A stretch of 64,000 nt of DNA from Treponemataceae bacterium (GTDB lineage: Bacteria > Spirochaetota > Spirochaetia > Treponematales > Rectinemataceae), in assembly GCA_963678065.2 (NCBI GenBank), contig CAXXVZ010000003.1, forward strand, positions 1,152,001 to 1,216,000. Direction: 5' to 3'. Under the pieces are notes generated by a model. The model worked only from the letters and a program-made list of their open reading frames with translations. It ran no database searches and was not told the origin of the DNA. The translations under genes were made by a program, and so were the position numbers. This document shows, in pieces, positions 1 to 64,000 of the stretch. Each line of letters starts with the position of its first letter. The stretch's first letter is position 1.

Positions 1-138
1 ATTTTCGACGACCGGCCTGGGCATAATCTTTTAGCCGGGGTCATACCCCACAAAGCGCGTACTGCCTGCCGCCGGCTCCCGGGTTCCGTCGAACCCAGCC
101 TACCACGATCGTTGTACCGCCAGGGGAAACATATCATC
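1..138 (-). mobile_element. End of a putative second inserted element (IS110-family-like) interrupting the IS3 orfA; the rest lies off the window
   Basis: IS3 orfA similarity stops at ATA CTA AAA (minus strand, ~139-147) and is followed by unrelated, hairpin-rich non-coding sequence. No transposase is visible in the window. Confidence 0.5.
12..98 (-). ncRNA. Putative bridge/seek-RNA-like structured RNA (partial)
   Basis: Hairpin GGGTTC-CGTC-GAACCC at 81-96. Outer stems CCGGC (12-16)/GCCGG (71-75) and GGCA (20-23)/TGCC (63-66) enclose an internal loop that carries the hairpin GGGGT-CAT-ACCCC (37-49), flanked by ATCTTTTAG (26-34, identical to the junction at 136-144) and AAAGCG (52-57). Confidence 0.45.
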
Positions 139-393
139 TTTTAGTATTGCATTCGCCTCACGAAGTTCATCATTTTCCTTTTTCAGCCTGGTCATTTCCT
201 GATCACGTGCATTCCCTTGTCCGGTAAATGCTTGTTTGTGTATTTCCTGACTCTCCCGTCGCCACCGGCACAATAGTCCAGGATCAATTCCCAAGTCTTT
301 GGCCACGTTCCGGGCACTCCTGCCTGACCGTTCCAAGTGTTCAAGTGCTTCTTTCTTGAACTCTGCCGCGTACTTCCTTCTTTTGTCTTCCAT
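100..393 (-). CDS. IS3-family transposase OrfA (HTH plus leucine zipper), C-terminus disrupted
   Basis: RRKYAAEFKKEA...VAKDLGI...LCRWRR...EMTRLKKENDELREANAILK is typical OrfA. The usual ...LKKA end is replaced by DDMFPLAVQRSW. Confidence 0.85.
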   Translation of the reverse strand: MEDKRRKYAAEFKKEALEHLERSGRSARNVAKDLGIDPGLLCRWRRESQEIHKQAFTGQGNARDQEMTRLKKENDELREANAILKDDMFPLAVQRSW

Positions 394-457
394 ACCCTCT
401 CCTCTCCTTATTCTCGGAGAGGCTTAACTCATGCTCCACTGGTTTGGGGTAGGTCCA
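139..457 (-). mobile_element. IS3-family insertion sequence, left portion (IRL plus orfA)
   Basis: Minus strand begins TGGACCTACCCCAAACCAGTGGAGCA at 457, a TG-started IS3-like terminal repeat. A purine-rich RBS and an HTH_Tnp_1-type orfA follow. Confidence 0.85.
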
Positions 458-1080
458 CCCCACACGGGCGCGTGGATTGAAACATGTTAATCATCCGAAC
501 GCGGGAGCGGAGGTAGGGTCGCGCCCCACACGGGCGCGTGGATTGAAACGTTGAAATTATGGACGATCTCAGTCCATACTCCCGTCGCGCCCCACACGGG
601 CGCGTGGATTGAAACAAAGAGGACACAGGGAAGACCCATCCGGCATTTGTGTCGCGCCTCACGCGGGCGCGTGGATTGAAACCCCATCAGGTCAACGGCT
701 TCGTGACTGCGCAGGTGGTCGCGCCCCACGCGGGCGCGTGGATTGAAACGGAGGAACATCATACCTGTCCATTGTTGCCGCTCATCGCGCCCCACGCGGG
801 CGCGTGGATTGAAACCTAATAAGGTGATCTGTCCGCATCATCTTCCATGTCGCGCCCCACGCGGGCGCGTGGATTGAAACATTTCTCCTCTTTCTAAGTA
901 CATAGGCGTCATTGGTCGCGCCCCTCGCGGGCGCGCGGATTGAAACCGCCTGTGTCCGACCTCGTGACTTCCGACCTCGCCGTCGCGCCCCTCGCGGGCG
1001 TGTGGATTGAAACGTCCTCGGAATAAAGATAGTCATACCGGCTGGAAGGTCGCGCCCCTCGCGGGCGCGTGGATTGAAAC
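458..1080 (+). CRISPR. CRISPR array with type I-C-like 32-bp repeat GTCGCGCCCCACGCGGGCGCGTGGATTGAAAC; 9 full repeats, 1 truncated repeat, 9 spacers of 33-35 bp
   Basis: Repeats start at 458 (partial, lacks GTCGCG), 518, 584, 651, 718, 784, 849, 915, 982 and 1049. Palindromic stem and ATTGAAAC 3' handle. No cas genes in the window. Confidence 0.97.
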
Positions 1081-1328
1081 CACTTCTTGGGATATCTCAG
1101 TGAGACTTCGGTATCTTCCTCTGTGGCACTGTGGGCCTTGGTCGAGTGGCGGCCTTTATCCGCAACGACGCAACGATGTGGACCTGGTAGAATGCAGACT
1201 ACTGGGCATATCGCTTCGACGCAGTCTGCGGATGGATACCGTGCCTGCATCGGGGAGGCAGAGGGAGGCGCCTTTTTTTGCGGAAGACGCTCCCGTTATC
1301 GAGAACATCCGGAGCGTCAGCGTCGACA

Positions 1329-2225
1329 TTAGTTCGTGCAGTGTTTCCGCGCCTCGTATTTCGCCATTTTTTCATAGAACTGGACTATTCCTGAGTGGTC
1401 GTTCCCCGCCTTCCCGTCGACTTTGAGCGCCTGCATCATCTCCATGACCTGGCTCGTCAGCGGCAGGGGAACTCCTATTTCATGTCCGGTTTCGATCGCG
1501 TTCGCGAGGTCCTTGATGTGGAGCTCGATGCGGAAGCCGGGTTTGAAATTCCCCGCCATCACCATCGGCGCCTTGGCTTCGAGAACGGTGCTTCCGGCAA
1601 GCCCGCCGCGTATCGCGTTGAACAGGATTTCCGGATCCACTCCGGCTTTTCCGGCGAGGACAAAGGCCTCGGACATCGCGGCGATATTGAGGGCGACGAT
1701 GATCTGGTTGGCGAGTTTCGTCGTGTTGCCCGCGCCTATATCTCCGCACAGAACGACAGACTTGCCCATTTTGGACAACAGTTCGCGGCAGGCATCGAAA
1801 ACGGCACTCTTGCCGCCGACCATTATGGACAATGTTCCCTCGATGGCCTTGGGTTCGCCGCCCGACACCGGCGCGTCGAGCATCTCGACACTCTTTTCAT
1901 GCAGCCTGGCGGCGATTTCCCGTGAGGCGAAAGGCGCTATCGAGCTCATGTCTATCACGATTTTTCCGGCCACGATACCTTCCAGAACTCCATCCGGTCC
2001 CAGAATGGCGGCCTTCACATGCGGGGAGTTCGGAAGCATCGTGATCACGATGTCGCTGGCTGCCGCAACCTCGCGCGCCGATCCTGCCGTCGAGGCTCCG
2101 GCTTCGGCCAACTCCTTGACGGGTTCGGCGATTTTATCGAAAACAGTGAGCTCATATCCGGCCTTAAGAAGATTCTTCGCCATGGGCTTCCCCATGATTC
2201 CCAATCCGATGAAACCTATTCTCAT
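1329..2225 (-). CDS. garR: 2-hydroxy-3-oxopropionate (tartronate semialdehyde) reductase
   Basis: MRIGFIGLGIMGKPMAKNLLKAG, DAPVSGG, TKLANQ, PGFRIELHIKDLANA. GAGGAG RBS precedes the ATG at 2225. Confidence 0.9.
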   Translation of the reverse strand: MRIGFIGLGIMGKPMAKNLLKAGYELTVFDKIAEPVKELAEAGASTAGSAREVAAASDIVITMLPNSPHVKAAILGPDGVLEGIVAGKIVIDMSSIAPFASREIAARLHEKSVEMLDAPVSGGEPKAIEGTLSIMVGGKSAVFDACRELLSKMGKSVVLCGDIGAGNTTKLANQIIVALNIAAMSEAFVLAGKAGVDPEILFNAIRGGLAGSTVLEAKAPMVMAGNFKPGFRIELHIKDLANAIETGHEIGVPLPLTSQVMEMMQALKVDGKAGNDHSGIVQFYEKMAKYEARKHCTN

Positions 2226-2332
2226 ATCTCTCTCCTCTTGTGAAAAATTGTATTGCCCGCTCAAGTCCGGCGCATCCGGCACATCTGTCCATTCGGTTCA
2301 TCCGGCTCGCTCAGGGACTCCGGGCCCCTGAC

Positions 2333-3160
2333 TCATCTGCCCCAGACGCTGCGCATCCACGAAAGGCCCCTCAGTGCAGCCTCTTCCCCGCTCGGATACG
2401 GAAGCGTTTCGAGCGAGACGGCCGCCTCGTAGCCGATGCCGTCGAGCGATTTCGCCACCCGCGCGTAATCGACGTTCCCCGAGCCCGGATACTGGCGGTT
2501 CGAGTCGGAGATGTGGACGTGGGCTATGCGCCCGGCGCACTGCCTCCACGATGCGTCCATGTCTTTGTCTTCGATGTACATGTGGTGCGTGTCGAGGAGG
2601 AGCTGGATGGTTTCCAGGCCCGGCCGGCGCAGGAATTCGAGGGTTTCTGCCGTGGTGTTGAGCAATGTGGTGTAGTAGAAGGCGATCGGCTCGAAGGCGA
2701 GAACGACATTCTTTCCGGCCGCATAGGAGGCGATGGGAATCAGCTCTTCGGCCAGCCTGTCCAGGCAGGCGCTGCGATCTCTGTACCGCGCGCACTTGCC
2801 CCGGATGAGCCCGAGGAAGACGACGGCGCCGAAGTGCGCCGCGAAGTCGATGTGCTCGCAGAGCCGGACTGACATGCGATTCCGCAGCTCAGGATCTTCG
2901 GAGGAGAGATTGAGCCCGTTCAGTCCGAACTCGAGGCCTGTCCCGATCGCCGCGACACCGACGCCGTAGCGCGCGGAAGTGTCGAGTATCCGCGCAGGAT
3001 CCAGGTCTTTCGGATTCCGTATGTGGAGCTCCACACAGTCGAAGCCCATGCCGGAGGCCTGGATGATCCCTTTTTCGATTCCTCCCTGCAGGAGGACCGA
3101 GGCGCCATCCCCCAACTCTTCTTCGGAAATGGCGACTCCGTACTGTATTCTGCGCTGCAT
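2333..3160 (-). CDS. Sugar phosphate isomerase/epimerase, xylose isomerase-like TIM barrel (IolO/5-keto-gluconate epimerase-like)
   Basis: GFDCVELH, LAFEP, LLLDTHHM, HVHISDSNRQYPGSG, VSLE metal-binding pattern. Confidence 0.8.
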   Translation of the reverse strand: MQRRIQYGVAISEEELGDGASVLLQGGIEKGIIQASGMGFDCVELHIRNPKDLDPARILDTSARYGVGVAAIGTGLEFGLNGLNLSSEDPELRNRMSVRLCEHIDFAAHFGAVVFLGLIRGKCARYRDRSACLDRLAEELIPIASYAAGKNVVLAFEPIAFYYTTLLNTTAETLEFLRRPGLETIQLLLDTHHMYIEDKDMDASWRQCAGRIAHVHISDSNRQYPGSGNVDYARVAKSLDGIGYEAAVSLETLPYPSGEEAALRGLSWMRSVWGR

Positions 3161-3170
3161 CGCGGAATCC

Positions 3171-4214
3171 TTACAGGGTGAGCAGTTTCTGCCAGCCGGT
3201 CAGGTCGAAGCCTTCCAGCGTCATTTTCGTGGCTCCGTACGCGTCGAAATCCCGCACCGAGAGGCCGTCGGGCTCGTAGGCCTGGATGAACTCGGGAATG
3301 ACCGCGGCGACGCGGGCCAGCGCGGCTTCGTCCACAGGATTGTCGATACAGGACTGTCTCGATAGCTTCCCTTCGGCATCGGCTTTGATTATCTCGTCCT
3401 GGATCTTGGGATGGATCGTCATGTGGACGGCGCTGCCGACCATTTTCTCCACCTGCCTGTAGGACCTGAAGGCTGCGGGCATCAGTATCTGGCTGTATCC
3501 GCGCTCCACGAACATGCCGTAGCAGCGCTTCACGACGGCGAGCGCCGCGCATTCCAGGTCGAAGGGGGAGAGCACAGAACCGCGTTCTTTGTTGAGTACC
3601 GTGAAGTAATCCTGCAATCTTCCCTGGACGATGGCCGCTGTGGAGGCGGCGGGCGCGATTCCGGCTGCCCGAGCCCGCGCGATGCCCCGCTCATTGGCCT
3701 CGCCGGCCGCGAGTATCTGGCTCAGGCTCACGCAGACTGTGGCCGTCGTCGGAATGCCCAGCGCCGCCAGCTCCTCGAGCACCTGGATGCCCGCGGCTGT
3801 GCCGGGGATTTTTACCATAATGTTGTCACCCCAGGAGGCTATGGTTTTTCCCATTTTCAGCATGGCGTCGGCATCGGCCGAGATTCGCGGCTGGACCTGG
3901 CAGCGGATGTAGCCGTATCTGCCACCGCTCTTCAGGTACAGGTCGCGGAGAATTCCGGAAATATGCCGTACGACGACGCCGATCAATTCCAGCGCCCTAT
4001 CGTTGCCCACGGCATCGGCGCGGATGCGCAGAAATTCTTCCCTGAAGATTTCCGGAGTCTCGGTGAGGGTCTGGTAGGACAGGGGGGGATTCGAGGTACA
4101 GCCGATTGCGCCTGACTCCAGGGCCGCCTCCAGCTCGTCGATTTTCGCTGAATCGTTGCACCACTGCGTTGGGGTATTTTCGGCCATCCATTTCAGATAT
4201 TCGTGCTTTGCCAT
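3171..4214 (-). CDS. Transaldolase-family protein (divergent)
   Basis: WCNDS, GCTSNPP, Schiff-base lysine motif NIMVKIPGT, T-x-T-x-x-x-S-x-x-Q. GGAG RBS precedes MAKHEY. Confidence 0.85.
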   Translation of the reverse strand: MAKHEYLKWMAENTPTQWCNDSAKIDELEAALESGAIGCTSNPPLSYQTLTETPEIFREEFLRIRADAVGNDRALELIGVVVRHISGILRDLYLKSGGRYGYIRCQVQPRISADADAMLKMGKTIASWGDNIMVKIPGTAAGIQVLEELAALGIPTTATVCVSLSQILAAGEANERGIARARAAGIAPAASTAAIVQGRLQDYFTVLNKERGSVLSPFDLECAALAVVKRCYGMFVERGYSQILMPAAFRSYRQVEKMVGSAVHMTIHPKIQDEIIKADAEGKLSRQSCIDNPVDEAALARVAAVIPEFIQAYEPDGLSVRDFDAYGATKMTLEGFDLTGWQKLLTL

Positions 4215-4321
4215 GTCTGCTCTCTCCTGAAGATTGTGATTCGTATGCGGTCTCTTGTTCCGCGGCATGCGCGGAGTCCTTGTCTTCTAAAATTCGCTTT
4301 CGCCCGGAAACAGGGTGGGTT

Positions 4322-5068
4322 TCAGCCCATGTACATTCCGCCGTTGATGTCGAGGACGGCGCCGGTGATGAACGCGGCGGAATCCGATGCGAGGAATGCC
4401 ACCGTCTCCGCTATCTCTTCGGGTTTCCCGAGCCTGCCCACCGGTATCGAATCGTTTATCGCGACCATGTCGTCGGCGGTAAAGCCCTTGATGATGTCCG
4501 TTTCCGTGGTCCCCGGCGCCACTGCGTTCACGGTGATGCCATTGTGCGCCACCTTTTTCGCCAGGTGCCGCGTGAGTCCGATGAGCGCGGCTTTCGAGGC
4601 GACGTATGCGGGGCCGACGCTGACGCCGCCGGAGCGGCCCGCGAGCGACGAAATGGTGACAATGCGCCCCCAGCCCCGGGCGATCATCGGCACCAGAGCC
4701 TCCCTCGACGCGAACATCACTCCCTTGAGGTTGATGCCCATGACGCGATCCCATTCCGCTTCGGCCACCTCGTCGAATGGCGTATTGGAGAGGATTCCCG
4801 CGTTATTCACCAGGATATCGAGCCTGCCGAAACGCGCGACCACATCGGCTACGAGGCCTGCGATCTGATCAGGTTTCGACATGTCGACCTCGAATACCGC
4901 CGCTTCGGCGCCAGTGGCGCGGATTTCCGCGGCCGCAGCTTCGGCGGCGGGAAGGTCGATATCCGCGATCACGGGCAATATCCCCTTCGCGGCAAACGAT
5001 ACCGCTATGGCCTTGCCTATTCCTCTCGCTCCGCCGGTGACGATAGCGACTCTGTGTATGATTTCCAA
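4322..5068 (-). CDS. Short-chain dehydrogenase/reductase (SDR)
   Basis: TGGARGIG, NNAG, YVASK catalytic motif, VNAVAPG. Confidence 0.92.
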   Translation of the reverse strand: MEIIHRVAIVTGGARGIGKAIAVSFAAKGILPVIADIDLPAAEAAAAEIRATGAEAAVFEVDMSKPDQIAGLVADVVARFGRLDILVNNAGILSNTPFDEVAEAEWDRVMGINLKGVMFASREALVPMIARGWGRIVTISSLAGRSGGVSVGPAYVASKAALIGLTRHLAKKVAHNGITVNAVAPGTTETDIIKGFTADDMVAINDSIPVGRLGKPEEIAETVAFLASDSAAFITGAVLDINGGMYMG

Positions 5069-5078
5069 AGTGTGTTCC

Positions 5079-6212
5079 TTATCCGCGGCAGACGCTTCGC
5101 GCGGTTTTTAGCCAGACGAGACTTTTTTCCAGAGTGTCCCTTCCTCCCTGATAGAGCGCGTCGGCCCAGATCTCGGCCCTGCGCGTCTTCATCGCATCGA
5201 GCCTTGAGCCTATCGCGCCGCGCATCGTGGCTTCGTCCGCGCCCAGCACTTCGTTGACGGGGTGCATGCAGCACTGGAAGGCCGTTTCAGTACCGAAGAT
5301 CCTGTCGGCGGCTACGACATCCGTCGATTGCGAGATGTGCATGAGTTCGGGCTTCAGTTCCTTCAGTTTCGGAAGGAAGGGCGTCATGTTGCCGCAGCTG
5401 TGGTAGTACCGCAGCGCGCCGTAGAAATCGCGAAGCTTCTTTTCCGCGGGGTAGATGTATTCTTCGTATGTCGAGGGCGAGAACAGGTTCCCGTCGACCT
5501 CATCGTTGAACTCGTCGCCTGAGGAAATCCTCCGGTACACCACATACTGCCAGTCTTTCGACTGATCGCGCGGATCTACTCCGAGGAAGGCGCAGCGCTG
5601 TTTTTCCCACGCGATGCGCGACTCGACGATGAAATCCAAAAGGTCGACCACGAACTCAGGATCGTCGGCGAGGTCCATGTACAGCTCGTTGAAGCCGCGC
5701 AGCATGCAGGCGATGCTCCAGGGGCCGCGTGCCCAGCCAGGGAAGCGCACCGGCACGGGGCCGGCGAGCCGCTGCATCTCTGCATGTATCGCGTGGACCC
5801 TGGGCATGAGGCCGCTTGAGAAGAAATCGGGCCTCTTCAACTTCGCGAGCTCCGAATGCTCCACGATCACTGGCTCTGTGTACATGGGATCGGTGCTCTC
5901 GGAGAAATGCGAGCCGACGCCGAACAGCGAAGGTTCCAGGGCGACGCCGAAATCGAGGCCCAGGGTGGGCTCGATGACGGTGTCGTCGGGAATGTTGTCG
6001 TGCCAGAAGAGCTTCCACCGCATCTGGGCGGCCAGGGCCACTTCCGGTTTCTCGAAATACTCCATCAGGCTGAAATCGACGATATTTTTCCAGACGCTGC
6101 GGCCCAGGCCCACGTGGAAGCTGATCCTCCGGGGGGCTTCCATCAGTCGTGCGTTGCGCGGCGAAAAGGAGAGCGCCTGGAAACGGCCGATCAGCGCGTC
6201 AAGTTCACTCAT
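5079..6212 (-). CDS. Uroporphyrinogen decarboxylase/MtaA-CmuA-like fold protein
   Basis: RGPWSIACMLRG, YMDLADDPE, FSPSTYEEYIYP, YYHSCGN. Confidence 0.75.
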   Translation of the reverse strand: MSELDALIGRFQALSFSPRNARLMEAPRRISFHVGLGRSVWKNIVDFSLMEYFEKPEVALAAQMRWKLFWHDNIPDDTVIEPTLGLDFGVALEPSLFGVGSHFSESTDPMYTEPVIVEHSELAKLKRPDFFSSGLMPRVHAIHAEMQRLAGPVPVRFPGWARGPWSIACMLRGFNELYMDLADDPEFVVDLLDFIVESRIAWEKQRCAFLGVDPRDQSKDWQYVVYRRISSGDEFNDEVDGNLFSPSTYEEYIYPAEKKLRDFYGALRYYHSCGNMTPFLPKLKELKPELMHISQSTDVVAADRIFGTETAFQCCMHPVNEVLGADEATMRGAIGSRLDAMKTRRAEIWADALYQGGRDTLEKSLVWLKTARSVCRG

Positions 6213-6224
6213 GTCGATGCTCCC

Positions 6225-7502
6225 CTATTTCACGAACATGAGCGCGGGCAGCCAGGTCGTCAATTTCGGAACGTAGGCGACCAGGAGCACAACGATCCAT
6301 GGAATGGTGGCGAAGGGGATGAGGTACTTGAGCAGTTCCTTCATGGTGATCTTGGCGATGGCCTGCGTGATGAACAGAAGGACGCCGACCGGCGGCGTTA
6401 TTCCGCCGAGAATGAGGCAGATGGCGATGACCGTCGCGAAGTGGATGGGATCGTAGCCGAACTGGAGGCCTACCTGGGAGAGGATCGGGATCAGGATGAC
6501 GGCCGCCGCTATCGTCTCGACGAAGCATCCGACGATGAAGAGGAAGACCACGACGAGGAACATGATCACCTTCGGATCGTTGGAGAGCGAGAGCAGGAAC
6601 TTTGCCGCGATCTCGGGGAACTGCTGGCTGGCTAATATCCATCCGAACACCGAGGCGCCCGCGACAATGATCATGATCATGCTGGTGGTGGTGGCGGCTT
6701 TCTTCACGATCTTCGGCAGGTCTTTTATTCCGTATTCCTTGTAGACGAAAAGTCCGACGACGAAGGAATACACGGCGAGGATGACACCGGCTTCGGTGGC
6801 GGTGAACACGCCGCCGAGGATGCCGCCGATCACGACAAAGGGAGCGATGAGCGCCCAGATGGCGTCGATGAAGCTGTCCTTGAGTTCCTTAAAGCTGAAC
6901 GTGCCAGTACCCGCGATGCCGAGCTTCTTGGCCTGGAAGTAGTTCACGACCATGAGGCCGATGGCGATGAGGACGCCGGGGATCGCTCCGGCCATGAAGA
7001 GTTCGCCGATGGAGAGGCCTGTGATGGTGCCGTAGATGATCATGATGAGGCTGGGCGGGATGATGGGGCCGAGCGCGCCGGCGCAGGCCTGGAGGCTCGC
7101 GGCGTAGCCCTTCGGATAGCCGTTCTTGATCATGGAGGGCATCATGATGGTGCCGATTGCCGCCGTGTCGGCCGACGCAGAGCCGGAGATGCCCGCAAAT
7201 ATGGCGCTGGAGAGGACACAGGTCATGCCGAGTCCGCCCCGGATGGAGCCGACGCAGGCATTCGCGAAGCGCACGAGACGCCTCGATATGCCGCCTGAGT
7301 CCATGAGCTCGCCCGCTATCATGAAGAAGGGAATGGCCATGAGCGAGAACGAGTCGACCGATGTGATCATGCGCTGCACGACCACGAAGAGCGGCGTCTG
7401 GTTGACGGCCAGCGCGATCATCGAGGAGATCGCCATGCTGAAGCCGATGGGGATACCGATGGTCATCAGCACGAGAAACGAAATCATCAAAATTGTAAGC
7501 AT
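6225..7502 (-). CDS. dctM: TRAP transporter large permease
   Basis: AIPFFMIAGELM, GISGSASAD, IIPPS, ITPPVG. Confidence 0.95.
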   Translation of the reverse strand: MLTILMISFLVLMTIGIPIGFSMAISSMIALAVNQTPLFVVVQRMITSVDSFSLMAIPFFMIAGELMDSGGISRRLVRFANACVGSIRGGLGMTCVLSSAIFAGISGSASADTAAIGTIMMPSMIKNGYPKGYAASLQACAGALGPIIPPSLIMIIYGTITGLSIGELFMAGAIPGVLIAIGLMVVNYFQAKKLGIAGTGTFSFKELKDSFIDAIWALIAPFVVIGGILGGVFTATEAGVILAVYSFVVGLFVYKEYGIKDLPKIVKKAATTTSMIMIIVAGASVFGWILASQQFPEIAAKFLLSLSNDPKVIMFLVVVFLFIVGCFVETIAAAVILIPILSQVGLQFGYDPIHFATVIAICLILGGITPPVGVLLFITQAIAKITMKELLKYLIPFATIPWIVVLLVAYVPKLTTWLPALMFVK

Positions 7503-7522
7503 GGTTTTCGGTGCTCCTGTCG

Positions 7523-8029
7523 TCAGATGGCGTCGGGGTCTACTTCATCGGTCTGCTCCCGCATTTCCTCGGGGAGCTTGTCCTGCCAGAGGAGAATGCA
7601 GTCCAGCACCAGATAGAAGGCCATGAGCACAGCCCCGACAGGGATTGCGGCATAGATGAAGGACATTGGTATGAGTAGAGCCGTCGAAGCCTGTGTGCTG
7701 AGGATGGGCATCATCTTGAATCCTTGCTGGGCGAGCACGAGGACGAACGCAAGCATGATGGCGTTGTTGACGAGTGAAAATGCTTTCTTCAGCCCCGGTT
7801 TCATCGAGGCGATGACGATGTCCATGACGATGTGTTTCCGCCTGCGGACACAGAGCGCCGTACCGAGGTAGACGAGCCAGATGAACATGTAGCGGGCGAG
7901 TTCCTCCGCCCAGGTGAGGGAGTAATTGAGCACATAGCGCATGAACACGCTTACGAATGACAGGGTAACCAGGCCTGAGAACAGCGTGACCTGCAAGACG
8001 TCGAGCACGCCGATGATTTTCTTGAGCAA
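7523..8029 (-). CDS. dctQ: TRAP transporter small permease
   Basis: RYVLNYSLTWAEELARY...HIVMD. TTG start at 8029 follows GGAGG. Confidence 0.9.
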   Translation of the reverse strand: MLKKIIGVLDVLQVTLFSGLVTLSFVSVFMRYVLNYSLTWAEELARYMFIWLVYLGTALCVRRRKHIVMDIVIASMKPGLKKAFSLVNNAIMLAFVLVLAQQGFKMMPILSTQASTALLIPMSFIYAAIPVGAVLMAFYLVLDCILLWQDKLPEEMREQTDEVDPDAI

Positions 8030-8059
8030 TTGGAATTCCTCCCGGGAAGGGCAAGGGGA

Positions 8060-8083
8060 AGCATCCGGGCCGTTCCGGATGCT
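8060..8083. other. Intergenic stem-loop between dctP and dctQ (probable mRNA stabiliser or attenuator)
   Basis: AGCATCCGG-GCCGTT-CCGGATGCT inverted repeat. Confidence 0.6.
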
Positions 8084-8099
8084 CCCGCTATGAAAACTC

Positions 8100-9089
8100 T
8101 TACTTTCCCGCGTCGACGATCTTCTGGATGAGGTCGTTGGCGCCGTACTTGTCACCGTACTCCTTCCAGACGGAAGACACTGCAGCCTGGAACTCGGCCT
8201 TGTTGACCTCGACCTTCTTCACGCCATTCTTGTAGAGCCCGGCGAGAGCCTCGCCATCGAGCTTCTCGGCAAGCTGTCGGCCATAGGCGCTGGCTTCGGC
8301 GGCGGATTCGGCGATGATTCTCTTCTGCTCGGCGTTGAGCGTTTTCCACACCAGCTCGCTGATGTTGATCGAGAGGACCGTGTAGATATGGCCCGTCATG
8401 ATCATGTACTTGGTGACTTCGTACATCTTCGAGGTGTAGGCGGCCTCGGCGGGCTGCTCGAATCCCTCGACGACCTTGGTCTGCACGGCGGTGTAGACTT
8501 CGCCCCAGGGGATGACGGTGGGATTCACGCCCATGGCCTGGAATGTCTTCACATAGACGGGAGACTCGGGCACGCGGAGCTTGATTCCCTTGAACTCCTT
8601 GACGGTCTTCACTTCCCTCGACAGGTACACGTTGCGGAACGCGGAATCCATCCAGCCGAGCGAGCGGACGCCCTTGGCGAGGAGGTCAGCCTGGAGCAGC
8701 TTGCCGATGTCGCCATCTTCGACCTTGCGGACGTGATCGTAATCCTTCCAGAGGTAGGGAAGATCGCAGATGCCCCAGCGGGGGGCGAAGTTGGAAAGAT
8801 AGCCCGCGTCGTTGATGGACATGTCGATGGTGCCGAACTGCATGCCTTCAACGAGGGCGCGCTGATCGCCGATGGTGCTGTTGGGGAACACCTTGATCTC
8901 GATCTTGCCGCCGGACTTGGCAGCCACGATCTCCGCGAGCTTCATCGCGGTCTTGACTACCGAGTGATCATTGGCAAGATGAGAACCGAGCCTGAGGATC
9001 TTCGTCTGCGCTCCGACTGAGACCGCAGAGCCTGCCGCAAACGCGATAGCCGCTGCGACAGTGAGAGCCACCATGGATTTCCTGAACAT
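8100..9089 (-). CDS. dctP: TRAP transporter periplasmic substrate-binding protein
   Basis: Signal peptide, IKVFPNSTIG, carboxylate-binding Arg motif KLRVP, WGEVYTAVQTKVVEGFE. Confidence 0.95.
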   Translation of the reverse strand: MFRKSMVALTVAAAIAFAAGSAVSVGAQTKILRLGSHLANDHSVVKTAMKLAEIVAAKSGGKIEIKVFPNSTIGDQRALVEGMQFGTIDMSINDAGYLSNFAPRWGICDLPYLWKDYDHVRKVEDGDIGKLLQADLLAKGVRSLGWMDSAFRNVYLSREVKTVKEFKGIKLRVPESPVYVKTFQAMGVNPTVIPWGEVYTAVQTKVVEGFEQPAEAAYTSKMYEVTKYMIMTGHIYTVLSINISELVWKTLNAEQKRIIAESAAEASAYGRQLAEKLDGEALAGLYKNGVKKVEVNKAEFQAAVSSVWKEYGDKYGANDLIQKIVDAGK

Positions 9090-9175
9090 TTCGTTCCTCC
9101 ATCTCCAAAAAACGCATTCTCCCTCTACGAAGGAGATTCATGGAAACAGTGTTGAATGTTTCCCCTTGGCCACAA

Positions 9176-10384
9176 TCAGGGGGCGCCGATTGCCCCGTAT
9201 CCTTCAATCCGCCTGGTGATTTTCGCAAGTCGTGACAGGCTGGCTTCGGGTGGAACATTGTCCGATACGCCGAGAATCAGCCCCCGCGGATCGCCCAGCC
9301 CGCCGAAAGTCATGTCGAGATATGCGTCGAATTCGCTCTCCGACATCGCGTCTTTCATGAGCGCGACCGCGGGTATCCCTCCCCACACTACAACGCCGGA
9401 GCCGACGCCGTCGCGGAATTCTCTCAGACTGAGCTCGGTCATGGGAGAAGGACAGACCGACTCGGCGATATGGAAGCCGCAATCGGGATAATCGGGCAGG
9501 AGGAGGCGATTCTCTCCGTCGGTGTGCGTCAGGAGGCGTTTCCCGCAGGACTGTGCCCTCTTTCCCGCCTTCTGCAGCCAGGGTTTTATTTCCTGCGCGA
9601 AAAACTCCGGGTATGTCGTGTTCTGGTCATAGTTTCCGCCCCAGAAAAACGCCTCGCAATCGCACTTAAGGACCGCGTCCAGAATCTTGTCGAAGAAGGG
9701 TTCCAGCCTCTTCGCAAAGGCACGCAGCGTATCCGGCTCATCCATGTAGAAGTAGAAAAAATCATTCAGGGGCATCAGGTCATGCATCACGAGGTGCATG
9801 GGGGAAGCGATGTTCAGGCCATGGGCCACCGCGAGCCCCTGTTCGCCGAGACGATTTTTGAAGGAAGCATACTTCTCCGGCCTCGGGATTACCTCGATAT
9901 TCTCATAAACCTGTGCGACCGCTTCCATGCACGATGCGGAATGGAGCGGATATGAGAGAGGATATGAGCGGATGAATGGTACGGAGATTCCCTGCCTGTT
10001 CATGTCCGCCGATTGGTGGATGTGGGTGAATACATCTCCTGCCGGCGCGTGGACGCAGGTTTTGAGGTTTTCCTCGTCATACTGGAATTCGAAAGGCAGA
10101 TTCTTCAGCTCCAGCTCGTAAGGATAATCCGGGTGGTTGTCGACCGCAAATCCGCGGAGAATGAGCGCATCCTTGGGCCGGGGAAGCGTGTAATCGGCCC
10201 GCACGGAATGGCAGCCGAATCCGAGGTTTTTCGCGATATCGACCGTGTTCATGCCATCGAAGCCTGCGGGCAAGGTCCCTTGAGCCTTGTTCGCGATGTA
10301 CCAGAGGTCCATGCGCGGCGCCCAGGCGAGATTGTCGGTCGGTGCCCGGTCGAGGGCAGCTGACATCCTTTGGCGATGTGTCAT
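9176..10384 (-). CDS. Second uroporphyrinogen decarboxylase-like fold protein
   Basis: Likely start MTHRQRMSAALDR; PEFFAQEIKPW, LLTHTDG, VVWGGIP, ILGVSDNVPP. Confidence 0.75.
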   Translation of the reverse strand: MTHRQRMSAALDRAPTDNLAWAPRMDLWYIANKAQGTLPAGFDGMNTVDIAKNLGFGCHSVRADYTLPRPKDALILRGFAVDNHPDYPYELELKNLPFEFQYDEENLKTCVHAPAGDVFTHIHQSADMNRQGISVPFIRSYPLSYPLHSASCMEAVAQVYENIEVIPRPEKYASFKNRLGEQGLAVAHGLNIASPMHLVMHDLMPLNDFFYFYMDEPDTLRAFAKRLEPFFDKILDAVLKCDCEAFFWGGNYDQNTTYPEFFAQEIKPWLQKAGKRAQSCGKRLLTHTDGENRLLLPDYPDCGFHIAESVCPSPMTELSLREFRDGVGSGVVVWGGIPAVALMKDAMSESEFDAYLDMTFGGLGDPRGLILGVSDNVPPEASLSRLAKITRRIEGYGAIGAP

Positions 10385-10456
10385 AAAGCTAGAGTAAGAG
10401 GCATTTTTAAATCGAGCATCCTTGAAAAGAGGAACTTTCTCCACTATTCTAAGGTC

Positions 10457-11323
10457 GTGACGGGGAAAAATATTGTCGACTTTAAATTCGGACTGTTCTG
10501 CGACATCGTGCATGTCCAGTCCTACGACTGTCTTCACCGTCACAACGAGGTCGAAATTCTCTTTTTCCCGAAAAACAACCCGGTGACTATCCGGTTCGGA
10601 GCGAAGATCATCGACCTGCTGCCCGATCAGACAGTTCTCTTCTGGGGAGCGATACCACATCAGCTGGTTTCGATTCCTCAGGATAATTTGCAGTACTGGG
10701 TGGCTATCCCTCCGGAAATATTCCTGTACCTGGACCTGTCTGTCTCCCTCGTCCGCGATGTCATGGATGGACGGGTTCTGATTGAGACGAACAAGGATCT
10801 CAGGCAGATGGATCTGGCGGAGTATCCGATATGGATGAGAGAGACCAAAAGCGATTTGGCGGAGACTCGCCGGACTATGCTGCTCTCGCTGGAGGCCCGC
10901 CTGCGACGTTTCGCCTATCAAGCCACGACGACAGATTCCCTGAATCCGCTCCCTGAAAAACATCTGTTGCCCAAGGACAAAAACGTTTTTCAGGGAATGT
11001 ATGACTATATCACGTTCAATTTCCGCAACCAAATCCGCATCGACGACATCGCCGAAGCCGTGGGCATTCATCCCAACTATGCCATTTCTCTTTTCAAATC
11101 AAAATGCGGCATCAACATCGTGAACCTGATCACTATGCTGCGAGTCTATGAAGCCCAGCGCCTGCTCCTGACGACAGATCAGAAGATCATCGATGTCGCC
11201 ATGGATTCCGGTTTCAGTTCGATGAGCAATTTTTACAAAAGCTTCAACCGTCTGTGCGGCAAGAAACCCCACGAGTACCGTCATTTCTCCGACTCGATGC
11301 GCACTGCGCCCAACCTCCAGTAA
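10457..11323 (+). CDS. AraC-family (MelR-like) transcriptional regulator; start uncertain
   Basis: Cupin HRHNEVE...LFWGAIPHQL. HTH IDDIAEAVGIHPNY...IIDVAMDSGFSSMSNFYKSF. Divergent from the TRAP operon; in-frame GTG at 10457 chosen. Confidence 0.88.
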   Translation: MTGKNIVDFKFGLFCDIVHVQSYDCLHRHNEVEILFFPKNNPVTIRFGAKIIDLLPDQTVLFWGAIPHQLVSIPQDNLQYWVAIPPEIFLYLDLSVSLVRDVMDGRVLIETNKDLRQMDLAEYPIWMRETKSDLAETRRTMLLSLEARLRRFAYQATTTDSLNPLPEKHLLPKDKNVFQGMYDYITFNFRNQIRIDDIAEAVGIHPNYAISLFKSKCGINIVNLITMLRVYEAQRLLLTTDQKIIDVAMDSGFSSMSNFYKSFNRLCGKKPHEYRHFSDSMRTAPNLQ

Positions 11324-11358
11324 CCCGCTCAAGGCGCACTCGATGCGCATGAGCTTCG

Positions 11359-13902
11359 TCAGGGCCGTCCCTCCGGACAAAAGCCCGGACGCACGATCCT
11401 GAGGACGAAGTTCCGTCTTTCCGCCATGCCGGGGAAGCTCCCCACTCTGTCGGCGATCTCCAGACGGCCGGGCGCGTCATTCCAGGCCATGTCGGTGGTG
11501 GCGTACTCCCCGCTCTCGTATCCGTAGCCGTCCCCGGAGTCTTCGTAGAGCCTGAAATGGCCATCCCGGCCGGGACAGACGAGGATTTCGAGCTCCTCGG
11601 AGGCGCTGGCCCCGATGGCATCGCCTTCGGCCGCGAAAGGCAGGATCGCGCCGGCCCTCATGAAGACCGGGATGATGCGAAGGGGAGCGGAAGCCTCGAC
11701 CCATCCGGGTCCCGCGGGTTCTCCCGTCCAGAAATCAGCCCAGGGATCGGGGCCGGGAAGGTAGACGCGCCTCGTCGCAGGCGCATCGGGGATCGGCCGG
11801 GAACCGGGGCCGAAGCGCTGAGGCTCGGTGACAGGGCAGACCATGAGGGCGCCGCCGAGCATGAACTGGTCCTCCACGCCGAGCGCTTCGCTGTCCTCCG
11901 GAAAGTCGAAGACGAGGGCCCGCATCATGGTGTAGTCCGCGAAGGTGACAGCCCCCGCGAGGGAGTACAGATAGGCCTTGAGTCTGCGGCGCAATCGAAG
12001 GAAGCGGGCGAGCGCCTCGTAGATCTCGTCGCCCTGCTCTCCGAAGCGCCAGGGCTCGCGGGGGGTGTCGGTGCCGTGGGCGCGCATCATCGGCAGGAAG
12101 GTGCCGTACTGGAACCAGCGGAGGAAAAGTTCGCGGTAGCCTGCGTCGTCGACGCCTGAGTCGAAATCGCCCTGCCAGAACCACTGCTCCTTCGAGGCGA
12201 CGAAGAAGCCGCCGATGTCGTTCGTCCAGTAGGGCATGCCGGAGAGGCAGAAGTTGAGGCCCTCCGGAATCTGCCTGCGCAAGGTCTCCCAGCTCGCCGT
12301 CACGTCGCCCGACCACGTGAAGGTCCCGTATCTCTGCTGGCCGGGCGAGGCCGAGCGCGTGAGGTTGAGGACGCGTTTCCCGTCTTCGCAGGCCCGCTGG
12401 CCCTCCCAGATGCCGCGCGAGTGCTCGAGCGAATAGGCTTGGGCGATGCCCGGATCGAGGTATTCGGCGGCCATCCGGGTGTTGATCGCCATTCTCTCCT
12501 CGGGCTGGGCCTTGACCTTCCCCTTCCAGTCCGCCTCGAAGGGTTCGGTGCAGTCGCACCACCAGGCGTCAACGCCTGCATCGTAGAGCCCGCGCTTCGC
12601 CTGTTTCCAGTAGAGGGCGCGGGCGCCGGGATCGAAGGCGTCGTAGGTCGAGCCGTTTCCGAGGAGGAAACCCCGCTCGGCCATCTCGCGCCGGTCCGGG
12701 CTCTCTCCCTGCATGTGGGGCCAGACGGAGATCATGAATTTGACGCCCATGTCGTGGAGGGTCCTTGTCATCGCCGCAGGGTCGGGGAAACGGCCGGGGT
12801 CGAAGGATTTCTGCCCCCACAGCCCCTGTGGCCAGGAAAGCCAGTCGAGGACGACGCAATCGAGCGGCAGGTTCCGTCGACGGAACTCCCGCGCGACCGC
12901 GAGAATTTCTTCCTGGTTTTTGTATCGCTCCTTCGACTGGAAGTAGCCGAAAGCCCACGGAGGGGGCAGGGCCGCCCTGCCGGTGAGGGCGCGCATGCCG
13001 GCGACGACGCCGTCCGCGACGCCGGAAGTGAGGCCGGAAGTGAGGCCGGAAGTGAGGCCGGAGCTGTGGCCGGTGACGCTGCCACAGGCGTCGCCACCGG
13101 CATCGTTCTTGACTCCGCCGCCCGCGATGACGAAGAAGTCCAGGGCCCCGTCCGCCTCGCCGTGGAAGCATGAGCCGAAGGCATCGTCCCTGAAGATCAC
13201 GGGGGAAGAGCTGTTGTAGAGGATGCCGTATCCTCTCGAGGACAGAAGGAGAGGCAGGGCGACCTTCATGTTCTGTTGGTAGAGGTACTGACAGCGTCCG
13301 CGATAGTTCAGTTTTCCCTCTTCGTGCTGTCCTAGGCCGAAGAGGGCCTCTCCCTCCTGGAAGACGAGGTCGAGTCTGGTTTTATATGCATTTCGTAAAA
13401 AAACCGGGACGCCGGGATGTGCAATGGTCTTGATGCCGTCGGCGGTCTCGCGCACGGAAGTCTCCGAGGCCGAGTGATCGTAACGGTAGAGGACGACGGG
13501 GTCGAGAACCCGTCCTCCTCGTTCGCTCTCGCGGACGAGGAGGCGCCCACGCGCGTCGGACCAGGAGAAAGCCCCCGTGCCCAGATCGACGGAGAGCTTC
13601 AGGCCAGGGCCCTCCATCTCGATTCCCGCCTCCGTTTCGCGGACCTCGAAGGGGACTACAGTCCGGGCGCGCCCGGGATCGAGCATGGGCCCTTCGGGCA
13701 GGCACTTCGCTCGCCCCCGCCCCAAGTCTGACGTCGCAGCGGAACCCGTCCCGAGTCCCGAGCCCTCCGGCAGGCAGTAGACACGCACGATGCCAGGGGC
13801 CTCCCAGAGGACGAGGGTCTCGAGTCCCCTGCCCCGGACGAGAATGCCGGATTCCACACTGTTCCAGATACACGAACGCGACGGCGTTCCCGTATTCATC
13901 AT
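11359..13902 (-). CDS. Glycoside hydrolase family 31 (alpha-xylosidase/alpha-glucosidase-like)
   Basis: FGLGQH, WAFGYFQSKERY, nucleophile motif WWCDCTEP, WSGD, DIGGF, RWFQYGTFLPMMRAHG. Confidence 0.93.
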   Translation of the reverse strand: MMNTGTPSRSCIWNSVESGILVRGRGLETLVLWEAPGIVRVYCLPEGSGLGTGSAATSDLGRGRAKCLPEGPMLDPGRARTVVPFEVRETEAGIEMEGPGLKLSVDLGTGAFSWSDARGRLLVRESERGGRVLDPVVLYRYDHSASETSVRETADGIKTIAHPGVPVFLRNAYKTRLDLVFQEGEALFGLGQHEEGKLNYRGRCQYLYQQNMKVALPLLLSSRGYGILYNSSSPVIFRDDAFGSCFHGEADGALDFFVIAGGGVKNDAGGDACGSVTGHSSGLTSGLTSGLTSGVADGVVAGMRALTGRAALPPPWAFGYFQSKERYKNQEEILAVAREFRRRNLPLDCVVLDWLSWPQGLWGQKSFDPGRFPDPAAMTRTLHDMGVKFMISVWPHMQGESPDRREMAERGFLLGNGSTYDAFDPGARALYWKQAKRGLYDAGVDAWWCDCTEPFEADWKGKVKAQPEERMAINTRMAAEYLDPGIAQAYSLEHSRGIWEGQRACEDGKRVLNLTRSASPGQQRYGTFTWSGDVTASWETLRRQIPEGLNFCLSGMPYWTNDIGGFFVASKEQWFWQGDFDSGVDDAGYRELFLRWFQYGTFLPMMRAHGTDTPREPWRFGEQGDEIYEALARFLRLRRRLKAYLYSLAGAVTFADYTMMRALVFDFPEDSEALGVEDQFMLGGALMVCPVTEPQRFGPGSRPIPDAPATRRVYLPGPDPWADFWTGEPAGPGWVEASAPLRIIPVFMRAGAILPFAAEGDAIGASASEELEILVCPGRDGHFRLYEDSGDGYGYESGEYATTDMAWNDAPGRLEIADRVGSFPGMAERRNFVLRIVRPGFCPEGRP
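13021..13068. repeat. In-frame 12-bp tandem repeat inside GH31 (encodes GLTS x3)
   Basis: GCCGGAAGTGAG x3 followed by a degenerate copy GCCGGAGCTGTG. Confidence 0.9.
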
Positions 13903-13934
13903 GACGCGCCCCCCATAGCTCGCGGCCCTTCACC

Positions 13935-13955
13935 GCGTCCGGAGAGTCCGGACGC
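13935..13955. other. Intergenic perfect hairpin downstream of the decarboxylase
   Basis: GCGTCCGGA-GAG-TCCGGACGC, with no U-tract. Confidence 0.55.
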
Positions 13956-13981
13956 ACCGCGATGACACCCCGTGCCCTGAA

Positions 13982-15241
13982 TCATACCGCTACAACCGCG
14001 GGTACGGGTTTTATGAATGCCTGGCGAAGACTGTACGTATATGCGCCCTGGCAGGGTATCATCAGAATATCCCCGACACGGATGTCGTCTCCGAAGAAGG
14101 AGTAGCCGAAGATATCGTGGGGAGTGCACAGGGATCCTGTTATGGTGCACTCGCGCTCCCTCATGGAGGGACGGCTCAGGTTGAGGATCGGGAAATAATC
14201 GCTTTCAAAGCGGTCCCAGCCGATAGCGTTGATTCCGGCATCGGCGATGACAAGATCCGGCGCCTTTTTGTCCATGACGGTGAGGAAGAGATGCATGGCG
14301 TCATTGCAGATCCAGCGCCCGGGTTCGAAACAGATGCGGCAGGATCCGAGGACCTGAAGATACCTGCCGATCGCCTGGAACAAATCCTCGGCGAAGATAT
14401 CGAGCGGCGCTGCGGGAAGGCGGCAGTGCACGAGGGGTGAGGGCGGCTCAGGCGCCCCTGGGGCCCCCACATTCGCCCCTTCCGGATTCCCGCCCGAGGG
14501 TTCAGCCCGGAGCCACTCACCCTGTTCGGGCCAGTAGCCTCCCCCCACATCGACAAACGAGATCCGGTCGAGAGCCTCATGGGAAAGCCCCCGCAGGCTC
14601 AGGCCCAGAGCCGCGATGAAATCACACTGTGGTCTCGGTGAAAGATTCCAGCTTGTATGAAATTGGAGTCCCTGGAGCCGCACATGGGGGCACTCTCTGG
14701 CCTTCCTGAAAAAGGCCGGCAGATCCTCAAGCGGGATGCCGAATTTTCGCCACAGTCCGGCCGGATTCGTCGTCAGCCGTACCCCGGCACGGACAAGCCG
14801 ATCCCGCGCGGCGGCCGCCCGCTCGAGGCGATTCAATTCTTCGAAGCTATCCAGAAGAATGGTCACTGCGCCGTGATTCTGTACGGCCACGGCAAGCTCA
14901 TCCTCGGTTTTTCCCGGCCCGCTGAAAACAATATCCTGCGCGCCCAGAAGTATGGCCGTTTCCAGCTCCGCGCCGCTCGAGACATCGAGCCCATAGTGCA
15001 TTGCAAGCAGGGTTTCCGAAACGCGCGGATGGTTGTTGCTTTTCATCGCGAAATAAAACCCGCAGTCAGGCGACTTCGCCATGAAAGTCCGTCGGAAACG
15101 GTCGGCCCTCTGTCTGAGAATATCGGTTTCGAGAATATACACCGGCGATAAAGAAGTTCTCAGGATATCGAGATATCTCTCCTTGTTCCGGAAATACCCA
15201 TGCACGAAACCGGCCAGCTCCGACTCGGGGAACAGCATCAC
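13982..15241 (-). CDS. Fold-type III PLP-dependent decarboxylase (LysA/Orn/Arg decarboxylase family)
   Basis: FYFAMKSN (PLP lysine), DVSSGAEL, FSGPGK, KFG, DVGGGY, EPGR, GSLCTPHD, GAY. Confidence 0.9.
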   Translation of the reverse strand: MMLFPESELAGFVHGYFRNKERYLDILRTSLSPVYILETDILRQRADRFRRTFMAKSPDCGFYFAMKSNNHPRVSETLLAMHYGLDVSSGAELETAILLGAQDIVFSGPGKTEDELAVAVQNHGAVTILLDSFEELNRLERAAAARDRLVRAGVRLTTNPAGLWRKFGIPLEDLPAFFRKARECPHVRLQGLQFHTSWNLSPRPQCDFIAALGLSLRGLSHEALDRISFVDVGGGYWPEQGEWLRAEPSGGNPEGANVGAPGAPEPPSPLVHCRLPAAPLDIFAEDLFQAIGRYLQVLGSCRICFEPGRWICNDAMHLFLTVMDKKAPDLVIADAGINAIGWDRFESDYFPILNLSRPSMRERECTITGSLCTPHDIFGYSFFGDDIRVGDILMIPCQGAYTYSLRQAFIKPVPAVVAV

Positions 15242-16521
15242 TCAATCTCCACGCTCAGTTTTCCAAGCAATTCCGCCATGTGCCCTTGGGCATCCAGGCG
15301 GTCGTCCAGTCTGGCTATGATGTAGCCCAGCACCCAGGAACGATAATCGTATGGTGGCAGGATTATCGGATGGCCAGGCACGCAGAACAATCCGACTTCC
15401 TTCACCCGCGGATCACGTTTCAGCTCCTCCGTATCGATCCTGCGCAGGATTCCGCTCCGTCCGGCAATGATGCGTATGCCGAGATACGGGTCAGTTTGAC
15501 CGGGCCATGCCGGAATGACAGGGCGCGATCGGGCGAAATCGAGGTTCAGAAGAATGATATCGAGCTGACGGGCGACGCGAAGGAGCTGCGGCAGACAGTC
15601 GCCGCCCGGCCGCGGCGCCAGCTCCAGGAGAACCATCTGATGATCCTGAACGATGAAATCCAGCATGCAGATTCCCCGCGAAATCCCGAGGCTGCGGGCG
15701 CTCAGGCTGAGGACCCCTGCAAATTTATCAAAAAGTATGCCCTCCGGCGGCCCGGAACACAGAAGGTAGCCTTCAGTTGTGCCGAAGGGCCGGTCTTCCC
15801 CGCAGATTTTTCGCGTGAGGCGGATTGGCGCGACCGCGTCCCCGTCGACGATAAAATCGCAGCTGTATTCGGGGCCGCGGATCAGCTCTTCGGCAAGGAG
15901 CAATTCTGTCGCCGGTCCATTCCTGCTGTAAAGCCGGTCGGAGCCGCGCTCATACAGCCCTTGGAGAACGAGATCATACCGGCTCTGGCATTCAAGGGGC
16001 GACGTGCAGCGGAAGACGAGCTCGCTGCCGCTGCCGCACAGGGGCTTGAGCACCACGGGATGGGCGAGTTTCCGATGGAAATCGACGAGCTTGTCCGCGG
16101 AGTGGATCACCCGGACTTCGGGACAGGAAAGAGCGTTCTCTTTCCAGAGCTTTTTCGAGACATATTTGTCCCGGCACCTGCGTATGGACTCGACGGAGGC
16201 GCAGGGCAATCCGTACCGCTCGGCGAGAAACGCCGCCAATTCCATCGACTCGCAGTCATAGACGGCGACGCCCTCGGGCTCAATCCCCCAGCGGCGCAGG
16301 TGCCCCTCGAGAAAGGCCGCTGCCTGCGCGAAATCCGAAAGATCGCAGAGCATCTCTTCGGAAGGCGCAGGACATGTCTCGCTCGCCTGGTCCCGAAGCT
16401 TCGGGTCGGTCAGGAAAATGGCAGCCCCAGGAGCCGCCTCCCGTATCCAGTCGATGTAGTCAGGTGTCGTTCCGACGACAAGAACAGCCTTGCGATTGTT
16501 TCGCCCGGACGAAGAAGGCAT
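15238..16521 (-). CDS. ATP-grasp carboxylate-amine ligase (L-amino-acid ligase-like)
   Basis: RDKYVSK, PVVLKPLCGSGSELV, EELIRGPEYSCD, LLELAPRPGGD, C-terminal LGYII. ATG at 16521 lies 1 nt after the upstream stop. Confidence 0.88.
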   Translation of the reverse strand: MPSSSGRNNRKAVLVVGTTPDYIDWIREAAPGAAIFLTDPKLRDQASETCPAPSEEMLCDLSDFAQAAAFLEGHLRRWGIEPEGVAVYDCESMELAAFLAERYGLPCASVESIRRCRDKYVSKKLWKENALSCPEVRVIHSADKLVDFHRKLAHPVVLKPLCGSGSELVFRCTSPLECQSRYDLVLQGLYERGSDRLYSRNGPATELLLAEELIRGPEYSCDFIVDGDAVAPIRLTRKICGEDRPFGTTEGYLLCSGPPEGILFDKFAGVLSLSARSLGISRGICMLDFIVQDHQMVLLELAPRPGGDCLPQLLRVARQLDIILLNLDFARSRPVIPAWPGQTDPYLGIRIIAGRSGILRRIDTEELKRDPRVKEVGLFCVPGHPIILPPYDYRSWVLGYIIARLDDRLDAQGHMAELLGKLSVEIE

Positions 16522-16522
16522 C

Positions 16523-17458
16523 TCAATACACTCCGCGGGAGGAAGCTGTAGAAGTGTCCAGCCGGTAAAGCGGCCGGGGCTCCAGATGGAAACGCTCCTT
16601 CCACCCGAAGTCTCCACACAGGAAATCGACGAGTCTCAGCCTCTCCCGGCATGCCCGGCGTATATGGTGCATGTTGATCAGCTTGTCGATCCCCGGAAAT
16701 TCTGGGTCCGTGCCACCGGCCAGGACCGTATAGACAGAATCGTGGATTCCGCCCATATCCACCGCCGCGACTCGCCCGCCGATCATGATCGTCGTCACGA
16801 AGAGTATGCCGGAGGCGGCGAGCACTGAAGCGAGGGCTTCGAAGGCATTCAAAAAACGCTGGTCATGAAAATACGAACTCTCGCCGAAGGCGTGAAGGTT
16901 CATCTCCAGCAATTTCCCGACATCGGAGAGCCTGTCATATCGGTACGTCACACCCATAGATTCGAATCGCGCCAGTTCGCTCTCGAGGCTGCCGCGCGAT
17001 TTTCTGGAAAAACCGGCCCAATATTTCTCGAACGAGAAATCGTGTCGGACAGGGTAGTACAGATAGCCTGTTTCATCGACGACGGCATCTTCGCCGAAAG
17101 AGGAGAGCGACTCACGAGTCAGATATCGGAGCCGCATCGGTCCGGGGACATGATCGAGCAATTCCGCGGCTATGGATGGGCTGGAAACAGGGATCCGGTT
17201 CTGTTCCAGCCATGTTTCCCCCCGCCAGATCTCGCCCGGGAATTGAACGAAAGCGCCTGCTTCCTTTACCCAGCTGAGCGCCAGCAGGCCGATGGGCTTG
17301 CCGTTCTCCGACGCGGCCAGAAACGCCAGAGGATTATCAAAATATCGATGGAAACAGGCGCGGACCGGCCAGAGATCAAACAGGCTTTCCTTCGGCCAGA
17401 GCGTCTCCCAGAGAATCCGGCAGCGTTCCGGATCCGAGCAAAGCTGTACTGTGGTCAT
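16523..17458 (-). CDS. GNAT-fold acyltransferase (Acetyltransf_6/CelD-BcsL-like)
   Basis: YWAGFSRKSR..L..E..R, IGGRVAAV, VDFLCGDFGWKERFH. Confidence 0.75.
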   Translation of the reverse strand: MTTVQLCSDPERCRILWETLWPKESLFDLWPVRACFHRYFDNPLAFLAASENGKPIGLLALSWVKEAGAFVQFPGEIWRGETWLEQNRIPVSSPSIAAELLDHVPGPMRLRYLTRESLSSFGEDAVVDETGYLYYPVRHDFSFEKYWAGFSRKSRGSLESELARFESMGVTYRYDRLSDVGKLLEMNLHAFGESSYFHDQRFLNAFEALASVLAASGILFVTTIMIGGRVAAVDMGGIHDSVYTVLAGGTDPEFPGIDKLINMHHIRRACRERLRLVDFLCGDFGWKERFHLEPRPLYRLDTSTASSRGVY

Positions 17459-17533
17459 TTTCCCTTTTTATTCCATCGGCTTCGTCGATTCGATACATCG
17501 ACTATCGGAGCCGCCCTGCCCTCTGTCAATACA

Positions 17534-18823
17534 CTACTCCACCGAAGATCGGCCGGATGATGCCGGACGCAACTTTGCGGTGATGCACAGATACAGGGCG
17601 ATGGTCGCGGGGACACAAGCCAGAAGCAGCGCGGAGGCGAGTGTACCGCAGTGGAGCCATTCGGCGATTCCTACGGCCTGTACACCGAGGGCATTGCCGA
17701 TCTGCATTCCGATGAGATAGGCGATCGTCGAGTGCAGGAACATGTCCTGTCTGGAGAACTTCACGATTGACGAATAGATGCTCACATTTGCAAGGCCGAC
17801 CAGAATGCCTGAGACAAAAACGGGAACGCCCGCAAGCGGAATATTCCGTGTGGCAATACAGCCCGCCACCGCGGCGAGTGACAGCAAAAGGCCGATTGTG
17901 GCGAGAAAAGGAGTACGCTCCGGAGTATTCCGGAGCCTGGACGCCCACCAACTTCCCAGCATCGAGCCAAGGGAGGCCAGAACTCCCATCGCACTCACCA
18001 CCAGCGGACTCTCATCCAGTTTGCCGTTCTGTGCGCCCTGAAGCTGATCGGACAGGAAATACGCCGAGCCGACGAGAAGGATGGAGACAGCAACCTGCCA
18101 TGCGATCATGATTCCCGCGATGCGCCCTCCTGCTGGATCGTTTTCCGGGATTCCACCTGTTTCCGGAATATCGACACTCCGTTTTCTGTCGAGGCCGAAG
18201 CGCGCGAAGCCCGCCGCGAGAAATCCCACAACCGCATTGAACAGGAAGAACCACCGCCAACCGGCCTGCCCGGCTTGCGCAAAAAGTCCGCCAAGCACGG
18301 GACCGGCAAGGTCTCCGAGGGCGGCCCCGGTCTCACCCCATGCGAGTGGCCGGGCGATGCGATGCCGATGATGGACACTCACCGTCCAGAGTTGACCGAC
18401 AAAAGAAAATGCCGCGCCGGATCCCGTGAACATCCGTCCCGCAAAAAAAGCAAAAGGGTTGGGGGCGATGAAGCAGGCGATATTGCCGACGACGAAGACT
18501 GTGAGTCCTGTCAGGAATACTGATCGGGGAGAGAAAACCCGGCCGATCCAGCGATGAAAAACGAGGGCCAAGACGAGCACCGCGAACATCGGGTACAGAT
18601 AACTGGTGATGACATAGCCCGAAAGCTCTTCGCGGAGCCCCAGATTCTTCGTGATATGGTCATGGGCAACGATCGCCGCGGTCACATCGAGGGACGCGAA
18701 GGCATCGGTGAGAAAAAAAGCCATGTCATACAGGCGGTCTTGCGGAAGTAATCGCTGCGCACGGGTTTTTACCATGACAACTGCAGGCCTCCACATCGCG
18801 CGCGCCATGATGCACGCCCCCAC
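17534..18823 (-). CDS. MFS transporter (efflux type); start uncertain
   Basis: About 12 hydrophobic segments, FAGRMFTGSGAA, AGPVLGG, GWRWFFLFN (DHA-type motifs). Confidence 0.85.
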   Translation of the reverse strand: MGACIMARAMWRPAVVMVKTRAQRLLPQDRLYDMAFFLTDAFASLDVTAAIVAHDHITKNLGLREELSGYVITSYLYPMFAVLVLALVFHRWIGRVFSPRSVFLTGLTVFVVGNIACFIAPNPFAFFAGRMFTGSGAAFSFVGQLWTVSVHHRHRIARPLAWGETGAALGDLAGPVLGGLFAQAGQAGWRWFFLFNAVVGFLAAGFARFGLDRKRSVDIPETGGIPENDPAGGRIAGIMIAWQVAVSILLVGSAYFLSDQLQGAQNGKLDESPLVVSAMGVLASLGSMLGSWWASRLRNTPERTPFLATIGLLLSLAAVAGCIATRNIPLAGVPVFVSGILVGLANVSIYSSIVKFSRQDMFLHSTIAYLIGMQIGNALGVQAVGIAEWLHCGTLASALLLACVPATIALYLCITAKLRPASSGRSSVE

Positions 18824-18972
18824 CGTTTCGCGTAAGCGGCTTGCCCTAGCAGAATTTCACACCCTCACTCCGGCGTCAACAGCGCCCGGACCCGAAAGGC
18901 CTGCCTTTCAACTCTGCGCTGCAGTTCCGGGCATCAGCAGCCCCTCAAGGCCGGTCTCACGTATTCCTGTCA

Positions 18973-19830
18973 TCAGCCCTTCAATCCTGTCGTGCTGATG
19001 CCCTGCACGATGTATTTGTTGAAAAACACGAAGAGGAGGAATATCGGCACGAGGGAGAGGGTCGACATCGCGAAGAGCTGGCCGTAGTCGGTCTGCGAGC
19101 TCGAGTCGATGAAGGCGCGCAGGGCGAGGGAGACCGTGAAGGATTTCGGCCGCGAGAGGTACAGAAGCGGTTCCAGGAAGTCGTTCCACTTCCAGTAGGA
19201 GGCGATGACGGCCGTCGATATCAGGGCGGGCTTCGCGAGGGGCAGGATTATATAGGCGAATACACCGTACATGCTGCAGCCGTCGATGATGGCCGACTCG
19301 TCGAGCTCAATGGGGAGGGTCCTGATGAACTGGACATTGAGAAAGATGAAAAAGGCCGACATGGCGAACCAGGAGGGCACGATGAGCGGCAGGAAGGTGT
19401 TTATCCACCTGAGCTTCTGGAAGAGAATGTAGCGCGGTATCACGAGGATCTCTCCGGGAAGGAGCATGGTCCCCAGCATGAGGGCGAACCAGAGCTTGCT
19501 CCCCCTGAACTTCACCCGCGCGAAGCCGAAGGAGACGACGGAGCAGGAGAGGACGGTCCCTATGGTCGACAGGACGGTGACGACGGTGGAATTCCAGAAA
19601 AAGGTCCCGAAACTGTTGCTGCCGAAGCCTTTCCATCCCTGGGTATAGTTCGAGAGCATGAAAGTCTGCGGAAGGAGCCTGTACTTGTCGAGGGCGAGAA
19701 TCTCGGTGTTGGCCTTGAAGGAGCCGAGAACGAGCCACAGGAGGGGATACAGGAGGATGAAGCAGGAGGCGATGACGAGGACGTGGTAGCCCGCGCGGAG
19801 TGCGCGCTTCCGGACGCGTGGGACGTTCAT
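18973..19830 (-). CDS. Carbohydrate ABC transporter permease (MalG-like)
   Basis: EAA loop ELDESAIIDG, WNDFLEPL. ATGA overlap with the upstream permease. Confidence 0.93.
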   Translation of the reverse strand: MNVPRVRKRALRAGYHVLVIASCFILLYPLLWLVLGSFKANTEILALDKYRLLPQTFMLSNYTQGWKGFGSNSFGTFFWNSTVVTVLSTIGTVLSCSVVSFGFARVKFRGSKLWFALMLGTMLLPGEILVIPRYILFQKLRWINTFLPLIVPSWFAMSAFFIFLNVQFIRTLPIELDESAIIDGCSMYGVFAYIILPLAKPALISTAVIASYWKWNDFLEPLLYLSRPKSFTVSLALRAFIDSSSQTDYGQLFAMSTLSLVPIFLLFVFFNKYIVQGISTTGLKG

Positions 19831-20759
19831 TCCTTCACCTCGTAGTGCACCCAGAGCGAGGATGACTTGAAGATGAGGGCCGTCACCGCGCCCACGACGA
19901 TGAGGAGTACCCAGGCCATCGCGCTCGAGTAGCCCATCTCGAACCACTGGAAGGCGCGCAGATACATGTAGAGGACATAGAGCAGAGTCGAATCCAGCGG
20001 CCCTCCGGGCGTGGCCGTGGGCCCCGCCGAGGTGATTATGTAGGCGCTCGTGAAGGACATGAAGCTCGATATGAGCATCATGATGAGGTTGAAGAAGATG
20101 ATGGGCGTGAGGAGCGGCAGGGTTATCGAGAAGAACCTGCGCAGGCCGGAGGCCCCGTCTATCTTGGCCGCCTCGTAGTAGGTCTCGGGGATCTGCTTGA
20201 GCCCGGCCACGAAGATCAGCATGGATGAGCCGAACTGCCAGACATTGAGGGTTATGAGCACCCAGATCGCCGAACGCGGATCGCTTATCCAGGAAATCCC
20301 TGAGCCGAGCCCCAGAGCCTTGATGATGGAATTGATAGCCCCGTTCAGGCCGAAGAGCTCCTTCCAGAGCACCGCGACCACGACGGAGCCGCCGATGAGG
20401 GAGGGCAGGTAGAAGAGGGAGCGGTAGAGCCCCGCCGGCTTCGTGTCCTTGTCGAGGAGAATCGCGACGAGGAGGGCGAAAGCCAGTCTCAGGGGCACCG
20501 CGGCGACGACGAAGAAGAGGGTGACCGAGACCGATTTCCAGAAGCGCTCGTCGCCGCCGAACATACGGGTAAAGTTGTCGAATCCGATCCAGACCGGCGC
20601 CGAAACCACTTTGTAGGACGTGAATGAGAGATACAGGGATCCCAGCATCGGTACGACCTGGAAAGCGAAAAAGCCGATAAGCCAAGGCAGGATGAAGACA
20701 TAGCCGACGACGTTGCGCCGGTAAATCCAGGCCGTCTTTCCGGGGGTTTTCGGTGTCAT
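19827..20759 (-). CDS. Carbohydrate ABC transporter permease (MalF-like)
   Basis: YVFILPWLIGF, YRSLFYLPS, YYEAAKIDGA, MGYSSAMAW. Confidence 0.93.
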   Translation of the reverse strand: MTPKTPGKTAWIYRRNVVGYVFILPWLIGFFAFQVVPMLGSLYLSFTSYKVVSAPVWIGFDNFTRMFGGDERFWKSVSVTLFFVVAAVPLRLAFALLVAILLDKDTKPAGLYRSLFYLPSLIGGSVVVAVLWKELFGLNGAINSIIKALGLGSGISWISDPRSAIWVLITLNVWQFGSSMLIFVAGLKQIPETYYEAAKIDGASGLRRFFSITLPLLTPIIFFNLIMMLISSFMSFTSAYIITSAGPTATPGGPLDSTLLYVLYMYLRAFQWFEMGYSSAMAWVLLIVVGAVTALIFKSSSLWVHYEVKE

Positions 20760-20860
20760 TGGGTTCTCCGGTTCCGGATTCGGATTTAAAACCACCTTTC
20801 TCCCGCGCCTCTCGTCCGGATCGGCATTCGGGAAAAAGGCGGCATCGGACTGGCGGCCGC

Positions 20861-20885
20861 GCTCCGGAGCGCTTCGCTCCGGAGC
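20861..20885. other. Stem-loop after the solute-binding protein gene
   Basis: GCTCCGGAGC-GCTTC-GCTCCGGAGC (a self-complementary 10-mer present twice). Confidence 0.55.
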
Positions 20886-20907
20886 CGGGCATCGGGGTTT
20901 GTCCCCC

Positions 20908-22185
20908 TTATTTCCTTCCGAGGACCTTGGTCGCGTCCGTGCGGAACTTCGCGGCCGCTTCGGCGGGCGTGATCTTGTCGTAGAGCACCTGCTCGCCGAG
21001 CTTGCGGAGGATATCCTCGACTTCAAGCTCTGCGAGCGGCTCGATGGGCTGATCCTTGGACGCGATCTTTCCGACCCTGTCCATGAAATCGAAGGTGAGT
21101 GCGACCGTGGCCGGAACGAGGGGTTTCACGGTGTCGCGGACGTTGGACATGATGGGGATGCCGCGCTCGCCCTGGAGAACCTTGTTGGCCTCGAGGTCGC
21201 CGACGATGTAGTTGATGACCTTCGCGCCCTCGAGCTTGTTCTTCGAATACTTGGAGAGAACGAGGTGCTGGGAAGCCCGCACGTACATGCCGGAGGGTCC
21301 GTTCGCGCTGATCTTGGGAACCATCGCGAGCTTGAGGGGACGGTTCGCAGCGGTGAAGAGGGCGGCGACCTGGTTCGACCAGGCGAAGGTCATCGCGGCC
21401 TTGCCGGAGACGATGTACTCGCCCTGGATGTCCTTGACGGCCGCGACTTCCGCTGGATTGGGGTGGAGTCCTTCCTTTACAAAGCGTCTCTTCAGCTCGA
21501 ACCAGTTCTGGAGGTACTTGTCGTCTGAGTAACCGAGGGCAGTTCCCGCGTCGTTGTACACGTCCTGGGTCGTGGAGTTCTGGCCGATGTAGTACCAGCC
21601 GCCGATCGACCAGTCATCCATGCCATTCACGCCGAAAATGCCGAGCTTGGACTTGAAAACCGCAGATGCCTTCTCGAGGTCTGCCCAGGTCCAGGCGTCG
21701 GTGGGCTCGGCGACGCCCGCTTTCTTGAAGAGCTCGGGGTCGTAGACGAGGGCCATGGAGTTGGTGCCGAGGCTGATGCCGAGGATCTTTCCGCCGATCT
21801 TGCCGGAGGAGAGGAAGCTCGCGTTGGTGTACTTGACGTTGATCGTGCCATCCTTGATGTAGTCGTCGAGAGGGGCGAGGTGATCTTTGTAGGTCAGGAA
21901 GTTGTTGCCCATCTGGAAGACATCGGGAAGGTCGCCAGCCGCGATGAGGGTGTTGAGCTTCTCGAAGTACTGGCCGCCGCCCGTATACTCGGGGGCGAAC
22001 TTGATCTGGGGATTGGCCGCCTGATACATGTCGAGGACCTTGAGCGTCCTGTCGTGCCTGACCTGCGACCCCCACCAGAAAATGCGCAGGTCGACGTTCT
22101 TCTGGGCCGAGGCGCCCAGGATCGTCGCCGCCGCGAAGAGTACGAGAAGAAAAGCGCGTGCGAATGCCGTATTCCGTGATTTCAT
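20908..22185 (-). CDS. Carbohydrate ABC transporter substrate-binding protein
   Basis: Signal peptide, LRIFWWGSQVRH, AGDLPDVFQM, YDPELFKKAGV, WTWAD. Confidence 0.92.
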   Translation of the reverse strand: MKSRNTAFARAFLLVLFAAATILGASAQKNVDLRIFWWGSQVRHDRTLKVLDMYQAANPQIKFAPEYTGGGQYFEKLNTLIAAGDLPDVFQMGNNFLTYKDHLAPLDDYIKDGTINVKYTNASFLSSGKIGGKILGISLGTNSMALVYDPELFKKAGVAEPTDAWTWADLEKASAVFKSKLGIFGVNGMDDWSIGGWYYIGQNSTTQDVYNDAGTALGYSDDKYLQNWFELKRRFVKEGLHPNPAEVAAVKDIQGEYIVSGKAAMTFAWSNQVAALFTAANRPLKLAMVPKISANGPSGMYVRASQHLVLSKYSKNKLEGAKVINYIVGDLEANKVLQGERGIPIMSNVRDTVKPLVPATVALTFDFMDRVGKIASKDQPIEPLAELEVEDILRKLGEQVLYDKITPAEAAAKFRTDATKVLGRK

Positions 22186-22217
22186 GTCGTAAGACCTCCT
22201 GTCTGCTTGCGAATTTT

Positions 22218-22280
22218 AGTGTAGGAGCACTATCCGCAGCTGTCAAGAAAAAAGAAAAATATTAAAAAATAAAAGAATAT
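22218..22280 (-). promoter_or_regulatory. Sigma70-type promoter of the ABC operon with an AT-rich upstream tract
   Basis: Minus strand TTGACA (22246-22241), 17 nt, TACACT (22223-22218); long A/T tract at 22247-22280. Confidence 0.7.
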
Positions 22281-22314
22281 ATAAGCAAGGATTTTTCTTC
22301 CTGTATTTTTCGAA

Positions 22315-22344
22315 TTGACAACATATCGAAAGACATGACAGACT
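22315..22344 (+). promoter_or_regulatory. Possible divergent sigma70 promoter for the DUF4038-type hydrolase
   Basis: TTGACA at 22315-22320 followed by TGaCAGACT (weak extended -10). Confidence 0.4.
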
Positions 22345-22438
22345 CGTGGGCAGGCTTGAAAGTACGGGTCGACGTGAGCCCATCCCATCCGGGATCGGGC
22401 GGAAAAGGTGATCACTCCACGAGCCTGAGAGGTAGCCC

Positions 22439-23962
22439 ATGCCCCAGCCCGAAGCCCCTTCCCTTCCCGCCCGCATAGCCCGATGGTCGGTCTTCGAATC
22501 CCGTCACGCGGGCCCCTCGGCAGGAAATCCCTTCGTCGATGTCGATTTCCGGGCGGTTTTCCGCCATGGCAACAGGCGCATCCCCGTTACGGGATTCTAC
22601 GACGGAGAAGGAGTCTACGTTCTCCGCGTCATGCCCGACGCGACGGGCGGATGGAGCTACGAGACTTCGAGCGGCGCGCGGGAACTGGATGGCCTTTGTG
22701 GCTCTTTCGTCTGTGTCGACGCGGAAAAAGGGGTTCACGGTCCCGTCCGCCTCGGGAAAAAGTTCCATTTCGCGTATGAAGACGGCACGATCTACCGCCC
22801 CTTCGGCACGACGGCCTACGCCTGGACGAGCCAGGAAGCGGAGTTGGAAGAAAAAACCCTCGCCACCCTCGCCGCCTCGCCCTTCAACAAAATGCGAATG
22901 TGTGTCTTTCCCAAGCACTACGACTACAACGAGAACGAGCCGCCGCTCTACGCCTTCGAGCCCCTCTCCGATGCTTCGGCCCCGGCAGTCTGGACCGCCT
23001 CCGATGGCGCGGGCAACAAGCTCTCCGGCACGGCAGCCTTCAGGTGGGACTTCAGCCGCCTCAATCCGGCCTTCTTCCGCCACCTCGAGAAGAGAGTGGC
23101 CGAACTGGGCGAGCTCGGCATCGAGGCCGACCTCATCCTCTTCCACCCCTACGACCGCTGGGGCTTCTCCGACATGGGCCGCGAGGCCGACGAGCGCTAC
23201 CTCGGATACCTCGTCGCGAGGCTCGCCGCGTACAGGAATGTCTGGTGGTCCATGGCCAACGAGTACGACCTCATGCCCTGGAAGAGCATGGACGACTGGG
23301 ACAACCTTTTCCGCTTCCTGCAGAGCCGGGATCCGCACGACCACCTACGCTCGATCCACAACTGCCGCCCCTTCTACGACCACGGAAAGCCCTGGATCAC
23401 CCACTGCTCGGTCCAGCACAACGACGTCTCCCTCGCCACCGACTGGCGCAAGCTCTACGGAAAACCTGTCGTGATCGACGAGTGCCGCTACGAGGGCAAC
23501 CTGCCCCGGCGCTGGGGCAACATCACGGGCCAGGAGATGACAAACCGCTTCTGGGAAGGATTCGCCCGCGGAACCTACGTCGGACACGGCGAGACCTTCC
23601 TCTCCCCTGACGATGTCATCTGGTGGGCCAAGGGCGGAAGCCTGCGCGGAGAGAGCGTCGCGCGCATCGCCTTCCTCCGGAAGATACTCGAGGAAGGCCC
23701 GCCTGCGGGACTCGAGACCGCAAATCTCGGAAGCAATGCCCACGCCGTATCGGGTGTGGACGGGAACTACTTCCTCGTCTTCTACGGCATGGCCCAGCCC
23801 GCCTACCAGACCCTCAGCCTCCCGGAGGGAAGCTTCGAGGTCGACATCATCGACGTCTGGAACATGACCGTGACCCCTGCCCCCGGCCTGTATTCGGGCG
23901 AATGCCGCGTCGAACTGCCGGGGACCGTCCTCATGGCACTCAGGATAACGAGGCGCGGCTGA
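22439..23962 (+). CDS. DUF5060/DUF4038/DUF5605 putative glycoside hydrolase (apiosidase-like TIM barrel)
   Basis: GNPF...GFYDG..Y..R.MP...G.WSY, FGTTAYAW, PFNKMRMCVFPK, LILFHPYDRWG, WWSMANEYD, KPVVIDECRYEG. Confidence 0.85.
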   Translation: MPQPEAPSLPARIARWSVFESRHAGPSAGNPFVDVDFRAVFRHGNRRIPVTGFYDGEGVYVLRVMPDATGGWSYETSSGARELDGLCGSFVCVDAEKGVHGPVRLGKKFHFAYEDGTIYRPFGTTAYAWTSQEAELEEKTLATLAASPFNKMRMCVFPKHYDYNENEPPLYAFEPLSDASAPAVWTASDGAGNKLSGTAAFRWDFSRLNPAFFRHLEKRVAELGELGIEADLILFHPYDRWGFSDMGREADERYLGYLVARLAAYRNVWWSMANEYDLMPWKSMDDWDNLFRFLQSRDPHDHLRSIHNCRPFYDHGKPWITHCSVQHNDVSLATDWRKLYGKPVVIDECRYEGNLPRRWGNITGQEMTNRFWEGFARGTYVGHGETFLSPDDVIWWAKGGSLRGESVARIAFLRKILEEGPPAGLETANLGSNAHAVSGVDGNYFLVFYGMAQPAYQTLSLPEGSFEVDIIDVWNMTVTPAPGLYSGECRVELPGTVLMALRITRRG

Positions 23963-23988
23963 CTTGAGGAAAAGCGGGAGGCTTCGAA

Positions 23989-24738
23989 ATGCCGGATAGG
24001 CCATCATCTTCCGGAAATACCCGAAACGCCTCGGGAGAGGGCCCCGGCCAGCGGCTCTTCCTCGCCTTCAACCTTCCACCGCGCGCCGCGGAGCACCTCG
24101 AAAGCCTGGCCGCATCGTGGGCCGCCGACTATCGCAAAGGGCGCGGGGGAAGCGGGAAAAATGGAGCCGATTATTCCGCGATAAGCGTCGCCCTGGTTCC
24201 GCGACAAAACCTCCATATCACCCTGCATTTTCTCGGGAATGTCGACGCGGCCATGGAGGCGGAACTCCGGAACGGACTGCGTCGGATTGTGACAGATTTC
24301 GCGCCCCTGTCATTCGATACAGGTCGCGTCCTCTGCTTCCCGGGCCCCCGCGATCCGCGCATCCTCGCCCTCGAGTGCCTGCCCGGGGAAGGAGGAAAAG
24401 CCCGCGAACTCGCGCTGTCCTCTGCCCGCCTCCTTGCCGACCTGGGGATACCGGTGGATCGCCGCCCCTGGCGGCCCCACGTCACCCTCGCCCGATTCCG
24501 CGCGGAAAATGAGGCCGGCCGGCTCTTACGGAATGGCAAAGAGCGGAGCGCCGCGGACGCTGCCGGCCGGGAAGATCGCCCGGGAGCGCGGAACGCATTC
24601 CCGAAAAGCGTCTCCTTCAGGGCCGCATCCCTCGACCTCATGCTCTCCCTCCTCTCTCCGGCGGGAGCCAGATACGAAGTCGTGGAGCGCTTCCCTTTCG
24701 GGGGAGGAAAAATCCCGGCGCAATCTGACGATCCATAA
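23989..24738 (+). CDS. thpR: RNA 2',3'-cyclic phosphodiesterase (2H phosphoesterase)
   Basis: RLFLA, NLHITLHFLG, WRPHVTLAR, S.LSPAGARY. Confidence 0.88.
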   Translation: MPDRPSSSGNTRNASGEGPGQRLFLAFNLPPRAAEHLESLAASWAADYRKGRGGSGKNGADYSAISVALVPRQNLHITLHFLGNVDAAMEAELRNGLRRIVTDFAPLSFDTGRVLCFPGPRDPRILALECLPGEGGKARELALSSARLLADLGIPVDRRPWRPHVTLARFRAENEAGRLLRNGKERSAADAAGREDRPGARNAFPKSVSFRAASLDLMLSLLSPAGARYEVVERFPFGGGKIPAQSDDP

Positions 24739-24750
24739 AGCTCAGCCGAT

Positions 24751-25353
24751 TCAGGATCCCCGGCGTTCCTCGAGACCGACAATGAGGTCGACCTCGGCGA
24801 CACTCAGACCCAGGCGCGCGGCTATGACTTCGGATGTGAAACCGGCGCGGTAGAGGTCGAGAGCCTCCGTCTTCGGGGATTTTCCATGCTGCGCAGGTCC
24901 CGCCGATTCGGCTCCACCGCGAGTGAGGGTTCGACCGGGGGAACGTCCGAGGGCGAGGACGATGGGGAGAGCTGCCCCCTCATCCGGAATCGTGGCCGCG
25001 GTCGCGGCTGCGGTCGCAGATGCGCCGGGAACGCCCCTGCCGCTCTCTCCTGCCCCGTCGTCCGGACGCAGCTCCGGAACGGCGGCCGATCCCCGGGCAG
25101 GCGCGCCGGGCTGGGTGCCGCGAGACTGGGCCTCGTCGAGAAGATCCCGCATGACGGCGATCCTGTCTTCGAGGAGGCCAATGTTGCGCTCGCTGACCTC
25201 TCCGAAATCGACGGCGAGAGCCTCAACCTCGTCGCGAAGCGCGCAGAGCCGCCCCTCGAGTCCCGCAAGCTTCTCGAGCCTCGCCCGGAAGACGAAAAAC
25301 AGGGTGATAAAACCCGCGATCTGGATCGCGGCGAACAAGACTATCGTGGCCAT
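24751..25353 (-). CDS. Membrane-anchored coiled-coil protein with a C-terminal HTH-like segment (flagellar-locus-associated, DUF6115-like)
   Basis: N-terminal TM, ERNIGLLEDRI coiled coil, C-terminal LYRAGFTSEVIAARLGLSVAEVDLI. Confidence 0.7.
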   Translation of the reverse strand: MATIVLFAAIQIAGFITLFFVFRARLEKLAGLEGRLCALRDEVEALAVDFGEVSERNIGLLEDRIAVMRDLLDEAQSRGTQPGAPARGSAAVPELRPDDGAGESGRGVPGASATAAATAATIPDEGAALPIVLALGRSPGRTLTRGGAESAGPAQHGKSPKTEALDLYRAGFTSEVIAARLGLSVAEVDLIVGLEERRGS

Positions 25354-25357
25354 GACT

Positions 25358-25708
25358 TCAGCCCCGGAGGTCGAGCCGGGCACCGGCCTTTTCTTTCAGG
25401 ATATTCGGCTCCCGCGCGGCGGCCTTGTCCGGAGACATGGCTCTGGGCGCGGGCTTCAGAATCTGGTCTTCGGGGATTCTGCGGACAGGGCGCGGCCGCG
25501 AGGGCTCGATCCCGGCCGTCGGGCCTTCGCCGTGAACGGCTTCCTCCGCCGCCCTGCTGAGAGACTTCAGGGGCGCCGCGGCCGATTTCCCCAGCCTGGT
25601 CGCCGAGACAGCGAGGGCGGACTCCTGGGAGAGAGCGATGGCGGCTGCAACCGCCCAGGGATCTGTGTTCGGATCTGAAATCCTGCCTGACGCCGGAAAG
25701 TCCGCCAT
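25358..25708 (-). CDS. Hypothetical protein
   Basis: Fills the gap between fliA and the next gene with tight spacing; ends GARLDLRG. Confidence 0.55.
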   Translation of the reverse strand: MADFPASGRISDPNTDPWAVAAAIALSQESALAVSATRLGKSAAAPLKSLSRAAEEAVHGEGPTAGIEPSRPRPVRRIPEDQILKPAPRAMSPDKAAAREPNILKEKAGARLDLRG

Positions 25709-25715
25709 GGCGGTT

Positions 25716-26531
25716 TTAGTAGATACCCTTGCGGTAGTTGGTCAGCTTTGCCCTGAGCCGGATGATGGCCTTGGTGTGGAGCTGGCTGATCCGGGATTCC
25801 GTGACCTCGAGGACCTGGCCGATCTCCTTCAGGGTGAGATCTTCGTAATAGTAGAGGACGAGCACGGTTTTTTCTTTTTCGGGCAGCTCGTTTATTGCCT
25901 GGACGACGACCTTCCGGATGGCTTCCCGCTCCACGGAGGCGTCCGGGTTCATGCTCACCGGAGATTCGATGCTGTCCCCGAGGGAGAGCTGTTCGTCTTC
26001 GGTGCCCGAATACCAGACCTCGTTGAGGGAGAGGATGGCGGTTCCGGATATCTTGAGCATGGTCTTCCCGAATTCTTCTTCGGAGATGCCCATGGAGACC
26101 GCGATCTCCTGGTCGGTCGCCGGACGCCCGAGCCGGCCCTCCAGTTTCGCGACCGCTTCCTCGATCTCGCGCGTTTTCTGGCGGACGGAGCGGGGTATCC
26201 AGTCGATGGCGCGCAGCTCGTCGAAAATTGCGCCGCGTATGCGGGTCACCGCGTAGGTCTTGAACTTGACGTGCTTGCTCGGGTCGAATTTGTCGATCGC
26301 GTCGATGAGGCCGAAAACGCCGTAGCCTACGAGATCCTCGAACTCGACCTGGTTGGGCATGCCCGCGGCAACTTTGCCCGCCACATATTTGACGAGGGGC
26401 GCGTACTGGCGGATGAATGCTTCCCGTATGGCGGGATCGCGAGTCTTGAAATAACGGGGCCAGAGTTCTTCTTCGGTCAAGTGGCTCGTCGGGGTGTCAG
26501 TTTTTCGGTATGAACGAAGATCGCTATCCAC
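25716..26531 (-). CDS. fliA: RNA polymerase sigma-28 factor (FliA/WhiG)
   Basis: YAPLVKYVAG, GLIDAIDKFD, RIRGAIFDELRAIDWIPRSVR, LTLKEIGQVLEVTESRISQLH. Confidence 0.95.
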   Translation of the reverse strand: MDSDLRSYRKTDTPTSHLTEEELWPRYFKTRDPAIREAFIRQYAPLVKYVAGKVAAGMPNQVEFEDLVGYGVFGLIDAIDKFDPSKHVKFKTYAVTRIRGAIFDELRAIDWIPRSVRQKTREIEEAVAKLEGRLGRPATDQEIAVSMGISEEEFGKTMLKISGTAILSLNEVWYSGTEDEQLSLGDSIESPVSMNPDASVEREAIRKVVVQAINELPEKEKTVLVLYYYEDLTLKEIGQVLEVTESRISQLHTKAIIRLRAKLTNYRKGIY

Positions 26532-26552
26532 GTGTTTCCGGCCCTCCTCTCG

Positions 26553-27446
26553 CTAGAGTAGGCTCAAACCGGAGCCGCCGTCAAGTTCGGAAACGATCCT
26601 GGCATCGTTATCGCGCGCATGTTTCGCCCGGAAGGGCTGTCTGCCGCGTTCCAGTCGTTCGGCGAAGTGGACGAGCGAGAGCGCCGTCCTCGATCCGGGT
26701 TCCGATTCGACGAGAGGAATGTCTTCGGGACCGGAACCCATGGCAGCCCGTTCCGGGTGGGTGAAGACGCAGCCCCGGTATTCGACGACGGGCGCGCCGA
26801 GTCCCGGAGCGCAGGCTTTCATGACTGCGAGGGCCGTGTTCCGTCCCTCGGCGATGGAGTCAACGCAGTTCACGGCGAGGCGCAGGGCGGGGATCCCGTA
26901 TTCCTGCACCGACGAGAGGAGGTTGATGAAGCCCGCGGCCTCCCTGAGGCCGGAAGCTCCCGGCAGGGCGAGGACGACGGGCTCATCGGCGGCGCGGATG
27001 ACCCGGAGGGAGATATGGGACACTCCGGCCGGCAGGTCGACGATGAGGAGATCCCTGGACTGGGGCGGACTCGCCCTCCCGGCTCCGGAGGGGGCAAAAG
27101 CCATAGCCATTCCGATGGTCCCGGCCGCGCCGGAGGCGAACTCGCCCTTCCCGCCCGAATCCCTCAGGTTCCGCGAATCGCTCAGGTTCCGCGAATCCCT
27201 CGAGGCGAGAATCCCGCTGATCTTCGCCTCGTCGCTCCCGTCTACAAGGAAGACCCGGTAACCTTTCCGGGAGAAGACGGAGGCGAGATTCCTGCACAGA
27301 CTGCTTCTGCCTGCCCGCGCGAGACCGGAGGCGAGCGCGATGAACCAGGCATCGCCCTCAAGGGAAGGCGGAGAGCCTCCAGGGGATGATGGCGAGGGAT
27401 GGCGCATACCGACCAGATCGCGCAAAAACTGTGCCTGGTCTTCCAT
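26553..27446 (-). CDS. flhG: Degenerate FlhG/MinD-like protein
   Basis: Lies after flhF. N-terminal MEDQAQFLR, IALASGLARAGRSS at the Walker A position, VFLVDG, LLIVDLPAGVS, LAVN. Confidence 0.75.
   Translation of the reverse strand: MEDQAQFLRDLVGMRHPSPSSPGGSPPSLEGDAWFIALASGLARAGRSSLCRNLASVFSRKGYRVFLVDGSDEAKISGILASRDSRNLSDSRNLRDSGGKGEFASGAAGTIGMAMAFAPSGAGRASPPQSRDLLIVDLPAGVSHISLRVIRAADEPVVLALPGASGLREAAGFINLLSSVQEYGIPALRLAVNCVDSIAEGRNTALAVMKACAPGLGAPVVEYRGCVFTHPERAAMGSGPEDIPLVESEPGSRTALSLVHFAERLERGRQPFRAKHARDNDARIVSELDGGSGLSLL
27156..27201. repeat. In-frame 18-bp tandem repeat (about 2.5 copies) in flhG
   Basis: CGAATCCCTCAGGTTCCG / CGAATCGCTCAGGTTCCG / CGAATCCCTC. Confidence 0.85.
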
Positions 27447-27448
27447 GC

Positions 27449-28648
27449 TCAGAATCCTCCTGCCTGTCCGGAGGAAGCAGTCCGGTTGCCCGGCTTCGTC
27501 GCCGGCCGCTCGATGCGGTCGGCGAGTCTGTCGGCCCGTGCCCGCTCGATATCCTGGGGGACCCTCTGCCCCGTCGTGATGTAGGAGAGAGGGACTCCGC
27601 GCGCGGCAAGGGCGGAAATGGCATTGCCGATCCTGGCGGTTTCGTCGACCTTGGTCAGGACCACCGCGCGATAGCCGAAAACCGAGAAGGACTCCAGCGT
27701 TCTCTCCATGTCCGAGGTCTTCATCGTGGCGGAGATCGCGAGGTGGACCTCGGCTTCCGGGCCGCAGGCCGCGATGACTCTCTGCATGTCCGCGAGGCGG
27801 GAGAGATCGCCCGGGCTCTTTCCGATCGTATCGACGAGAATGAGTCCCGATTCCTGGCAGAGCGAGAGGGTCTTGTAGAGATCGTCCGCCGTCTCGACGC
27901 CGGAGACGGGGACACCCATGATGTCGCCGTAAGTCTCGATCTGCTGTCTCGCGCCGATGCGGTAGTTGTCTATGGTGATCATCTGCACGGGTTCGCGCTT
28001 CTCGCCGCCGATGCCCACAGAGTGGATGGCGGCGAGTTTGGCTATCGTCGTCGTCTTCCCCACCCCGGTCGGCCCGACCAGGATGAAGATCCTGCGCCGG
28101 CCTGCGGCGGGAGCTGACCAGATCCCTATTCCCTCGCGGATCCAGCCGATGACAGTCGCCTCGACGAAGCCGGGGTCGGAGAGCCTCTCCATGGAAAAAC
28201 TCTGCGCCACGCGGGCCATGATCCCGTCCTCGTAGGCCTGTGAAAACTCGTTGTGGCGCAGGAGCGATCTGACCCTGGCCATGCTGGGATGCTCGGCTCC
28301 CGCTTCCGCCTTTTCGGCGCCCTTGGTCTCCTCGATGCTCTCGCGGAGCTTTTTCACTTCGGCGAGGACGGACTGGATGGCCTGATCGGCTTTAGCCTGG
28401 GAAAGAATGCGACGCTTGCGCTCCTCGAGGTCATCCTTCTCGTCCTGGCTCGGAGCCGTCTTCCGGGCGACGCCGTCTTCCTCCCGGACATAGCCCGTCA
28501 CCTCGATGCCCTCCTTCGCGAAAAGCCCGAGAAAGCCGCCCATGCGTATTGTCTTGTGGGAGACGATCTGGGCCGCGTTTCCGTATTTTGCCCTCACTTT
28601 TTCGAGAGCCTCGCGCCGGGACGGCGCCTGTTCGGTAAAATATTGCAT
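27449..28648 (-). CDS. flhF: SRP-family GTPase FlhF
   Basis: [44 protein letters not shown]. Confidence 0.95.
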   Translation of the reverse strand: MQYFTEQAPSRREALEKVRAKYGNAAQIVSHKTIRMGGFLGLFAKEGIEVTGYVREEDGVARKTAPSQDEKDDLEERKRRILSQAKADQAIQSVLAEVKKLRESIEETKGAEKAEAGAEHPSMARVRSLLRHNEFSQAYEDGIMARVAQSFSMERLSDPGFVEATVIGWIREGIGIWSAPAAGRRRIFILVGPTGVGKTTTIAKLAAIHSVGIGGEKREPVQMITIDNYRIGARQQIETYGDIMGVPVSGVETADDLYKTLSLCQESGLILVDTIGKSPGDLSRLADMQRVIAACGPEAEVHLAISATMKTSDMERTLESFSVFGYRAVVLTKVDETARIGNAISALAARGVPLSYITTGQRVPQDIERARADRLADRIERPATKPGNRTASSGQAGGF

Positions 28649-28662
28649 GTCCTGCCTTTTGT

Positions 28663-30900
28663 TCAGTCTGGGAGAGCGATTTCCGCGATTGTCCGGACCC
28701 GCGCCTCGGGCGGGAGTTCCTGGCTCGACAGCACGCAGAGTCCCGGGAAGCGCCGTTCGGTGGCGGCGCGCGCGAGGGCCCTGACCTGGCCGGGACAGAC
28801 CAGGACAGCCTCGTCGGGCTCAAGCCCCGATTCAGCGAGACGCCCATCAAGCGAGTTCAGGAAGGCTTCGTGTCGCTCCGGCTCGAGTCCCGGCCTCGGC
28901 CCGGAATCGGTCCGGACTGCGCTCGCTGCGAGTTCGCGCGCGAGGGCCGGCGAGAGGGTGAAGACATCGAGAATCCCGTCCCTCTCCTCCGCGTCGCGGC
29001 CCGCGGCTCCGCCGTCGTCGTGCACTCCGCTCCCTCCTGCCGGCCGACCCCGCCGTTCCAGGCAGGCCAACCATATCTGACGGCCGAGAGCCTGTCGAGC
29101 CTTTTCGGCGAGAAAGGTATAATCTTTGACTTGTCCTGGGTAGTCGGCGAGGGTTTCGAAGATGACGACCGTATTCCGGATCGAGACTTTCTCGCGCAGG
29201 AGGATCTGGAGGACGCGCTGGACATCGCCGAGGGAATGGGCGGAGAGAAGGCCGGACACGACGGCCGGATAGTCCTTCCTGAGATCCTCCGTGAGGGACT
29301 GGACTTCCTGCCTGCCGAGAAAATCGGCCGTCCGCGCGCGCATGGCCCCGGAGAGTAGGTCGAGGATGATTTCCCTGTGGGTCGAGACGGTGAAACCCTG
29401 GCTCTCGGCCTTCGCCCGGTTCGACGCGGAAATCCAGAACGCATCCTTTCCCGTCCGCGGGTCCCGGACGGGGTCGGCGGGGATGTCTACAGGCATGCTT
29501 CCCGCGGGGCCCGCGGCGAGAAGGCGGCCGGGTTTCAGCATCCCTCCGGAAATTCTGTCGCCGCGTATCCTCACGGTGTAGGCGTAGCTCGCGAGTTTGG
29601 GCGAGTCGAGGACGCGCAGCGGTGGTATGGGCACGCCGGTTTCGAGGCTGAGTTCGGCGCGGATCGCCGTGACACGCCCGATGAAGCCCGTTCCTGTGTC
29701 CGGAACCTCCCCCTCATCCAGCGCGAGGTGGACGAGGCCGTAGCCGAGTTCGAGGCAGAAGGGCTCAGGCGGCGCGACGGACGAGAATACCTGCGTCCCG
29801 CCACCGCCAGAAAGGCCTCCTGAGGGGATGGCGGCGAAGCCCCCGGCTTCGGGCTTGCTTGCGGCGAAAGCTCTTCCGGGGGAATCAGCCTCAGAAGAAG
29901 TCCGGGACCGGGGACTGGATGAATCGCGGCGGTTCCCGCTGAGGCCGACATACCCGAAGACCGCGGCCATGGGCAGAAGGACATACCAGGGGAATCCGGG
30001 AAGGAAGGCCATGAGGGCGAGTATGGCTCCGGTCGCGGAGAGTATGCCTCCCCTGGCACCGAACTGGCCTCTGGCCTGAGAGACGAATGTGGTCTTTGAA
30101 TCCGCCTTGGTCACCACGATACCCGCGGCGACAGAGATGAGGAGGGCCGGCAATTGGGCGAGGAGTCCGTCCCCGATTGTCAGCCGCGTGTAGGTTTCGA
30201 GGGCTGTCGCGAAGTCTTCGCCGTGGAGGCTCATTCCGACGATGAAGCCCCCGACGATGTTGACCAGCGTGATGAGGACCGCGACTTTCGCGTTTCCGGA
30301 GACGAACTTGGAGGCACCGTCCATCTGGCCGTAAAAATCGGCTTCCTGACGGAGGGCGGCCTTGCGTCCCGCGGCCTCGGCCTGACTGATGGCCCCGGCG
30401 CTGAGCTCGGCGTCTATGGCCATCTGCCTTCCCGGCAACGCGTCGAGGGCGAAGCGGGCGGCTACTTCGGCGATGCGCCCCGAGCCTTTCGTGATGACGA
30501 TCAGCTGGACCGCGATGATGATGACGAAGATCATCGATCCCACGACGATTCCCTCCGCCCCACCCCCCGCGACAAAGGAACCGAAGGCGCGGATCAGCTT
30601 TCCGTCGAAGGATGAGCCCCGGAGGAGGATGAGTCTCGTCGAGGATATGTTGAGGGCCAGTCCCAGGACCGTGGCGAGGAGGAGGATGGTCGGGAAGACG
30701 GAAAAATCCGTCGCCTTGCGGACGCCGAGGGCCAGGAAGAAGATACAGAGAGCCAGGGCCAGCTGCAGCGCGAGGAAAAAATCGAGCAGAAAGGTCGGCA
30801 TTGGGATGAGGATCATGAAAACTACAGCGAGGACGGCCAGGGCCATCGCCGATTCGGCCCGGAACGGATTCTTGCGCCCGGATTCTGCCCTTTCGTTCAT
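28663..30900 (-). CDS. flhA: Flagellar type III export gate protein FlhA
   Basis: FSVFPTILL, NISSTRLIL, VITKGSGRIAEVAARFALDALPGRQMAIDAEL, FYGQMDGASKFV, TIGDGL, LLREKVSIRN. Confidence 0.93.
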   Translation of the reverse strand: MNERAESGRKNPFRAESAMALAVLAVVFMILIPMPTFLLDFFLALQLALALCIFFLALGVRKATDFSVFPTILLLATVLGLALNISSTRLILLRGSSFDGKLIRAFGSFVAGGGAEGIVVGSMIFVIIIAVQLIVITKGSGRIAEVAARFALDALPGRQMAIDAELSAGAISQAEAAGRKAALRQEADFYGQMDGASKFVSGNAKVAVLITLVNIVGGFIVGMSLHGEDFATALETYTRLTIGDGLLAQLPALLISVAAGIVVTKADSKTTFVSQARGQFGARGGILSATGAILALMAFLPGFPWYVLLPMAAVFGYVGLSGNRRDSSSPRSRTSSEADSPGRAFAASKPEAGGFAAIPSGGLSGGGGTQVFSSVAPPEPFCLELGYGLVHLALDEGEVPDTGTGFIGRVTAIRAELSLETGVPIPPLRVLDSPKLASYAYTVRIRGDRISGGMLKPGRLLAAGPAGSMPVDIPADPVRDPRTGKDAFWISASNRAKAESQGFTVSTHREIILDLLSGAMRARTADFLGRQEVQSLTEDLRKDYPAVVSGLLSAHSLGDVQRVLQILLREKVSIRNTVVIFETLADYPGQVKDYTFLAEKARQALGRQIWLACLERRGRPAGGSGVHDDGGAAGRDAEERDGILDVFTLSPALARELAASAVRTDSGPRPGLEPERHEAFLNSLDGRLAESGLEPDEAVLVCPGQVRALARAATERRFPGLCVLSSQELPPEARVRTIAEIALPD

Positions 30901-31700
30901 CGTCTCTCCCCTTCGCCTGTTTTCCTGATCGCCTGGGCGGCGATCCTGTCCCGCATGCGTCTGCGGATCATCGCCTTCTGCGCCGGATCGCCTTCCTCTC
31001 TCCGTTTCTCCTCGCGCAGCTGAGCCGGAGTCAGCTTGAGAGAATCGAAGAGGAGGCGCCGCCGGTACAGCCAGTCCGCGATGCCCGACACGAGGAGGAT
31101 GGCCGCACAGGCGAGGCCGAACTGCCCCGCGAGGGACAGTATACCCGAAAATGCCTCTCCGGGCTGATTTCCGGCCCCCGTCACGATCCGTCGCAATCCT
31201 GCGGGGAAGGTTGCGAGGGCGGCGACAAGGATGGCGACTGTGCGCAGGAAGGGGCGGATCGTCTCATAGAGTCTGCCCGGGCTCTCTGTTCGCCCGCGGC
31301 TCGCAGCACCGGATCGTCTGCCAAGACGCTGGAACTCGGGCTTCAGAGCCGCGGGGAATAGCCGGAATCCTGTCTGGACGAGCCCGGCAACGAGGGTCCC
31401 CGCGAAGATGGCGACGACCGGCAGGGCCGCGAGCCGGCAGAAATGCCCGAATCCCTGCGCGAAGGCTTCTTCGAGGCCATTCACCTTTCCGGCCGACGCG
31501 ACGGACCCCCAGAAGCTTTGGAACATGGTATCCGTCTCCCGCGCGGCGAAGGGAGCGCCGATGATGAGCGCGAGAATGCCCGCCGAAAGGCCTGCAGCTG
31601 CGGCGAGGTCGGCGCTGCAGGCGACCCGTCCTTCCTTTCGGGCCCGCTCGCGCAGTCCTTCCGAAGGCTCCTCCGTTCTTCCTTCGTCCTCCGATCTCAC
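30897..31700 (-). CDS. flhB: FlhB, C-terminally truncated (no NPTH, no cytoplasmic switch domain)
   Basis: GRTEEPS...RARKEGRVACS.DL, QTGF, LKPEFQRL, LKLTPAQLREEKRREEGDP..K..IRRRMR, then a stop after about 267 aa. Confidence 0.85.
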   Translation of the reverse strand: MRSEDEGRTEEPSEGLRERARKEGRVACSADLAAAAGLSAGILALIIGAPFAARETDTMFQSFWGSVASAGKVNGLEEAFAQGFGHFCRLAALPVVAIFAGTLVAGLVQTGFRLFPAALKPEFQRLGRRSGAASRGRTESPGRLYETIRPFLRTVAILVAALATFPAGLRRIVTGAGNQPGEAFSGILSLAGQFGLACAAILLVSGIADWLYRRRLLFDSLKLTPAQLREEKRREEGDPAQKAMIRRRMRDRIAAQAIRKTGEGERR

Positions 31701-32482
31701 AGTCGGCCTCCCGCGATACCGCGAAGGGCTGAGTAACCTGAATCGAGGATGGAGGCGAAGGCATCGAGGATCGAAGGCAGGGCGAGAGCCGTCACGACGC
31801 AGAAGACAAGGGCGGCGAGCGTGAATCCTCCGGAGAAGAAATTGAGCGAGGCCGCAGTCCGGGACAGGATTCCGGCGAGGATCCAGAAGAGGAGAAGGCA
31901 TCCCAGGACAGGAAGCGCCAGGGAAAAGGCCGAAGAGAACAGCCTTCCGGCCGCCCCGACGAGGGAGATGAAGACGGCTTCCCTCCGCGCGGCAAGATCG
32001 TCGATACGGAATCGGGTGAATGAATCCATGATCCCCGCCAGGAACAGCCTCTGGAATCCCTTCGTCGAAAGGAATACGGAGATCGCGGCGATGTTGAAAA
32101 GACCGGAGACCGCCGACGACTCGTCGCCCGTCGCAGGATCGAGGATCGAGGCGGAGCCGAATCCCGAGACCGGTGAGAGATATCCCGCGGCGAGGGAAAG
32201 CGAGGAGAAGAGGAGGGTCAGGAAGAAACCCGTCACCGCCCCCGCGAGGAATTCACCGACAAGGGTCAGAAGGTAAGCGGACTCGCTCGCCGGGATGGAG
32301 TAGCCCGCGGCCGCCACTGCCGGCATGACGGCGGCGGCCGAAAGGAGGGCGATCCCCGCCTTCGCCGCGCGGGGAATTCCCGGCCCGGAGAAGAGAGGAG
32401 CCGTCGCGACGATGCCGGCGATCCTCGCGACCACGCAGGGGAAGATCAGGGCATCGGCGCCGGGGGCGAAGGGAAGTTCCAT
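31697..32482 (-). CDS. fliR: Flagellar export protein FliR
   Basis: ARIAGIVATAPLFSG..IP..AK, GEFLAG, AG......GFG....LDP, LALPV. Confidence 0.88.
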   Translation of the reverse strand: MELPFAPGADALIFPCVVARIAGIVATAPLFSGPGIPRAAKAGIALLSAAAVMPAVAAAGYSIPASESAYLLTLVGEFLAGAVTGFFLTLLFSSLSLAAGYLSPVSGFGSASILDPATGDESSAVSGLFNIAAISVFLSTKGFQRLFLAGIMDSFTRFRIDDLAARREAVFISLVGAAGRLFSSAFSLALPVLGCLLLFWILAGILSRTAASLNFFSGGFTLAALVFCVVTALALPSILDAFASILDSGYSALRGIAGGRL

Positions 32483-32483
32483 G

Positions 32484-32753
32484 TCAGCGCGCCATCGACG
32501 GGATGAGGGCGAATATCTGTCGGGTATAGTCCCCGAGACTTCCGAGAATCCAGCCGCCGAGCAGGGCCAGGATGAGAAGCACGGCGGCGAGCTTCGGAAC
32601 GAAGGAGATGGCCTGGTCCTGAACCGCGGTCACGGCCTGGATGATGGCGGCGAGGAGGCCGGCGAGGAGGGCAGCCCCGAGCACAGGGGCGGACAGTATC
32701 AAAATTTTGAAAAGTCCCGAACGGAGGAGGGCCGCGAAATCCGGTGCGTGCAT
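32484..32753 (-). CDS. fliQ: Flagellar export protein FliQ
   Basis: SAPVL...GLLAAIIQAVTAVQDQAISFVPKL. Confidence 0.93.
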   Translation of the reverse strand: MHAPDFAALLRSGLFKILILSAPVLGAALLAGLLAAIIQAVTAVQDQAISFVPKLAAVLLILALLGGWILGSLGDYTRQIFALIPSMAR

Positions 32754-32766
32754 CTTCCCGACCTCC

Positions 32767-33600
32767 TCACATGAAGGACTGTACGAGCTGCCGTGCCAAG
32801 AGTCCCCAGCCGTCGGCGAGGACGAAGACGGCCAGCTTGAAGGGCAGGGAAATCATCGCGGGAGGAACCATGACCATGCCCATGGACATAAGGATGGCCG
32901 CGACGACCATGTCGATGACGATGAAGGGTATAAAAAGGAGGATACCGATGCGGAAGGCGACTGTCAGCTCGTGGAGGGCGAAGGCCGGAACGAGGACATA
33001 GGTCGGAACCTCCGCCAGGGTCGCGGGTTTGGGCAGGCCCCTCATCGACATGAACATCCTGATGTTGTCCGGACTCTCTCGCATCTGGTTGTACATGAAG
33101 AGACGGAACGGCTTTTCGGCCTCAGACCAGGCTTGGCCGCTCGAGATGCTCCCCTCGGAGAGCGGCTTCAGGGATCTCTCGTAGACTGTCGTGAAGGTCG
33201 GCCACATGACGAAGACTGTGAGGATGAGGGCGAGCCCGGCCATGATCTGCGCCGAGGGGGCCTGCTGGAGCGAGAGGGCGCGTTTCATGAAATCGAGGAC
33301 GATCGATATCCTGAGGAAACTCGTCGCGAGGATGAGGATGCTCGGCGCCACGGCGAGGACAGTTATGAGGAGGATGAGCTCGACCGATTGGGCGTTTCCG
33401 CTCCCTCCCGAGACCCCCTGTATATTCAAGTCGACAAGAGGAAGTTCCGAAAGGGTGGATGTATCGCCTTTTGCTCCGGCTCCGCGGGCCGCAGAACGCC
33501 CCGCGCTCCCCGGAGCAGCCGCAAAAGCCGGCGTCGCGGCGAGAATGAGGAGGAAAAAGAGAGAGATGCAGGCGATCGGGCGGAGTGCTCCTCGCTTCAT
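32767..33600 (-). CDS. fliP: Flagellar export protein FliP
   Basis: TSFLRISIVL, PAFALHELTVAFRIG, PFIVIDMVVA.ILMSMGMVMVPP.MISLPFKL..FVLADGW. Confidence 0.96.
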   Translation of the reverse strand: MKRGALRPIACISLFFLLILAATPAFAAAPGSAGRSAARGAGAKGDTSTLSELPLVDLNIQGVSGGSGNAQSVELILLITVLAVAPSILILATSFLRISIVLDFMKRALSLQQAPSAQIMAGLALILTVFVMWPTFTTVYERSLKPLSEGSISSGQAWSEAEKPFRLFMYNQMRESPDNIRMFMSMRGLPKPATLAEVPTYVLVPAFALHELTVAFRIGILLFIPFIVIDMVVAAILMSMGMVMVPPAMISLPFKLAVFVLADGWGLLARQLVQSFM

Positions 33601-34343
33601 CGATCTCCCCCTTTCCGATATTTGTCGAGTCTCCCTCTCTGGGCAAAGAGGATGCCGCGGGCTGCATCTCCGGCGCCGGAAGATCCACTGCCAACTCCGC
33701 GACCGGCGTCCCGGGGTTTTCCCGCCACCGCGCCCGCCCCTTTCCTCCCAGGCCCCGAGGCCGAGAGAAGGCGGCGAAGACTGAGGCCGAGGGAGTGGGA
33801 AAAAGAGCCGGACGAGGCTCGGCCCCGGATGGGCGGGGCTGATTTTGCGCGGCGCAGGAGATCCTGCACGAGTTCGGGATCATCCAGAGTATCGATGAGA
33901 CTGACCGAGGATTCGGAGGTCGCGACGAGCCATGCCTTGGATCCGAGACAGACGGCGTAGACGGCTTTCCCCGGGCCGAGGGCTGCCGAAGCCGCCACCT
34001 TGATCGGGCTGTCTCCCTCATCGGCGCGCGGCGAGGACTTCCGGACAAGGACTATGGCCAGATAGACTCCGCCGGCGAGGAAGAAGAGGACGATGACGAT
34101 GCGAAGGAGAGATGATGATCCCGGAGCGGAGCCTTGTTTCGCGGGGTTCCCTGCCCCAGCCCCATCGAGAAGGATGGTCTTTTCCTCTTGCTGGCCAAAG
34201 ACTGCTGCGCCCGCGGTCGCGTTGCCGGTGCCCCCGACGGCGGCACTGGACTGGGCGCAGACGAGGCTCAAAGGAAGGACGAGCGCGAAAAGACAAAGAA
34301 TGAGAGCCTTGGATTTCAAAAAATCCTCCCCTTGCAGCGGCAT
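33597..34343 (-). CDS. fliO: FliO/FliZ-like export chaperone
   Basis: Signal-like N-terminus, a TM segment, IKVAASAALGPGKAVYAV...WLVATSESSVSLI; immediately upstream of fliP. Confidence 0.75.
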   Translation of the reverse strand: MPLQGEDFLKSKALILCLFALVLPLSLVCAQSSAAVGGTGNATAGAAVFGQQEEKTILLDGAGAGNPAKQGSAPGSSSLLRIVIVLFFLAGGVYLAIVLVRKSSPRADEGDSPIKVAASAALGPGKAVYAVCLGSKAWLVATSESSVSLIDTLDDPELVQDLLRRAKSAPPIRGRASSGSFSHSLGLSLRRLLSASGPGRKGAGAVAGKPRDAGRGVGSGSSGAGDAARGILFAQRGRLDKYRKGGDR

Positions 34344-34436
34344 GATCCGTTCACCCAAGGGCCATCCTGACCCTGATCAAGAAACGGCCCGAACGGAATC
34401 TGCCCGCGCCCCCTTCAGTTCCGGAGCGCTTCAAGT

Positions 34437-35948
34437 TTACTTTATGGCCCCGAAGGATGCAAGCGAAACGCCTTTTCCGCTGCCGGCGCGGGCGAGACAG
34501 CCCCATGCGGCGGGGACAGACCCGTCGAGCACGCAGAGTTCCCGGATTTCCGTCCGGACGCCCGCATCCGCGCAGGCGGCATATTCTCCGTATTCCATGC
34601 TCATCGGGGGGCCGGCTACCTTGCGCAGAGGCAAGAGCCGGCGCATAGCCTCCCCCTCCACGAGCCAGGCAAGTCTTTCGGAGCTTCCCTCGCTGAAACA
34701 GACGTCGAAATTGAAACTGAAATAGTGTTCGGGAAGATCGTGCACAAAACAGTTCCCCGCGCTGATTCCCGGGGACATTCCTCCCGGGGGCACAGAGAGG
34801 GGCGCGGGAAAAACATGAAAGGCGACGAGGAAGGCCGCTGTCCAGGCGAGCGCGAACTCCTGGATACAGAGTGAGGCGAAGGGGTCGAAGCCTGCCAGGC
34901 CGGGATCGAGGTCCGCGGAAGCGATGAGGGCATCGGCGAGCCGGGGGCCGAGGATGAGGCCGGCGTTTCCTTCCTGACCGCCAGGGCAGGCAAATCGGAT
35001 TCCTGTCACCCGGTCCCGGTGGCTGACCGACCACCCCGTCATGCCAGGGTCGGCCACGGCTCCCTCATCCCGGGTCGCGACAGACAGAAGGGCAATCTTC
35101 ACATCGAGACCCGATGCCTTCGAGAAGGCATCCGACAAGCCCTCCTCGTGGCGGCTGACCCTCGCCGCGAGGATGCTCCGATAGAGATCTCCGAACGACT
35201 GTCCTTCTTCTGGTTCCCGTATTCTGAGGACATCCCTCTCGCCTAGATGCCTCCACTGCGCCGCGTCTACGTCGAGCACCCCGATAACCGGGCGCAGGGG
35301 AACAGGCACAGGGCATGGCGACGGGTAGGAAGAGGGACGCGCGTAGGCGCCGAGGCCCCGGGGCAGGGCTGCCGCAAGCACAATATATCCAATAAAACTA
35401 CTTTTATATATATCTATTTGTGCACACAAACAGATACTGTCAAAACGATAATCCATTTCAGGAAAATAGCTTGCCTCTTTGTTCCTTTCGACGGAAAAAT
35501 CCATGCCGAAGGCTGGAGGCAGGGCGCACAATACCGCATCCCGAAGGATTCCATCCGTCTTTTCCATGACCTCGGACTCGAGGAGGCTGAGAGCCCGTTC
35601 GAGCCTGCCGCAGCCTCCCGGGCCCTTGCCACCCCCGAGCAGCCCGTCAAGAACGAAAAACGTGAGGCCGGGATCGAAGGACACGCGCAGCGACACCGTC
35701 AGACCCGAAGGGTGGAGCGTCGAGCCGGCGGCAGCGCTGCAGACTTCGAAGCCAAGACTGTAGGGAAAAAACACTGCTTCATCAGGGAAGGCCGAGACCG
35801 ACGACAGGACTGCCCTTACGGCCGAACCAGACAGTTCCGGAAACCTTGGCGCCACGGACTCGGCAAAACCTTCGGCGAAGAGGATTCCGCGGCCCAGAAT
35901 CCGTTCGGTCTCGACTCCGGGAGCGCCCAGCGCGGACTCCAGCCTCAT
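34437..35948 (-). CDS. Highly divergent FliM-like C-ring protein, possibly a FliM-FliY remnant fusion
   Basis: VSFDPGLTFFVLDGLLGGGKG...RALSLLESEVME resembles the FliM middle domain (D.LFGG.G...R.LT.IE). Sits at the fliM position. Confidence 0.6.
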   Translation of the reverse strand: MRLESALGAPGVETERILGRGILFAEGFAESVAPRFPELSGSAVRAVLSSVSAFPDEAVFFPYSLGFEVCSAAAGSTLHPSGLTVSLRVSFDPGLTFFVLDGLLGGGKGPGGCGRLERALSLLESEVMEKTDGILRDAVLCALPPAFGMDFSVERNKEASYFPEMDYRFDSICLCAQIDIYKSSFIGYIVLAAALPRGLGAYARPSSYPSPCPVPVPLRPVIGVLDVDAAQWRHLGERDVLRIREPEEGQSFGDLYRSILAARVSRHEEGLSDAFSKASGLDVKIALLSVATRDEGAVADPGMTGWSVSHRDRVTGIRFACPGGQEGNAGLILGPRLADALIASADLDPGLAGFDPFASLCIQEFALAWTAAFLVAFHVFPAPLSVPPGGMSPGISAGNCFVHDLPEHYFSFNFDVCFSEGSSERLAWLVEGEAMRRLLPLRKVAGPPMSMEYGEYAACADAGVRTEIRELCVLDGSVPAAWGCLARAGSGKGVSLASFGAIK

Positions 35949-36328
35949 AGGGCTTCCCTCTTGCGTTTTTCCGCCACTCTCGCCTCTTTCTGCCTGCGGT
36001 CGACCAGGCGTTCGAGGACGAGCCGCTCTGTGCGGGCCTCCCCGTAGAGTCCCAGAGCGGAAGCCAGCCCCTCTTCCGCCCCGGCTCTCTGCGCTTCGAG
36101 GGCGAGCCGCTCGGTTTCCTTCTTCTCGATAAAGGCCCCGAGGTTGTCGATCGCCGAGAGCGTTTCGGCCGCCGGCCTCTCACCGGGCGGGAAATGGGAA
36201 TTTTCCGAAAGTCGATCCCGGATTCCCGCGAGCCTTCCCGAAACCTCGGCGACCCGCATGCCTGCGAGATCCTCTCTGTATTCCCTGAGCTCATGCATCC
36301 ATTCAGGAAGGGGATCGCCGGTTTTCAT
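35945..36328 (-). CDS. fliJ: FliJ-like coiled-coil protein
   Basis: Directly after fliI; helical; ELREYRE...EARTERLVLERL. Confidence 0.65.
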   Translation of the reverse strand: MKTGDPLPEWMHELREYREDLAGMRVAEVSGRLAGIRDRLSENSHFPPGERPAAETLSAIDNLGAFIEKKETERLALEAQRAGAEEGLASALGLYGEARTERLVLERLVDRRQKEARVAEKRKREAL

Positions 36329-37662
36329 GCTTTGGTTCCACCATTGACTTCTGTATGTCTGAAAATAGACAACATTTCATCCATGATTGCGTCAAGCCCG
36401 AAGCTTTCACGCCTTTCCTGGGCCAGGAAGCTGTCGATCCGGGGCTTCAGGAGGATCGCTTCGTCGACTTCCGCGTTCGATCCGCGCACGTAGGCGCCCA
36501 CAGCTATCATATCTTCGTACCGCTCGTAGACTGCGAGAGTCTTCCGTATCCGTTTCATGAGGAGGAGTTCGCCGCTCTCCGTCACCGCAGTTTCGACCCT
36601 GGATACCGATTTGAGCGGGTCCACGGCCGGATACTGGCCGCGCTCGGCGAGACTCCGCGAGAGCACGATGTGGCCATCGAGCATGGACCGGAGGGCGTCC
36701 GCGATCGGCTCGTCGGGATCGTCCCCCTCCACCAGCACGGAATAGATGCCGGTTATGGAGCCCGAATCTGAAGTCCCGGCCCGCTCCAGAAGGCGCGGCA
36801 GGAGGTCGAAGACGCTGGGTGGATAGCCCCGGGCGGAGGCCGGTTCGCCGGAGGCGAGACCGATTTCGCGCTGCGCTTTCGCGAGCCGCGACAGGGAATC
36901 GAAGACAAGGAGGACATCGAGCCCTTGCTCCCGGAAGTACTCGGCCGCCGCGGTGGCGAGGAGGGCTCCCCTGATCCGGGCCAGCGCGGGGCTGTCCGAG
37001 GTCGAGACGACGACGACGGAGCGGGCCAGTCCTTCCGCTCCGAGTTCGCTCTCCACGAACTCGCGGACCTCGCGTCCCCTCTCTCCGATGAGGGCGATCA
37101 CATTGACGTCGGCCTTGCCTCCCCGCGCCATCATGCCGAGGAGAGTGCTCTTGCCGACGCCGGAGCCCGCGAAAACGCCGATCCTCTGGCCCAGGCCGAG
37201 GGGAACCATGCCGTCGACAGCCTTGACGCCCGTGAGGAAACGGCTGTCTATCCTCCTGCGCGACAGAGGTTCGGGAGCGGCCGCCCTGAGATTCCGGTAT
37301 TCGCCTTCAGTCACAGGGGGAAGGCCGTCCAGCGGCCTTCCCCGGGAGTCGATCACCCGTCCGAGAAGGGAGGATGACATCGCGACGCCGGCGGCGAGGC
37401 CGCTCGCGATGACGGGGCATCCGATTTCGATGCCCTCCATGCTCTCGTAGGACATGAGGCGGACGCTGTCCACGCCGAGTCCCACGACTTCGGCTTCCAT
37501 GGAGCGGCCGGTCTGGGGAATCACGATCCGGCACAATTCGCCGAGGACGGCCCTGGGACCGCGGCTCTCCACGAGAAGGCCGCGAACCATCGTGACCCGG
37601 CCGGTGTGGAGGATGGGATTGGCGTTCGTGGCCGCTTCGATAGCCGGCGCAAGGAGGCCCAT
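36325..37662 (-). CDS. fliI: Flagellar type III export ATPase FliI
   Basis: GQRIGVFAGSGVGKS, ALIGERGREV, LLVFDSLSR, QREIGL, RGYPPS, GSITG, LDGHIVLSR. Confidence 0.96.
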   Translation of the reverse strand: MGLLAPAIEAATNANPILHTGRVTMVRGLLVESRGPRAVLGELCRIVIPQTGRSMEAEVVGLGVDSVRLMSYESMEGIEIGCPVIASGLAAGVAMSSSLLGRVIDSRGRPLDGLPPVTEGEYRNLRAAAPEPLSRRRIDSRFLTGVKAVDGMVPLGLGQRIGVFAGSGVGKSTLLGMMARGGKADVNVIALIGERGREVREFVESELGAEGLARSVVVVSTSDSPALARIRGALLATAAAEYFREQGLDVLLVFDSLSRLAKAQREIGLASGEPASARGYPPSVFDLLPRLLERAGTSDSGSITGIYSVLVEGDDPDEPIADALRSMLDGHIVLSRSLAERGQYPAVDPLKSVSRVETAVTESGELLLMKRIRKTLAVYERYEDMIAVGAYVRGSNAEVDEAILLKPRIDSFLAQERRESFGLDAIMDEMLSIFRHTEVNGGTKA

Positions 37663-37667
37663 CGCGA

Positions 37668-38540
37668 TCACCCTCTTGAAGCCGCGGCGCCGAGGTCCGC
37701 GACAATCGGTCCGGGCGCCGGCCCGCGCAGGACAGTCTCCATGGCTGCGAGCATCGACTCGATCCGCGCGTCGATCCACCCGGAAGATGTCTCGAGGACG
37801 CAGCCGCCGGGCTGAATGGCGGGATCGGCCTCTATCCGCACTCCGCTCGAGGCAATCCCGACTCCCGGGGCGGCGGAAGTTTCATGGCCGAGGGCGGCGC
37901 GGACAGCCTCGAGGTCGGCGGGGGAAACCGAGAGAAGGAGGGGTCGGGCGTTCCCGAGGAGGGAGAGGAGTCTGGGAACTGTTTCCGCGACGACAGCGCG
38001 GGAGTCGGCGCAGGCGCCACCCACAATCTTGCGCGCCACGAGGAGAGAGAGCTCGATGAGTTCGGCTCCGGCGTCCCTGATGGCGGAGCTCCGGGTCGCC
38101 TCCGCCCGCGAGTGGATGGCCTCGATCGAGGCGACGATGGAGCGCGCCCGATCCATGCCCTGGGCGAAACCCCGCGCTTCGCCTTCGGCGCGGACTTTTT
38201 CACGTTCCAGATCCGCCTGTCCCCTGGCAGTCGCGAGCAATTCATCGGCCTCGCGGCGCGCCTCGCCGAGAATGCGGGCGGTTTGAGCCTCCATATTCGC
38301 CATGGACTCAGCTTCATACCGGGCGAGTCTTCCGCGGATTTCCTTTTCCGCGTCGGAGAGGGCCTGGGCGCGGGCTTCCTCGTAGACAAGGATTGCCTGT
38401 TCGCGCCACTGTGCCTTGAAAATCCCGATCTCGCCGAGAGCTTCCGACTCGGCGTCGAAAGCGAAAGCCTCCGTCCGTTCCGGCTTCACGTCCGCTGTCG
38501 GGTACGGCGCGTCGCCTTCCGGTGAGTGCAGCGTGCTCAT
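37668..38540 (-). CDS. fliH: Flagellar export ATPase regulator FliH
   Basis: AxxxG repeats (AEGEARGFAQG), VSPADL, DPAIQPGGCVLETSSGWIDARIE. Confidence 0.88.
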   Translation of the reverse strand: MSTLHSPEGDAPYPTADVKPERTEAFAFDAESEALGEIGIFKAQWREQAILVYEEARAQALSDAEKEIRGRLARYEAESMANMEAQTARILGEARREADELLATARGQADLEREKVRAEGEARGFAQGMDRARSIVASIEAIHSRAEATRSSAIRDAGAELIELSLLVARKIVGGACADSRAVVAETVPRLLSLLGNARPLLLSVSPADLEAVRAALGHETSAAPGVGIASSGVRIEADPAIQPGGCVLETSSGWIDARIESMLAAMETVLRGPAPGPIVADLGAAASRG

Positions 38541-39238
38541 TGTTTTTCGGTCGCCCTGCCGCCGGCTCGGGCCTCGGCCCGGCCCGCCTTCCGCAGAGCC
38601 TCCCTGATGGCCCTGGCGATGCCTGGATGGCCCGAATCGAGCTCACCCATGATTCTCCTGCCCGACTGGCCGTCGACGCATTCCAGGATGCGGGCGAGGG
38701 ATTCGGGGCCGGATTCCGTTCCGGAATCCGGGGATTTCCTCCCATCGGGGCAGGAGGCTTCTTCTCTCGCTGTCCTTCCCTTTCCCGCGGGGCCGAGCCG
38801 GGTCTCCAGCACGCGCTCCACAGTCCTGACAGTTTCCGGGGCCGCCCTGTCGATGGAAGCAATGCGCCGCGCGATGTCCGATTGCATGGCTGCGGGGAGA
38901 TTGCGCAGGACGAAGGCCGCCCCTTCCGGCTCCATTCTGGAAAGCACGAGGGCTATGGTCTGAGGATGTTCGGAGCCCACAAGTTCGAGAATCCGCCCGG
39001 GATCGGCCTCTCCGGAAGCTTCCGTTGCCCGGTTCCTGTCCATGTGACCGCAGAAGGACCTCAGGGCATCGTACTTTTCGTCCTGATCGATGCAGTCCAG
39101 ACAGGAGATCTCGGCGGCGAGGCACTCTACCTCGGAGGGCGCGAGATGTCGGAAAACCTCCGCCGAGATGTCGGAGCCCAGTGTCACGAGGAGAAGGGCC
39201 GCCTTCCTGCGGGAACCCTGCGCGTCGCCGCCACTCAT
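38537..39238 (-). CDS. fliG: FliG, internally shortened and lacking the C-terminal torque domain
   Basis: RRKAALLLVTLGSDISAEVFRHL, EHPQTIALVLS, DIARRIASIDR..PE.VR.VERVLE. Ends at about 233 aa with no MFxFED region. Confidence 0.85.
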   Translation of the reverse strand: MSGGDAQGSRRKAALLLVTLGSDISAEVFRHLAPSEVECLAAEISCLDCIDQDEKYDALRSFCGHMDRNRATEASGEADPGRILELVGSEHPQTIALVLSRMEPEGAAFVLRNLPAAMQSDIARRIASIDRAAPETVRTVERVLETRLGPAGKGRTAREEASCPDGRKSPDSGTESGPESLARILECVDGQSGRRIMGELDSGHPGIARAIREALRKAGRAEARAGGRATEKQ

Positions 39239-40704
39239 GATTCGTTTTCCTCGCTGATCCACGAGCGGATGAGTCGGGCGACCTCGGCAGGGTCCTTGCG
39301 CGCCAGCTCGGCCGCTTCCTCCTGCAGACTGGCGCGGCGCCGCTCGAGAAGCTCGGTGTCGTCGGGGCTCATCCCCGCGCCGTCGCGCCCGGCTCCCGCG
39401 CCGGAGTTACGCGCGAGGCGGGCCTTCGTCAGGGAAACGACAAGAAGCACAAAAAGCACAAGAGCGAGGGCCGCGGCAGCCACGAAACCCGTCCGGTAGA
39501 GCCTGTCCGAATCCGCCTTGGCGAAATACGCCGCGTCCTCTGCTTTGAACTGGGCTGTCCTGTCGAAGGGGATGTTGCGGACAGTGAGCGAGTCGCCGCG
39601 CGCGGGCTTGAAGCCGACAGCGTCGCGGATGAGTTCCTCTGCCTGGGAGAGCTCGGCCGCCGGAATGGGGCTGTACTCCCTCTCTATCCCTCCGCGGGGA
39701 TTCACGAGGGGCTTCCCTTTCATGTCGTAGGAGGTTTTCCACAGGCCGTCTATGTTGACCGAGACGGAGATCCTGCCGATGAAGGGCGTGGATTCTTCGT
39801 CGATGCGGCCTGTGCCGGGCGCCGCGCTGCCGACCGCCGGGCCTGACGCATCCGTCTCGATCCTGACGGCGAGGTCGCGCACACGGTCGGCAGTGTAGAT
39901 CTGCTGGAGGGTTTTCAGGACCTGAGCCCGGTAACGCGATTCCATCTCGCGGACAAGCTTCTGCCGGGCGACCGTCTTTTCCAGATGGCCGAGGGGGGCT
40001 GATTCCGTCGCATCGTCCAGGACGACTCCGTCGGAATCCGTTATGACGACATTGTCGGCGGAGAGCCCTTCCACGGCGAAGCAGAGTATCCTGCGCACGC
40101 CCGCTATCTTGGCGGGGTTGCGCGCGAAATCGGAACCGGACTTCGTCTGGAGGACGACCGAGGCGGTGACCGGGTTCTGGTCTTCGCTGAAGAGTTCCTT
40201 TTCGGGCATGACGATGGCGACGTCGGCCCTCTCGATATCGTCTATGGACTCGATGTGGCGCTTTACTGCGGCCGTGACGGCTCTTCTGAGATTGACGTTC
40301 CGTTCGAAGTCGGTCGCTGTCCAGCGCTCCATATCGAAGATCGCCCAGGGATCTGTGCCGGTGGGCAGAAGGTCGTCGCGGATGAGGAGGGATCTCGCCC
40401 TGAGGGCGGAAGCCGCGTCGGGCGCGTAGAGGAAGTTTCCGTCGCGCAGCTCGTAGCTCACATTTCCGGCGTCGAGGCTGTGGGTCATCCTGACGAGGAG
40501 GCTCTGGTCTTTGACGGGGGCTCCGAGAATGCGCACCGAAGCCCGGCCCGCCCCGCCGCCCGGAAAAGCTCCGGCCAGGGCGAGAATGAGGATGGCGAGG
40601 ACGAGAACCGCCGCACAGGCGGCGATGAGCGCGATGATGTTGAAGCCGGACTTCTGCCTGAGATCTTTGATCCGCGCGGCGAGTCCATCGATGAATCCGT
40701 TCAT
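39235..40704 (-). CDS. fliF: MS-ring protein FliF (spirochaete type, shortened)
   Basis: N-terminal TM, DPWAIFDMERWTATDFERNVNLRRA, MPEKELF.EDQNPVTASV, AVEGL...N.VITD, C-terminal P.EVARLIRSWI. Confidence 0.9.
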   Translation of the reverse strand: MNGFIDGLAARIKDLRQKSGFNIIALIAACAAVLVLAILILALAGAFPGGGAGRASVRILGAPVKDQSLLVRMTHSLDAGNVSYELRDGNFLYAPDAASALRARSLLIRDDLLPTGTDPWAIFDMERWTATDFERNVNLRRAVTAAVKRHIESIDDIERADVAIVMPEKELFSEDQNPVTASVVLQTKSGSDFARNPAKIAGVRRILCFAVEGLSADNVVITDSDGVVLDDATESAPLGHLEKTVARQKLVREMESRYRAQVLKTLQQIYTADRVRDLAVRIETDASGPAVGSAAPGTGRIDEESTPFIGRISVSVNIDGLWKTSYDMKGKPLVNPRGGIEREYSPIPAAELSQAEELIRDAVGFKPARGDSLTVRNIPFDRTAQFKAEDAAYFAKADSDRLYRTGFVAAAALALVLFVLLVVSLTKARLARNSGAGAGRDGAGMSPDDTELLERRRASLQEEAAELARKDPAEVARLIRSWISEENES

Positions 40705-40732
40705 TTCCCCTCCCCCGCAAGCGTTCCGGAAA

Positions 40733-42106
40733 CTACAGAATGTACTTGCTCAAATCCTGCCTCTCCGCGAAGTCGATAAATTTCGAGTCGACGTAGGCCG
40801 CGTCCACCACGACGCTGGTCCCCGCGCGGTCGGGAGCCTCGAAGGAGATGTCCTCGAGGAGTCTCTCCATGACCGTGTGGAGGCGCCTCGCGCCGATGTT
40901 TTCGGTGGTGGCGTTCGCCTGGGCGGCGATCGAAGCGACGCGGGAAACCGCTTCCGGCGAAATTTCGACACTGAGGCCTTCGGTCGCGAGGAGCTCCACG
41001 TACTGGGTCACGAGAGCGTTCTTCGGCTCGGTCAGTATCCTCTCGAAATCCCTGGCCGTGAGGTCCTCGAGCTCCACCCTGATGGGAAAGCGCCCCTGTA
41101 GCTCGGGTATGAGGTCTTCGGGCTTGGAGACGTTGAAGGCTCCCGCGGCTATGAAGAGGATGTGGGAGGTGTCGACGGGCCCCCACTTGGTCGAGACCGT
41201 CGAGCCCTCCACGATGGGCAGGATGTCCCGCTGCACGCCCTCGCGGGAGACGTCGATGCCGCCTGCGCTCCGGCCTTCCCGGTTGGCGATCTTGTCGAAC
41301 TCGTCGATGAAGACGATGCCCATCTCCTGGACGCGGCGCCTCGCCTCCTCGGCGGCGTTGTCGGAATCGACGAGCTTGTCCATCTCCTCGGCCTCGAGGA
41401 TGCGGCGGGCATCCGCCACGTTCACGGCTTTCTTCTTTTTCTTGCCGCCGAACATGGATGTGATGGAGCCGATGGCGGCCTCCATATCCTCCATCTTCGC
41501 GCCGGAGAATATTTCGAGCCCCGGCTGCTGAGCCTGGATGTTCAGTTCGACCTCGCGCTTGTCGAGGGCCCCTGAATGGAGAAGTTTGCGGAATTTCTCG
41601 CGGGAGTCCGTCTGAAAGCCGGTATCACCCGCGACATAGGTGGCCTGGGTGGGGCCTATGGGCTCGACCGAACCCTTGATCCCCGGCAAAAGGAGGTCGA
41701 GAAGCCTCTCCTCGGCCCTGCGCTTCGACTCCTCCTGCACTCCCTGGCGCATCTCTTCCTTGACGGCGGCGATGCCGGCGGCCATGAGGTCGCGTATCAT
41801 CGATTCGACATCGCGCCCGACATAGCCGACCTCGGTGTACTTGGTGGCCTCGACCTTGATGAAGGGGGCCCCGCAGAGCTTGGCGAGGCGCCGCGCGATC
41901 TCGGTCTTGCCGACGCCGGTGGGACCGATCATGAGGATGTTCTTGGGGATGATGTCGGCGCGCATGTCCTCGGAGAGACGCTGGCGGCGCATGCGGTTGC
42001 GCAGGGCGAGGGCTACCGCGCGCTTCGCCCTGGCCTGGCCGACGATGTAGCGGTCGAGTTCCCCGACTATCCATTTCGGGGTCATGCTCTCGAAGGAGAC
42101 GCTCAT
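40733..42106 (-). CDS. hslU: ATP-dependent protease ATPase subunit HslU
   Basis: [44 protein letters not shown]. Confidence 0.98.
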
Positions 42107-42636
42107 TCGGCCACCTCCACCACGATCTTGTCGTTCGTGTAGATGCAGATGCCGCCCGCTATGCCGAGGCTGCGCCGGGCTATCTCGTCGGCGGCGAGGT
42201 CGGTCCCGTCGAGGTAGGCCAGGGCTGCGGCGTAGGCGTAGGGGCCGCCGGAGCCGATGGCGATGACGTTTTCCGCGGGCTCGATCACATCGCCCGTGCC
42301 GGAGAGGAGGAGGGCCTTATCCTTGTCGGCGACGAGGAGCATCGCCTCGAGCTTGCGCAGTATCTTGTCCGTGCGCCAGTCCTTCGCGAGCTCGACGGCG
42401 GCGCGGGTCAGGTCGCCCTGGTACTGCTCGATCTTCTTCTCGAAATGCTCGAAGAGGGTGAAAGCGTCGGCGGTCGCCCCCGCGAAGCCGCAGAGGATCT
42501 TGCCGCCGAAGGTCGTCCTGACCTTGCGGGCGTTGTTTTTCATGACGGTGTTGCCGAGGGTGACCTGTCCGTCCCCCGCCATGGCCATGCGGCCGTTGCG
42601 CTTGACCGCGATTATGGTTGTCGATCTGATCTTCAT
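42103..42636 (-). CDS. hslV: ATP-dependent protease peptidase subunit HslV
   Basis: STTIIAV...[23 protein letters not shown]. Confidence 0.98.
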
Positions 42637-43532
42637 CGTGTTTCTCCCTTCCTTGCCTTTCCCGCGTGCGGATGTGCATTTTCGTAGACACTGCGCAGTC
42701 GCGCCATGTCGACATGGGCGTATACCTGTGTAGTCGATACGCTCTCGTGCCCGAGAAGTTCCTGGACTATGCGGATATCGGCTCCATTCTCGACGAGATG
42801 GGTCGCGAAGCTGTGCCGGAACGCGTGGGGCGAAACCCTCTTCCTGACTCCGCTTTCAAGGCTCCTCCTGTCGACGATGAGCTCGATGCCGCGCTCGGTC
42901 AGCCTCGTTCCCCTCATGTTGATGAAAAGAGGTCCGGAGCCCGCACCGTAGCGTCGCGCCCTGTAGGGCAGGTAGGCCGCGAGGGCTCTGCGGGCCGGGG
43001 CGGCGAGGAAGACTATCCTCTCTTTAGCCCCCTTGCCGAGAACTATCGCGGTTCCGTTCCCGAGATCCAGCCTTTCGAGGGTCATCCCGGCGACCTCGCC
43101 GACGCGGCAGCCCGTGCTGTAGAGAACTTCGAGGAGGGCGCGGTCGCGGACCGAGCGGAAATCCTCGCCATCGACGCCGGAGATGATGTCGGTGATCTCT
43201 TCCTTGAAGAGGAAGCGCGGCAGAGGGCGCCCGGTCCCGAGGTTCTCGATGTCGCGCGAGGGGTCCTCGGTCATGAAGCCGAAGCGGACCCGGTAGCGGT
43301 AGTAGCCGCGGATCGAGGAGAGGGAGCGGTTCACGCTCGACGAGGCGAGGCCGCCCTGCACGAGAGAGGCGACAAAGTTCCGTATATCTGATGCCGCGAC
43401 CCTGTCGGGGTCCATGCCATCCAGATGGGTGGAAAAGTGTCCGAAGTCCTCGCGGTAGGAGCGGAGAGTCCGCTCGGCAAGTCCTCGCACGGACTCGAGA
43501 TAGGCGAGGTAGTCCTCAATCTTCGGGTCCAT
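42633..43532 (-). CDS. xerC: Tyrosine recombinase (XerC/CodV-like)
   Basis: [36 protein letters not shown]. Confidence 0.85.
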
Positions 43533-45783
43533 GTTCATCCTCGTCGGTCTGGAAGTGGAGATAGTCACAGTCCGGATTGATGCAGGCTTTGTGTCCGCCC
43601 GTCTTGCGGTCCACCTTCTCCACGAGAGGCCAGCCACACTTCGGGCAGGGCGCGCCCGTCGGTTTGTCGTAGGTGATGAAATCGCACTCGGGATAGCGGT
43701 CGCAGCCGAAGAATTCCCTTCCGGCTCCCCTCGCCTTGCGCCTCGCGACGACATCGCCGCCGCATTTCGGGCACTTCGCGAGCGGAACGGAGCGGGTGTT
43801 CCGGCATTCCGGGAAACCGGTGCAGGCGAGGAAGAAGCCGAAACGCCCGAGTTTTTTGACCATGGGCTTGCCGCACTTCTCGCAGACGATGTCGGTGCTC
43901 TCGTCGAGGGTCCCGCGGTAGGATGCGAGGCTCTCCATGATCTCGTCGATGCGCTTCTTGAAAGGGCCGTAGAAGTCGCCTATGACCTTGACCCAGTCGG
44001 CGCGCGATTCGTCGACCTCGTCGAGCTTGGTCTCCATGAATGCGGTGAAGCCCGCCTCGACCACGGTCGGGAACGATTCGACGAGAATGTCGTTTATCAT
44101 CCTGCCGAGGGTGGTGGGCACGAGCTGACGCGTTTCCCTGGTGACGTAGTAGCGCTCGAGGAGAACGGAGATCGTGGGCGCGTAGGTCGAGGGGCGTCCG
44201 ATCCCCTGCTCTTCCATGGCCTTGATTATGGAAGCATCGGTGAAACGGGAGGGTCCCTGGGTGAAGTGCTGTTCGGGTTTGAGGCCCTCGACCTTGAGCT
44301 TTTCTCCCGCGACGAGGGGCGGGGCCGCGTGGGCTTCCTTGTCTTCGCGGGCGATCCCGACCTTGAGGACGGCGAAGAATCCCCTGTCCACGAGCCGTGA
44401 AGTCGAGGAGCGGAACACCGCGTCGCCGATGAGGATGTCGGAGCCCGTCACGGACATGCGCGCGCTGGCCATCTGACTCGCGACAAAGCGCTCCCATATG
44501 AGGGCATAGAGCTTGTACTGGTCTTTGGTGAGGGATTCCTTGATCGCGTCGGGAACGTAGTGGACAGTCGTCGGCCTGATGGCCTCGTGGGCGTCCTGGG
44601 CCTTGGCATCCTGAGCGTAGACGATAGGCGCATCGGGCAGGGCGCCGGGGAATTCCTTCGCTATGTAGCCGCGGACTTCCTCGATGGCGCCTGCGGAAAT
44701 CCTCGTCGAGTCGGTGCGCATGTAGGTTATGAGACCGATGCGTGTCGAGCCGACGTTGACGCCTTCATAGAGCTGCTGGGCAAGCTGCATGGTTTTCTTG
44801 CTCGTGAAGCCGAGGCGGTTGGCCGCCGTCTGCTGGAGCTTGGAGGTGGTGAAGGGAGCCTTGGGTTTCAGTATCCTCTCGCTCTCTTTGATCTCTCCGA
44901 CGACGGCGTCTTTGCCCTCGATATCCTTCACGATGGCGAGCACGTCCGCTTCAACGCCGAGCTCGGGCTTGGCGCCGCGGTAGAGGGCGAGTTCGGCCGA
45001 GAATCCTACCCTTCCTTTCTTGAATTCCGCGTCGAGGCTCCAGTACTCGGTGGGAATGAAGGATTCGACTTCTTTCTCCCGGTCGCAGATGAGGCGGAGG
45101 GCCACGGACTGGACGCGGCCGGCGGAGAGGCCGTTCTTCACCTTCTTCCATAGAAGTGGCGAGAGATTGTAGCCGACGAGACGGTCGAGGACACGGCGGG
45201 CTTTCTGGGCGTCGACCTTGGGGATGTCGAGGCTGTGGGGATTCTTGACCGCTTCCTTGATCGCCGCCGGGGTGATTTCGTTGAATATGATGCGCTCGCA
45301 GGGGAGTCCGGGGATCTTTTCCTGGAGGTATTTGCCGATCTGGAAGGCGATGGCCTCCCCTTCGCGGTCAGGGTCCGACGCGAGGAGGACGAGCTTGGCC
45401 TTTTTCGCGGCCTTGTGCAGGTCCTTGAGGAGGGCCGCCTTGCCGCGTATCGTCATGTACTCGGGCTCGAAGCCATTCTCCGTGTCGACGCCGAGGCGCG
45501 ATTTGGGCAGGTCGATGAGGTGTCCCATCGAGGCGAGGACGGTGTATTTCGATCCGAGATATTTTTCGATTGTCTTGGCCTTGGCGGGAGACTCGACGAT
45601 GACGAGTGTGCCTGAGGGAGCGGCCTTGGCGGTCTTTTCGGCCTTGGAACCCGCACTCTTTCCGGCGGCGGGAGTCTTTCTCGGCTTCGCCGCGCCCGCG
45701 GAGGCCTGGGCCGCCTTCGTCGGACCAGAGGTCCTGGCAGTCTTTTTCGTCGTCGCAGTCTTTTTTGTTCCTGTAGCTGCCAT
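43516..45783 (-). CDS. topA: DNA topoisomerase I
   Basis: LVIVESPAKAKTI, DPDREGE, SAGRVQS, ITYMRTD, C-terminal zinc ribbons. Confidence 0.98.
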   Translation of the reverse strand: MAATGTKKTATTKKTARTSGPTKAAQASAGAAKPRKTPAAGKSAGSKAEKTAKAAPSGTLVIVESPAKAKTIEKYLGSKYTVLASMGHLIDLPKSRLGVDTENGFEPEYMTIRGKAALLKDLHKAAKKAKLVLLASDPDREGEAIAFQIGKYLQEKIPGLPCERIIFNEITPAAIKEAVKNPHSLDIPKVDAQKARRVLDRLVGYNLSPLLWKKVKNGLSAGRVQSVALRLICDREKEVESFIPTEYWSLDAEFKKGRVGFSAELALYRGAKPELGVEADVLAIVKDIEGKDAVVGEIKESERILKPKAPFTTSKLQQTAANRLGFTSKKTMQLAQQLYEGVNVGSTRIGLITYMRTDSTRISAGAIEEVRGYIAKEFPGALPDAPIVYAQDAKAQDAHEAIRPTTVHYVPDAIKESLTKDQYKLYALIWERFVASQMASARMSVTGSDILIGDAVFRSSTSRLVDRGFFAVLKVGIAREDKEAHAAPPLVAGEKLKVEGLKPEQHFTQGPSRFTDASIIKAMEEQGIGRPSTYAPTISVLLERYYVTRETRQLVPTTLGRMINDILVESFPTVVEAGFTAFMETKLDEVDESRADWVKVIGDFYGPFKKRIDEIMESLASYRGTLDESTDIVCEKCGKPMVKKLGRFGFFLACTGFPECRNTRSVPLAKCPKCGGDVVARRKARGAGREFFGCDRYPECDFITYDKPTGAPCPKCGWPLVEKVDRKTGGHKACINPDCDYLHFQTDEDEHGPED

Positions 45784-45833
45784 GTTCGATAAATCTCCTG
45801 ATCCTTGGATGATCCCGGCCACGCCGGATCCCT

Positions 45834-46880
45834 TCACCGCATTTCCATGCCGAGCTCAAGCCGAAGTGCCTCTGCCTGAACCTGTCCCGGCCTGTCGCCT
45901 GAACCCGCAGAGCCGCGCGATTCCGGCCGATTCCTGCCACCGGACGCTGACTTGACCTCACCCACTCCGCCAGACTCCGCGCAGGGCAGGGCCAAGCCCC
46001 AGTCGCAAAGGAGTTCCCGCGCTCCGGAAAGGACTGGAGCGCCCGCGGCCGCCAGAGCGTCCGCCCCTGCGTTTCGCTGGCCTCCCGCGCAGTCTCCGTG
46101 CACCCAGACATCCCTTCCTTCCGAAAGAGCGTGCTCCGCGGTGATGAGGGCTCCCGAAACAGCCGGAGCTTCCACGACGACGCAGGCGCGCGCGAGCCCC
46201 GCGATGATCCTGTTGCGCTCCGGAAAACGGTATTTGTGGATTCCGGTGTCCGGAGGATACTCGGAGACGAGGCCGCCGCCCGATTCCAGGATTTCCGCCG
46301 CCAGGCTCCGGTTCGAGGGAGGATATATCCGATCGATCCCGCAGGGCAACACCGCCCAGGTATGGCCGCCGGAGCCGACCGCCCCGATAGCTCCGCGGTG
46401 TGCCGCCGAATCGATGCCGAGCGCGAGGCCGGAAATCACGGAAATTCCCGCGCGGATCAGAGCCCCGGCGAGACAGGCGGCCGCGGATAGTCCGGTGCCC
46501 GTCGGAGAGCGCGTCCCCACGATGGCCGCCGCCGGTTTTGCAGGATCGGGAAGCCCGCCCCGGAAGAAGAGTCCGACAGGCGGAACTGCGGTTTCGCGCA
46601 GGAGCGGGGGATACCGGACGTCGTCATAATGTACATACGAGATGCCCATGCGGTCAAAGAGCTCCAGATCCCGCGCCGCGAGGGCGATCGCCCGCGCAGG
46701 TTGCCAGCTGCCGGCGCTCTTCTCCCGCCCCGTGCAGGCCCTGATGTCGGCGGCAGTGAGGTTTTCAAGATCGCGGATGTCCCGGCAGAGGTCGGAGAGC
46801 AGTATCTTTTCTTCCCTCCGGAGTCCCTCGAGCCGGTGGATAGCGATGAGAAGGGTGGACTCGTCTCGCGTGTCGTGCAT
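45834..46880 (-). CDS. dprA: DNA-processing protein DprA/Smf
   Basis: AIVGTR, ISGLALGIDSAAH, VSEYPP, FPERNRIIAGL, SGALITA. Confidence 0.95.
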   Translation of the reverse strand: MHDTRDESTLLIAIHRLEGLRREEKILLSDLCRDIRDLENLTAADIRACTGREKSAGSWQPARAIALAARDLELFDRMGISYVHYDDVRYPPLLRETAVPPVGLFFRGGLPDPAKPAAAIVGTRSPTGTGLSAAACLAGALIRAGISVISGLALGIDSAAHRGAIGAVGSGGHTWAVLPCGIDRIYPPSNRSLAAEILESGGGLVSEYPPDTGIHKYRFPERNRIIAGLARACVVVEAPAVSGALITAEHALSEGRDVWVHGDCAGGQRNAGADALAAAGAPVLSGARELLCDWGLALPCAESGGVGEVKSASGGRNRPESRGSAGSGDRPGQVQAEALRLELGMEMR

Positions 46881-46938
46881 GGTAAAGCCCCCTCTCCCTC
46901 TACGTCGCCGAAGCCCCGTTCCGATTGCGGATACGGCC

Positions 46939-47934
46939 CTACTGCCGCGGAAAATATTCTCCGTGGTACTCGGCGAGCCCCTCTTTCTCGATATGGGTGT
47001 AGATCTGCGTCGTCGTGATGTCCGAGTGACCGAGCAGCTCCTGCACCGTCCGGAGGTCCGCGCCGCCCTCGAGAAGGTGGGTGGCGAAGCTGTGACGGAA
47101 GGTGTGGACCTTGGCCGACACACCGGAAATATCGCGCACGCCGTCAAAGCGCTTCCATATTCCTTTGCGGGAGATCCCGTTCCCTGCCTGATTCAGGAAG
47201 ACGAGTTCGGACCTCTTGTTTTTTGCGAGGAGAGGACGCCCCTCCTCGAGATAGCGCGAAAGCCAGGCCGCGGCCTCTTCCCCGAAGGGCACGAGCCTCT
47301 CCTTGCGCCGTTTGCCGAGAACCCGCACGACCCGTTCGTCCAGGTAAAGCCTGTCGAAGGTCAGGCCCGCGGCCTCCGAAACGCGCAGGCCGCAGGAGTA
47401 GATGAGTTCGAAGAGCGCCCGGTCCCGGAGGCCGCGGGGACTCCCTGTTTCGACCGACGACAGGAAGTGGTTGATACTCTCGAGAGGGAGGACGGAAGGA
47501 AGGGTTTTCTCCTGCTTGGGAGTCAGGATGAGGGCTGTCGGATCATCGCTCCGTATCCCCTCCAGTCTGAGGAATTTGAAGATGGAGTGCAGGCTCGAGA
47601 CGATGCGGGCCATGGTTTTCCGGGACAGACCCGTCTTTTCGGCAGAGGGCGGCACAGGCGGTTTTGCTATCGGGTTTTCGTCCGCGGCAGCATCCACAGC
47701 CCTTCCCGGACCTGCCTCCCGCCCGCGCTCCTGAGCCGCAACGACCGGCGTCTTCTGGCGCCAGATGAGGTATTCGAGGATATCCCGGCTCTCCGCGCGC
47801 GCGATATCCTTTCCCCGCCGGTCGAGCCAGGCTTCGAGGACGAGATATTCGTGCACGTAGGCTTCCGCCGTCAGAGGCGAACGGCGGCGGGCCGCGAGGA
47901 GATAGGCCCTGTACCGGAGAGCCGGACCCGTCAC
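46939..47934 (-). CDS. xerD: Tyrosine recombinase (XerD-like)
   Basis: [55 protein letters not shown] start. Confidence 0.85.
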
Positions 47935-47936
47935 GC

Positions 47937-49229
47937 TCAGACCCCGGGCTTTTCGCCGGCGTAGCGGCGGTCGCGCAGCACGGTCGGAATGTCGAGCTCG
48001 GTGTTTTCGTCGGCGCCCGGAGCCCGCGTTCCGCGCTGGGGCACCGAGTTGAAAATCCTCTCCCACTCGTTCTGGGAAATGTTGCCCTCGTCGTTCTTCC
48101 GGACTTCCATCGGCTTGGCGGGGTTCTTGGCCACGTTCAAAGTCGGAGTCGCCGACGCAGTCGCCGCCTCGACGATTCTCGCGGCCACATCGTCGTTGCG
48201 CGCGAAGCCAGTGGCGATCACGGTGACCCTGACTTCGTCGCCCATCGACGGATCGATGATGAAGCCGGTGATGACGTGGGCGTCATCGTTGGCCTTCTCG
48301 GTGATGAGGTCGACGATTTCCTGGTACTCGATGAGGGAGAAATCCTCTCCGCCCGTCACGTTGACGAGGATATTCTTGGCTCCCTCGATGCGGGAGTCTT
48401 CGAGGAGGGGATTGTTCACGGCCTTGGAGGCCGCCTCGACAGCCCTGTTGTCTCCGGTGGCGGCGCCGATGCCCATGATCGCGTCGCCCTTCCCTTCCAT
48501 GATCGTCCTGACATCGGCGAAGTCGATGTTGATCTCGCCGGGCACGGTGATGAGGTCGGAGATGCCCTGCACGCCCTGGCGGAGAACCTCGTCCGCCATG
48601 CGGAAGGCTTCCTTGATCGGCGTCCGGCGCTCCACGATCTTGGTCAGATTCTGATTGGGGATGACGATGACGGTGTCGACGGCCTGGCGGAGTTTCTGGA
48701 GCCCCTCTTCGGCTATCCGGGAGACGACTTTTCCTTCGAAATTGAAGGGCTTGGTCACGACGCCTACGGTGAGCGCGCCGAGATCCCTCGCGATCTGCGC
48801 GATGACGGGCGCCGCTCCCGTGCCCGTTCCGCCGCCCATGCCCGAGGTCACGAAGACCATGTCTGCGCCGCGCAGCGCGTCCTCGATGGCGTCTCTGTCC
48901 TCAAGAGCGGCCTTCTCCCCGATATCGGGCTTTCCGCCCGCGCCGAGACCGCGCGTCACCTTCTCTCCGATGCCGAGCTTGATGTCGGCCTTCGAGAGAC
49001 GGAGCGCCTGAAGATCGGTGTTCACGACGATGAACTCGACATTGGAGAGTCCCCCGTCGATCATCCTGTTCACCGCGCTCGAGCCGCCGCCGCCCGCCCC
49101 GATCACCTTGATCACGGTCGGATTCACCGTCGGGAGCGCGGAGGAATCATCTTCCGCGATTTCCGTGTGCGACGTTCCCTTCGAAACCAATGATCCCGTT
49201 TTCCCCTCATCCACCATGGCGATTGTCAT
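47937..49229 (-). CDS. ftsZ: Cell division protein FtsZ
   Basis: [17 protein letters not shown]-terminal LDIPTVLR. Confidence 0.98.
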
Positions 49230-49277
49230 ACTCCCCTCCCCTCAAGGCAATATGTTGAAATGATCATGAAATCCTGT

Positions 49278-50531
49278 TCAGAAAAATCCGTTCTTTATCC
49301 AGGCCAATATCTTCCCGAGACCCGCGCTCCTCGTCTTGTCGGACTTGGGACCCAGCGGGCGGGATTGCGCACGCTGCGGAGCCGGCAGACTGTCGGCCCC
49401 CGAGAGCACCAGGCCGACAGCCGTCGAATACACGGGATTCCGGTACTCCTCCACGAGCCCGCCCATCGTGAGCGGCAGCCCCATCCGGACCGGCAGGCCG
49501 AAAATCTCCTGGGCCAGCTCGACGACTCCGGGCATCATGGCAGCGCCACCCGTCAGGATGACGCCCGACTTGATGTGGCCCCAGCAGTGCCCCTTGTTCT
49601 CGACCTGATCGCGCGACATGCGCAGGATTTCCTCGATGCGCGGCTTCACGATCGACGAGAGCTTGCGGCGCGTGATCTCCATGGGCGCCCTGCCGCCGAT
49701 GCCGGGAACGACGATAGTCTCGTCCGCGTCGATGGAGGCCGGCCAGCAGGATGCCGACTGGCGCTTGATGCGCTCGGCGGCGTCCATGGGCACGCTCAGC
49801 ATGATGGAGATGTCGTTCGTGACGTTGAGCCCGCCGACGGGCACGGCTCCCGTGAAGTAGGGCGCCCCGTTGGAGTAGACGAGGAGGTCTGTGGTGCCGG
49901 CCCCCATGTCGATCACGAGGCAGCCGAGATCCTTCTCGTCCTTGGACAGGACTGAACGGGCCGCCGCGAGGCTCTGGAGCTGAAGGCTCTCCACCTTGAA
50001 TCCCGCGCGGTTGACGCACTTCAGGAGATTCTGGACGGTGGTCACCGAGCCGGTCACGATGTGGACCTCGGCCTCCAGTCTCACGCCTATCATGTCGAGG
50101 GGATCGCGGATTCCCGCCTGGTCGTCCACGATGTAGGTCTGCGGAATGACGTGGATGACCTCGCGGTCCATAGGAATCACGACGGCCTTGGCCGCCTCGA
50201 GGACCCTGTCCACATCTTCCTGCGCGATCTCGCGCCCTTTGCCCGTGACGGCGACGACGCCCCGGGAGTTCAGGCTCTCGATGTTGGCTCCTGCGACGCC
50301 CACGATGCAGCTCTTGATCTCGCGGCCCGACATGAGCTCGGCGGCCTCGATGGCGGAGGCCACGGAGGCGAGTGTGGCTTCAATGTTGACGACGACGCCC
50401 CGACGAAGACCGGTCGAGGGAGCCACTCCCACGCCGATTATCTCGAGAACGCCATCATCGTTGTATTCCCCGACGACAGCCCTTGTGGAAGCCGTGCCGA
50501 CGTCGAGGCCGACGATCAGATTGTCAGCCAG
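49278..50531 (-). CDS. ftsA: Cell division protein FtsA (probable CTG start)
   Basis: Frame extends upstream of the track ORF through LIVGLDVGTASTRAVV; IDMGAGTTD, ILTGGAA. Confidence 0.95.
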   Translation of the reverse strand: MADNLIVGLDVGTASTRAVVGEYNDDGVLEIIGVGVAPSTGLRRGVVVNIEATLASVASAIEAAELMSGREIKSCIVGVAGANIESLNSRGVVAVTGKGREIAQEDVDRVLEAAKAVVIPMDREVIHVIPQTYIVDDQAGIRDPLDMIGVRLEAEVHIVTGSVTTVQNLLKCVNRAGFKVESLQLQSLAAARSVLSKDEKDLGCLVIDMGAGTTDLLVYSNGAPYFTGAVPVGGLNVTNDISIMLSVPMDAAERIKRQSASCWPASIDADETIVVPGIGGRAPMEITRRKLSSIVKPRIEEILRMSRDQVENKGHCWGHIKSGVILTGGAAMMPGVVELAQEIFGLPVRMGLPLTMGGLVEEYRNPVYSTAVGLVLSGADSLPAPQRAQSRPLGPKSDKTRSAGLGKILAWIKNGFF

Positions 50532-51399
50532 GTTGTCCCTCCTTTGTTCGGTACACGACGGTACCGGTGCGGAAGTCGACTTCCTCGATGGTGCCGGCGG
50601 AATGCCTGTCCTTGAGGATGTCGAGTACCAATATGACGGAACGAAGCGTTTTTTCGTCCAGAACCGCCTGCGTCCTCACCGGGATGGGAACGTGGACGGG
50701 ATAGAGCAGAAGTTCGATGTCGCCGGCGGCGAGCCGGACGATCCTGATCTCGGAGAAGGCGGAGATGAGGGCAGGCGCCGTCGTCTCGAGGTTTTTCAAG
50801 CCCGCGAGGACGGGCAGGAGCTCGGCGGGCAGACGCTGTCCGGGCATAAAATTCTCGAACTGGACACCGGAGACGACGGGAAGCCCCGCGGGGGATTCGT
50901 CGGCGTAGGCGTAGACGACGCCCAGGGCATCGACGAGGACGGGCCTCAGGCCCCTGTCGGTCTGGACGAGGAGACAGGCCACAGGCTTGCGCTCCGTGAC
51001 CATGACGGCGAGTGTCGTGGGCAGAACCCTGGATACCCTGACCCTCTCGATGCGGGGCTCGGCGGCCAGTCTGCGCTGTATGGCGGGAATGTCGACGGTC
51101 ACGATGTTCTCGTTGCCGCCGAGCGCCGCAACCGCGAGGATATCGGCCTCGGGTATTGTCACGTTCCCGGTGACCTGGACCTGGGTTATCCGGAGGGCGG
51201 GCGGAAGATAGATCCAGGCCGCGTAGCCTGCCCCAGCAAGAATGGCGAGAACGAGTACGGCTCTGAGTGTCCGGACGAAGTATCCGGGAGAGCGGTCGCG
51301 GGATGCTTTCCGCAAGCCCGAGTCCTGATTCCGCGGTGAAATTTTCCCCTGTTTCGGATTCGTCTTCATCGTCGACATGCGGGCGGCGTAATCAGACAC
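50524..51399 (-). CDS. ftsQ: Cell division protein FtsQ/DivIB
   Basis: TM plus POTRA (ITQVQVTGN...VSRVLPTTL.V.VTERKPVA), VDFR. Confidence 0.88.
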   Translation of the reverse strand: MSDYAARMSTMKTNPKQGKISPRNQDSGLRKASRDRSPGYFVRTLRAVLVLAILAGAGYAAWIYLPPALRITQVQVTGNVTIPEADILAVAALGGNENIVTVDIPAIQRRLAAEPRIERVRVSRVLPTTLAVMVTERKPVACLLVQTDRGLRPVLVDALGVVYAYADESPAGLPVVSGVQFENFMPGQRLPAELLPVLAGLKNLETTAPALISAFSEIRIVRLAAGDIELLLYPVHVPIPVRTQAVLDEKTLRSVILVLDILKDRHSAGTIEEVDFRTGTVVYRTKEGQPG

Positions 51400-52681
51400 G
51401 CTCGTACCCTCCCTTGCGGGTGCAGTTGTACAGAAGGCCGAAACAGATGGCTATCATGAACAGGGACGAGCCGCCCGCGCTGAAAAGAGGCAAAGGAAGT
51501 CCGGTTGCGGGAACGAAGCCGGACACGACGGCGACATTGGCGAGAACCTGTATGGAGACGAGAAAGCCAAGCCCGAAAGCGAGGTAGGAACGGAATCCGT
51601 CCATCTCGAATGCGGCCTTGAATGTCCGGAGAAACAGGGCGCCCCAGAGAAAGAAGAAGACGAGCACACCGATGAAACCCGTTTCCTCCGCGAAAGCCGC
51701 GAAGATGAAATCTGACTGCACTGCGGGGATCGATGCGATTTTCCGCGTACCGAGCCCGATTCCCTTGCCGAAGAATCCTCCGGAAATGATCGCCTTGAGC
51801 GAGTTCTGCACCTGATAGCCCTGGCCGTGTGGATCGAGACCGGGCACGATGAAGGAGAGAACCCGCATCATGCGGTAATCGGAGACGAGGACGCTGAGGA
51901 GGCCGAGCGGAACTACCATCGAGAGGATGCCGACGAAGAAGCGCATCGGGGCCCCGGCCGCCCAGAAAACGGCCAGGCCGGCCAAGGCGGCCACGGCCGC
52001 CGTGGAAAAGTTGCTCTGGAAGAAGATGATGCCTGAGCCCGCGATGAGAACCAGAAAGGGCGGAATGAGGGTGCCGATGGTGTCGTCCATCGACTCGCGT
52101 TTCTTGTCGAGTATGTGGGCGAGATAGAACACGAGGATGGGCTTCCAGAATTCGGATGGCTGGATGGTCGTCGGGCCGAAATTGATCCAGCGCGAGGCGC
52201 CATTGCGCACTTCGCCCAGCCCCGGGATAAGGGGAAAGAAGAGGAAAATCAGGCCAGCGATCATGAAAACTCCGGCCCTCGGCCTGAGAACCTCAAGAGG
52301 AATCATCGCCGAAAGCACGAACAGAATGCAGGCGGGAATCATGAACATGAGTTGTCGGATGAGGAAATGCTCGGCGCCGCGTCCGATGGACAGGGCGTAG
52401 CCCGAAGAACCCGACCAGAGCGTGGCAAAACCCATGACGGTGAGGCAGATGAAGAGGGCGAGCATGGTGGTGTCGCCGTCCCGGGCGCCGAAAGCGGCCA
52501 GATTCGCCGCGCGCAGCGACACGCTTTTCACTTTGCTTTCCTGCGCAGCCGAGACCCGGTAGGGGGATTTGTACTCGTAGGCCTTTTCCCTTCCGGCCAG
52601 GAAGGCGGAGATGCCTCGCGCGGATTGTTCTTTTCCGGCGGCAGGAGAGCGCCCATGCCGGAAATTCCTCACCTTCATCAT
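51392..52681 (-). CDS. ftsW: SEDS peptidoglycan glycosyltransferase FtsW; start uncertain
   Basis: NGASRWI, IQPSEFWK, GYQ...S..AI.SGGFFGKG, SDFIFAAFAEETG, TGLPLPLFSAGGSS. Confidence 0.93.
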   Translation of the reverse strand: MMKVRNFRHGRSPAAGKEQSARGISAFLAGREKAYEYKSPYRVSAAQESKVKSVSLRAANLAAFGARDGDTTMLALFICLTVMGFATLWSGSSGYALSIGRGAEHFLIRQLMFMIPACILFVLSAMIPLEVLRPRAGVFMIAGLIFLFFPLIPGLGEVRNGASRWINFGPTTIQPSEFWKPILVFYLAHILDKKRESMDDTIGTLIPPFLVLIAGSGIIFFQSNFSTAAVAALAGLAVFWAAGAPMRFFVGILSMVVPLGLLSVLVSDYRMMRVLSFIVPGLDPHGQGYQVQNSLKAIISGGFFGKGIGLGTRKIASIPAVQSDFIFAAFAEETGFIGVLVFFFLWGALFLRTFKAAFEMDGFRSYLAFGLGFLVSIQVLANVAVVSGFVPATGLPLPLFSAGGSSLFMIAICFGLLYNCTRKGGYERV

Positions 52682-52686
52682 GTCTT

Positions 52687-53790
52687 TCACTGTATTTTCA
52701 GGGTTGTGAGAGCCAGAATCGCGAAAATGCCGCCCATTATCCAGAAACGGACGACAACCTTTGTCTCCTTCCATCCGCCCAGCTCGAAGTGGTGGTGCAA
52801 GGGGGCCATGCGGAAGAGGCGCTTGCCCTTGCCATCCGCGCTCTTCGCCTTTGTCAGCTTGAAATAGCCGACCTGCAGAATGACGGAGAAGGCTTCGAGG
52901 ATGAACATGGCCCCTACGACGAGAAGGAGAAGCTCCTTCTTGACTATGAGGGAGAGAACGCCGAGAACGCCGCCGAGGGCGAGGGAGCCTGCGTCGCCCA
53001 TGAACACTTCCGCGGGGTGGGCGTTGAACCAGAGGAAGCCCGTGCAGGCGCCGATGAGGGCGAGGTTGAAGACAGTCAGTTCGCCTGCGCCTTTTATGAA
53101 GGGGATGGCGAGGTAGGCCGACCAGTCCGCGCGCCCGGACACATAGGTCAGGACCGCGAAGGCGAGAACCGCCATTATGACGAGGCCGGTCGCGAGCCCG
53201 TCGAGTCCGTCGGTGAGGTTGACCGCATTGGACCAGAGCACGACGTAGATGGCCGCGAGCGGAATCCAGAGGCTTCCGAGATCGATGACGGGTTTCTTGA
53301 AGAAGGGGATGTAGAGCTGGGTGGTGTCGGCTCCGCCGGTAAAGTAGAGCACGAGCACGGCTCCGCCCGCCACCAGGAACTGCAGGACGAGCTTCTGGAC
53401 AACGGAGAGTCCGTCGGAATTCCTGCGTTTTATCTTGAGGTAATCGTCCGCGAAGCCGATCGCGCAGAACAGGAGGAGGGTTCCGAGGGCTACCCACGTG
53501 TACACGGTGTGCAGGTCCTGCCACAAGAAGACGGAGATGGCGACGGAAAGAATGATGAGAACGCCGCCCATGGTCGGGGTTCCGGATTTGACGAGGTGCG
53601 TCGAGGGGCCGTCAGTTCGGACCGACTGTCCGAACTTGAGGACCCTCAGCCTCTCGATCACCCTGGGACCAAAAAGCCAGCACAGGAGGAGCGCCGTCAC
53701 GGCGGCGTACATGGCCCTGAAGGTCAGATACTTCATGATGTTGAGAGCGCTGAAGTATTTGACGAGGGGAAGAAGGAGGTCACGCAACAT
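52687..53790 (-). CDS. mraY: Phospho-N-acetylmuramoyl-pentapeptide transferase
   Basis: KSGTPTMGG, ADDYLK, NAVNLTDGLDGL, FMGDAGS, MAPLHHHFE. Confidence 0.98.
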   Translation of the reverse strand: MLRDLLLPLVKYFSALNIMKYLTFRAMYAAVTALLLCWLFGPRVIERLRVLKFGQSVRTDGPSTHLVKSGTPTMGGVLIILSVAISVFLWQDLHTVYTWVALGTLLLFCAIGFADDYLKIKRRNSDGLSVVQKLVLQFLVAGGAVLVLYFTGGADTTQLYIPFFKKPVIDLGSLWIPLAAIYVVLWSNAVNLTDGLDGLATGLVIMAVLAFAVLTYVSGRADWSAYLAIPFIKGAGELTVFNLALIGACTGFLWFNAHPAEVFMGDAGSLALGGVLGVLSLIVKKELLLLVVGAMFILEAFSVILQVGYFKLTKAKSADGKGKRLFRMAPLHHHFELGGWKETKVVVRFWIMGGIFAILALTTLKIQ

Positions 53791-55303
53791 GGTTTGCATC
53801 CTTTGTGTCGGCCAGGACCGCGGCTGACGCCGCGGCTTGGTCGAAGCCCGGGAGGCATTCTACCAGCCTCTCGAGGGCCATGCCTCTGGAACCTTTGAGG
53901 AGGACGATGTCTCCCTCTTTCACATACGAGCGGAGAGCCGTTTTGAGGCCGTCGACATCGGTCCCCTGCCAGACCGGTCCTGCGAATCCGGCTTCCTTCG
54001 CGGCCTTGGCCGAGGCATCCGTCTCGACCCCGAAGAAGAAAAGGGCTTTTGCCTTTGACGAGCCGGCGCGGGCTCCGAGGACGGCGTGGGCGTTTTCCGA
54101 TTCCGGCCCGAGCTCGAGCATGGATCCGAGGACATAGATCCTCCGCGAGGAGGTCTCCACCGAATCACAGAAGTCGAGGACGGCGCCGACTGAGTCGGGG
54201 TTCGAGTTGTAGCAGTCCCGGATGAGGGTGAGCCTGCCGCGCAGGATCTCGGAACGGCCGAAGAGCGGCTTGACCGACTCGAGCCCCGCGACGACATCGT
54301 CGTCGGAGGCTCCCGCCGCGAGCGCCACAGAGATGGCCGCGAGCGCGTCGAGGAGGTTGTGCCGCCCCGGCAGGGGGAAGCGGATGGTCCGGTCCCTCCA
54401 GTCGATCTCGAAACCGTCGAGCCCCGCGGGGCGCGCGCCCGTAAAACCGGGAGTCGAGCGTTCGCCGAAATTCCGGACTTCGCCCGCGACTTCGCGTCTC
54501 AGGTAGGCGTTGAAATCGTCGTCCTCCCAGACAAAACCGCGCTGGCTCCCGGAAAAACGCGAGAACACATCCTTTTTTTCCTTTGCAATGGTGTCCCGAC
54601 TGCCGAGAATTCCGATATGGGCAGTCCCCACATTGGTGATGAGGGCGATGTCGGGTTCATAGACTGCAGTTATCTCGCCGATCTCGCCCGCGCGGTTCAT
54701 TCCCATCTCGAAGATCCCCACTTCGTGTTCCGGGCCGATGAGGAACATCGAGACGGGAAGTCCGATGTCGGAGTTGAGGTTTCCCGGATTCATGACGACA
54801 TTCCGCCCCTTTCCGAGGATGGAGGCGACGCACTCCTTCGTCGTTGTCTTGCCGGAAGAGCCGGTTATCCCGATGCGCAGGAGTGAAGGGTGGCGGCTTC
54901 TGTGCACGCGGGCGAGAGTCTGGAGAGCCTTTACGGTATCGTCGACGAGGATGAGGGCGGATTCTCCCGTGGTCGCAAAGAAGGCCGCGAGGGCTGCCTC
55001 TGCCCTGGCCGCAGAGGCGAGGATGCAGGAGGCTCCGGAGTCGAGGGCTTTCGCGATGAAGTCGTGGCCGTCGACCCGCTCGCCGGGAAGGGCGACGAAC
55101 ATCGCACCCGGACGGACCGAACGGGAATCGGTGACGACGCTCGAGATGCGGGCTCCGACATCGCCTTGGAACCCACAGCCCAGAAGGGATGCCGCCTCTC
55201 CGGCTGTGAAAAGGAGTCGAGACTCCCGGGCAGCGAAGGAGGCCTGGGCATCCGCGGCGAGGCCGGATTCGGGGCCGGGCGCAGCCATGGCTGTCTCGTT
55301 CAT
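53780..55303 (-). CDS. murF: UDP-MurNAc-tripeptide:D-Ala-D-Ala ligase
   Basis: DGHDF, GITGSSGKTTTKE, EMGMN, DCYNSNPDS, GSMLELG, LLKGSRGM. Confidence 0.96.
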   Translation of the reverse strand: MNETAMAAPGPESGLAADAQASFAARESRLLFTAGEAASLLGCGFQGDVGARISSVVTDSRSVRPGAMFVALPGERVDGHDFIAKALDSGASCILASAARAEAALAAFFATTGESALILVDDTVKALQTLARVHRSRHPSLLRIGITGSSGKTTTKECVASILGKGRNVVMNPGNLNSDIGLPVSMFLIGPEHEVGIFEMGMNRAGEIGEITAVYEPDIALITNVGTAHIGILGSRDTIAKEKKDVFSRFSGSQRGFVWEDDDFNAYLRREVAGEVRNFGERSTPGFTGARPAGLDGFEIDWRDRTIRFPLPGRHNLLDALAAISVALAAGASDDDVVAGLESVKPLFGRSEILRGRLTLIRDCYNSNPDSVGAVLDFCDSVETSSRRIYVLGSMLELGPESENAHAVLGARAGSSKAKALFFFGVETDASAKAAKEAGFAGPVWQGTDVDGLKTALRSYVKEGDIVLLKGSRGMALERLVECLPGFDQAAASAAVLADTKDANHVA

Positions 55304-55581
55304 TTGCCGGCCTCCGCTGGCGTCACGACTACGCGGATACGCTGTTCGGGTTTCGCTTTTTCAAGCCCGAGCCTCACTGCGGCCGTCGCCGACCTCGTTC
55401 TGTTCGTCAGAACGGAAATTCCGGACTCGAGTTTGCGATTTTCCTCGGTCCAGTCTTCCTGCGTCCTCTCGAGCTTCTTCGCCCTGGAGGAAAGAGAGGC
55501 GAAACGGGCTGTCTGCCAGGTCAAAAGAAGCAGGGAGAGCCCCGCTGCGGCAGCGGCTATGAAGAGAGGATTGCGCTTCAT
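55300..55581 (-). CDS. ftsL: Cell division protein FtsL-like
   Basis: Single TM plus coiled coil, directly after rsmH. Confidence 0.75.
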   Translation of the reverse strand: MKRNPLFIAAAAAGLSLLLLTWQTARFASLSSRAKKLERTQEDWTEENRKLESGISVLTNRTRSATAAVRLGLEKAKPEQRIRVVVTPAEAGK

Positions 55582-56642
55582 GCCCCGCCTCCTTGCTCCG
55601 CCGCGACTACGGAATCCGCAGAGGGGCCTGAGACCGGATATTTGGCGAGAACGCGCAACTTCGCGCTGCGGGAGGGAGGATTCTTTCTCGCCTCTTCCTG
55701 CGTCGGCTCGAGGGGTTTTTTTGTCAGAATGAGGAAACCCTCCGCGCCCGCCTTGTCCGACCTGCCTGTTCCGCCCGACAAAGCCTTTCCGCCGGCTCCG
55801 GGAACTCCGTCGTGAAGCTTCGGACCCTGCGCGAGCTCGCGGAACAGGTTCTTCGCTATCCTGTCCTCGAGAGAATGGAAGCTGATCACAGCCACCCTTC
55901 CTCCGGGGGCGAGAAGTCCCGCCGCTGCGCTTATGCCGCGTTCGGCGCGGCCAAGTTCGTCGTTGACACAGATGCGCAAAGCCTGGAAGGTGCGTGTGGC
56001 GCAGTGAAAACGCCCATTCCGGTAAGTCGCAGGCACCGACGAGGCCACAAGGTCGGCGAGCCGCGCGGTAGTCGTGATGGGGGAGACTCTGCGTTCTTCG
56101 ACGATGGCGCGGGCGATCCTTCTGGAGTAGCGTTCCTCGCCGTACTCGAAGATGATCCTGGCCAGCTCCTCTTCGCGCTCCTTGTTGACGATGTCGGAAG
56201 CCGTGCGGCCCCGGCCGGGGGAGAGTCTCATGTCGAGGGTCTCGTCCTTGCCGTGGCCGAAACCGCGACCGGACTCGGCGAAATGGTGCATGGAGATGCC
56301 GAGGTCGAAGAGGATGAGATCTGGCCGGCGGACGCTCGCGTCGGGAAAGGGAATCCCCGCGGTTTCTCCCGATCCGAGATCGGCGAGAACCTCGTCGAAA
56401 TACCCGGAGAGGAAGACGACCCTGGGAGCATAAGGCGAAAGCCGCTCGCGCGCCTTGGCCTGGATCACGGGATCAGCGTCGATGCCGGCGTAAAGCAGCT
56501 GTGGGTACTTTACGAGGAAGGCTTCGGCGTGCCCGCCCTCGCCCAGGGTGCAGTCGAGCATGAGGGCATCGGGCTTGGCCGGAACCAGCCACTCGAGGAT
56601 TTCCCCGAGCATCACCGGATAATGAACGATGGAGGACTTCAT
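55578..56642 (-). CDS. rsmH: 16S rRNA m4C1402 methyltransferase
   Basis: HYPVML.E, DCTLGEGGH, DLGIS, LDMR, TRTFQALRI.VNDEL, ISFHSLEDR, SRSAKLR. Confidence 0.97.
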   Translation of the reverse strand: MKSSIVHYPVMLGEILEWLVPAKPDALMLDCTLGEGGHAEAFLVKYPQLLYAGIDADPVIQAKARERLSPYAPRVVFLSGYFDEVLADLGSGETAGIPFPDASVRRPDLILFDLGISMHHFAESGRGFGHGKDETLDMRLSPGRGRTASDIVNKEREEELARIIFEYGEERYSRRIARAIVEERRVSPITTTARLADLVASSVPATYRNGRFHCATRTFQALRICVNDELGRAERGISAAAGLLAPGGRVAVISFHSLEDRIAKNLFRELAQGPKLHDGVPGAGGKALSGGTGRSDKAGAEGFLILTKKPLEPTQEEARKNPPSRSAKLRVLAKYPVSGPSADSVVAAEQGGGA

Positions 56643-57097
56643 CACTGCCTCGCCTCGAGTCTCACGCTCTTGAAGCTCTCGGTCGCCGCGATGAAATCGG
56701 ATTCCGTCTCTCCGAGGTAGGCCGAATAGGCTGCGCTGTCCCAGATTTCCACGTAACTGGTCATTCCGAGGATCGTGCAATCCTTGCCGAGCCGGGCGTA
56801 GTCGCGCAGGCTCTGGGGAATGGAAATTCGACCGAGCTTGTCGACCTCGACTTCCTGGGCGGGGGCCAGCATCCTTCTCTGGACGAGGCGGGCGTTCGCG
56901 TCGAAGGGACTCCCGATGGATGTCACGCCTCTCGCGAAAGACTCCCAGACAGCTTCCGGGAAGAGCCAGAGGCAATTGTCCACTCCGCGGGTGAGGACGA
57001 AAGAATTCCCCGCGAGCCCATTTCTGAGTCGCACAGGGAGAGATATTCGTCCTTTCTCGTCCAGGGTATTCCTGAACTCGCCCGTCAGTAAGTTCAT
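56642..57097 (-). CDS. mraZ: Transcriptional regulator MraZ
   Basis: LDEKGRISLP and VDKLGRISIP (two DxxGR motifs), VEIW. Confidence 0.97.
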   Translation of the reverse strand: MNLLTGEFRNTLDEKGRISLPVRLRNGLAGNSFVLTRGVDNCLWLFPEAVWESFARGVTSIGSPFDANARLVQRRMLAPAQEVEVDKLGRISIPQSLRDYARLGKDCTILGMTSYVEIWDSAAYSAYLGETESDFIAATESFKSVRLEARQ

Positions 57098-57132
57098 TCC
57101 ACCTCTTCCTACTATTTACCACTATTTCCCAC
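57098..57132 (-). promoter_or_regulatory. Four MraZ-binding boxes with 10-bp periodicity
   Basis: Minus strand GTGGG-AAATA-GTGGT-AAATA-GTAGG-AAGAG-GTGGA directly before the mraZ ATG. Confidence 0.85.
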
Positions 57133-57142
57133 TTACATTGTT

Positions 57143-57170
57143 ATTCTACCTGTACATCGAGATATGTCAA
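57143..57170 (-). promoter_or_regulatory. Sigma70 promoter of the dcw operon
   Basis: TTGACA (57170-57165), 16 nt, TAGAAT (57148-57143). Confidence 0.75.
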
Positions 57171-57315
57171 CGAATCTTTTTGCGAAAATACTCGACAGAA
57201 TTAATATTCGTGGATTTGTCGCACACACGCGTGTAGTACTGTCCGGATCAGAATTCGGGACCGGAAGGTCAAGCGAAAGAGAAAGATGTCAGCCCCGGGA
57301 CTGTCAGGGTTCCGA

Positions 57316-58608
57316 TCAGGACTTTGAGGCGAAGTAGTCGCTGACGACGAGGCGTGTCTCGGGATCCGGATCGATTCCGCCTTGTCCGGCGCGGGAGAAA
57401 ACCCGCAGACGCCTGAGGGAGTTCGAGAATCCCGCGATCACGGCTGGGGCGAAAACCGTCGCACTCTCCGTAAAAGGCAGGTCCCGGCCCCCCTCGTGGC
57501 CGATGACAGGCAGGTCGGATTCGAAGGAGACGGGCTCGGGTATGTCGATGACGACATCGAGACTTCCCGATGCCCTCCCCTTTAGGGCCAGCAGAGCGGC
57601 GATTTCCGCTTCGACGCGGCACCTGTGTTCCAGGTCGAGCAGCGCGACATGGGTCGGCTTTGCCGGTTCGAAGGGTATGTCGAGGACGGCCTGAAAGAGC
57701 CTGCCCTCCCTCACGTCACGGGCGAGGGAGAAAGGGCTGTAGTCGCGCGAGGCGAGGAGGTGGAAAAAACCTGCATCGTCCAGGCCGTAGAGCTCGGGAC
57801 CGGCCAGAACGCCCTCATTCAATGCGAGGACGACGGCCTTCTTGATCATGGCCGTGGCGGCGCGCACCGACTTGTGCCAGTAGACTGAACGGTACATGAG
57901 ATACTTGGAGAAGAGGATTCCCTCGATGCTCATGATGCCGCGCCCGTCGACGCCGAGCCTGTCGGCTCCGTCGACCGCGACCCGTCTCAGGATGAAGTCG
58001 CTGTCCTGGATTCCGTAGGGCACGCCGCAGAAGAAGGCGTCCCGGTTGAGATAGTCGAGTTTGTCAGGGTCGAGGACACCCGAGAGCAGTCCCCTGAAAA
58101 AACGGATTTCCCGCGAGCCCCTGTCGGGAAGATCCGCATCCACGATGGCGGCAGCCATCTCCGTTTCGGCGCCGGATGCCTCCACGGAGGCTCTGACTCT
58201 GCCTTCGCGGATGGCGAGGCCGGTGAGGGTCTCGTGGTCGGCAAGGGGCAATTCCTTGAGCGAATGGGCGAAAGGGAAATGGCCGAGATCGTGGCAGAGA
58301 GCCGCGGCGAGGAAGGAGGCTGCCCCCTCGCGACTGACGAAGTCGATCATGCCTTTTTCGCCCAGGGCGAGAAGGAGCCGGCGCGCCGCGTGGCAGACAC
58401 CGATGGAGTGGGCCCGGCGCGTATGTGTCGCGCCCGGATAGACCAGATGCGCGGGGCCGAGCTGGAGTATGCCGTCGAGTTTGACAAGGGCCGGGCAGGC
58501 GGCGAGAGCCGCGAGGCCGGGCGAGAGGAGTATGGTTCCCCAGACAGGGTCACGCAGGGCTTCGTCGAAACCCGTGGAAAGAAAACGTACGATCGCGTCG
58601 CTTGACAT
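57316..58608 (-). CDS. HD-domain phosphohydrolase (YwfO/SAMHD1-like putative dNTP triphosphohydrolase)
   Basis: RDPVWG, QLG.AHLVYPGATHTRRAHSIG, HDLGHFPFAH, DPDKLDYLNRD, MYRSVYWHK. Confidence 0.9.
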   Translation of the reverse strand: MSSDAIVRFLSTGFDEALRDPVWGTILLSPGLAALAACPALVKLDGILQLGPAHLVYPGATHTRRAHSIGVCHAARRLLLALGEKGMIDFVSREGAASFLAAALCHDLGHFPFAHSLKELPLADHETLTGLAIREGRVRASVEASGAETEMAAAIVDADLPDRGSREIRFFRGLLSGVLDPDKLDYLNRDAFFCGVPYGIQDSDFILRRVAVDGADRLGVDGRGIMSIEGILFSKYLMYRSVYWHKSVRAATAMIKKAVVLALNEGVLAGPELYGLDDAGFFHLLASRDYSPFSLARDVREGRLFQAVLDIPFEPAKPTHVALLDLEHRCRVEAEIAALLALKGRASGSLDVVIDIPEPVSFESDLPVIGHEGGRDLPFTESATVFAPAVIAGFSNSLRRLRVFSRAGQGGIDPDPETRLVVSDYFASKS

Positions 58609-58718
58609 TGTTTCCCTCCCCGCCGCAGGCCCGGCACGAAAATTCCCGACCAAAGTCATACACAATCTACACGATTCGGGTATAAAATGCAGCACACTCG
58701 ACAAGGGGAAACGCAGCA

Positions 58719-61700
58719 ATGATCCGCATCGTGATGGACAGCTCGAAAACGCACAGGGATCCCTCCTCTGAAAGCAGGAGACTGGGACTTTTCGGGCAAC
58801 TCTGCGCGGAAGCGCGGCGATTCGGGGCTCTCGTCCATCCGGAGGAAGAGGGCATCGTCGCCGACTTCCCCGAGTCGCGAAGTCCGGGACTTCTCGCTCC
58901 GAGCCTTTTCCTCGAGTCGGCATCCGCCATCCTCGCGGCACCCGACGCCGAGCCCGCGCGGATACGCCTTCGGGTGTTTCCTCCCGGGGAAATCGGGGGC
59001 GGTCCCGGGGAAAAGCGAGCCGAGCAGGAAGCCTTCTACCCCGGCGTGTCGGCGGCTTCCGGGGCGCTCGCCGGATTCACCCGGTATTTCGCCGCGGAAA
59101 CCTTGCCGGGGACGGATTGCCGGAAAATCAGCCGTTTCCGTTTCAGAAAACCGCTCTGTCCGCCGGGCGAAATGGCCATCGCCGCGTGCCCGGACGATAT
59201 CGCAGGCCTGCGTTCGAAAATCCGGGAATTCTCTGCCTCGGCCATCTCCTGCGCTGCCGCCGCCCTTTTTCCGGCCTCGGGTTCCTCCCCTTCCACCGTC
59301 GGGACAATTCCCGCCCCGCTCTGCGTCCAGGGCCCTTCGGACATGGCCTTCCGTCTTCTCCTGGCCGCGTTCAAGGTCGAGTTCGGCGACGAGGCGGCGC
59401 TGTTCCCCATAGTCGGTCCTGGATCGCGCAAACGGAATGCCTTTTCGCCCATCATCGACGGGATCGAGGCCATCATCTCCGGACTGAGTGCAGGTGAACC
59501 CGCTTCGGAGGAAGAAGGCCGGATCTTCGGTGAACTGGCCGCCGGCGTGGACTTTTTCCGCCACTATCCCTACAGGACTTCATTCTGTCAGGACCTTGTC
59601 CGCGGCCTCAGCCTCGACTTCCGCAAGGCCCTTGAGCTCTACGCGCGGCGGATGGCCGCAAAGGGGCTGCCAGCCTGGATCATACTCCGCTGGCCGGAAG
59701 AGCTCTCCGAGGAATGCCTTGCCCTCCTCGGAGACCCGGAACTTTTCCGCGCAGGAAAGGGCATTCTCGTGGCGGCCGGATCCCGGGTGCCGACTTCCCC
59801 CCAGAATGCCTTCTGCCGTGACCCTGTGCGGATTGCCGGACTGTCCTTCGCCGACACGATACAGGTCGCCCGGAAAGAGCTTCCGGCGGGACTGCCGGGA
59901 CTCGACGCGGTCGCCGCGGCGAGGGCGAGCCTCCAGGATCCCTTGAGACTCGCCCTCATCATCGAGGCTGCGGGCTCCGCAGGCCAGTTTTCACCACTTC
60001 CGGGAACCTCATTCGAGGAGCTGGCAAAACAGCTTCTCGAGAACCTTCCGGAGGAACACTCACGCTATCTCGTCCTTTTGAGTCTCGCGGAAGGAGTCCT
60101 CACGGGGGCGGAATTCGTCTCGTACATGGCATCGCAGGGGTTCCCGAAGGCGGCCCTGGACTGCGTGGAGGAGTATTTTTCTTTTCTGGGCTTCATCTCG
60201 CGCGAATCGGGTCTTCCGAAACCAGTCTTCAGGGAAGTGCCCTCGATCGCGAAGAATATTCTTCCCGACTCAGGCTCAGAGCTTGTGGGCGATTTTCTCC
60301 GCCTCCTCGAAGCGAGGATGAAATCGGGCAAGGTCCGGCCATGCCTCGCCCTCTACCGCTCCCTCTCCCTGCCCGCGGCAGAGGACGCGACGACCCAGAC
60401 CCTCGCCCTCGAGTGCATCGCACAGGAGCTCGCCCTCGATCCCGCCCATCCCGGCACCTGGACAATCCAGGACTCGCCCTGCGCGCCGTGGTCCGATTTT
60501 TTGTCCGCCCAGGAGATGGGCGATCGGGAGGGCTCGGCGGGGGCTCTCATCGAACTGGAGCGATCGGCCATTCCCGGCACCCCATCGCGGGCCCTCGCGC
60601 TTCTGGCCAGGGCCTGCTCCGAATACGCAGAACACCGGATACCGAGCGCCGCTTCCTATGCAAAATCCGCCATCCTGGAATCGGGAGGTCGCAGACCGCC
60701 CCTCATCGAGGCGCGGGCCCAGAGAATTCTCGGACTCTGCTCCCTCGCGACAGGCCAGCTCATCCAAGGCAGCGCCTATCTCTCCAACTCTGCCGACCTA
60801 GCCGGTCCCTCTGGAGACTGGATGGAATGCGCCAGAGCGAAGATCGCGGAGGCAGGAAGCTGCCTCGCCATGGGAGATTTCGGGCGGGCGGGATTGCTCG
60901 CGCGCGAAACCTCCGCCCTGTCCAAACTCGTCCGACGGCACTACCCGGAGGAAGCAGCCTTCTTCGTGCTCGCCCGCATCGATTTCGAACTGGGAAGGTA
61001 CGCGGGGGCGAGCAGGACTTTCGGCGCTCTGGAAACCATCGCGGGCAGCTGTGGCCACGATGCGGTGTGCAAGCGTGCAGGGATCTGGAAAGCCAGATCC
61101 GACTGCCATCTCGGGGACACCAGACTTTCCCGGGCCATCCTGGACAGAGAATACGCGGATCCGGAGGCGCGGTGGTTTCTCGCCGAATGCCTCCTCGACC
61201 TCGGCATGACCTCGGCCGCCGCCGAGGCTGCCGCCGAGGCAACCCGCCTGGCGGGCTTCGCGCCGGAGAGCATCGAAACGCGCACGGAAGCGACAAAATG
61301 GACAGGCGCCGACTGGCATTCGTGGCAGGATGGCTTTTCATCGCTGGAAGGCCTTTCGGTAGGGTACGGTGCATCCCGCAGTCTCGCCTCGGACAGGATA
61401 CTCGCGTTCAGTCTCTACACCACATCGCTCGCTCAGCCCGCGACTGCGGAGAAAAACCTCGATACACTTCTCTCCCTCGCGCGGGAAAATCGCCTGGCGA
61501 CCGTTCACCCCTATTCCTATCTCTATTTCTACTATGCCTACCGGCTCTCCCTTCTTTCGGAATGCGCCGGGGCGAGTCCCCTCTCCCTGCTCGGGCGGGC
61601 GTTCAAGGCTCTGCAGCTCAGGGCAGGCAAGCTCGGCAGGGAAGCCGATTTCGCCGATTTTTTCGAGTCCAACCGCGAACACGCCGCGATCATGGCCGCT

Positions 61701-61724
61701 GCCCGTGCCTCGAAACTCATGTAA
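58719..61724 (+). CDS. Large hypothetical protein with a TPR-like helical C-terminal half
   Basis: 1001-aa ORF with repeated amphipathic helices (FVLARIDFELGRYAGA, WFLAECLLDLG); no catalytic motif recognised. Confidence 0.65.
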   Translation: MIRIVMDSSKTHRDPSSESRRLGLFGQLCAEARRFGALVHPEEEGIVADFPESRSPGLLAPSLFLESASAILAAPDAEPARIRLRVFPPGEIGGGPGEKRAEQEAFYPGVSAASGALAGFTRYFAAETLPGTDCRKISRFRFRKPLCPPGEMAIAACPDDIAGLRSKIREFSASAISCAAAALFPASGSSPSTVGTIPAPLCVQGPSDMAFRLLLAAFKVEFGDEAALFPIVGPGSRKRNAFSPIIDGIEAIISGLSAGEPASEEEGRIFGELAAGVDFFRHYPYRTSFCQDLVRGLSLDFRKALELYARRMAAKGLPAWIILRWPEELSEECLALLGDPELFRAGKGILVAAGSRVPTSPQNAFCRDPVRIAGLSFADTIQVARKELPAGLPGLDAVAAARASLQDPLRLALIIEAAGSAGQFSPLPGTSFEELAKQLLENLPEEHSRYLVLLSLAEGVLTGAEFVSYMASQGFPKAALDCVEEYFSFLGFISRESGLPKPVFREVPSIAKNILPDSGSELVGDFLRLLEARMKSGKVRPCLALYRSLSLPAAEDATTQTLALECIAQELALDPAHPGTWTIQDSPCAPWSDFLSAQEMGDREGSAGALIELERSAIPGTPSRALALLARACSEYAEHRIPSAASYAKSAILESGGRRPPLIEARAQRILGLCSLATGQLIQGSAYLSNSADLAGPSGDWMECARAKIAEAGSCLAMGDFGRAGLLARETSALSKLVRRHYPEEAAFFVLARIDFELGRYAGASRTFGALETIAGSCGHDAVCKRAGIWKARSDCHLGDTRLSRAILDREYADPEARWFLAECLLDLGMTSAAAEAAAEATRLAGFAPESIETRTEATKWTGADWHSWQDGFSSLEGLSVGYGASRSLASDRILAFSLYTTSLAQPATAEKNLDTLLSLARENRLATVHPYSYLYFYYAYRLSLLSECAGASPLSLLGRAFKALQLRAGKLGREADFADFFESNREHAAIMAAARASKLM

Positions 61725-61778
61725 GCAGCGACGTAGTGACCGCAATCGATGAGGGGCAATCGATGAGAGGCGATCACT

Positions 61779-62765
61779 GTGTCGCGGCTGACGGACCGCG
61801 GCTTTCGGTTGACCCCGGAATGCCCTTCCGTGCATACTCCGCCGGTGAGACCCCTCGAAGGAACCATCTTCCACGCTGCGCGCGGCTTTCTCGACCACCT
61901 GCTCGAAGAGCTGCCGGACCGGATCCGCGTCGACTCCGAACTCGTTACGGTTCTGGGACCCAGGCCGAAAGCCTACTGGACGCGCAATGTCTGGCTGGAT
62001 CCCTTGGTCATCGAGTTCGATTCGGTCGGAGAGGCCGCCCGCACGCTCAAGGCCATTCAGCGCAACTGGGCACCCTGCCCGACCCGCCTGCACAGGCGCA
62101 CGGCCTTGATCTCGGAGAGACTCCCGCCCCTGCCGACAAAACCCAAACCTTTTCCCTTCGAGATTCCCGCTGTCCCCATGGGCGCCTTCACCCTCCTCGA
62201 CGAAAACCTCCTCGTGGCCTCTCCGGCCTGCTCGAGCCCCTTCCCAAACGGTGAGTTCGAGTTCGAGGAGGACAAGGAGGGACCGCCGAGCCGTGCCTAC
62301 CGGAAAATCTGGGAGGCTCTGCTGCTCGCGGGGAAGAGGCCGGGGCCGGGCGAACGCTGTGTCGACGCCGGAGCCTCGCCCGGCGGCTGGACCTGGGCAC
62401 TCGCGGGGCTCGGCGCCTCGGTGCTCGCCATCGACCGCGCCCCTCTCGATGAGCGCATAGCGGCCATGCCGGGGGTCAGCGCCATGAAACACGACGCCTT
62501 CACCCTCAAGCCGGCCGATATCGGCGCCGTGGACTGGCTGTGCTCGGACGTCATCTGCTATCCGGAAGCCCTCTACGCGTGGGTATCAAAGTGGCTGGAT
62601 TCAGGCCTCGCCCGGAATTTCGTCTGCACGATCAAGATGCAGGGCGCATCCTTCGACAAGGCGACGACAGAGCGCTTCGCCGCCATACCCGGCTCCCGCG
62701 TCGTCCACCTCTGGCACAACCGCCACGAACTCACCTGGATCAAGCTGGACCGAACATCGCCTTGA
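61779..62765 (+). CDS. SAM-dependent RNA 2'-O-methyltransferase (RlmM/FtsJ-like)
   Basis: PPSRAYRKIWEA, VDAGASPGGWT, AIDRAPL, DWLCSDV, TIK, HNRHELT. Confidence 0.85.
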   Translation: MSRLTDRGFRLTPECPSVHTPPVRPLEGTIFHAARGFLDHLLEELPDRIRVDSELVTVLGPRPKAYWTRNVWLDPLVIEFDSVGEAARTLKAIQRNWAPCPTRLHRRTALISERLPPLPTKPKPFPFEIPAVPMGAFTLLDENLLVASPACSSPFPNGEFEFEEDKEGPPSRAYRKIWEALLLAGKRPGPGERCVDAGASPGGWTWALAGLGASVLAIDRAPLDERIAAMPGVSAMKHDAFTLKPADIGAVDWLCSDVICYPEALYAWVSKWLDSGLARNFVCTIKMQGASFDKATTERFAAIPGSRVVHLWHNRHELTWIKLDRTSP

Positions 62766-64000
62766 GGCGGTCGAAACAGGCGGCGCCCTCTTCCTCCGTG
62801 AACTCCCCCTCGATCTCGGGCTGGCTCGTGAGCCCGGCCGGAATCTCCAGAAGGAAGGGCGAAGGCGCGCAGTCCACGATCTGGTTGCGGTTGCGCCGCT
62901 TGAGGCACGAAGAGATGACGAGTTTCTGCCTCGCCCTCGTCACGGCGACGTAGAAGAGCCGCCTCTCCTCCTCCAGGTTGCCCTCCCCCTCCTCGATGGC
63001 GCGGGCGTGGGGCACGATGCCGTCCTCGCAGCCCGCGAGGAAGACGACGTCGAACTCGAGGCCCTTGGCAGAGTGGATGGTCATGAGGTTGACCTTGCCC
63101 TCCCCGTCCTTGTCGTCGTCGCGGTTCACGAGGCTGACGCGGGAGAGCCACTCGTAGAGCCCCGGGCTCAGGTTGTCGGGGTCTTTCTCCCAGTCCTCCA
63201 TGGACTGCAGAAGGAGCTCGATATTGCGGAACTTCCAGACCGCAACCTTGTCGTTCGTCTTGTGCTCTTCGACGAGGTAGCCCCAGTAGTCGATCCTGTC
63301 GATCATGGCGCGCACTGCCTGGGCGATGCGCTTCTTGCCGAGGAGCTGTTCGCGGAAGGACTCGATGAGATCCATGAACTCACAGAGTTCGACGATACTC
63401 TTGCCCGAAAGCTCCGACAGGGCACCCGAACGCAGAAGCTCGACGGCCGAGCGAAGCGAGCACGAGTGAGCCCTCGCGATGAAAACCAGCTTCTCCAGCG
63501 TCGACTTGCCGATGCCACGCCTGGGGGTGTTCACGATGCGCACGAAGTTGGTGTCGTCGTCGGGATTGGCCACGACCCGCAAGTAGGAAATGACGTCGCG
63601 GATCTCCTTGCGTGAGTAGAAGGAGGGGCCGCCCGTGATCCTGTAAGGAAGCCCGGCGGCCATGAGGGATTCTTCGAGCTGGCGTGAGAGCGAGTTCGTC
63701 CGGATGAGGATGCCGAACTCTTCCCAGGGTTTGTTCTCCCTGAGCCGTATCTCCTTTATGGAGCGGCTTATGTACTCGGCCTCCTGTCTGTCGTCCTCGG
63801 GGCTGACCAACTCGATGGGCGTGCCCTCTTTCCCCGAGGGCGACCAGAGGTTCTTTACTTTGCGGTTCGTGTTGTTGGCGATGATGGCGTTGGCCGCGGT
63901 CAGTATGGTCGAGGTCGAACGGTAGTTCCGCTCGAGCTTGATCTCTTTCACGGCGGGGTAATCCCGCTCGAAACGCAGGAGATTCTCGTAGTTCGCCCCG
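62740..64000 (-). CDS. UvrD/PcrA/Rep-family helicase, 3' part (runs off the window)
   Basis: LERNYRST, LIRTN, NTPRRGIG, LMTIHSAKGLEF, EEERRLFYVAVTRA. Confidence 0.95.
   Translation of the reverse strand, partial: GANYENLLRFERDYPAVKEIKLERNYRSTSTILTAANAIIANNTNRKVKNLWSPSGKEGTPIELVSPEDDRQEAEYISRSIKEIRLRENKPWEEFGILIRTNSLSRQLEESLMAAGLPYRITGGPSFYSRKEIRDVISYLRVVANPDDDTNFVRIVNTPRRGIGKSTLEKLVFIARAHSCSLRSAVELLRSGALSELSGKSIVELCEFMDLIESFREQLLGKKRIAQAVRAMIDRIDYWGYLVEEHKTNDKVAVWKFRNIELLLQSMEDWEKDPDNLSPGLYEWLSRVSLVNRDDDKDGEGKVNLMTIHSAKGLEFDVVFLAGCEDGIVPHARAIEEGEGNLEEERRLFYVAVTRARQKLVISSCLKRRNRNQIVDCAPSPFLLEIPAGLTSQPEIEGEFTEEEGAACFDRLKAMFGPA

Follow-up and report, generated by a model that had tools for sequence, protein, structure and literature searches.

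An IS110-family element with a predicted bridge RNA lies in the putative frameshift signal of an IS3 element in a Treponemataceae bacterium

We analysed a 64,000-nucleotide stretch of a Treponemataceae bacterium genome (the window; G000:C3:1152001-1216000) and found that its first 138 bases belong to a mobile element that has broken into another. With a probability of about 0.88, positions 1-138 belong to the non-coding upstream end of an IS110-family element lodged in the A7 run where an IS3 orfA finishes, an end that encodes a predicted two-loop bridge RNA whose target loop would guide the recombinase to the frameshift signal. A preliminary description of the window had reported the broken orfA beside guide-like copies of its target, and that observation is real and confirmed. 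The guides in this end match the site and change with the insertion site in relatives, so the element likely uses its guide RNA to parasitise and disable IS3 elements. Coordinates refer to the window unless they carry the prefix L001, a locus whose positions are converted to window positions by subtracting 10000. Features lie on the minus strand, except for the CRISPR array, to which no strand is assigned.

Results

An IS110-family recombinase adjoins the window

The preliminary description had called for an IS110 recombinase next to the window, and one lies directly to its left. P0001 (367 aa, L001 8788-9891) contains DEDD_Tnp_IS110 (PF01548) and Transposase_20 (PF02371), carries all five catalytic residues (D12, E58, D97, D100 and S267) and scores 211.7 bits against the NCBIfam IS110 profile NF033542 (cut-off 140). 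Its two domains, with the DEDD residues and the serine, are those of the IS110 family in the broad sense. The element is 1.37 kb long and has 248 bp of non-coding sequence upstream of the gene, of which the first 138 fall within the window (1-138), and ~15 bp downstream. Its right end has TTGACA (L001 8786-8791), the sub-terminal repeat GGAAACATA and an A-run; the sequence downstream of the recombinase gene reads GGAAACATAG, then seven A and GCC, then IS3 orfB. A small hairpin spans the recombinase ribosome-binding site (L001 9893-9920); it recurs in close relatives, as judged by eye, and may repress translation of the recombinase.

The insertion splits an IS3 element at the end of orfA

The left part of the host IS3 occupies 139-457, the end at 457 being fixed by loose ends in run X5. 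It encodes HTH_Tnp_1 in orfA, which starts at 393 and extends to the A-run. As it stands, orfA runs into the insert and yields a 97-aa read-through OrfA (ORF 100-393) ending LKDDMFPLAVQRSW. The right part, with orfB, lies at L001 7837-8768 (NF033516, 327.5 bits). When 1367 bp were excised in silico, orfA regained the ending ILKKAVAIFSVPRRGN and orfB followed in the -1 frame over the A7 run. The host therefore shows the hallmarks of the IS3 family: a helix-turn-helix OrfA, an OrfB integrase core in the -1 frame and an A-run between them. It also has TG...CA ends and a 3-bp duplication, and its own empty insertion site is present in run X7. Judged from the sequence, the A-run at the end of orfA is the putative IS3 frameshift signal.

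Unfilled copies of this IS3 exist elsewhere. The empty site reads CTAAAAAAAGCC and is intact in genomes G019 and G048; the underlying search gave any match in 11 of 61 genomes. All six of the seven OrfA matches other than the host protein have LKKA at the matching place, and P0122, 83% identical to the host OrfA, has exactly the predicted tail. In run X5, one contig spans the empty site at a depth of 42.6, with a short side of only 28 letters; the filled form has a depth of 47.6 and the IS3 arms are near 90. Run X13 contains the same empty-site joint at a depth of 2.3. Whether intact copies of the IS3 natively contain 1-138 had been raised as a possible objection, and these empty copies (G019, G048, P0122 and the X5 and X13 joints) do not.

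At the left junction (138-144) the left target CTAAA (144-140) meets the core AG (139-138), and an AG-AT start is common to the parsed left ends. Beyond the far end the IS3 resumes, as had been predicted, with AAAGCC in place of the expected AAAGCG. The A-run at the right junction (L001 8769-8775) comprises seven A here and five in runs X5, X7, X10 and X13. Both copies in G000 thus have two more A at this far junction than the simple model gives; the four runs, from three studies, show the expected right junction, with two A fewer in the filled form. Runs X3, X4 and X9 agree with G000, and may be the source of that genome or close to it. Because both G000 copies share the two extra A, they likely share an origin, either a single event after which the composite moved or a single variant circle. 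The empty site and expected junction (X5 and X13), together with a comparison of ends, indicate site-specific insertion without true target duplication, the G000 copies differing by the +2 A. A 4-base AAAA core was rejected, since the clade ends, the donor guide, the 17-bp promoter spacing and the shorter junction in four runs all favour a 2-base core.

The second copy in G000 (C3:1907.6-1910.2 kb) is identical over the element and lies inside an apparent other insertion sequence. The genome contained no free copy of the IS110 element and no intact copy of this host IS3. Both of its A7-GCC sites are filled, and perfect empty sites number zero where 1.5 are expected by chance. Three intact IS3 copies carry the CT-A9-GTAC site of another IS3 group, and all are unfilled, as the guide predicts; with two filled against three unfilled sites, and the two possibly one event, this in-genome control is small. 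A pattern search of 401 genomes for intact A9-type IS3 sites gave 11 matches, no more than its reversed control, and was therefore set aside.

The composite is itself nested in other repeated DNA

The 2621-bp IS3::IS110 composite interrupts a CRISPR array, the remainder of which lies at 458-1080. It inserted within a CRISPR repeat and is flanked by a 3-bp CCC duplication. The split array covers ~C3:1140.5-1153.1 kb (window 458-1080 and L001 1-7836), with ~10 repeats on the window side, and we take its repeat to resemble type I-C. One spacer occurs five times in tandem at L001 7000-7300. A two-ORF element, presumably IS630-like, encloses the second composite copy (L002 2344-6121; G000:C3:1906.9-1910.7 kb), giving a triple nesting. 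Run X7 contains the empty site at a depth of 233, and the 3-bp duplication has one mismatch. The reverse nesting also occurs: at G000:C3:1736.4-1738.9 kb a FLKKKY-type IS3 sits inside the upstream region of another IS110-like element. The latter is 30% identical, bears the end motifs TTGACA and ATAGGAG, and has an empty form at C5:68.2-69.5 kb.

Homologous ends share a covarying RNA fold

The minus strand of 1-100 folds into the shape originally described. A predicted target-binding loop (12-75) is bounded by outer stems 12-23/63-75 and encloses an inner hairpin at 37-49; beyond it, a 5' hairpin at 81-96 has a conserved GACG loop, with changes on both sides in 8 of 9 pairs. The individual motifs (ATCTTTTAG at 136-144 and 26-34, AAAGCG at 52-57) and structures (hairpin 37-49, stems 20-23/63-66 and 12-16/71-75, hairpin 81-96) from the preliminary description are all present. 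The 3' arm of hairpin 81-96 can pair alternatively with the 3' end of the non-coding region.

The fold alone and the 9-mer alone are weak, so the case rests on context and relatives. Single-sequence stability did not exceed that of shuffled sequences (z -0.98 for 1-100, +0.19 for 1-150 and +0.06 for the 256-nt region), ATCTTTTAG occurs 13 times in the genome against ~7 expected, and Rfam gave no match at E up to 1. We therefore compared related elements. Scans for the clade gave 68 metagenome and 46 genome loci, leaving out family-level matches that gave no parse with the end patterns (L151-L153 and L156). Left ends were usable in 60 loci, 37 of them distinct, and 31 of these were aligned after six near-duplicates were dropped. 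In the 31 aligned ends, 33 pairs in five helices were 94.8% paired, against 34-47% in slid controls, for a structure derived from the same alignment. Compensatory change supports the pairing, with 25 of the 33 pairs altered on both sides. A long-range pairing that would enclose a multi-branched loop covaries as well (-15.0 vs -10.8 kcal/mol; 0/100,000; 19 of 31 rows). The consensus fold contains the hairpin, stems and loop first described, plus a second hairpin-bearing loop. Some Leptospira copies (L111, L124 and L129) have extra insertions within the predicted RNA loops.

Both guides follow the insertion site

The loop in the window had been put forward as holding the two guides, one for each half of the target. 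It is the target loop; the donor loop lies just outside the window. On its 5' side, the guide at 52-61 complements the top strand right of the cut (GCUUU vs AAAGC), with eight matches if one base is bulged. On its 3' side, the guide at 26-34 reads CUAAA followed by AG, the core, and AU, the element's own first bases. The 9-mer, initially seen as a copy of the target, is thus one over its five left-flank bases, the remainder being the AG core and two bases of the element's own end. By analogy with IS621, the AU after the core is likely a handshake pair; these parallels would therefore make the 9-mer five target bases, the core and the likely handshake pair.

Across relatives, the pentamer preceding the conserved AGAU is identical to the left flank at 5/5 positions in 21 of 30 rows and at 4/5 in the other 9. 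For 18 distinct guides the mean match was 4.72 of 5, compared with 1.92 after permutation (0/100,000). The 5'-side guide matched the right flank at 6.4 of 8 positions over 23 distinct rows, compared with 4.35 (0/100,000), when scored at three offsets with half credit for wobble and with this element placed on its empty-site flank. Both are permutation tests in which kinship is reduced, not fully removed. The 5'-side guide of the present element is among the weakest of the set, scoring 5 of 8 unbulged and 8 when one base is bulged; because the real target is CTAAAA|AAAGCC, it matches five contiguous bases. The claim of guides for both target halves therefore stands as to their presence and their covariation with the flanks, the second being shorter than proposed. 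A structured region with a target loop that matches both strands and covaries with its targets is what characterises a bridge RNA.

It is very improbable that the matches are accidental or a relic of local duplication, that the region is a promoter or leader and that the protein drives target choice. Such an account can draw on the 13 genomic copies of the 9-mer, the unremarkable single-sequence fold and the empty Rfam search, and it is largely refuted by guide-flank covariation over 18 different left and 23 right guides, to which the compensatory pairing in the RNA fold adds. Together with the recombinase and the resumption of the IS3, the guides support the original interpretation of an element putatively programmed for the IS3 frameshift motif.

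Many distant clade members (L046, L055, L062, L065, L068, L073, L077, L094 and L095) have CACAG as their left guide and lie in repeated DNA rich in CACAGAG. This DNA is possibly a family of short chromosomal repeats that serves as a target.

A predicted second loop matches the element's right end

The ends are conserved in the clade: the left one reads AG-AT-NN-TATG and the right one TTGAC(A)...CATAG-R-AG. A -10-like hexamer, TATGTT (128-133), lies in the sub-terminal repeat, and joining the ends would place it 17 bp from TTGACA, a predicted circle promoter. The spacer between the -35-like and -10-like boxes of the joined ends is 17 bp in 26 of the 28 elements for which both ends are available, and from this spacing follows a 2-base AG core. 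In the integrated state, scanning for promoters gave no sigma-70-like site. The circle-junction joint was not seen in contigs of seven runs, a type of data that does not show absence.

The predicted donor-binding loop takes in the first bases of the window (1-2) and continues to its left, from L001 10002 down to 9957. It consists of a 5' side AUCAG, a hairpin and a 3' side AUAGAAG that equals the element's right end over seven bases. Whether such a loop is needed bears on a seekRNA-type alternative, in which a processed short RNA from the target loop suffices and the protein recognises the ends through the sub-terminal repeats, with no donor loop. The available passages on ISEc11 and ISEc21 describe short RNAs with target matches as sufficient (PMC11187229), the 9-bp sub-terminal repeat is present here, and the 5' side of the donor loop covaries weakly (3.74 vs 3.41 of 5; 189/100,000). 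Against this stands the 3' side, where in addition to the seven-base identity the variable G/A base of AUAG-R-AG follows the right end in 28 of 28 rows, the A variant occurring in two separate lineages. The hairpin of the second loop also has changes on both sides in 9 of 11 pairs. We consider the seekRNA-type account rather improbable, and favour a two-loop bridge RNA.

Close relatives occupy the same IS3 site with an altered guide

In a quick tree of clade members only, the element falls in a subclade with an SH-aLRT of 100. The scans gave 18 loci of this subclade, 15 with a readable end, and relatives at 62-70% identity occupy the same orfA A-run with the guide altered to match. At 12 of the 15 the junction adjoins an IS3 arm where orfA ends in ENEWLK; these 12 represent ~5 distinct non-coding variants besides this one, many being the same element in different samples. 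Their IS3 host is 28% (OrfA) and 31% (OrfB) identical to the host described here. The relatives' 5'-side guide, (A/G)UACUUUUU(U), fits their flank AAAAAGTAC. In two further cases the junction reads differently, L031 having IS3 on the right only and L041 an N at the junction. Among the other 96 loci, the sole IS3 match is in L091, on the opposite strand and not at the junction.

These loci bear on a competing explanation in which guidance is to a generic (C/T)TAAAA-AAAG A-tract and IS3 sites are simply its commonest multicopy match, with no IS3 specialisation. The remaining 3 of the 15 readable loci (L024, L030 and L032) lie in non-IS3 sites that resemble the guides, and the 11-bp target is short, with 1.5 chance occurrences expected in G000. 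The 12 loci in IS3 argue the other way, as does a guide that differs exactly as needed to follow two IS3 groups ~30% alike in protein. A single contig of run X5 also holds the complete element flanked by IS3 at both ends. We regard guidance to a generic A-tract as unlikely; it would alter the evolutionary reading, not the guide mechanism.

A protein census of the relatives' IS3 group (ENEWLKK; P0128-P0247) pointed to variation at the target itself. Among the 120 OrfA clusters listed, 64 have the native KKKY frame, 23 and 5 are in two shifted frames, the latter 5 reading straight into orfB, and 18 end otherwise; a further 10 carry the insert-derived LKDDM tail, a count that gives no prevalence because the query itself carried that tail. 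The shifted frames would be A-run length polymorphism, sequencing error or excision scars. They suggest that empty IS3 copies differ in the length of their A-run, a variation that may account for right junctions with 5, 6 or 7 A. P0228 is an OrfA with the ending WLKMICF; judged from the protein alone, it may point to a further clade member inserted in the same IS3 site, shifted by one base.

The layout combines features of the IS110 and IS1111 groups

The element is a member of the broad IS110 family, and its layout departs from both strict groups; the quick tree covers the clade only. In the passages of PMC11187229 that define the groups, IS110 elements have the non-coding region upstream and the bottom-strand match first, and IS1111 elements have the top-strand complement first. 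Here the long non-coding region is upstream, as in the strict IS110 group, and the guide order is reversed across the clade. The top-strand complement comes ahead of the match to the bottom strand, as in the IS1111 group, whose non-coding region is downstream of the gene and whose 11-13 bp sub-terminal repeats with extensions of 7 (or 6) and 3 bp also differ from ours. The sub-terminal repeat is 9 bp here and 10 bp in close relatives, with extensions of 5 and 3. The layout is therefore unusual, with an upstream RNA and yet an IS1111-type guide order, departing from the strict IS110 group in guide order and from the IS1111 group in RNA position and repeat length.

As far as the same passages describe them, the IS1111-group elements ISEc11, ISKpn4 and ISPa11 share with this element the top-strand complement first, sub-terminal repeats, a 3-bp right extension, a GLxPxxxxSG motif and no target duplication. 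They differ in a downstream non-coding region, repeats of 11-13 rather than 9-10 bp, a left extension of 6-7 rather than 5 bp and proteins of 330-350 rather than 367 aa. ISEc21 is reported there to target IS3 at the codons around the DDE motif's second D (Siddiquee et al. 2024, PMC11187229). In that account it resembles this element in its upstream non-coding region, an RNA matching both target strands, a target within IS3-family elements and natural re-targeting in a relative. It differs in striking the DDE codons rather than the A-run between orfA and orfB, and in placing the bottom-strand match first.

The bridge RNA system of IS621, in the published sections that we compared (Durrant et al. 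2024, PMC11208160; Hiraizumi et al. 2024, PMC11208158), likewise has its RNA in a long left end. Its protein is distantly similar to P0001 (E 5e-10). Shared features are a target loop followed by a donor loop, a 2-base core, a junction promoter (loops and promoter being predictions here) and the DEDD residues with the serine; read on the opposite strand, the core is CT, and the AU after it resembles the handshake bases A81/U82. Unlike in IS621, the site here is inverted with respect to the gene, so that the sense strand has an AG core and the guides come in reverse order; the sub-terminal repeat is longer (9-10 bp), and the donor loop is predicted to lie in a multi-branched fold.

Among named elements, the closest is ISLin1 of Leptospira interrogans (35% identity over 98% of the protein; L149). 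It shares the end motifs and non-coding layout, and differs in its guides and in not lying in IS3 at the loci examined. It is labelled IS110 in the source data excerpted from PMC11187229, and the literature passages that name it with IS110 do not have its RNA as their subject. A published prediction for ISLin1 may exist. In the literature searched, we found no report of an IS110 element at an IS3 frameshift site; the relevant passages of 2025 and 2026 preprints do not mention IS3.

Discussion

These observations are consistent with a mechanism modelled on IS621. The element would form a circle, whose joined ends would create a TTGACA-17 bp-TATGTT promoter from which the RNA would be made. Base pairing would link the target loop to CTAAA-AA-AAGCC on both strands and the donor loop to the joined element ends, with strand exchange at the 2-base core. 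According to the relevant passages of PMC11208158, IS621 has a CT core in which the T is nearly invariant and TT also works, and the top strand is cleaved downstream of the core, with A81/U82 as handshake bases. On the opposite strand the AG core of the clade would be the CT core of IS621, and the AA core of the target would be the tolerated TT variant. If strands are exchanged beside the core, the element's AG should end up at the left junction and the target's AA at the right, and these are the cores seen in the sequence. The element would thus resemble IS621 in its mode of action, except that its recombination site is turned round relative to the gene; this inversion would account for the IS1111-type guide order. 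For IS621 itself, excision by cutting or by copying is disputed in the sections consulted (PMC13626964; 10.64898/2026.08.31.748434).

Because the insertion separates orfA from orfB, a filled IS3 is left without its OrfAB transposase. It may still produce near-full OrfA and OrfB. In the passages available on ISSau2, OrfA and OrfB each lowered transposition (PMC5771124), so that a filled copy may, by analogy, inhibit its siblings. The element has the same orientation as orfA, and the IS3 promoter could drive its transcription. In IS1447, as described in the part of the source consulted, A9 runs can slip in transcription (PMC6211511), and the signal struck here may accordingly be ribosomal or transcriptional.

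A broader reading, to which we give somewhat less than even odds, is that of an RNA-guided lineage specialised on the IS3 recoding signal, a motif that divergent IS3 groups must keep, and re-programming its guide between those groups. Hits would turn an IS3 into a source of inhibitory OrfA and OrfB and a carrier of the composite, and the ISLin1-like branch would be neither classic IS110 nor IS1111, with its upstream RNA and inverted site.

RNA guides of IS110 elements and targets in mobile elements, IS3 included, are already published, so the finding extends rather than overturns what is established. It points to RNA-guided parasitism of one mobile element by another at a recoding signal, and a comparison of two IS3 groups makes natural re-programming of the guide visible. 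P0001 is likely a bridge recombinase with a natural tolerance for a homopolymer target and a non-standard core. The clade offers ~30 natural guide-target pairs and a layout that mixes features separating IS110 from IS1111, and it bears on how ends are recognised, the question that divides bridge RNAs from seekRNAs.

Follow-up and report, generated by a model that had tools for sequence, protein, structure and literature searches.

The flagellar export operon described here occupies positions 24751-40732 of the window, i.e., of the whole 64,000-nucleotide stretch analysed, which belongs to contig CAXXVZ010000003.1 of Treponemataceae bacterium. ORF calling combined with Pfam searches places its genes on the minus strand in the order fliF-fliG-fliH-fliI-fliJ-like-FliM/N-like-fliO-P-Q-R-flhB-flhA-flhF-flhG-fliA, in agreement with the contiguous order from hslU through fliA that a sequence-only reading had claimed. 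The features, with the evidence for each, are as follows:

40733..43754, minus strand: xerC-hslV-hslU, conserved upstream neighbours (Pfam; same order in motile relatives)
40733-42106, minus strand: hslU (ORF and Pfam)
39235..40704, minus strand: fliF, MS-ring protein, 489 aa (Pfam YscJ_FliF, YscJ_FliF_C; alignment with four motile relatives)
38537..39238, minus strand: fliG, truncated, ~233 aa from ATG 39238 (Pfam FliG_N and FliG_M only; alignment; ATGA overlap)
37668..38540, minus strand: fliH, ATPase stator/regulator (Pfam FliH 5.8e-17)
36325..37671, minus strand: fliI, export ATPase (Pfam ATP-synt_ab 5e-84; alignment)
35945..36328, minus strand: orf127, probable FliJ, a very diverged coiled-coil protein in the fliJ position (no Pfam match; hhalign)
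34437..35948, minus strand: orf503, probably a diverged FliM/FliN-family (SctQ-like) protein in the fliM-fliY position (no Pfam match; hhalign, ESM Atlas, homologues)
33597..34358, minus strand: fliO (Pfam FliO 9.8e-9)
32767..33600, minus strand: fliP, export gate (Pfam FliP 5.9e-71, full profile)
32484..32753, minus strand: fliQ, export gate (Pfam Bac_export_3 6.9e-23)
31697..32482, minus strand: fliR, export gate (Pfam Bac_export_1 2.2e-42)
30897..31700, minus strand: flhB, naturally truncated, 267 aa (Pfam Bac_export_2 positions 2-245 of 335; alignment; homologues)
28663..30900, minus strand: flhA, 745 aa (Pfam FHIPEP 4.6e-198; two-part match, 1-562 and 562-656)
27449..28648, minus strand: flhF, SRP-type GTPase (Pfam SRP54 4e-36; motifs)
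26553..27446, minus strand: flhG, degenerate (weak ParA/CbiA matches only; alignment)
25716..26531, minus strand: fliA, sigma-28 (Pfam Sigma70 r2, r3, r4; identities)
25358..25708, minus strand: orf116, a small open frame, unsure as a gene (no homologue found)
24751..25383, minus strand: orf210, DUF2802-like (weak Pfam DUF2802 match; homologues at 27-48% identity)

The reading frame of every operon gene is uninterrupted and 4-nt ATGA/GTGA overlaps couple 8 of the 14 junctions from fliF to fliA, as the same reading had stated, while the remaining gaps measure 1-21 nt, except for 78 nt before fliO. The upstream xerC, hslV and hslU are joined to each other by ATGA overlaps and 28 nt separate the end of hslU from fliF; the cell-division cluster (mraW..ftsQ-ftsA-ftsZ) lies just upstream of the operon, and orf116 begins 7 nt past fliA. 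The fliI start is either GTG 37671 or ATG 37662. An flhB start at 31901 was rejected, the start being GTG 31700 within a GTGA overlap.

By its flanks, gene order and phylogeny, the locus is a vertical, syntenic orthologue of the complete periplasmic-flagellum operon. Four motile family relatives with an operon of the Borrelia flgB-operon type (G002, G012, G024, G005) share xerC-hslVU upstream, the DUF2802 gene downstream and the order of the orthologous genes. They differ by carrying flgB-flgC-fliE, the stretch from fliK through flgD, flgE and fliL to fliM and fliY, and the genes that separate fliA from flhG on one side and from the DUF2802 gene on the other, all of which are missing from the locus; the orf210 homologue of motile relatives is found ~2.3 kb downstream of fliA. 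In a tree of FlhA, FliP and FliA the window falls inside the clade of its own family (support 96); its end branch measures 1.69, the median being 0.18, an acceleration of ~9-fold. The retained genes are 30-76% identical to those of motile kin, from FlhG at 30% to fliA, the best-conserved gene of the operon, at 76%, whereas motile kin share 58-91% with one another. Where the motile kin share 71-91%, the window's identity to them is 30-60%, the flanking hslU, hslV and xerC being equally distant.

Nowhere in the genome (5.27 Mb, completeness 99.94%, contamination 6.72%) is there a gene for the rod, hook, ruler, stator or filament, or for FliN or FliS, so that the lack of rod, hook, ruler, stator and separate fliN/fliY genes claimed for the operon extends genome-wide. 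Family searches with Flg_bb_rod, Flg_bbr_C, FliE, Flagellin_N, FliMN_C, FliM and FliS gave 0 matches, with positive controls in four well-known flagellate genomes (for FliS there were five controls, three of them over the cut-off), and a tblastn search with the fliJ to fliY genes of five motile relatives recovered nothing else at E<=1e-3. Two lone matches were examined and rejected: the MotA_ExbB match belongs to an ExbB-ExbD-TonB cluster, and the FliG_C match lies in a 367-aa protein that 67 of 68 family relatives share, whether or not they are flagellate.

The retained proteins are trimmed at the level of domains. By alignment FliG has lost the domain that faces the stator, FlhB the one that faces early substrates and FliF the one that faces the rod, which specifies the earlier claim that matching interaction domains were lost. 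FliG keeps its N and M domains, including the EHPQ motif, without the C-terminal torque-helix domain and with a 41-aa deletion in the N-M linker. FlhB keeps the transmembrane domain and linker helix and ends ~15 residues past the GDPxxK..R.R motif, the stop falling just before the NPTH site, which is lost together with the C-terminal docking and cleaved domain. In FliF both TM helices, RBM1-2, the end of RBM3 and the C-terminal FliG-binding helix align with the four motile relatives, and ~85 residues corresponding to the β-collar are missing. FlhA consists of a TM domain, a long low-complexity linker and a C-terminal ring domain. The FliI motifs reported as intact are indeed so (Walker A GSGVGKST, GERGRE and Walker B); for FlhF the same statement holds for G1, G2 and G4, while G3 reads DTIG. 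FlhG had been listed without remark, but its deviant Walker A is replaced and its C-terminal amphipathic helix gone; this degeneracy and the FlgM gene were both missed by the sequence-only reading. Its fliJ and fliM-like labels fit the positions of orf127 and orf503, neither of which has a Pfam match, and both identities rest on weak profile or feature matches: orf127, probably FliJ, gives an hhalign probability of 46.5% and E 2e-4 (colinear, 9-120 vs 9-124), while orf503 aligns with the FliM motif region (hhalign, E 4.8e-5), its best ESM Atlas matches are FliM/FliN clusters without exception (0.86-0.87), and its orthologues form a small family of 540-555 aa at 41-46% identity.

The same reduced forms occur in other lineages. 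FlhB homologues of exactly 267 aa are found at 57-58% and at 98% identity, and short FliG homologues at 66-76%, across a sharp gap: short FliG is 66-98% identical and canonical FliG 39% or less. The proposed look at related genomes showed truncated FlhB, short FliG and orf503 recurring at 41-76% identity. Furthermore, in a second clade of five genomes (L011, L014, L015, L018, L020), sister of a motile lineage, FlhB is cut at the same point, and the FlhB truncation evolved independently in a second spirochaete clade. A flagellin search covered four of the five genomes and found none, and the two searched for FlgM and FliS have the former and lack the latter. The clade has also lost FliI and most of FliF, and kept the gate. 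Complete loss has been repeated within the window's own family, where 39 of 68 relatives are without flagellin, FlhA and FlgM.

Those 39 relatives, together with the strongly accelerated rate, the degenerate FlhG and a sigma-28 regulon that was not found, would suit a remnant without present function that is heading for loss as well. This explanation is already disfavoured and we hold it to be very improbable. A neutral simulation with substitutions only predicts ~49 stop codons in 13 genes and 0 are present; the strain variants listed (40 of 183 rows and 40 of 494) comprise 41 synonymous and 22 non-synonymous changes (pN/pS ~0.19, p = 9e-11), and of 8 coding indels 7 preserve the frame. In one related strain positions 26379-40732 lie on a single contig that is 1.56% different, with all indels in frame. 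On the other side, one run shows a 4-nt insertion in fliA, at 70 nt from where a short contig ends. The retained operon is under purifying selection. The open frames despite ~9-fold accelerated divergence, the conservation of these truncated forms across diverged lineages, the pN/pS with its in-frame indels and the independent second origin of this architecture all favour selective retention over decay, as does, against a remnant, the very unequal divergence of the genes; the earlier claim of selective streamlining is strengthened accordingly. Among the variants listed, synonymous and non-synonymous changes number 10 and 0 in flhF, 11 and 7 in flhG, and 5 and 6 in the C-terminal part of FlhA; these last, the rate acceleration and the degenerate FlhG show that some constraint is relaxed. 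As to expression, which had also been put forward as a check, contigs from RNA libraries of two metatranscriptome runs, to which DNA carry-over could contribute, cover orf210, fliA, flhA, flhB, fliO, orf503, orf127, fliI, fliH, fliG and fliF with 0-8 differences.

One may ask what is then being retained. The genome encodes FlgM outside the operon, and FlgM is its sole known T3S substrate. Among 68 family relatives FlgM turned up in 27, each of which belongs to a flagellate genus, and in none of the 39 without FlhA; the protein is 71-73% conserved in diverged reduced lineages, and FlgM and FliA are retained wherever the export core is retained. Our tentative first choice, given somewhat less than an even chance, is that the operon encodes a rod-less exporter locked in a 'late' mode, which would send FlgM, perhaps with other cargo, to the periplasm and so gate sigma-28. 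FliF without its collar, FliG(N+M), orf503 and FliH-FliI-FliJ would assemble around FliPQR-FlhB(TM)-FlhA; the gate, devoid of the FlhB C-terminal domain, would be closed to early (rod/hook-type) cargo and constitutively open to late cargo, and exported FlgM would free sigma-28 to transcribe a regulon. Of the non-motility function (export or landmark) suggested earlier, the selective retention stands, while we infer the export itself from the genes.

This choice is made because engineered Salmonella secretes FlgM to the periplasm. As described by Chevance et al. (mBio 2026, PMC13344023), in Salmonella that lacks the rod-hook genes and Fluke, truncating flhB with a stop at codon 258 or deleting residues 270-383 led to FlgM-Bla in the periplasm, in a T3S-dependent and FliK-independent manner; the early substrate FlgE-Bla was not secreted with the flhB-deltaCCD allele, and basal-body overexpression was needed for good FlgM-Bla secretion. 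Both this 'locked-in-late' strain (flhB-deltaCCD, delta-flk) and the window's genome lack rod/hook genes and FliK, have an FlhB ending before NPTH, and possess the gate, FlhA, ATPase, FlgM and sigma-28. However, the strain was built in the laboratory, while the window's system is natural, old and conserved, with a remodelling that extends to FliG, FliF and the FliM/N protein; the secretion itself is an observation made in Salmonella. Fluke is an enterobacterial protein of which no homologue is expected in the window's spirochaete, and to our knowledge FlgM secretion has never been shown in any spirochaete. It also counts against the late-locked exporter that a collar-less FliF may form no normal ring, that constraint is partly relaxed, and that the sigma-28 promoter form that precedes flaB genes in relatives shows no enrichment in the genome (strict form, 2 matches vs ~3 expected; loose form, 26 vs ~30).

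The evidence of selection and the intact gate and ATPase genes apply equally to a functional exporter directed to the periplasm and selected for a new, non-flagellar cargo protein (for envelope, adhesion or antagonism), FlgM and sigma-28 being merely inherited regulators. The strong divergence of orf503 and FlhA is as expected if cargo recognition changed, and abstracts report that an FT3SS-like system of Lysobacter enzymogenes OH11 secretes protease, glucanase and another protein, and that twitching is affected (PMC7688988, PMC7277350). Both organisms are non-flagellated, without functional flagellin, and keep flagellar export genes, which in Lysobacter are expressed with other roles reported; but Lysobacter retains hook/rod genes such as flgD and its FT3SS secretes FlgD, whereas the window's genome has no axial gene, and the two abstracts make no mention of a truncated FlhB, whereas the window has lost FlhB, FliG and FliF domains. 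The two also differ in phylum and in the periplasmic flagellar ancestry of the window. With no candidate cargo, chaperone (FliS is absent) or effector gene in or beside the operon, and FlgM the only known substrate remaining, we regard a new cargo as unlikely.

Export might also have been lost, leaving a membrane-embedded scaffold: a polar or division-site landmark made of FlhF/FlhG, FliF and FliG, a platform like the nanotube 'CORE', or an ion-conducting FlhA complex. The nanotube 'CORE' is a proposed membrane-remodelling platform. FlhF shows the strictest conservation among the genes sampled, FlhF and FlhG are kept without a flagellum to place, the operon lies directly downstream of the cell-division cluster, and the substrate-docking domain of FlhB is gone; moreover, a 2026 paper ties, in excerpt, FlhG to flagellation-division coupling in spirochaetes (PMC13712777). 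Nevertheless, FliH, a FliJ-like gene and all catalytic motifs of FliI would be superfluous for a passive scaffold, FlhG is without its ATP-binding loop and membrane helix, and FlgM retention tracks the export core. As the second reduced clade has kept the gate and lost FliI and most of FliF, a common FliF/FliG-based scaffold is unlikely, and we consider the explanation as a whole quite improbable.

The non-flagellar T3SS (injectisome) is proposed, in the partial text of Abby and Rocha (2012, PMC3459982), to originate from the flagellum by gene loss. The window's retained set corresponds to the T3SS core (SctJ-like FliF, SctRST, SctU, SctV, SctN, SctL, SctO-like, SctQ-like), but its locus has no secretin, needle or translocon, the genome's only secretin belonging to a T2SS-like cluster on a different contig, and, unlike an injectisome, it keeps the flagellum-specific FliG, FliO, FlhF/FlhG and FliA. 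Injectisomes retain the SctU C-terminal domain, whereas the window's FlhB/SctU is without it. Buchnera keeps flagellar remnants, and Chlamydia keeps orphan FliI/FlhA/FliF plus sigma-28; like the window organism, both are non-motile and have kept partial flagellar export machinery, in Chlamydia also with sigma-28. In contrast to these, the window has a compact operon whose core is complete and whose trimming is at the level of domains. Both are host-restricted with reduced genomes, whereas the window organism has 5.3 Mb and its sequence occurs in environmental runs from groundwater, sludge, biofilm and lake.

An uninterrupted series of open frames was recovered by ORF calling on the minus strand of the window, and the features of the locus are the following:

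43516-51399, minus strand: upstream of xerC, topA and another tyrosine recombinase, followed by the division-cluster genes ftsZ-ftsA-ftsQ
24751-43754, minus strand: the open-frame series; by Pfam, xerC, hslV, hslU, fliF, fliG, fliH, fliI, two unnamed frames of 127 aa (orf127) and 503 aa (orf503), fliO, fliP, fliQ, fliR, flhB, flhA, flhF, a weak ParA-like flhG, fliA and a weak DUF2802 protein
31700, minus strand: GTG start of flhB, within the GTGA that ends fliR, giving a protein of 267 aa
28663-30900, minus strand: flhA, with a long Ser/Gly/Pro-rich linker past the TM domain
25358-25708, minus strand: orf116, a low-complexity open frame, 7 nt past fliA and 4 nt ahead of orf210

From fliF to fliA, 4-nt ATGA/GTGA overlaps join the genes at 8 of 14 junctions, and the other junctions are gaps of 1–21 nt, with the exception of 78 nt before fliO; GC3 of the operon genes (0.67–0.81) is similar to that of the neighbours. 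The reduced fliF to fliA row with open frames, described earlier from the DNA alone, was thus confirmed by ORF and Pfam calling together with the junction check. Since topA, the recombinase and ftsZ-ftsA-ftsQ stand upstream of xerC, the dcw region immediately precedes the reduced operon and shares its strand. For orf116 no homologue was found in relatives, where its position is occupied by a 659-aa and a 113-aa gene.

The order in the window can be compared with that of four genomes of the same family which have a complete periplasmic-flagellum operon (motile relatives). There, xerC-hslV-hslU is followed by a stretch of ~1.5 kb, fliF-fliG-fliH-fliI, a block of ~8 kb (with fliJ, fliK, flgD, flgE, fliL, fliM and fliY among its genes), fliO-fliP-fliQ-fliR-flhB-flhA-flhF-flhG, one gene, fliA, two genes and the DUF2802 gene; the window has the same flanks and order, minus these extra stretches. 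The nearest FliP sequences (identity up to 68%) belong to Treponema and Spirochaetaceae MAGs. In a tree of concatenated FlhA, FliP and FliA, built with the 'quick' method on 30 rows (the window and 29 of 85 pooled loci, i.e., all five reduced loci of a second clade, three family relatives and 21 others picked for spread), the window falls inside its own family clade (support 96), and its terminal branch measures 1.69 changes per column, where the median is 0.18. Both the synteny and this placement indicate that the locus is a vertical descendant of a complete periplasmic-flagellum operon, so that the export core descends from the flagellar operon of its own lineage.

The missing parts were sought in the whole genome (5.27 Mb in 5 contigs, 99.94% complete, 6.72% contamination; the window lies on the 2.4-Mb contig) by six-frame profile searches, with controls positive in flagellate reference genomes for each family that gave no match. 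No match was obtained genome-wide for the rod family Flg_bb_rod (PF00460), Flg_bbr_C (PF06429), FliE (PF02049), Flagellin_N (PF00669), FliMN_C (PF01052) or FliS, nor, even at E≤1, for FliM (PF02154). When the fliJ-to-fliY genes of five motile relatives, including flgD, flgE and fliK, were used in tblastn, nothing was found in the genome at E≤1e-3 except the OmpA-like part of MotB and ExbB. Neither the axial proteins of a flagellum (rod FlgB/C/F/G and FliE, hook FlgE/D/K/L, filament) nor its torque-generating parts (MotA/MotB stator, FliG C-terminal torque domain) are therefore found in this genome, and the proposed absence of rod, hook, ruler and stator genes and of a separate fliN/fliY is borne out genome-wide. 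The same profile searches revealed no full-length FliG or FlhB elsewhere, the only Bac_export_2 match above cut-off in the whole genome being the operon's own FlhB.

Several candidates for the missing parts were rejected. The one MotA_ExbB match proved to be an ExbB, with ExbD and a TonB-like protein after it. The one FliG_C match, on contig C5 (31 bits in the genome search and 33 by Pfam), does not supply the lost half of FliG, because homologues of this 367-aa protein occur in 67 of 68 family genomes, every non-flagellate genus included; the protein (locus L081, G000:C5:74429-77659, ORF C5:75125-76225) has a weak similarity to FliG_C close to its C-terminal end, follows a 166-aa frame of no known family and is present regardless of flagella. 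A weak tblastn match for a separate FlhB C-domain gene (C3:1634753-1634899) is antisense to an Ala/Glu/Lys-repeat gene, whose long product (G000:C3:1633301-1634992) has near-perfect internal repeats of ~180 residues.

All three CheW-domain matches lie in one cluster (G000:C5:696790-705909) of CheW, CheR-TPR, CheW, MCP and CheA-receiver, followed by a receiver-PAS-GGDEF protein, which, as read from translations rather than by a Pfam scan, appears to be a Wsp-like chemosensory pathway with a c-di-GMP, i.e., non-flagellar, output in a flagellum-less genome. Pfam found no injectisome secretin, needle or translocon in the locus, and the genome's sole secretin belongs to a T2SS-like cluster on C5 (G000:C5:1141000-1158001; prepilin peptidase, secretin, GspE/F-like proteins and a pseudopilin, read from translations, with the Secretin match as the only scanned family). 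This cluster adjoins a 1872-aa RHS/YD-repeat protein, whose first ~268 residues recur as a separate 268-aa frame at the cluster's other end.

What remains in the operon is an export core trimmed at the level of domains. The gate proteins FliP-FliQ-FliR and FlhA give full-length Pfam matches, in keeping with the intact gate motifs noted before; the FlhA match splits at profile position 562, with an insertion of ~25 residues late in the C-terminal domain. The ATPase complex is represented by FliH and FliI, both by Pfam, and by a probable FliJ, and FliI keeps Walker A, GERGRE and Walker B, in line with the earlier statement that its motifs are intact. For FlhF the same statement held for G1, G2 and G4, while G3 reads DTIG. 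In FlhG both the deviant Walker A and the C-terminal amphipathic helix are replaced, a degeneration missed in the sequence-only reading. Alignments also bore out its proposal that the retained proteins have lost the matching interaction domains. FliF, compared with four motile relatives, lacks ~85 residues in the middle of RBM3, so that no complete RBM3 and β-collar is present, whereas RBM1-2, the last part of RBM3, the two membrane helices and the FliG-binding helix at the C-terminus are retained; by Salmonella numbering, we take the missing stretch to be the β-collar around the proximal rod. FliG retains its N domain and an M domain in which EHPQ is present, and ends after the M domain and ARM-C; 41 residues of the N-M linker are gone, and so is the entire stator-facing helix bundle of the C-terminus. 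FlhB ends ~15 residues past the GDPxxK..R.R linker and before NPTH, matching only positions 2–245 of the 335 of the Bac_export_2 profile, and hence lacks the autocleaving C-terminal domain that acts as substrate switch.

The two unnamed frames are less readily assigned. The product of orf127 is colinear with the FliJ of relatives (hhalign 46.5%, E 2e-4). For orf503, a remote match to the 'GG.G' core region of FliM was found (hhalign E 4.8e-5), and its ten nearest named ESM-Atlas clusters belong to one family or clan, the four shown being FliM/FliN (0.86–0.87, 173–176 of 256 features); alignment with FliY gave no match, and an AlphaFold2 model from a 3-sequence alignment (mean pLDDT 35.9) was unusable. 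With moderate confidence, orf503 is taken for a diverged protein of the FliM/N family.

Flagellar remnants in non-motile bacteria are usually dismissed as decay. A survey of the family covered 68 further genomes, from 20 other genera. Flagellin_N is present in 29 of them, which belong to 8 genera, and FHIPEP in exactly these 29 and in the window's genome, neither being present in the 39 genomes of the other 12 genera; the window's genome is the sole one among those searched that keeps FlhA without flagellin. In the flanking genes its distance to motile relatives is about the distance of these relatives to one another (identities: hslU 74 and 82%, hslV 77 and 78%, xerC 60 and 66%, respectively), whereas the flagellar genes are far more distant, and to very unequal degrees.

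Table. Identity of the window's flagellar proteins to motile relatives, and of motile relatives among themselves
Protein; to motile relatives; among motile relatives
FliA; 76%; 89%
FliP; 60%; 78%
FlhF; 58%; 73%
FliI; 56%; 85%
FlhA; 49%; 84%
FliG; 42%; 91%
FliH; 32%; 80%
FlhB; 31%; 71%
FlhG; 30%; 86%

Such unequal rates are not expected of uniform neutral decay. When neutral evolution of 13 genes was simulated with substitutions only, up to the same identity ratios, ~49 premature stops were expected and 0 were observed (per-gene chance of none 0 to 0.55).

The truncated forms also recur in other genomes. A full HMMER pass over 1.84 billion representatives showed homologues of orf503 in just two other clusters, with full-length members of 555 and 540 aa (41–46% identical); none was found in 60 relatives or in 400 other genomes of the order, and a metagenome scan gave one weak match of 66 residues (L097). 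Three FlhB homologues have exactly 267 aa (98, 57, and 58% identity), and the next matches are of 353–357 aa at ≤30% (6 proteins at E≤1e-10). Among the 120 FliG matches listed, four belong to short proteins (236, 229, 171, and 171 aa at 98, 66, 69, and 76%, respectively), and the other 116 are ≤39% identical, with FliG_C in 115 of them. A single NCBI contig of 1,264,366 bp carries the 57% FlhB, the 76% FliG, an orf503 homologue and a 73% FlgM, and a contig of 7,021 bp carries the 58% FlhB together with another orf503 homologue. The genomes that bear these homologues (41–76%) are outside the 60 relatives and 400 genomes searched, and what is seen of their gene order comes from the shared contigs. 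The co-occurrence of truncated homologues on diverged contigs implies that the reduced system passed through speciation with its truncations intact.

Variation among strains points the same way. At least part of the stretch is present in 20 of 24 listed public runs, from 10 studies; runs labelled as organisms A–C suggest that there are cultures or enrichments. In run X6, from a related strain, positions 26379–40732 lie on a single contig with 224 substitutions (1.56%) and four indels (18, 3, 15, and 9 nt), all in frame; over both run comparisons, the length of 7 of 8 distinct coding indels is divisible by three (p = 0.003), and two more indels are intergenic. Among the best-supported 40 of 183 variants of the first comparison, 30 fall in fliA to fliF (20 synonymous, 10 non-synonymous), eight in hslU and two between genes; among the best-supported 40 of 494 of the second, 39 fall in flhG, flhF, and flhA (26 synonymous, 13 non-synonymous). 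Their union, 41 synonymous to 22 non-synonymous at 26% synonymous sites, yields pN/pS 0.19 (p = 9e-11) for the best-supported variants, with per-gene ratios of 10:0 in flhF, 11:7 in flhG and 5:6 in the C-terminal part of flhA. The sequence-only reading had named a dN/dS near 1, with frameshifted copies in close relatives and no expression, as grounds against its view; the low pN/pS speaks for selection, and among the runs compared frameshifted copies were not seen but for one 4-nt insertion. The latter, at 26292 in fliA of run X10, lies close to the end (70 nt away) of a contig of 529 nt, is absent from the other runs compared and may be an assembly artefact or a minority variant.

All the evidence on selection, i.e., stops, pN/pS, indels and homologues, runs counter to plain decay without function, and this explanation is disfavoured. 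The export core is trimmed at the domain level and has been kept under selection through speciation; selective streamlining, as first suggested, is favoured over random decay by the zero stops, the unequal rates, the recurrent truncated homologues and the strain variants. Two lake metatranscriptome runs of one study supplied short contigs (~200–360 nt, 0–8 differences) on orf210, fliA, flhA, flhB, fliO/orf503, orf503/orf127, orf127/fliI, fliH/fliI, fliG, fliF, and hslU, operon parts without such cover being no evidence of silence. A co-opted flagellar T3SS of non-flagellated bacteria, of the Lysobacter type, is recognized by the lack of flagellin along with expressed and functional FT3SS genes; here flagellin is lacking, and the contigs that cover the operon, which may include DNA carry-over, hint at its transcription.

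The anti-sigma factor FlgM is retained as well. It is intact in the window's genome (95 aa, 35 bits, over cut-off) and adjoins rsmI (identified by reading the translation), an arrangement shared with a motile relative to whose FlgM it is 46% identical; in diverged members of the window's own clade FlgM is 71–73% identical. Among the 68 family relatives it was found in 27, all in the eight flagellate genera (in two flagellate MAGs it was not found), and in none of the 39 genomes without FlhA. By this distribution, the export core goes with sigma-28 and its anti-sigma factor, in retention as in loss.

A likeness to an engineered system is given by Salmonella. In strains without the rod-hook structural genes and Fluke, the mutants selected for FlgM-Bla export were all in the FlhB C-terminal cleaved domain and included a stop at flhB codon 258, and deletion of residues 270–383 had the same effect (Chevance et al., mBio 2026, PMC13344023). 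That export was fliP-dependent, FliK-independent and directed to the periplasm, it needed basal-body overexpression to be good, and the early substrate FlgE-Bla was not exported in flhB-ΔCCD cells (PMC13344023). The spirochaete has the gene set of this late-locked state, made by evolution: like the engineered strains it has no rod-hook genes or other early substrates and no FliK ruler, its FlhB is cut before NPTH, and it keeps the gate, FlhA, the ATPase, FlgM and sigma-28. Because the gene set matches the Salmonella genotype, a late-locked rod-less exporter is proposed. Such an exporter would be fixed in the late mode and might release FlgM, perhaps along with other cargo, into the periplasm, sigma-28 being controlled through FlgM release; its assembly, export and regulon are inferred. 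One rival is that the core exports a new cargo, as reported for Lysobacter. Another is that it serves as a scaffold or landmark that exports nothing, against which speak the intact FliI of the window and a second reduced clade that has lost FliI and FliF while the gate stays.

The latter clade came from a comparison of FlhB end points. In 5 of 74 loci with an FlhB frame (L011, L014, L015, L018, and L020) FlhB ends within 5 residues of the same point, and in the other 69 it is 91–135 residues longer. These operons are cut down further than the window's. Locus L011 has a 312-aa FliF (RBM1-2 only), full FliG, FliH, a 104-aa N-terminal piece of FliI, a weak FliK_C-like gene, a FliM/N fusion, FliOPQR, FlhB, FlhA, FlhF, and FliA; in L014, where FliI is absent, a 103-aa FliG_M piece and a 301-aa frame of no known family are followed by the FliK_C-like gene, FliM/N, FliOPQR (fliQ by tblastn only), FlhB, FlhA, FlhF, and FliA. 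The FliK_C-like gene (L011:7938-8342 and L014:8138-8494; 118–134 aa, weak match to the FliK C-terminal Flg_hook family) is not present in the window's genome, and in the second clade it is kept although FlhB has lost the domain on which FliK acts. Four of the five genomes (all but that of L015; 1.5–1.8 Mb, without completeness figures) were searched for Flagellin_N and gave none, against 4 matches in a motile control; in the two searched for FlgM and FliS, the former is present and the latter absent. In the tree, the second clade (support 100) is sister to a motile lineage (100) and far from the window, which implies at least two origins of the FlhB truncation. Long-branch attraction would tend to pull the window and L011 together, which is not what the tree shows.

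Tentatively, and as a possibility we hold with some doubt, it may be proposed that spirochaetes at least twice converted the periplasmic flagellum to a type III exporter with neither rod nor motor, through loss of the FlhB C-domain and of the axial and stator genes. Such a machine would be late-locked, with FlgM as its retained substrate and hence a secretion-gated sigma-28 switch, and would stand today for the initial step by which a flagellum becomes an injectisome. In the full-text literature, mostly without subscription journals, no account of such a trimmed flagellar operon, or of a shortened FlhB, was found for spirochaetes that lack flagella. Passages of a phylum-wide spirochaete preprint treat non-spiral species and ancestral flagellar genes and not this system (10.1101/2025.07.04.663154), and an Actinobacteria paper treats degenerative flagellar evolution. 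Co-opted or orphan flagellar export genes are known; what is new is a form without axial genes, trimmed at the level of domains, evolved twice and linked to FlgM and sigma-28. It would parallel, in nature, the 2026 finding in Salmonella that the gate is locked in the late mode once FlhB has lost its C-terminal domain. As a minimal T3SS without a rod, it could serve for studies of gate opening, of FlhA-dependent cargo choice and of how an MS-ring assembles when the collar is missing, and it would be an extant model of the loss-first step proposed for injectisome origin.

A sigma-28/FlgM circuit uncoupled from motility is further predicted. A first, naive sigma-28 pattern gave no result in the genome, and the form CT[AC]AAG-N15-CCGATA[CT], derived from 6 of 22 flaB upstream regions of relatives, gave 2 strict hits against ~3 expected and 26 loose hits against ~30, i.e., no enrichment and no regulon. 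In motile relatives one flaB class (loci L084, L104, L105, L108, L114, and L119) has a sigma-28-type promoter ~170–190 nt before the start codon, and other flaB copies have different upstream motifs. The long flaB leaders of these relatives contain repeated AAGGA motifs, which could be CsrA sites.
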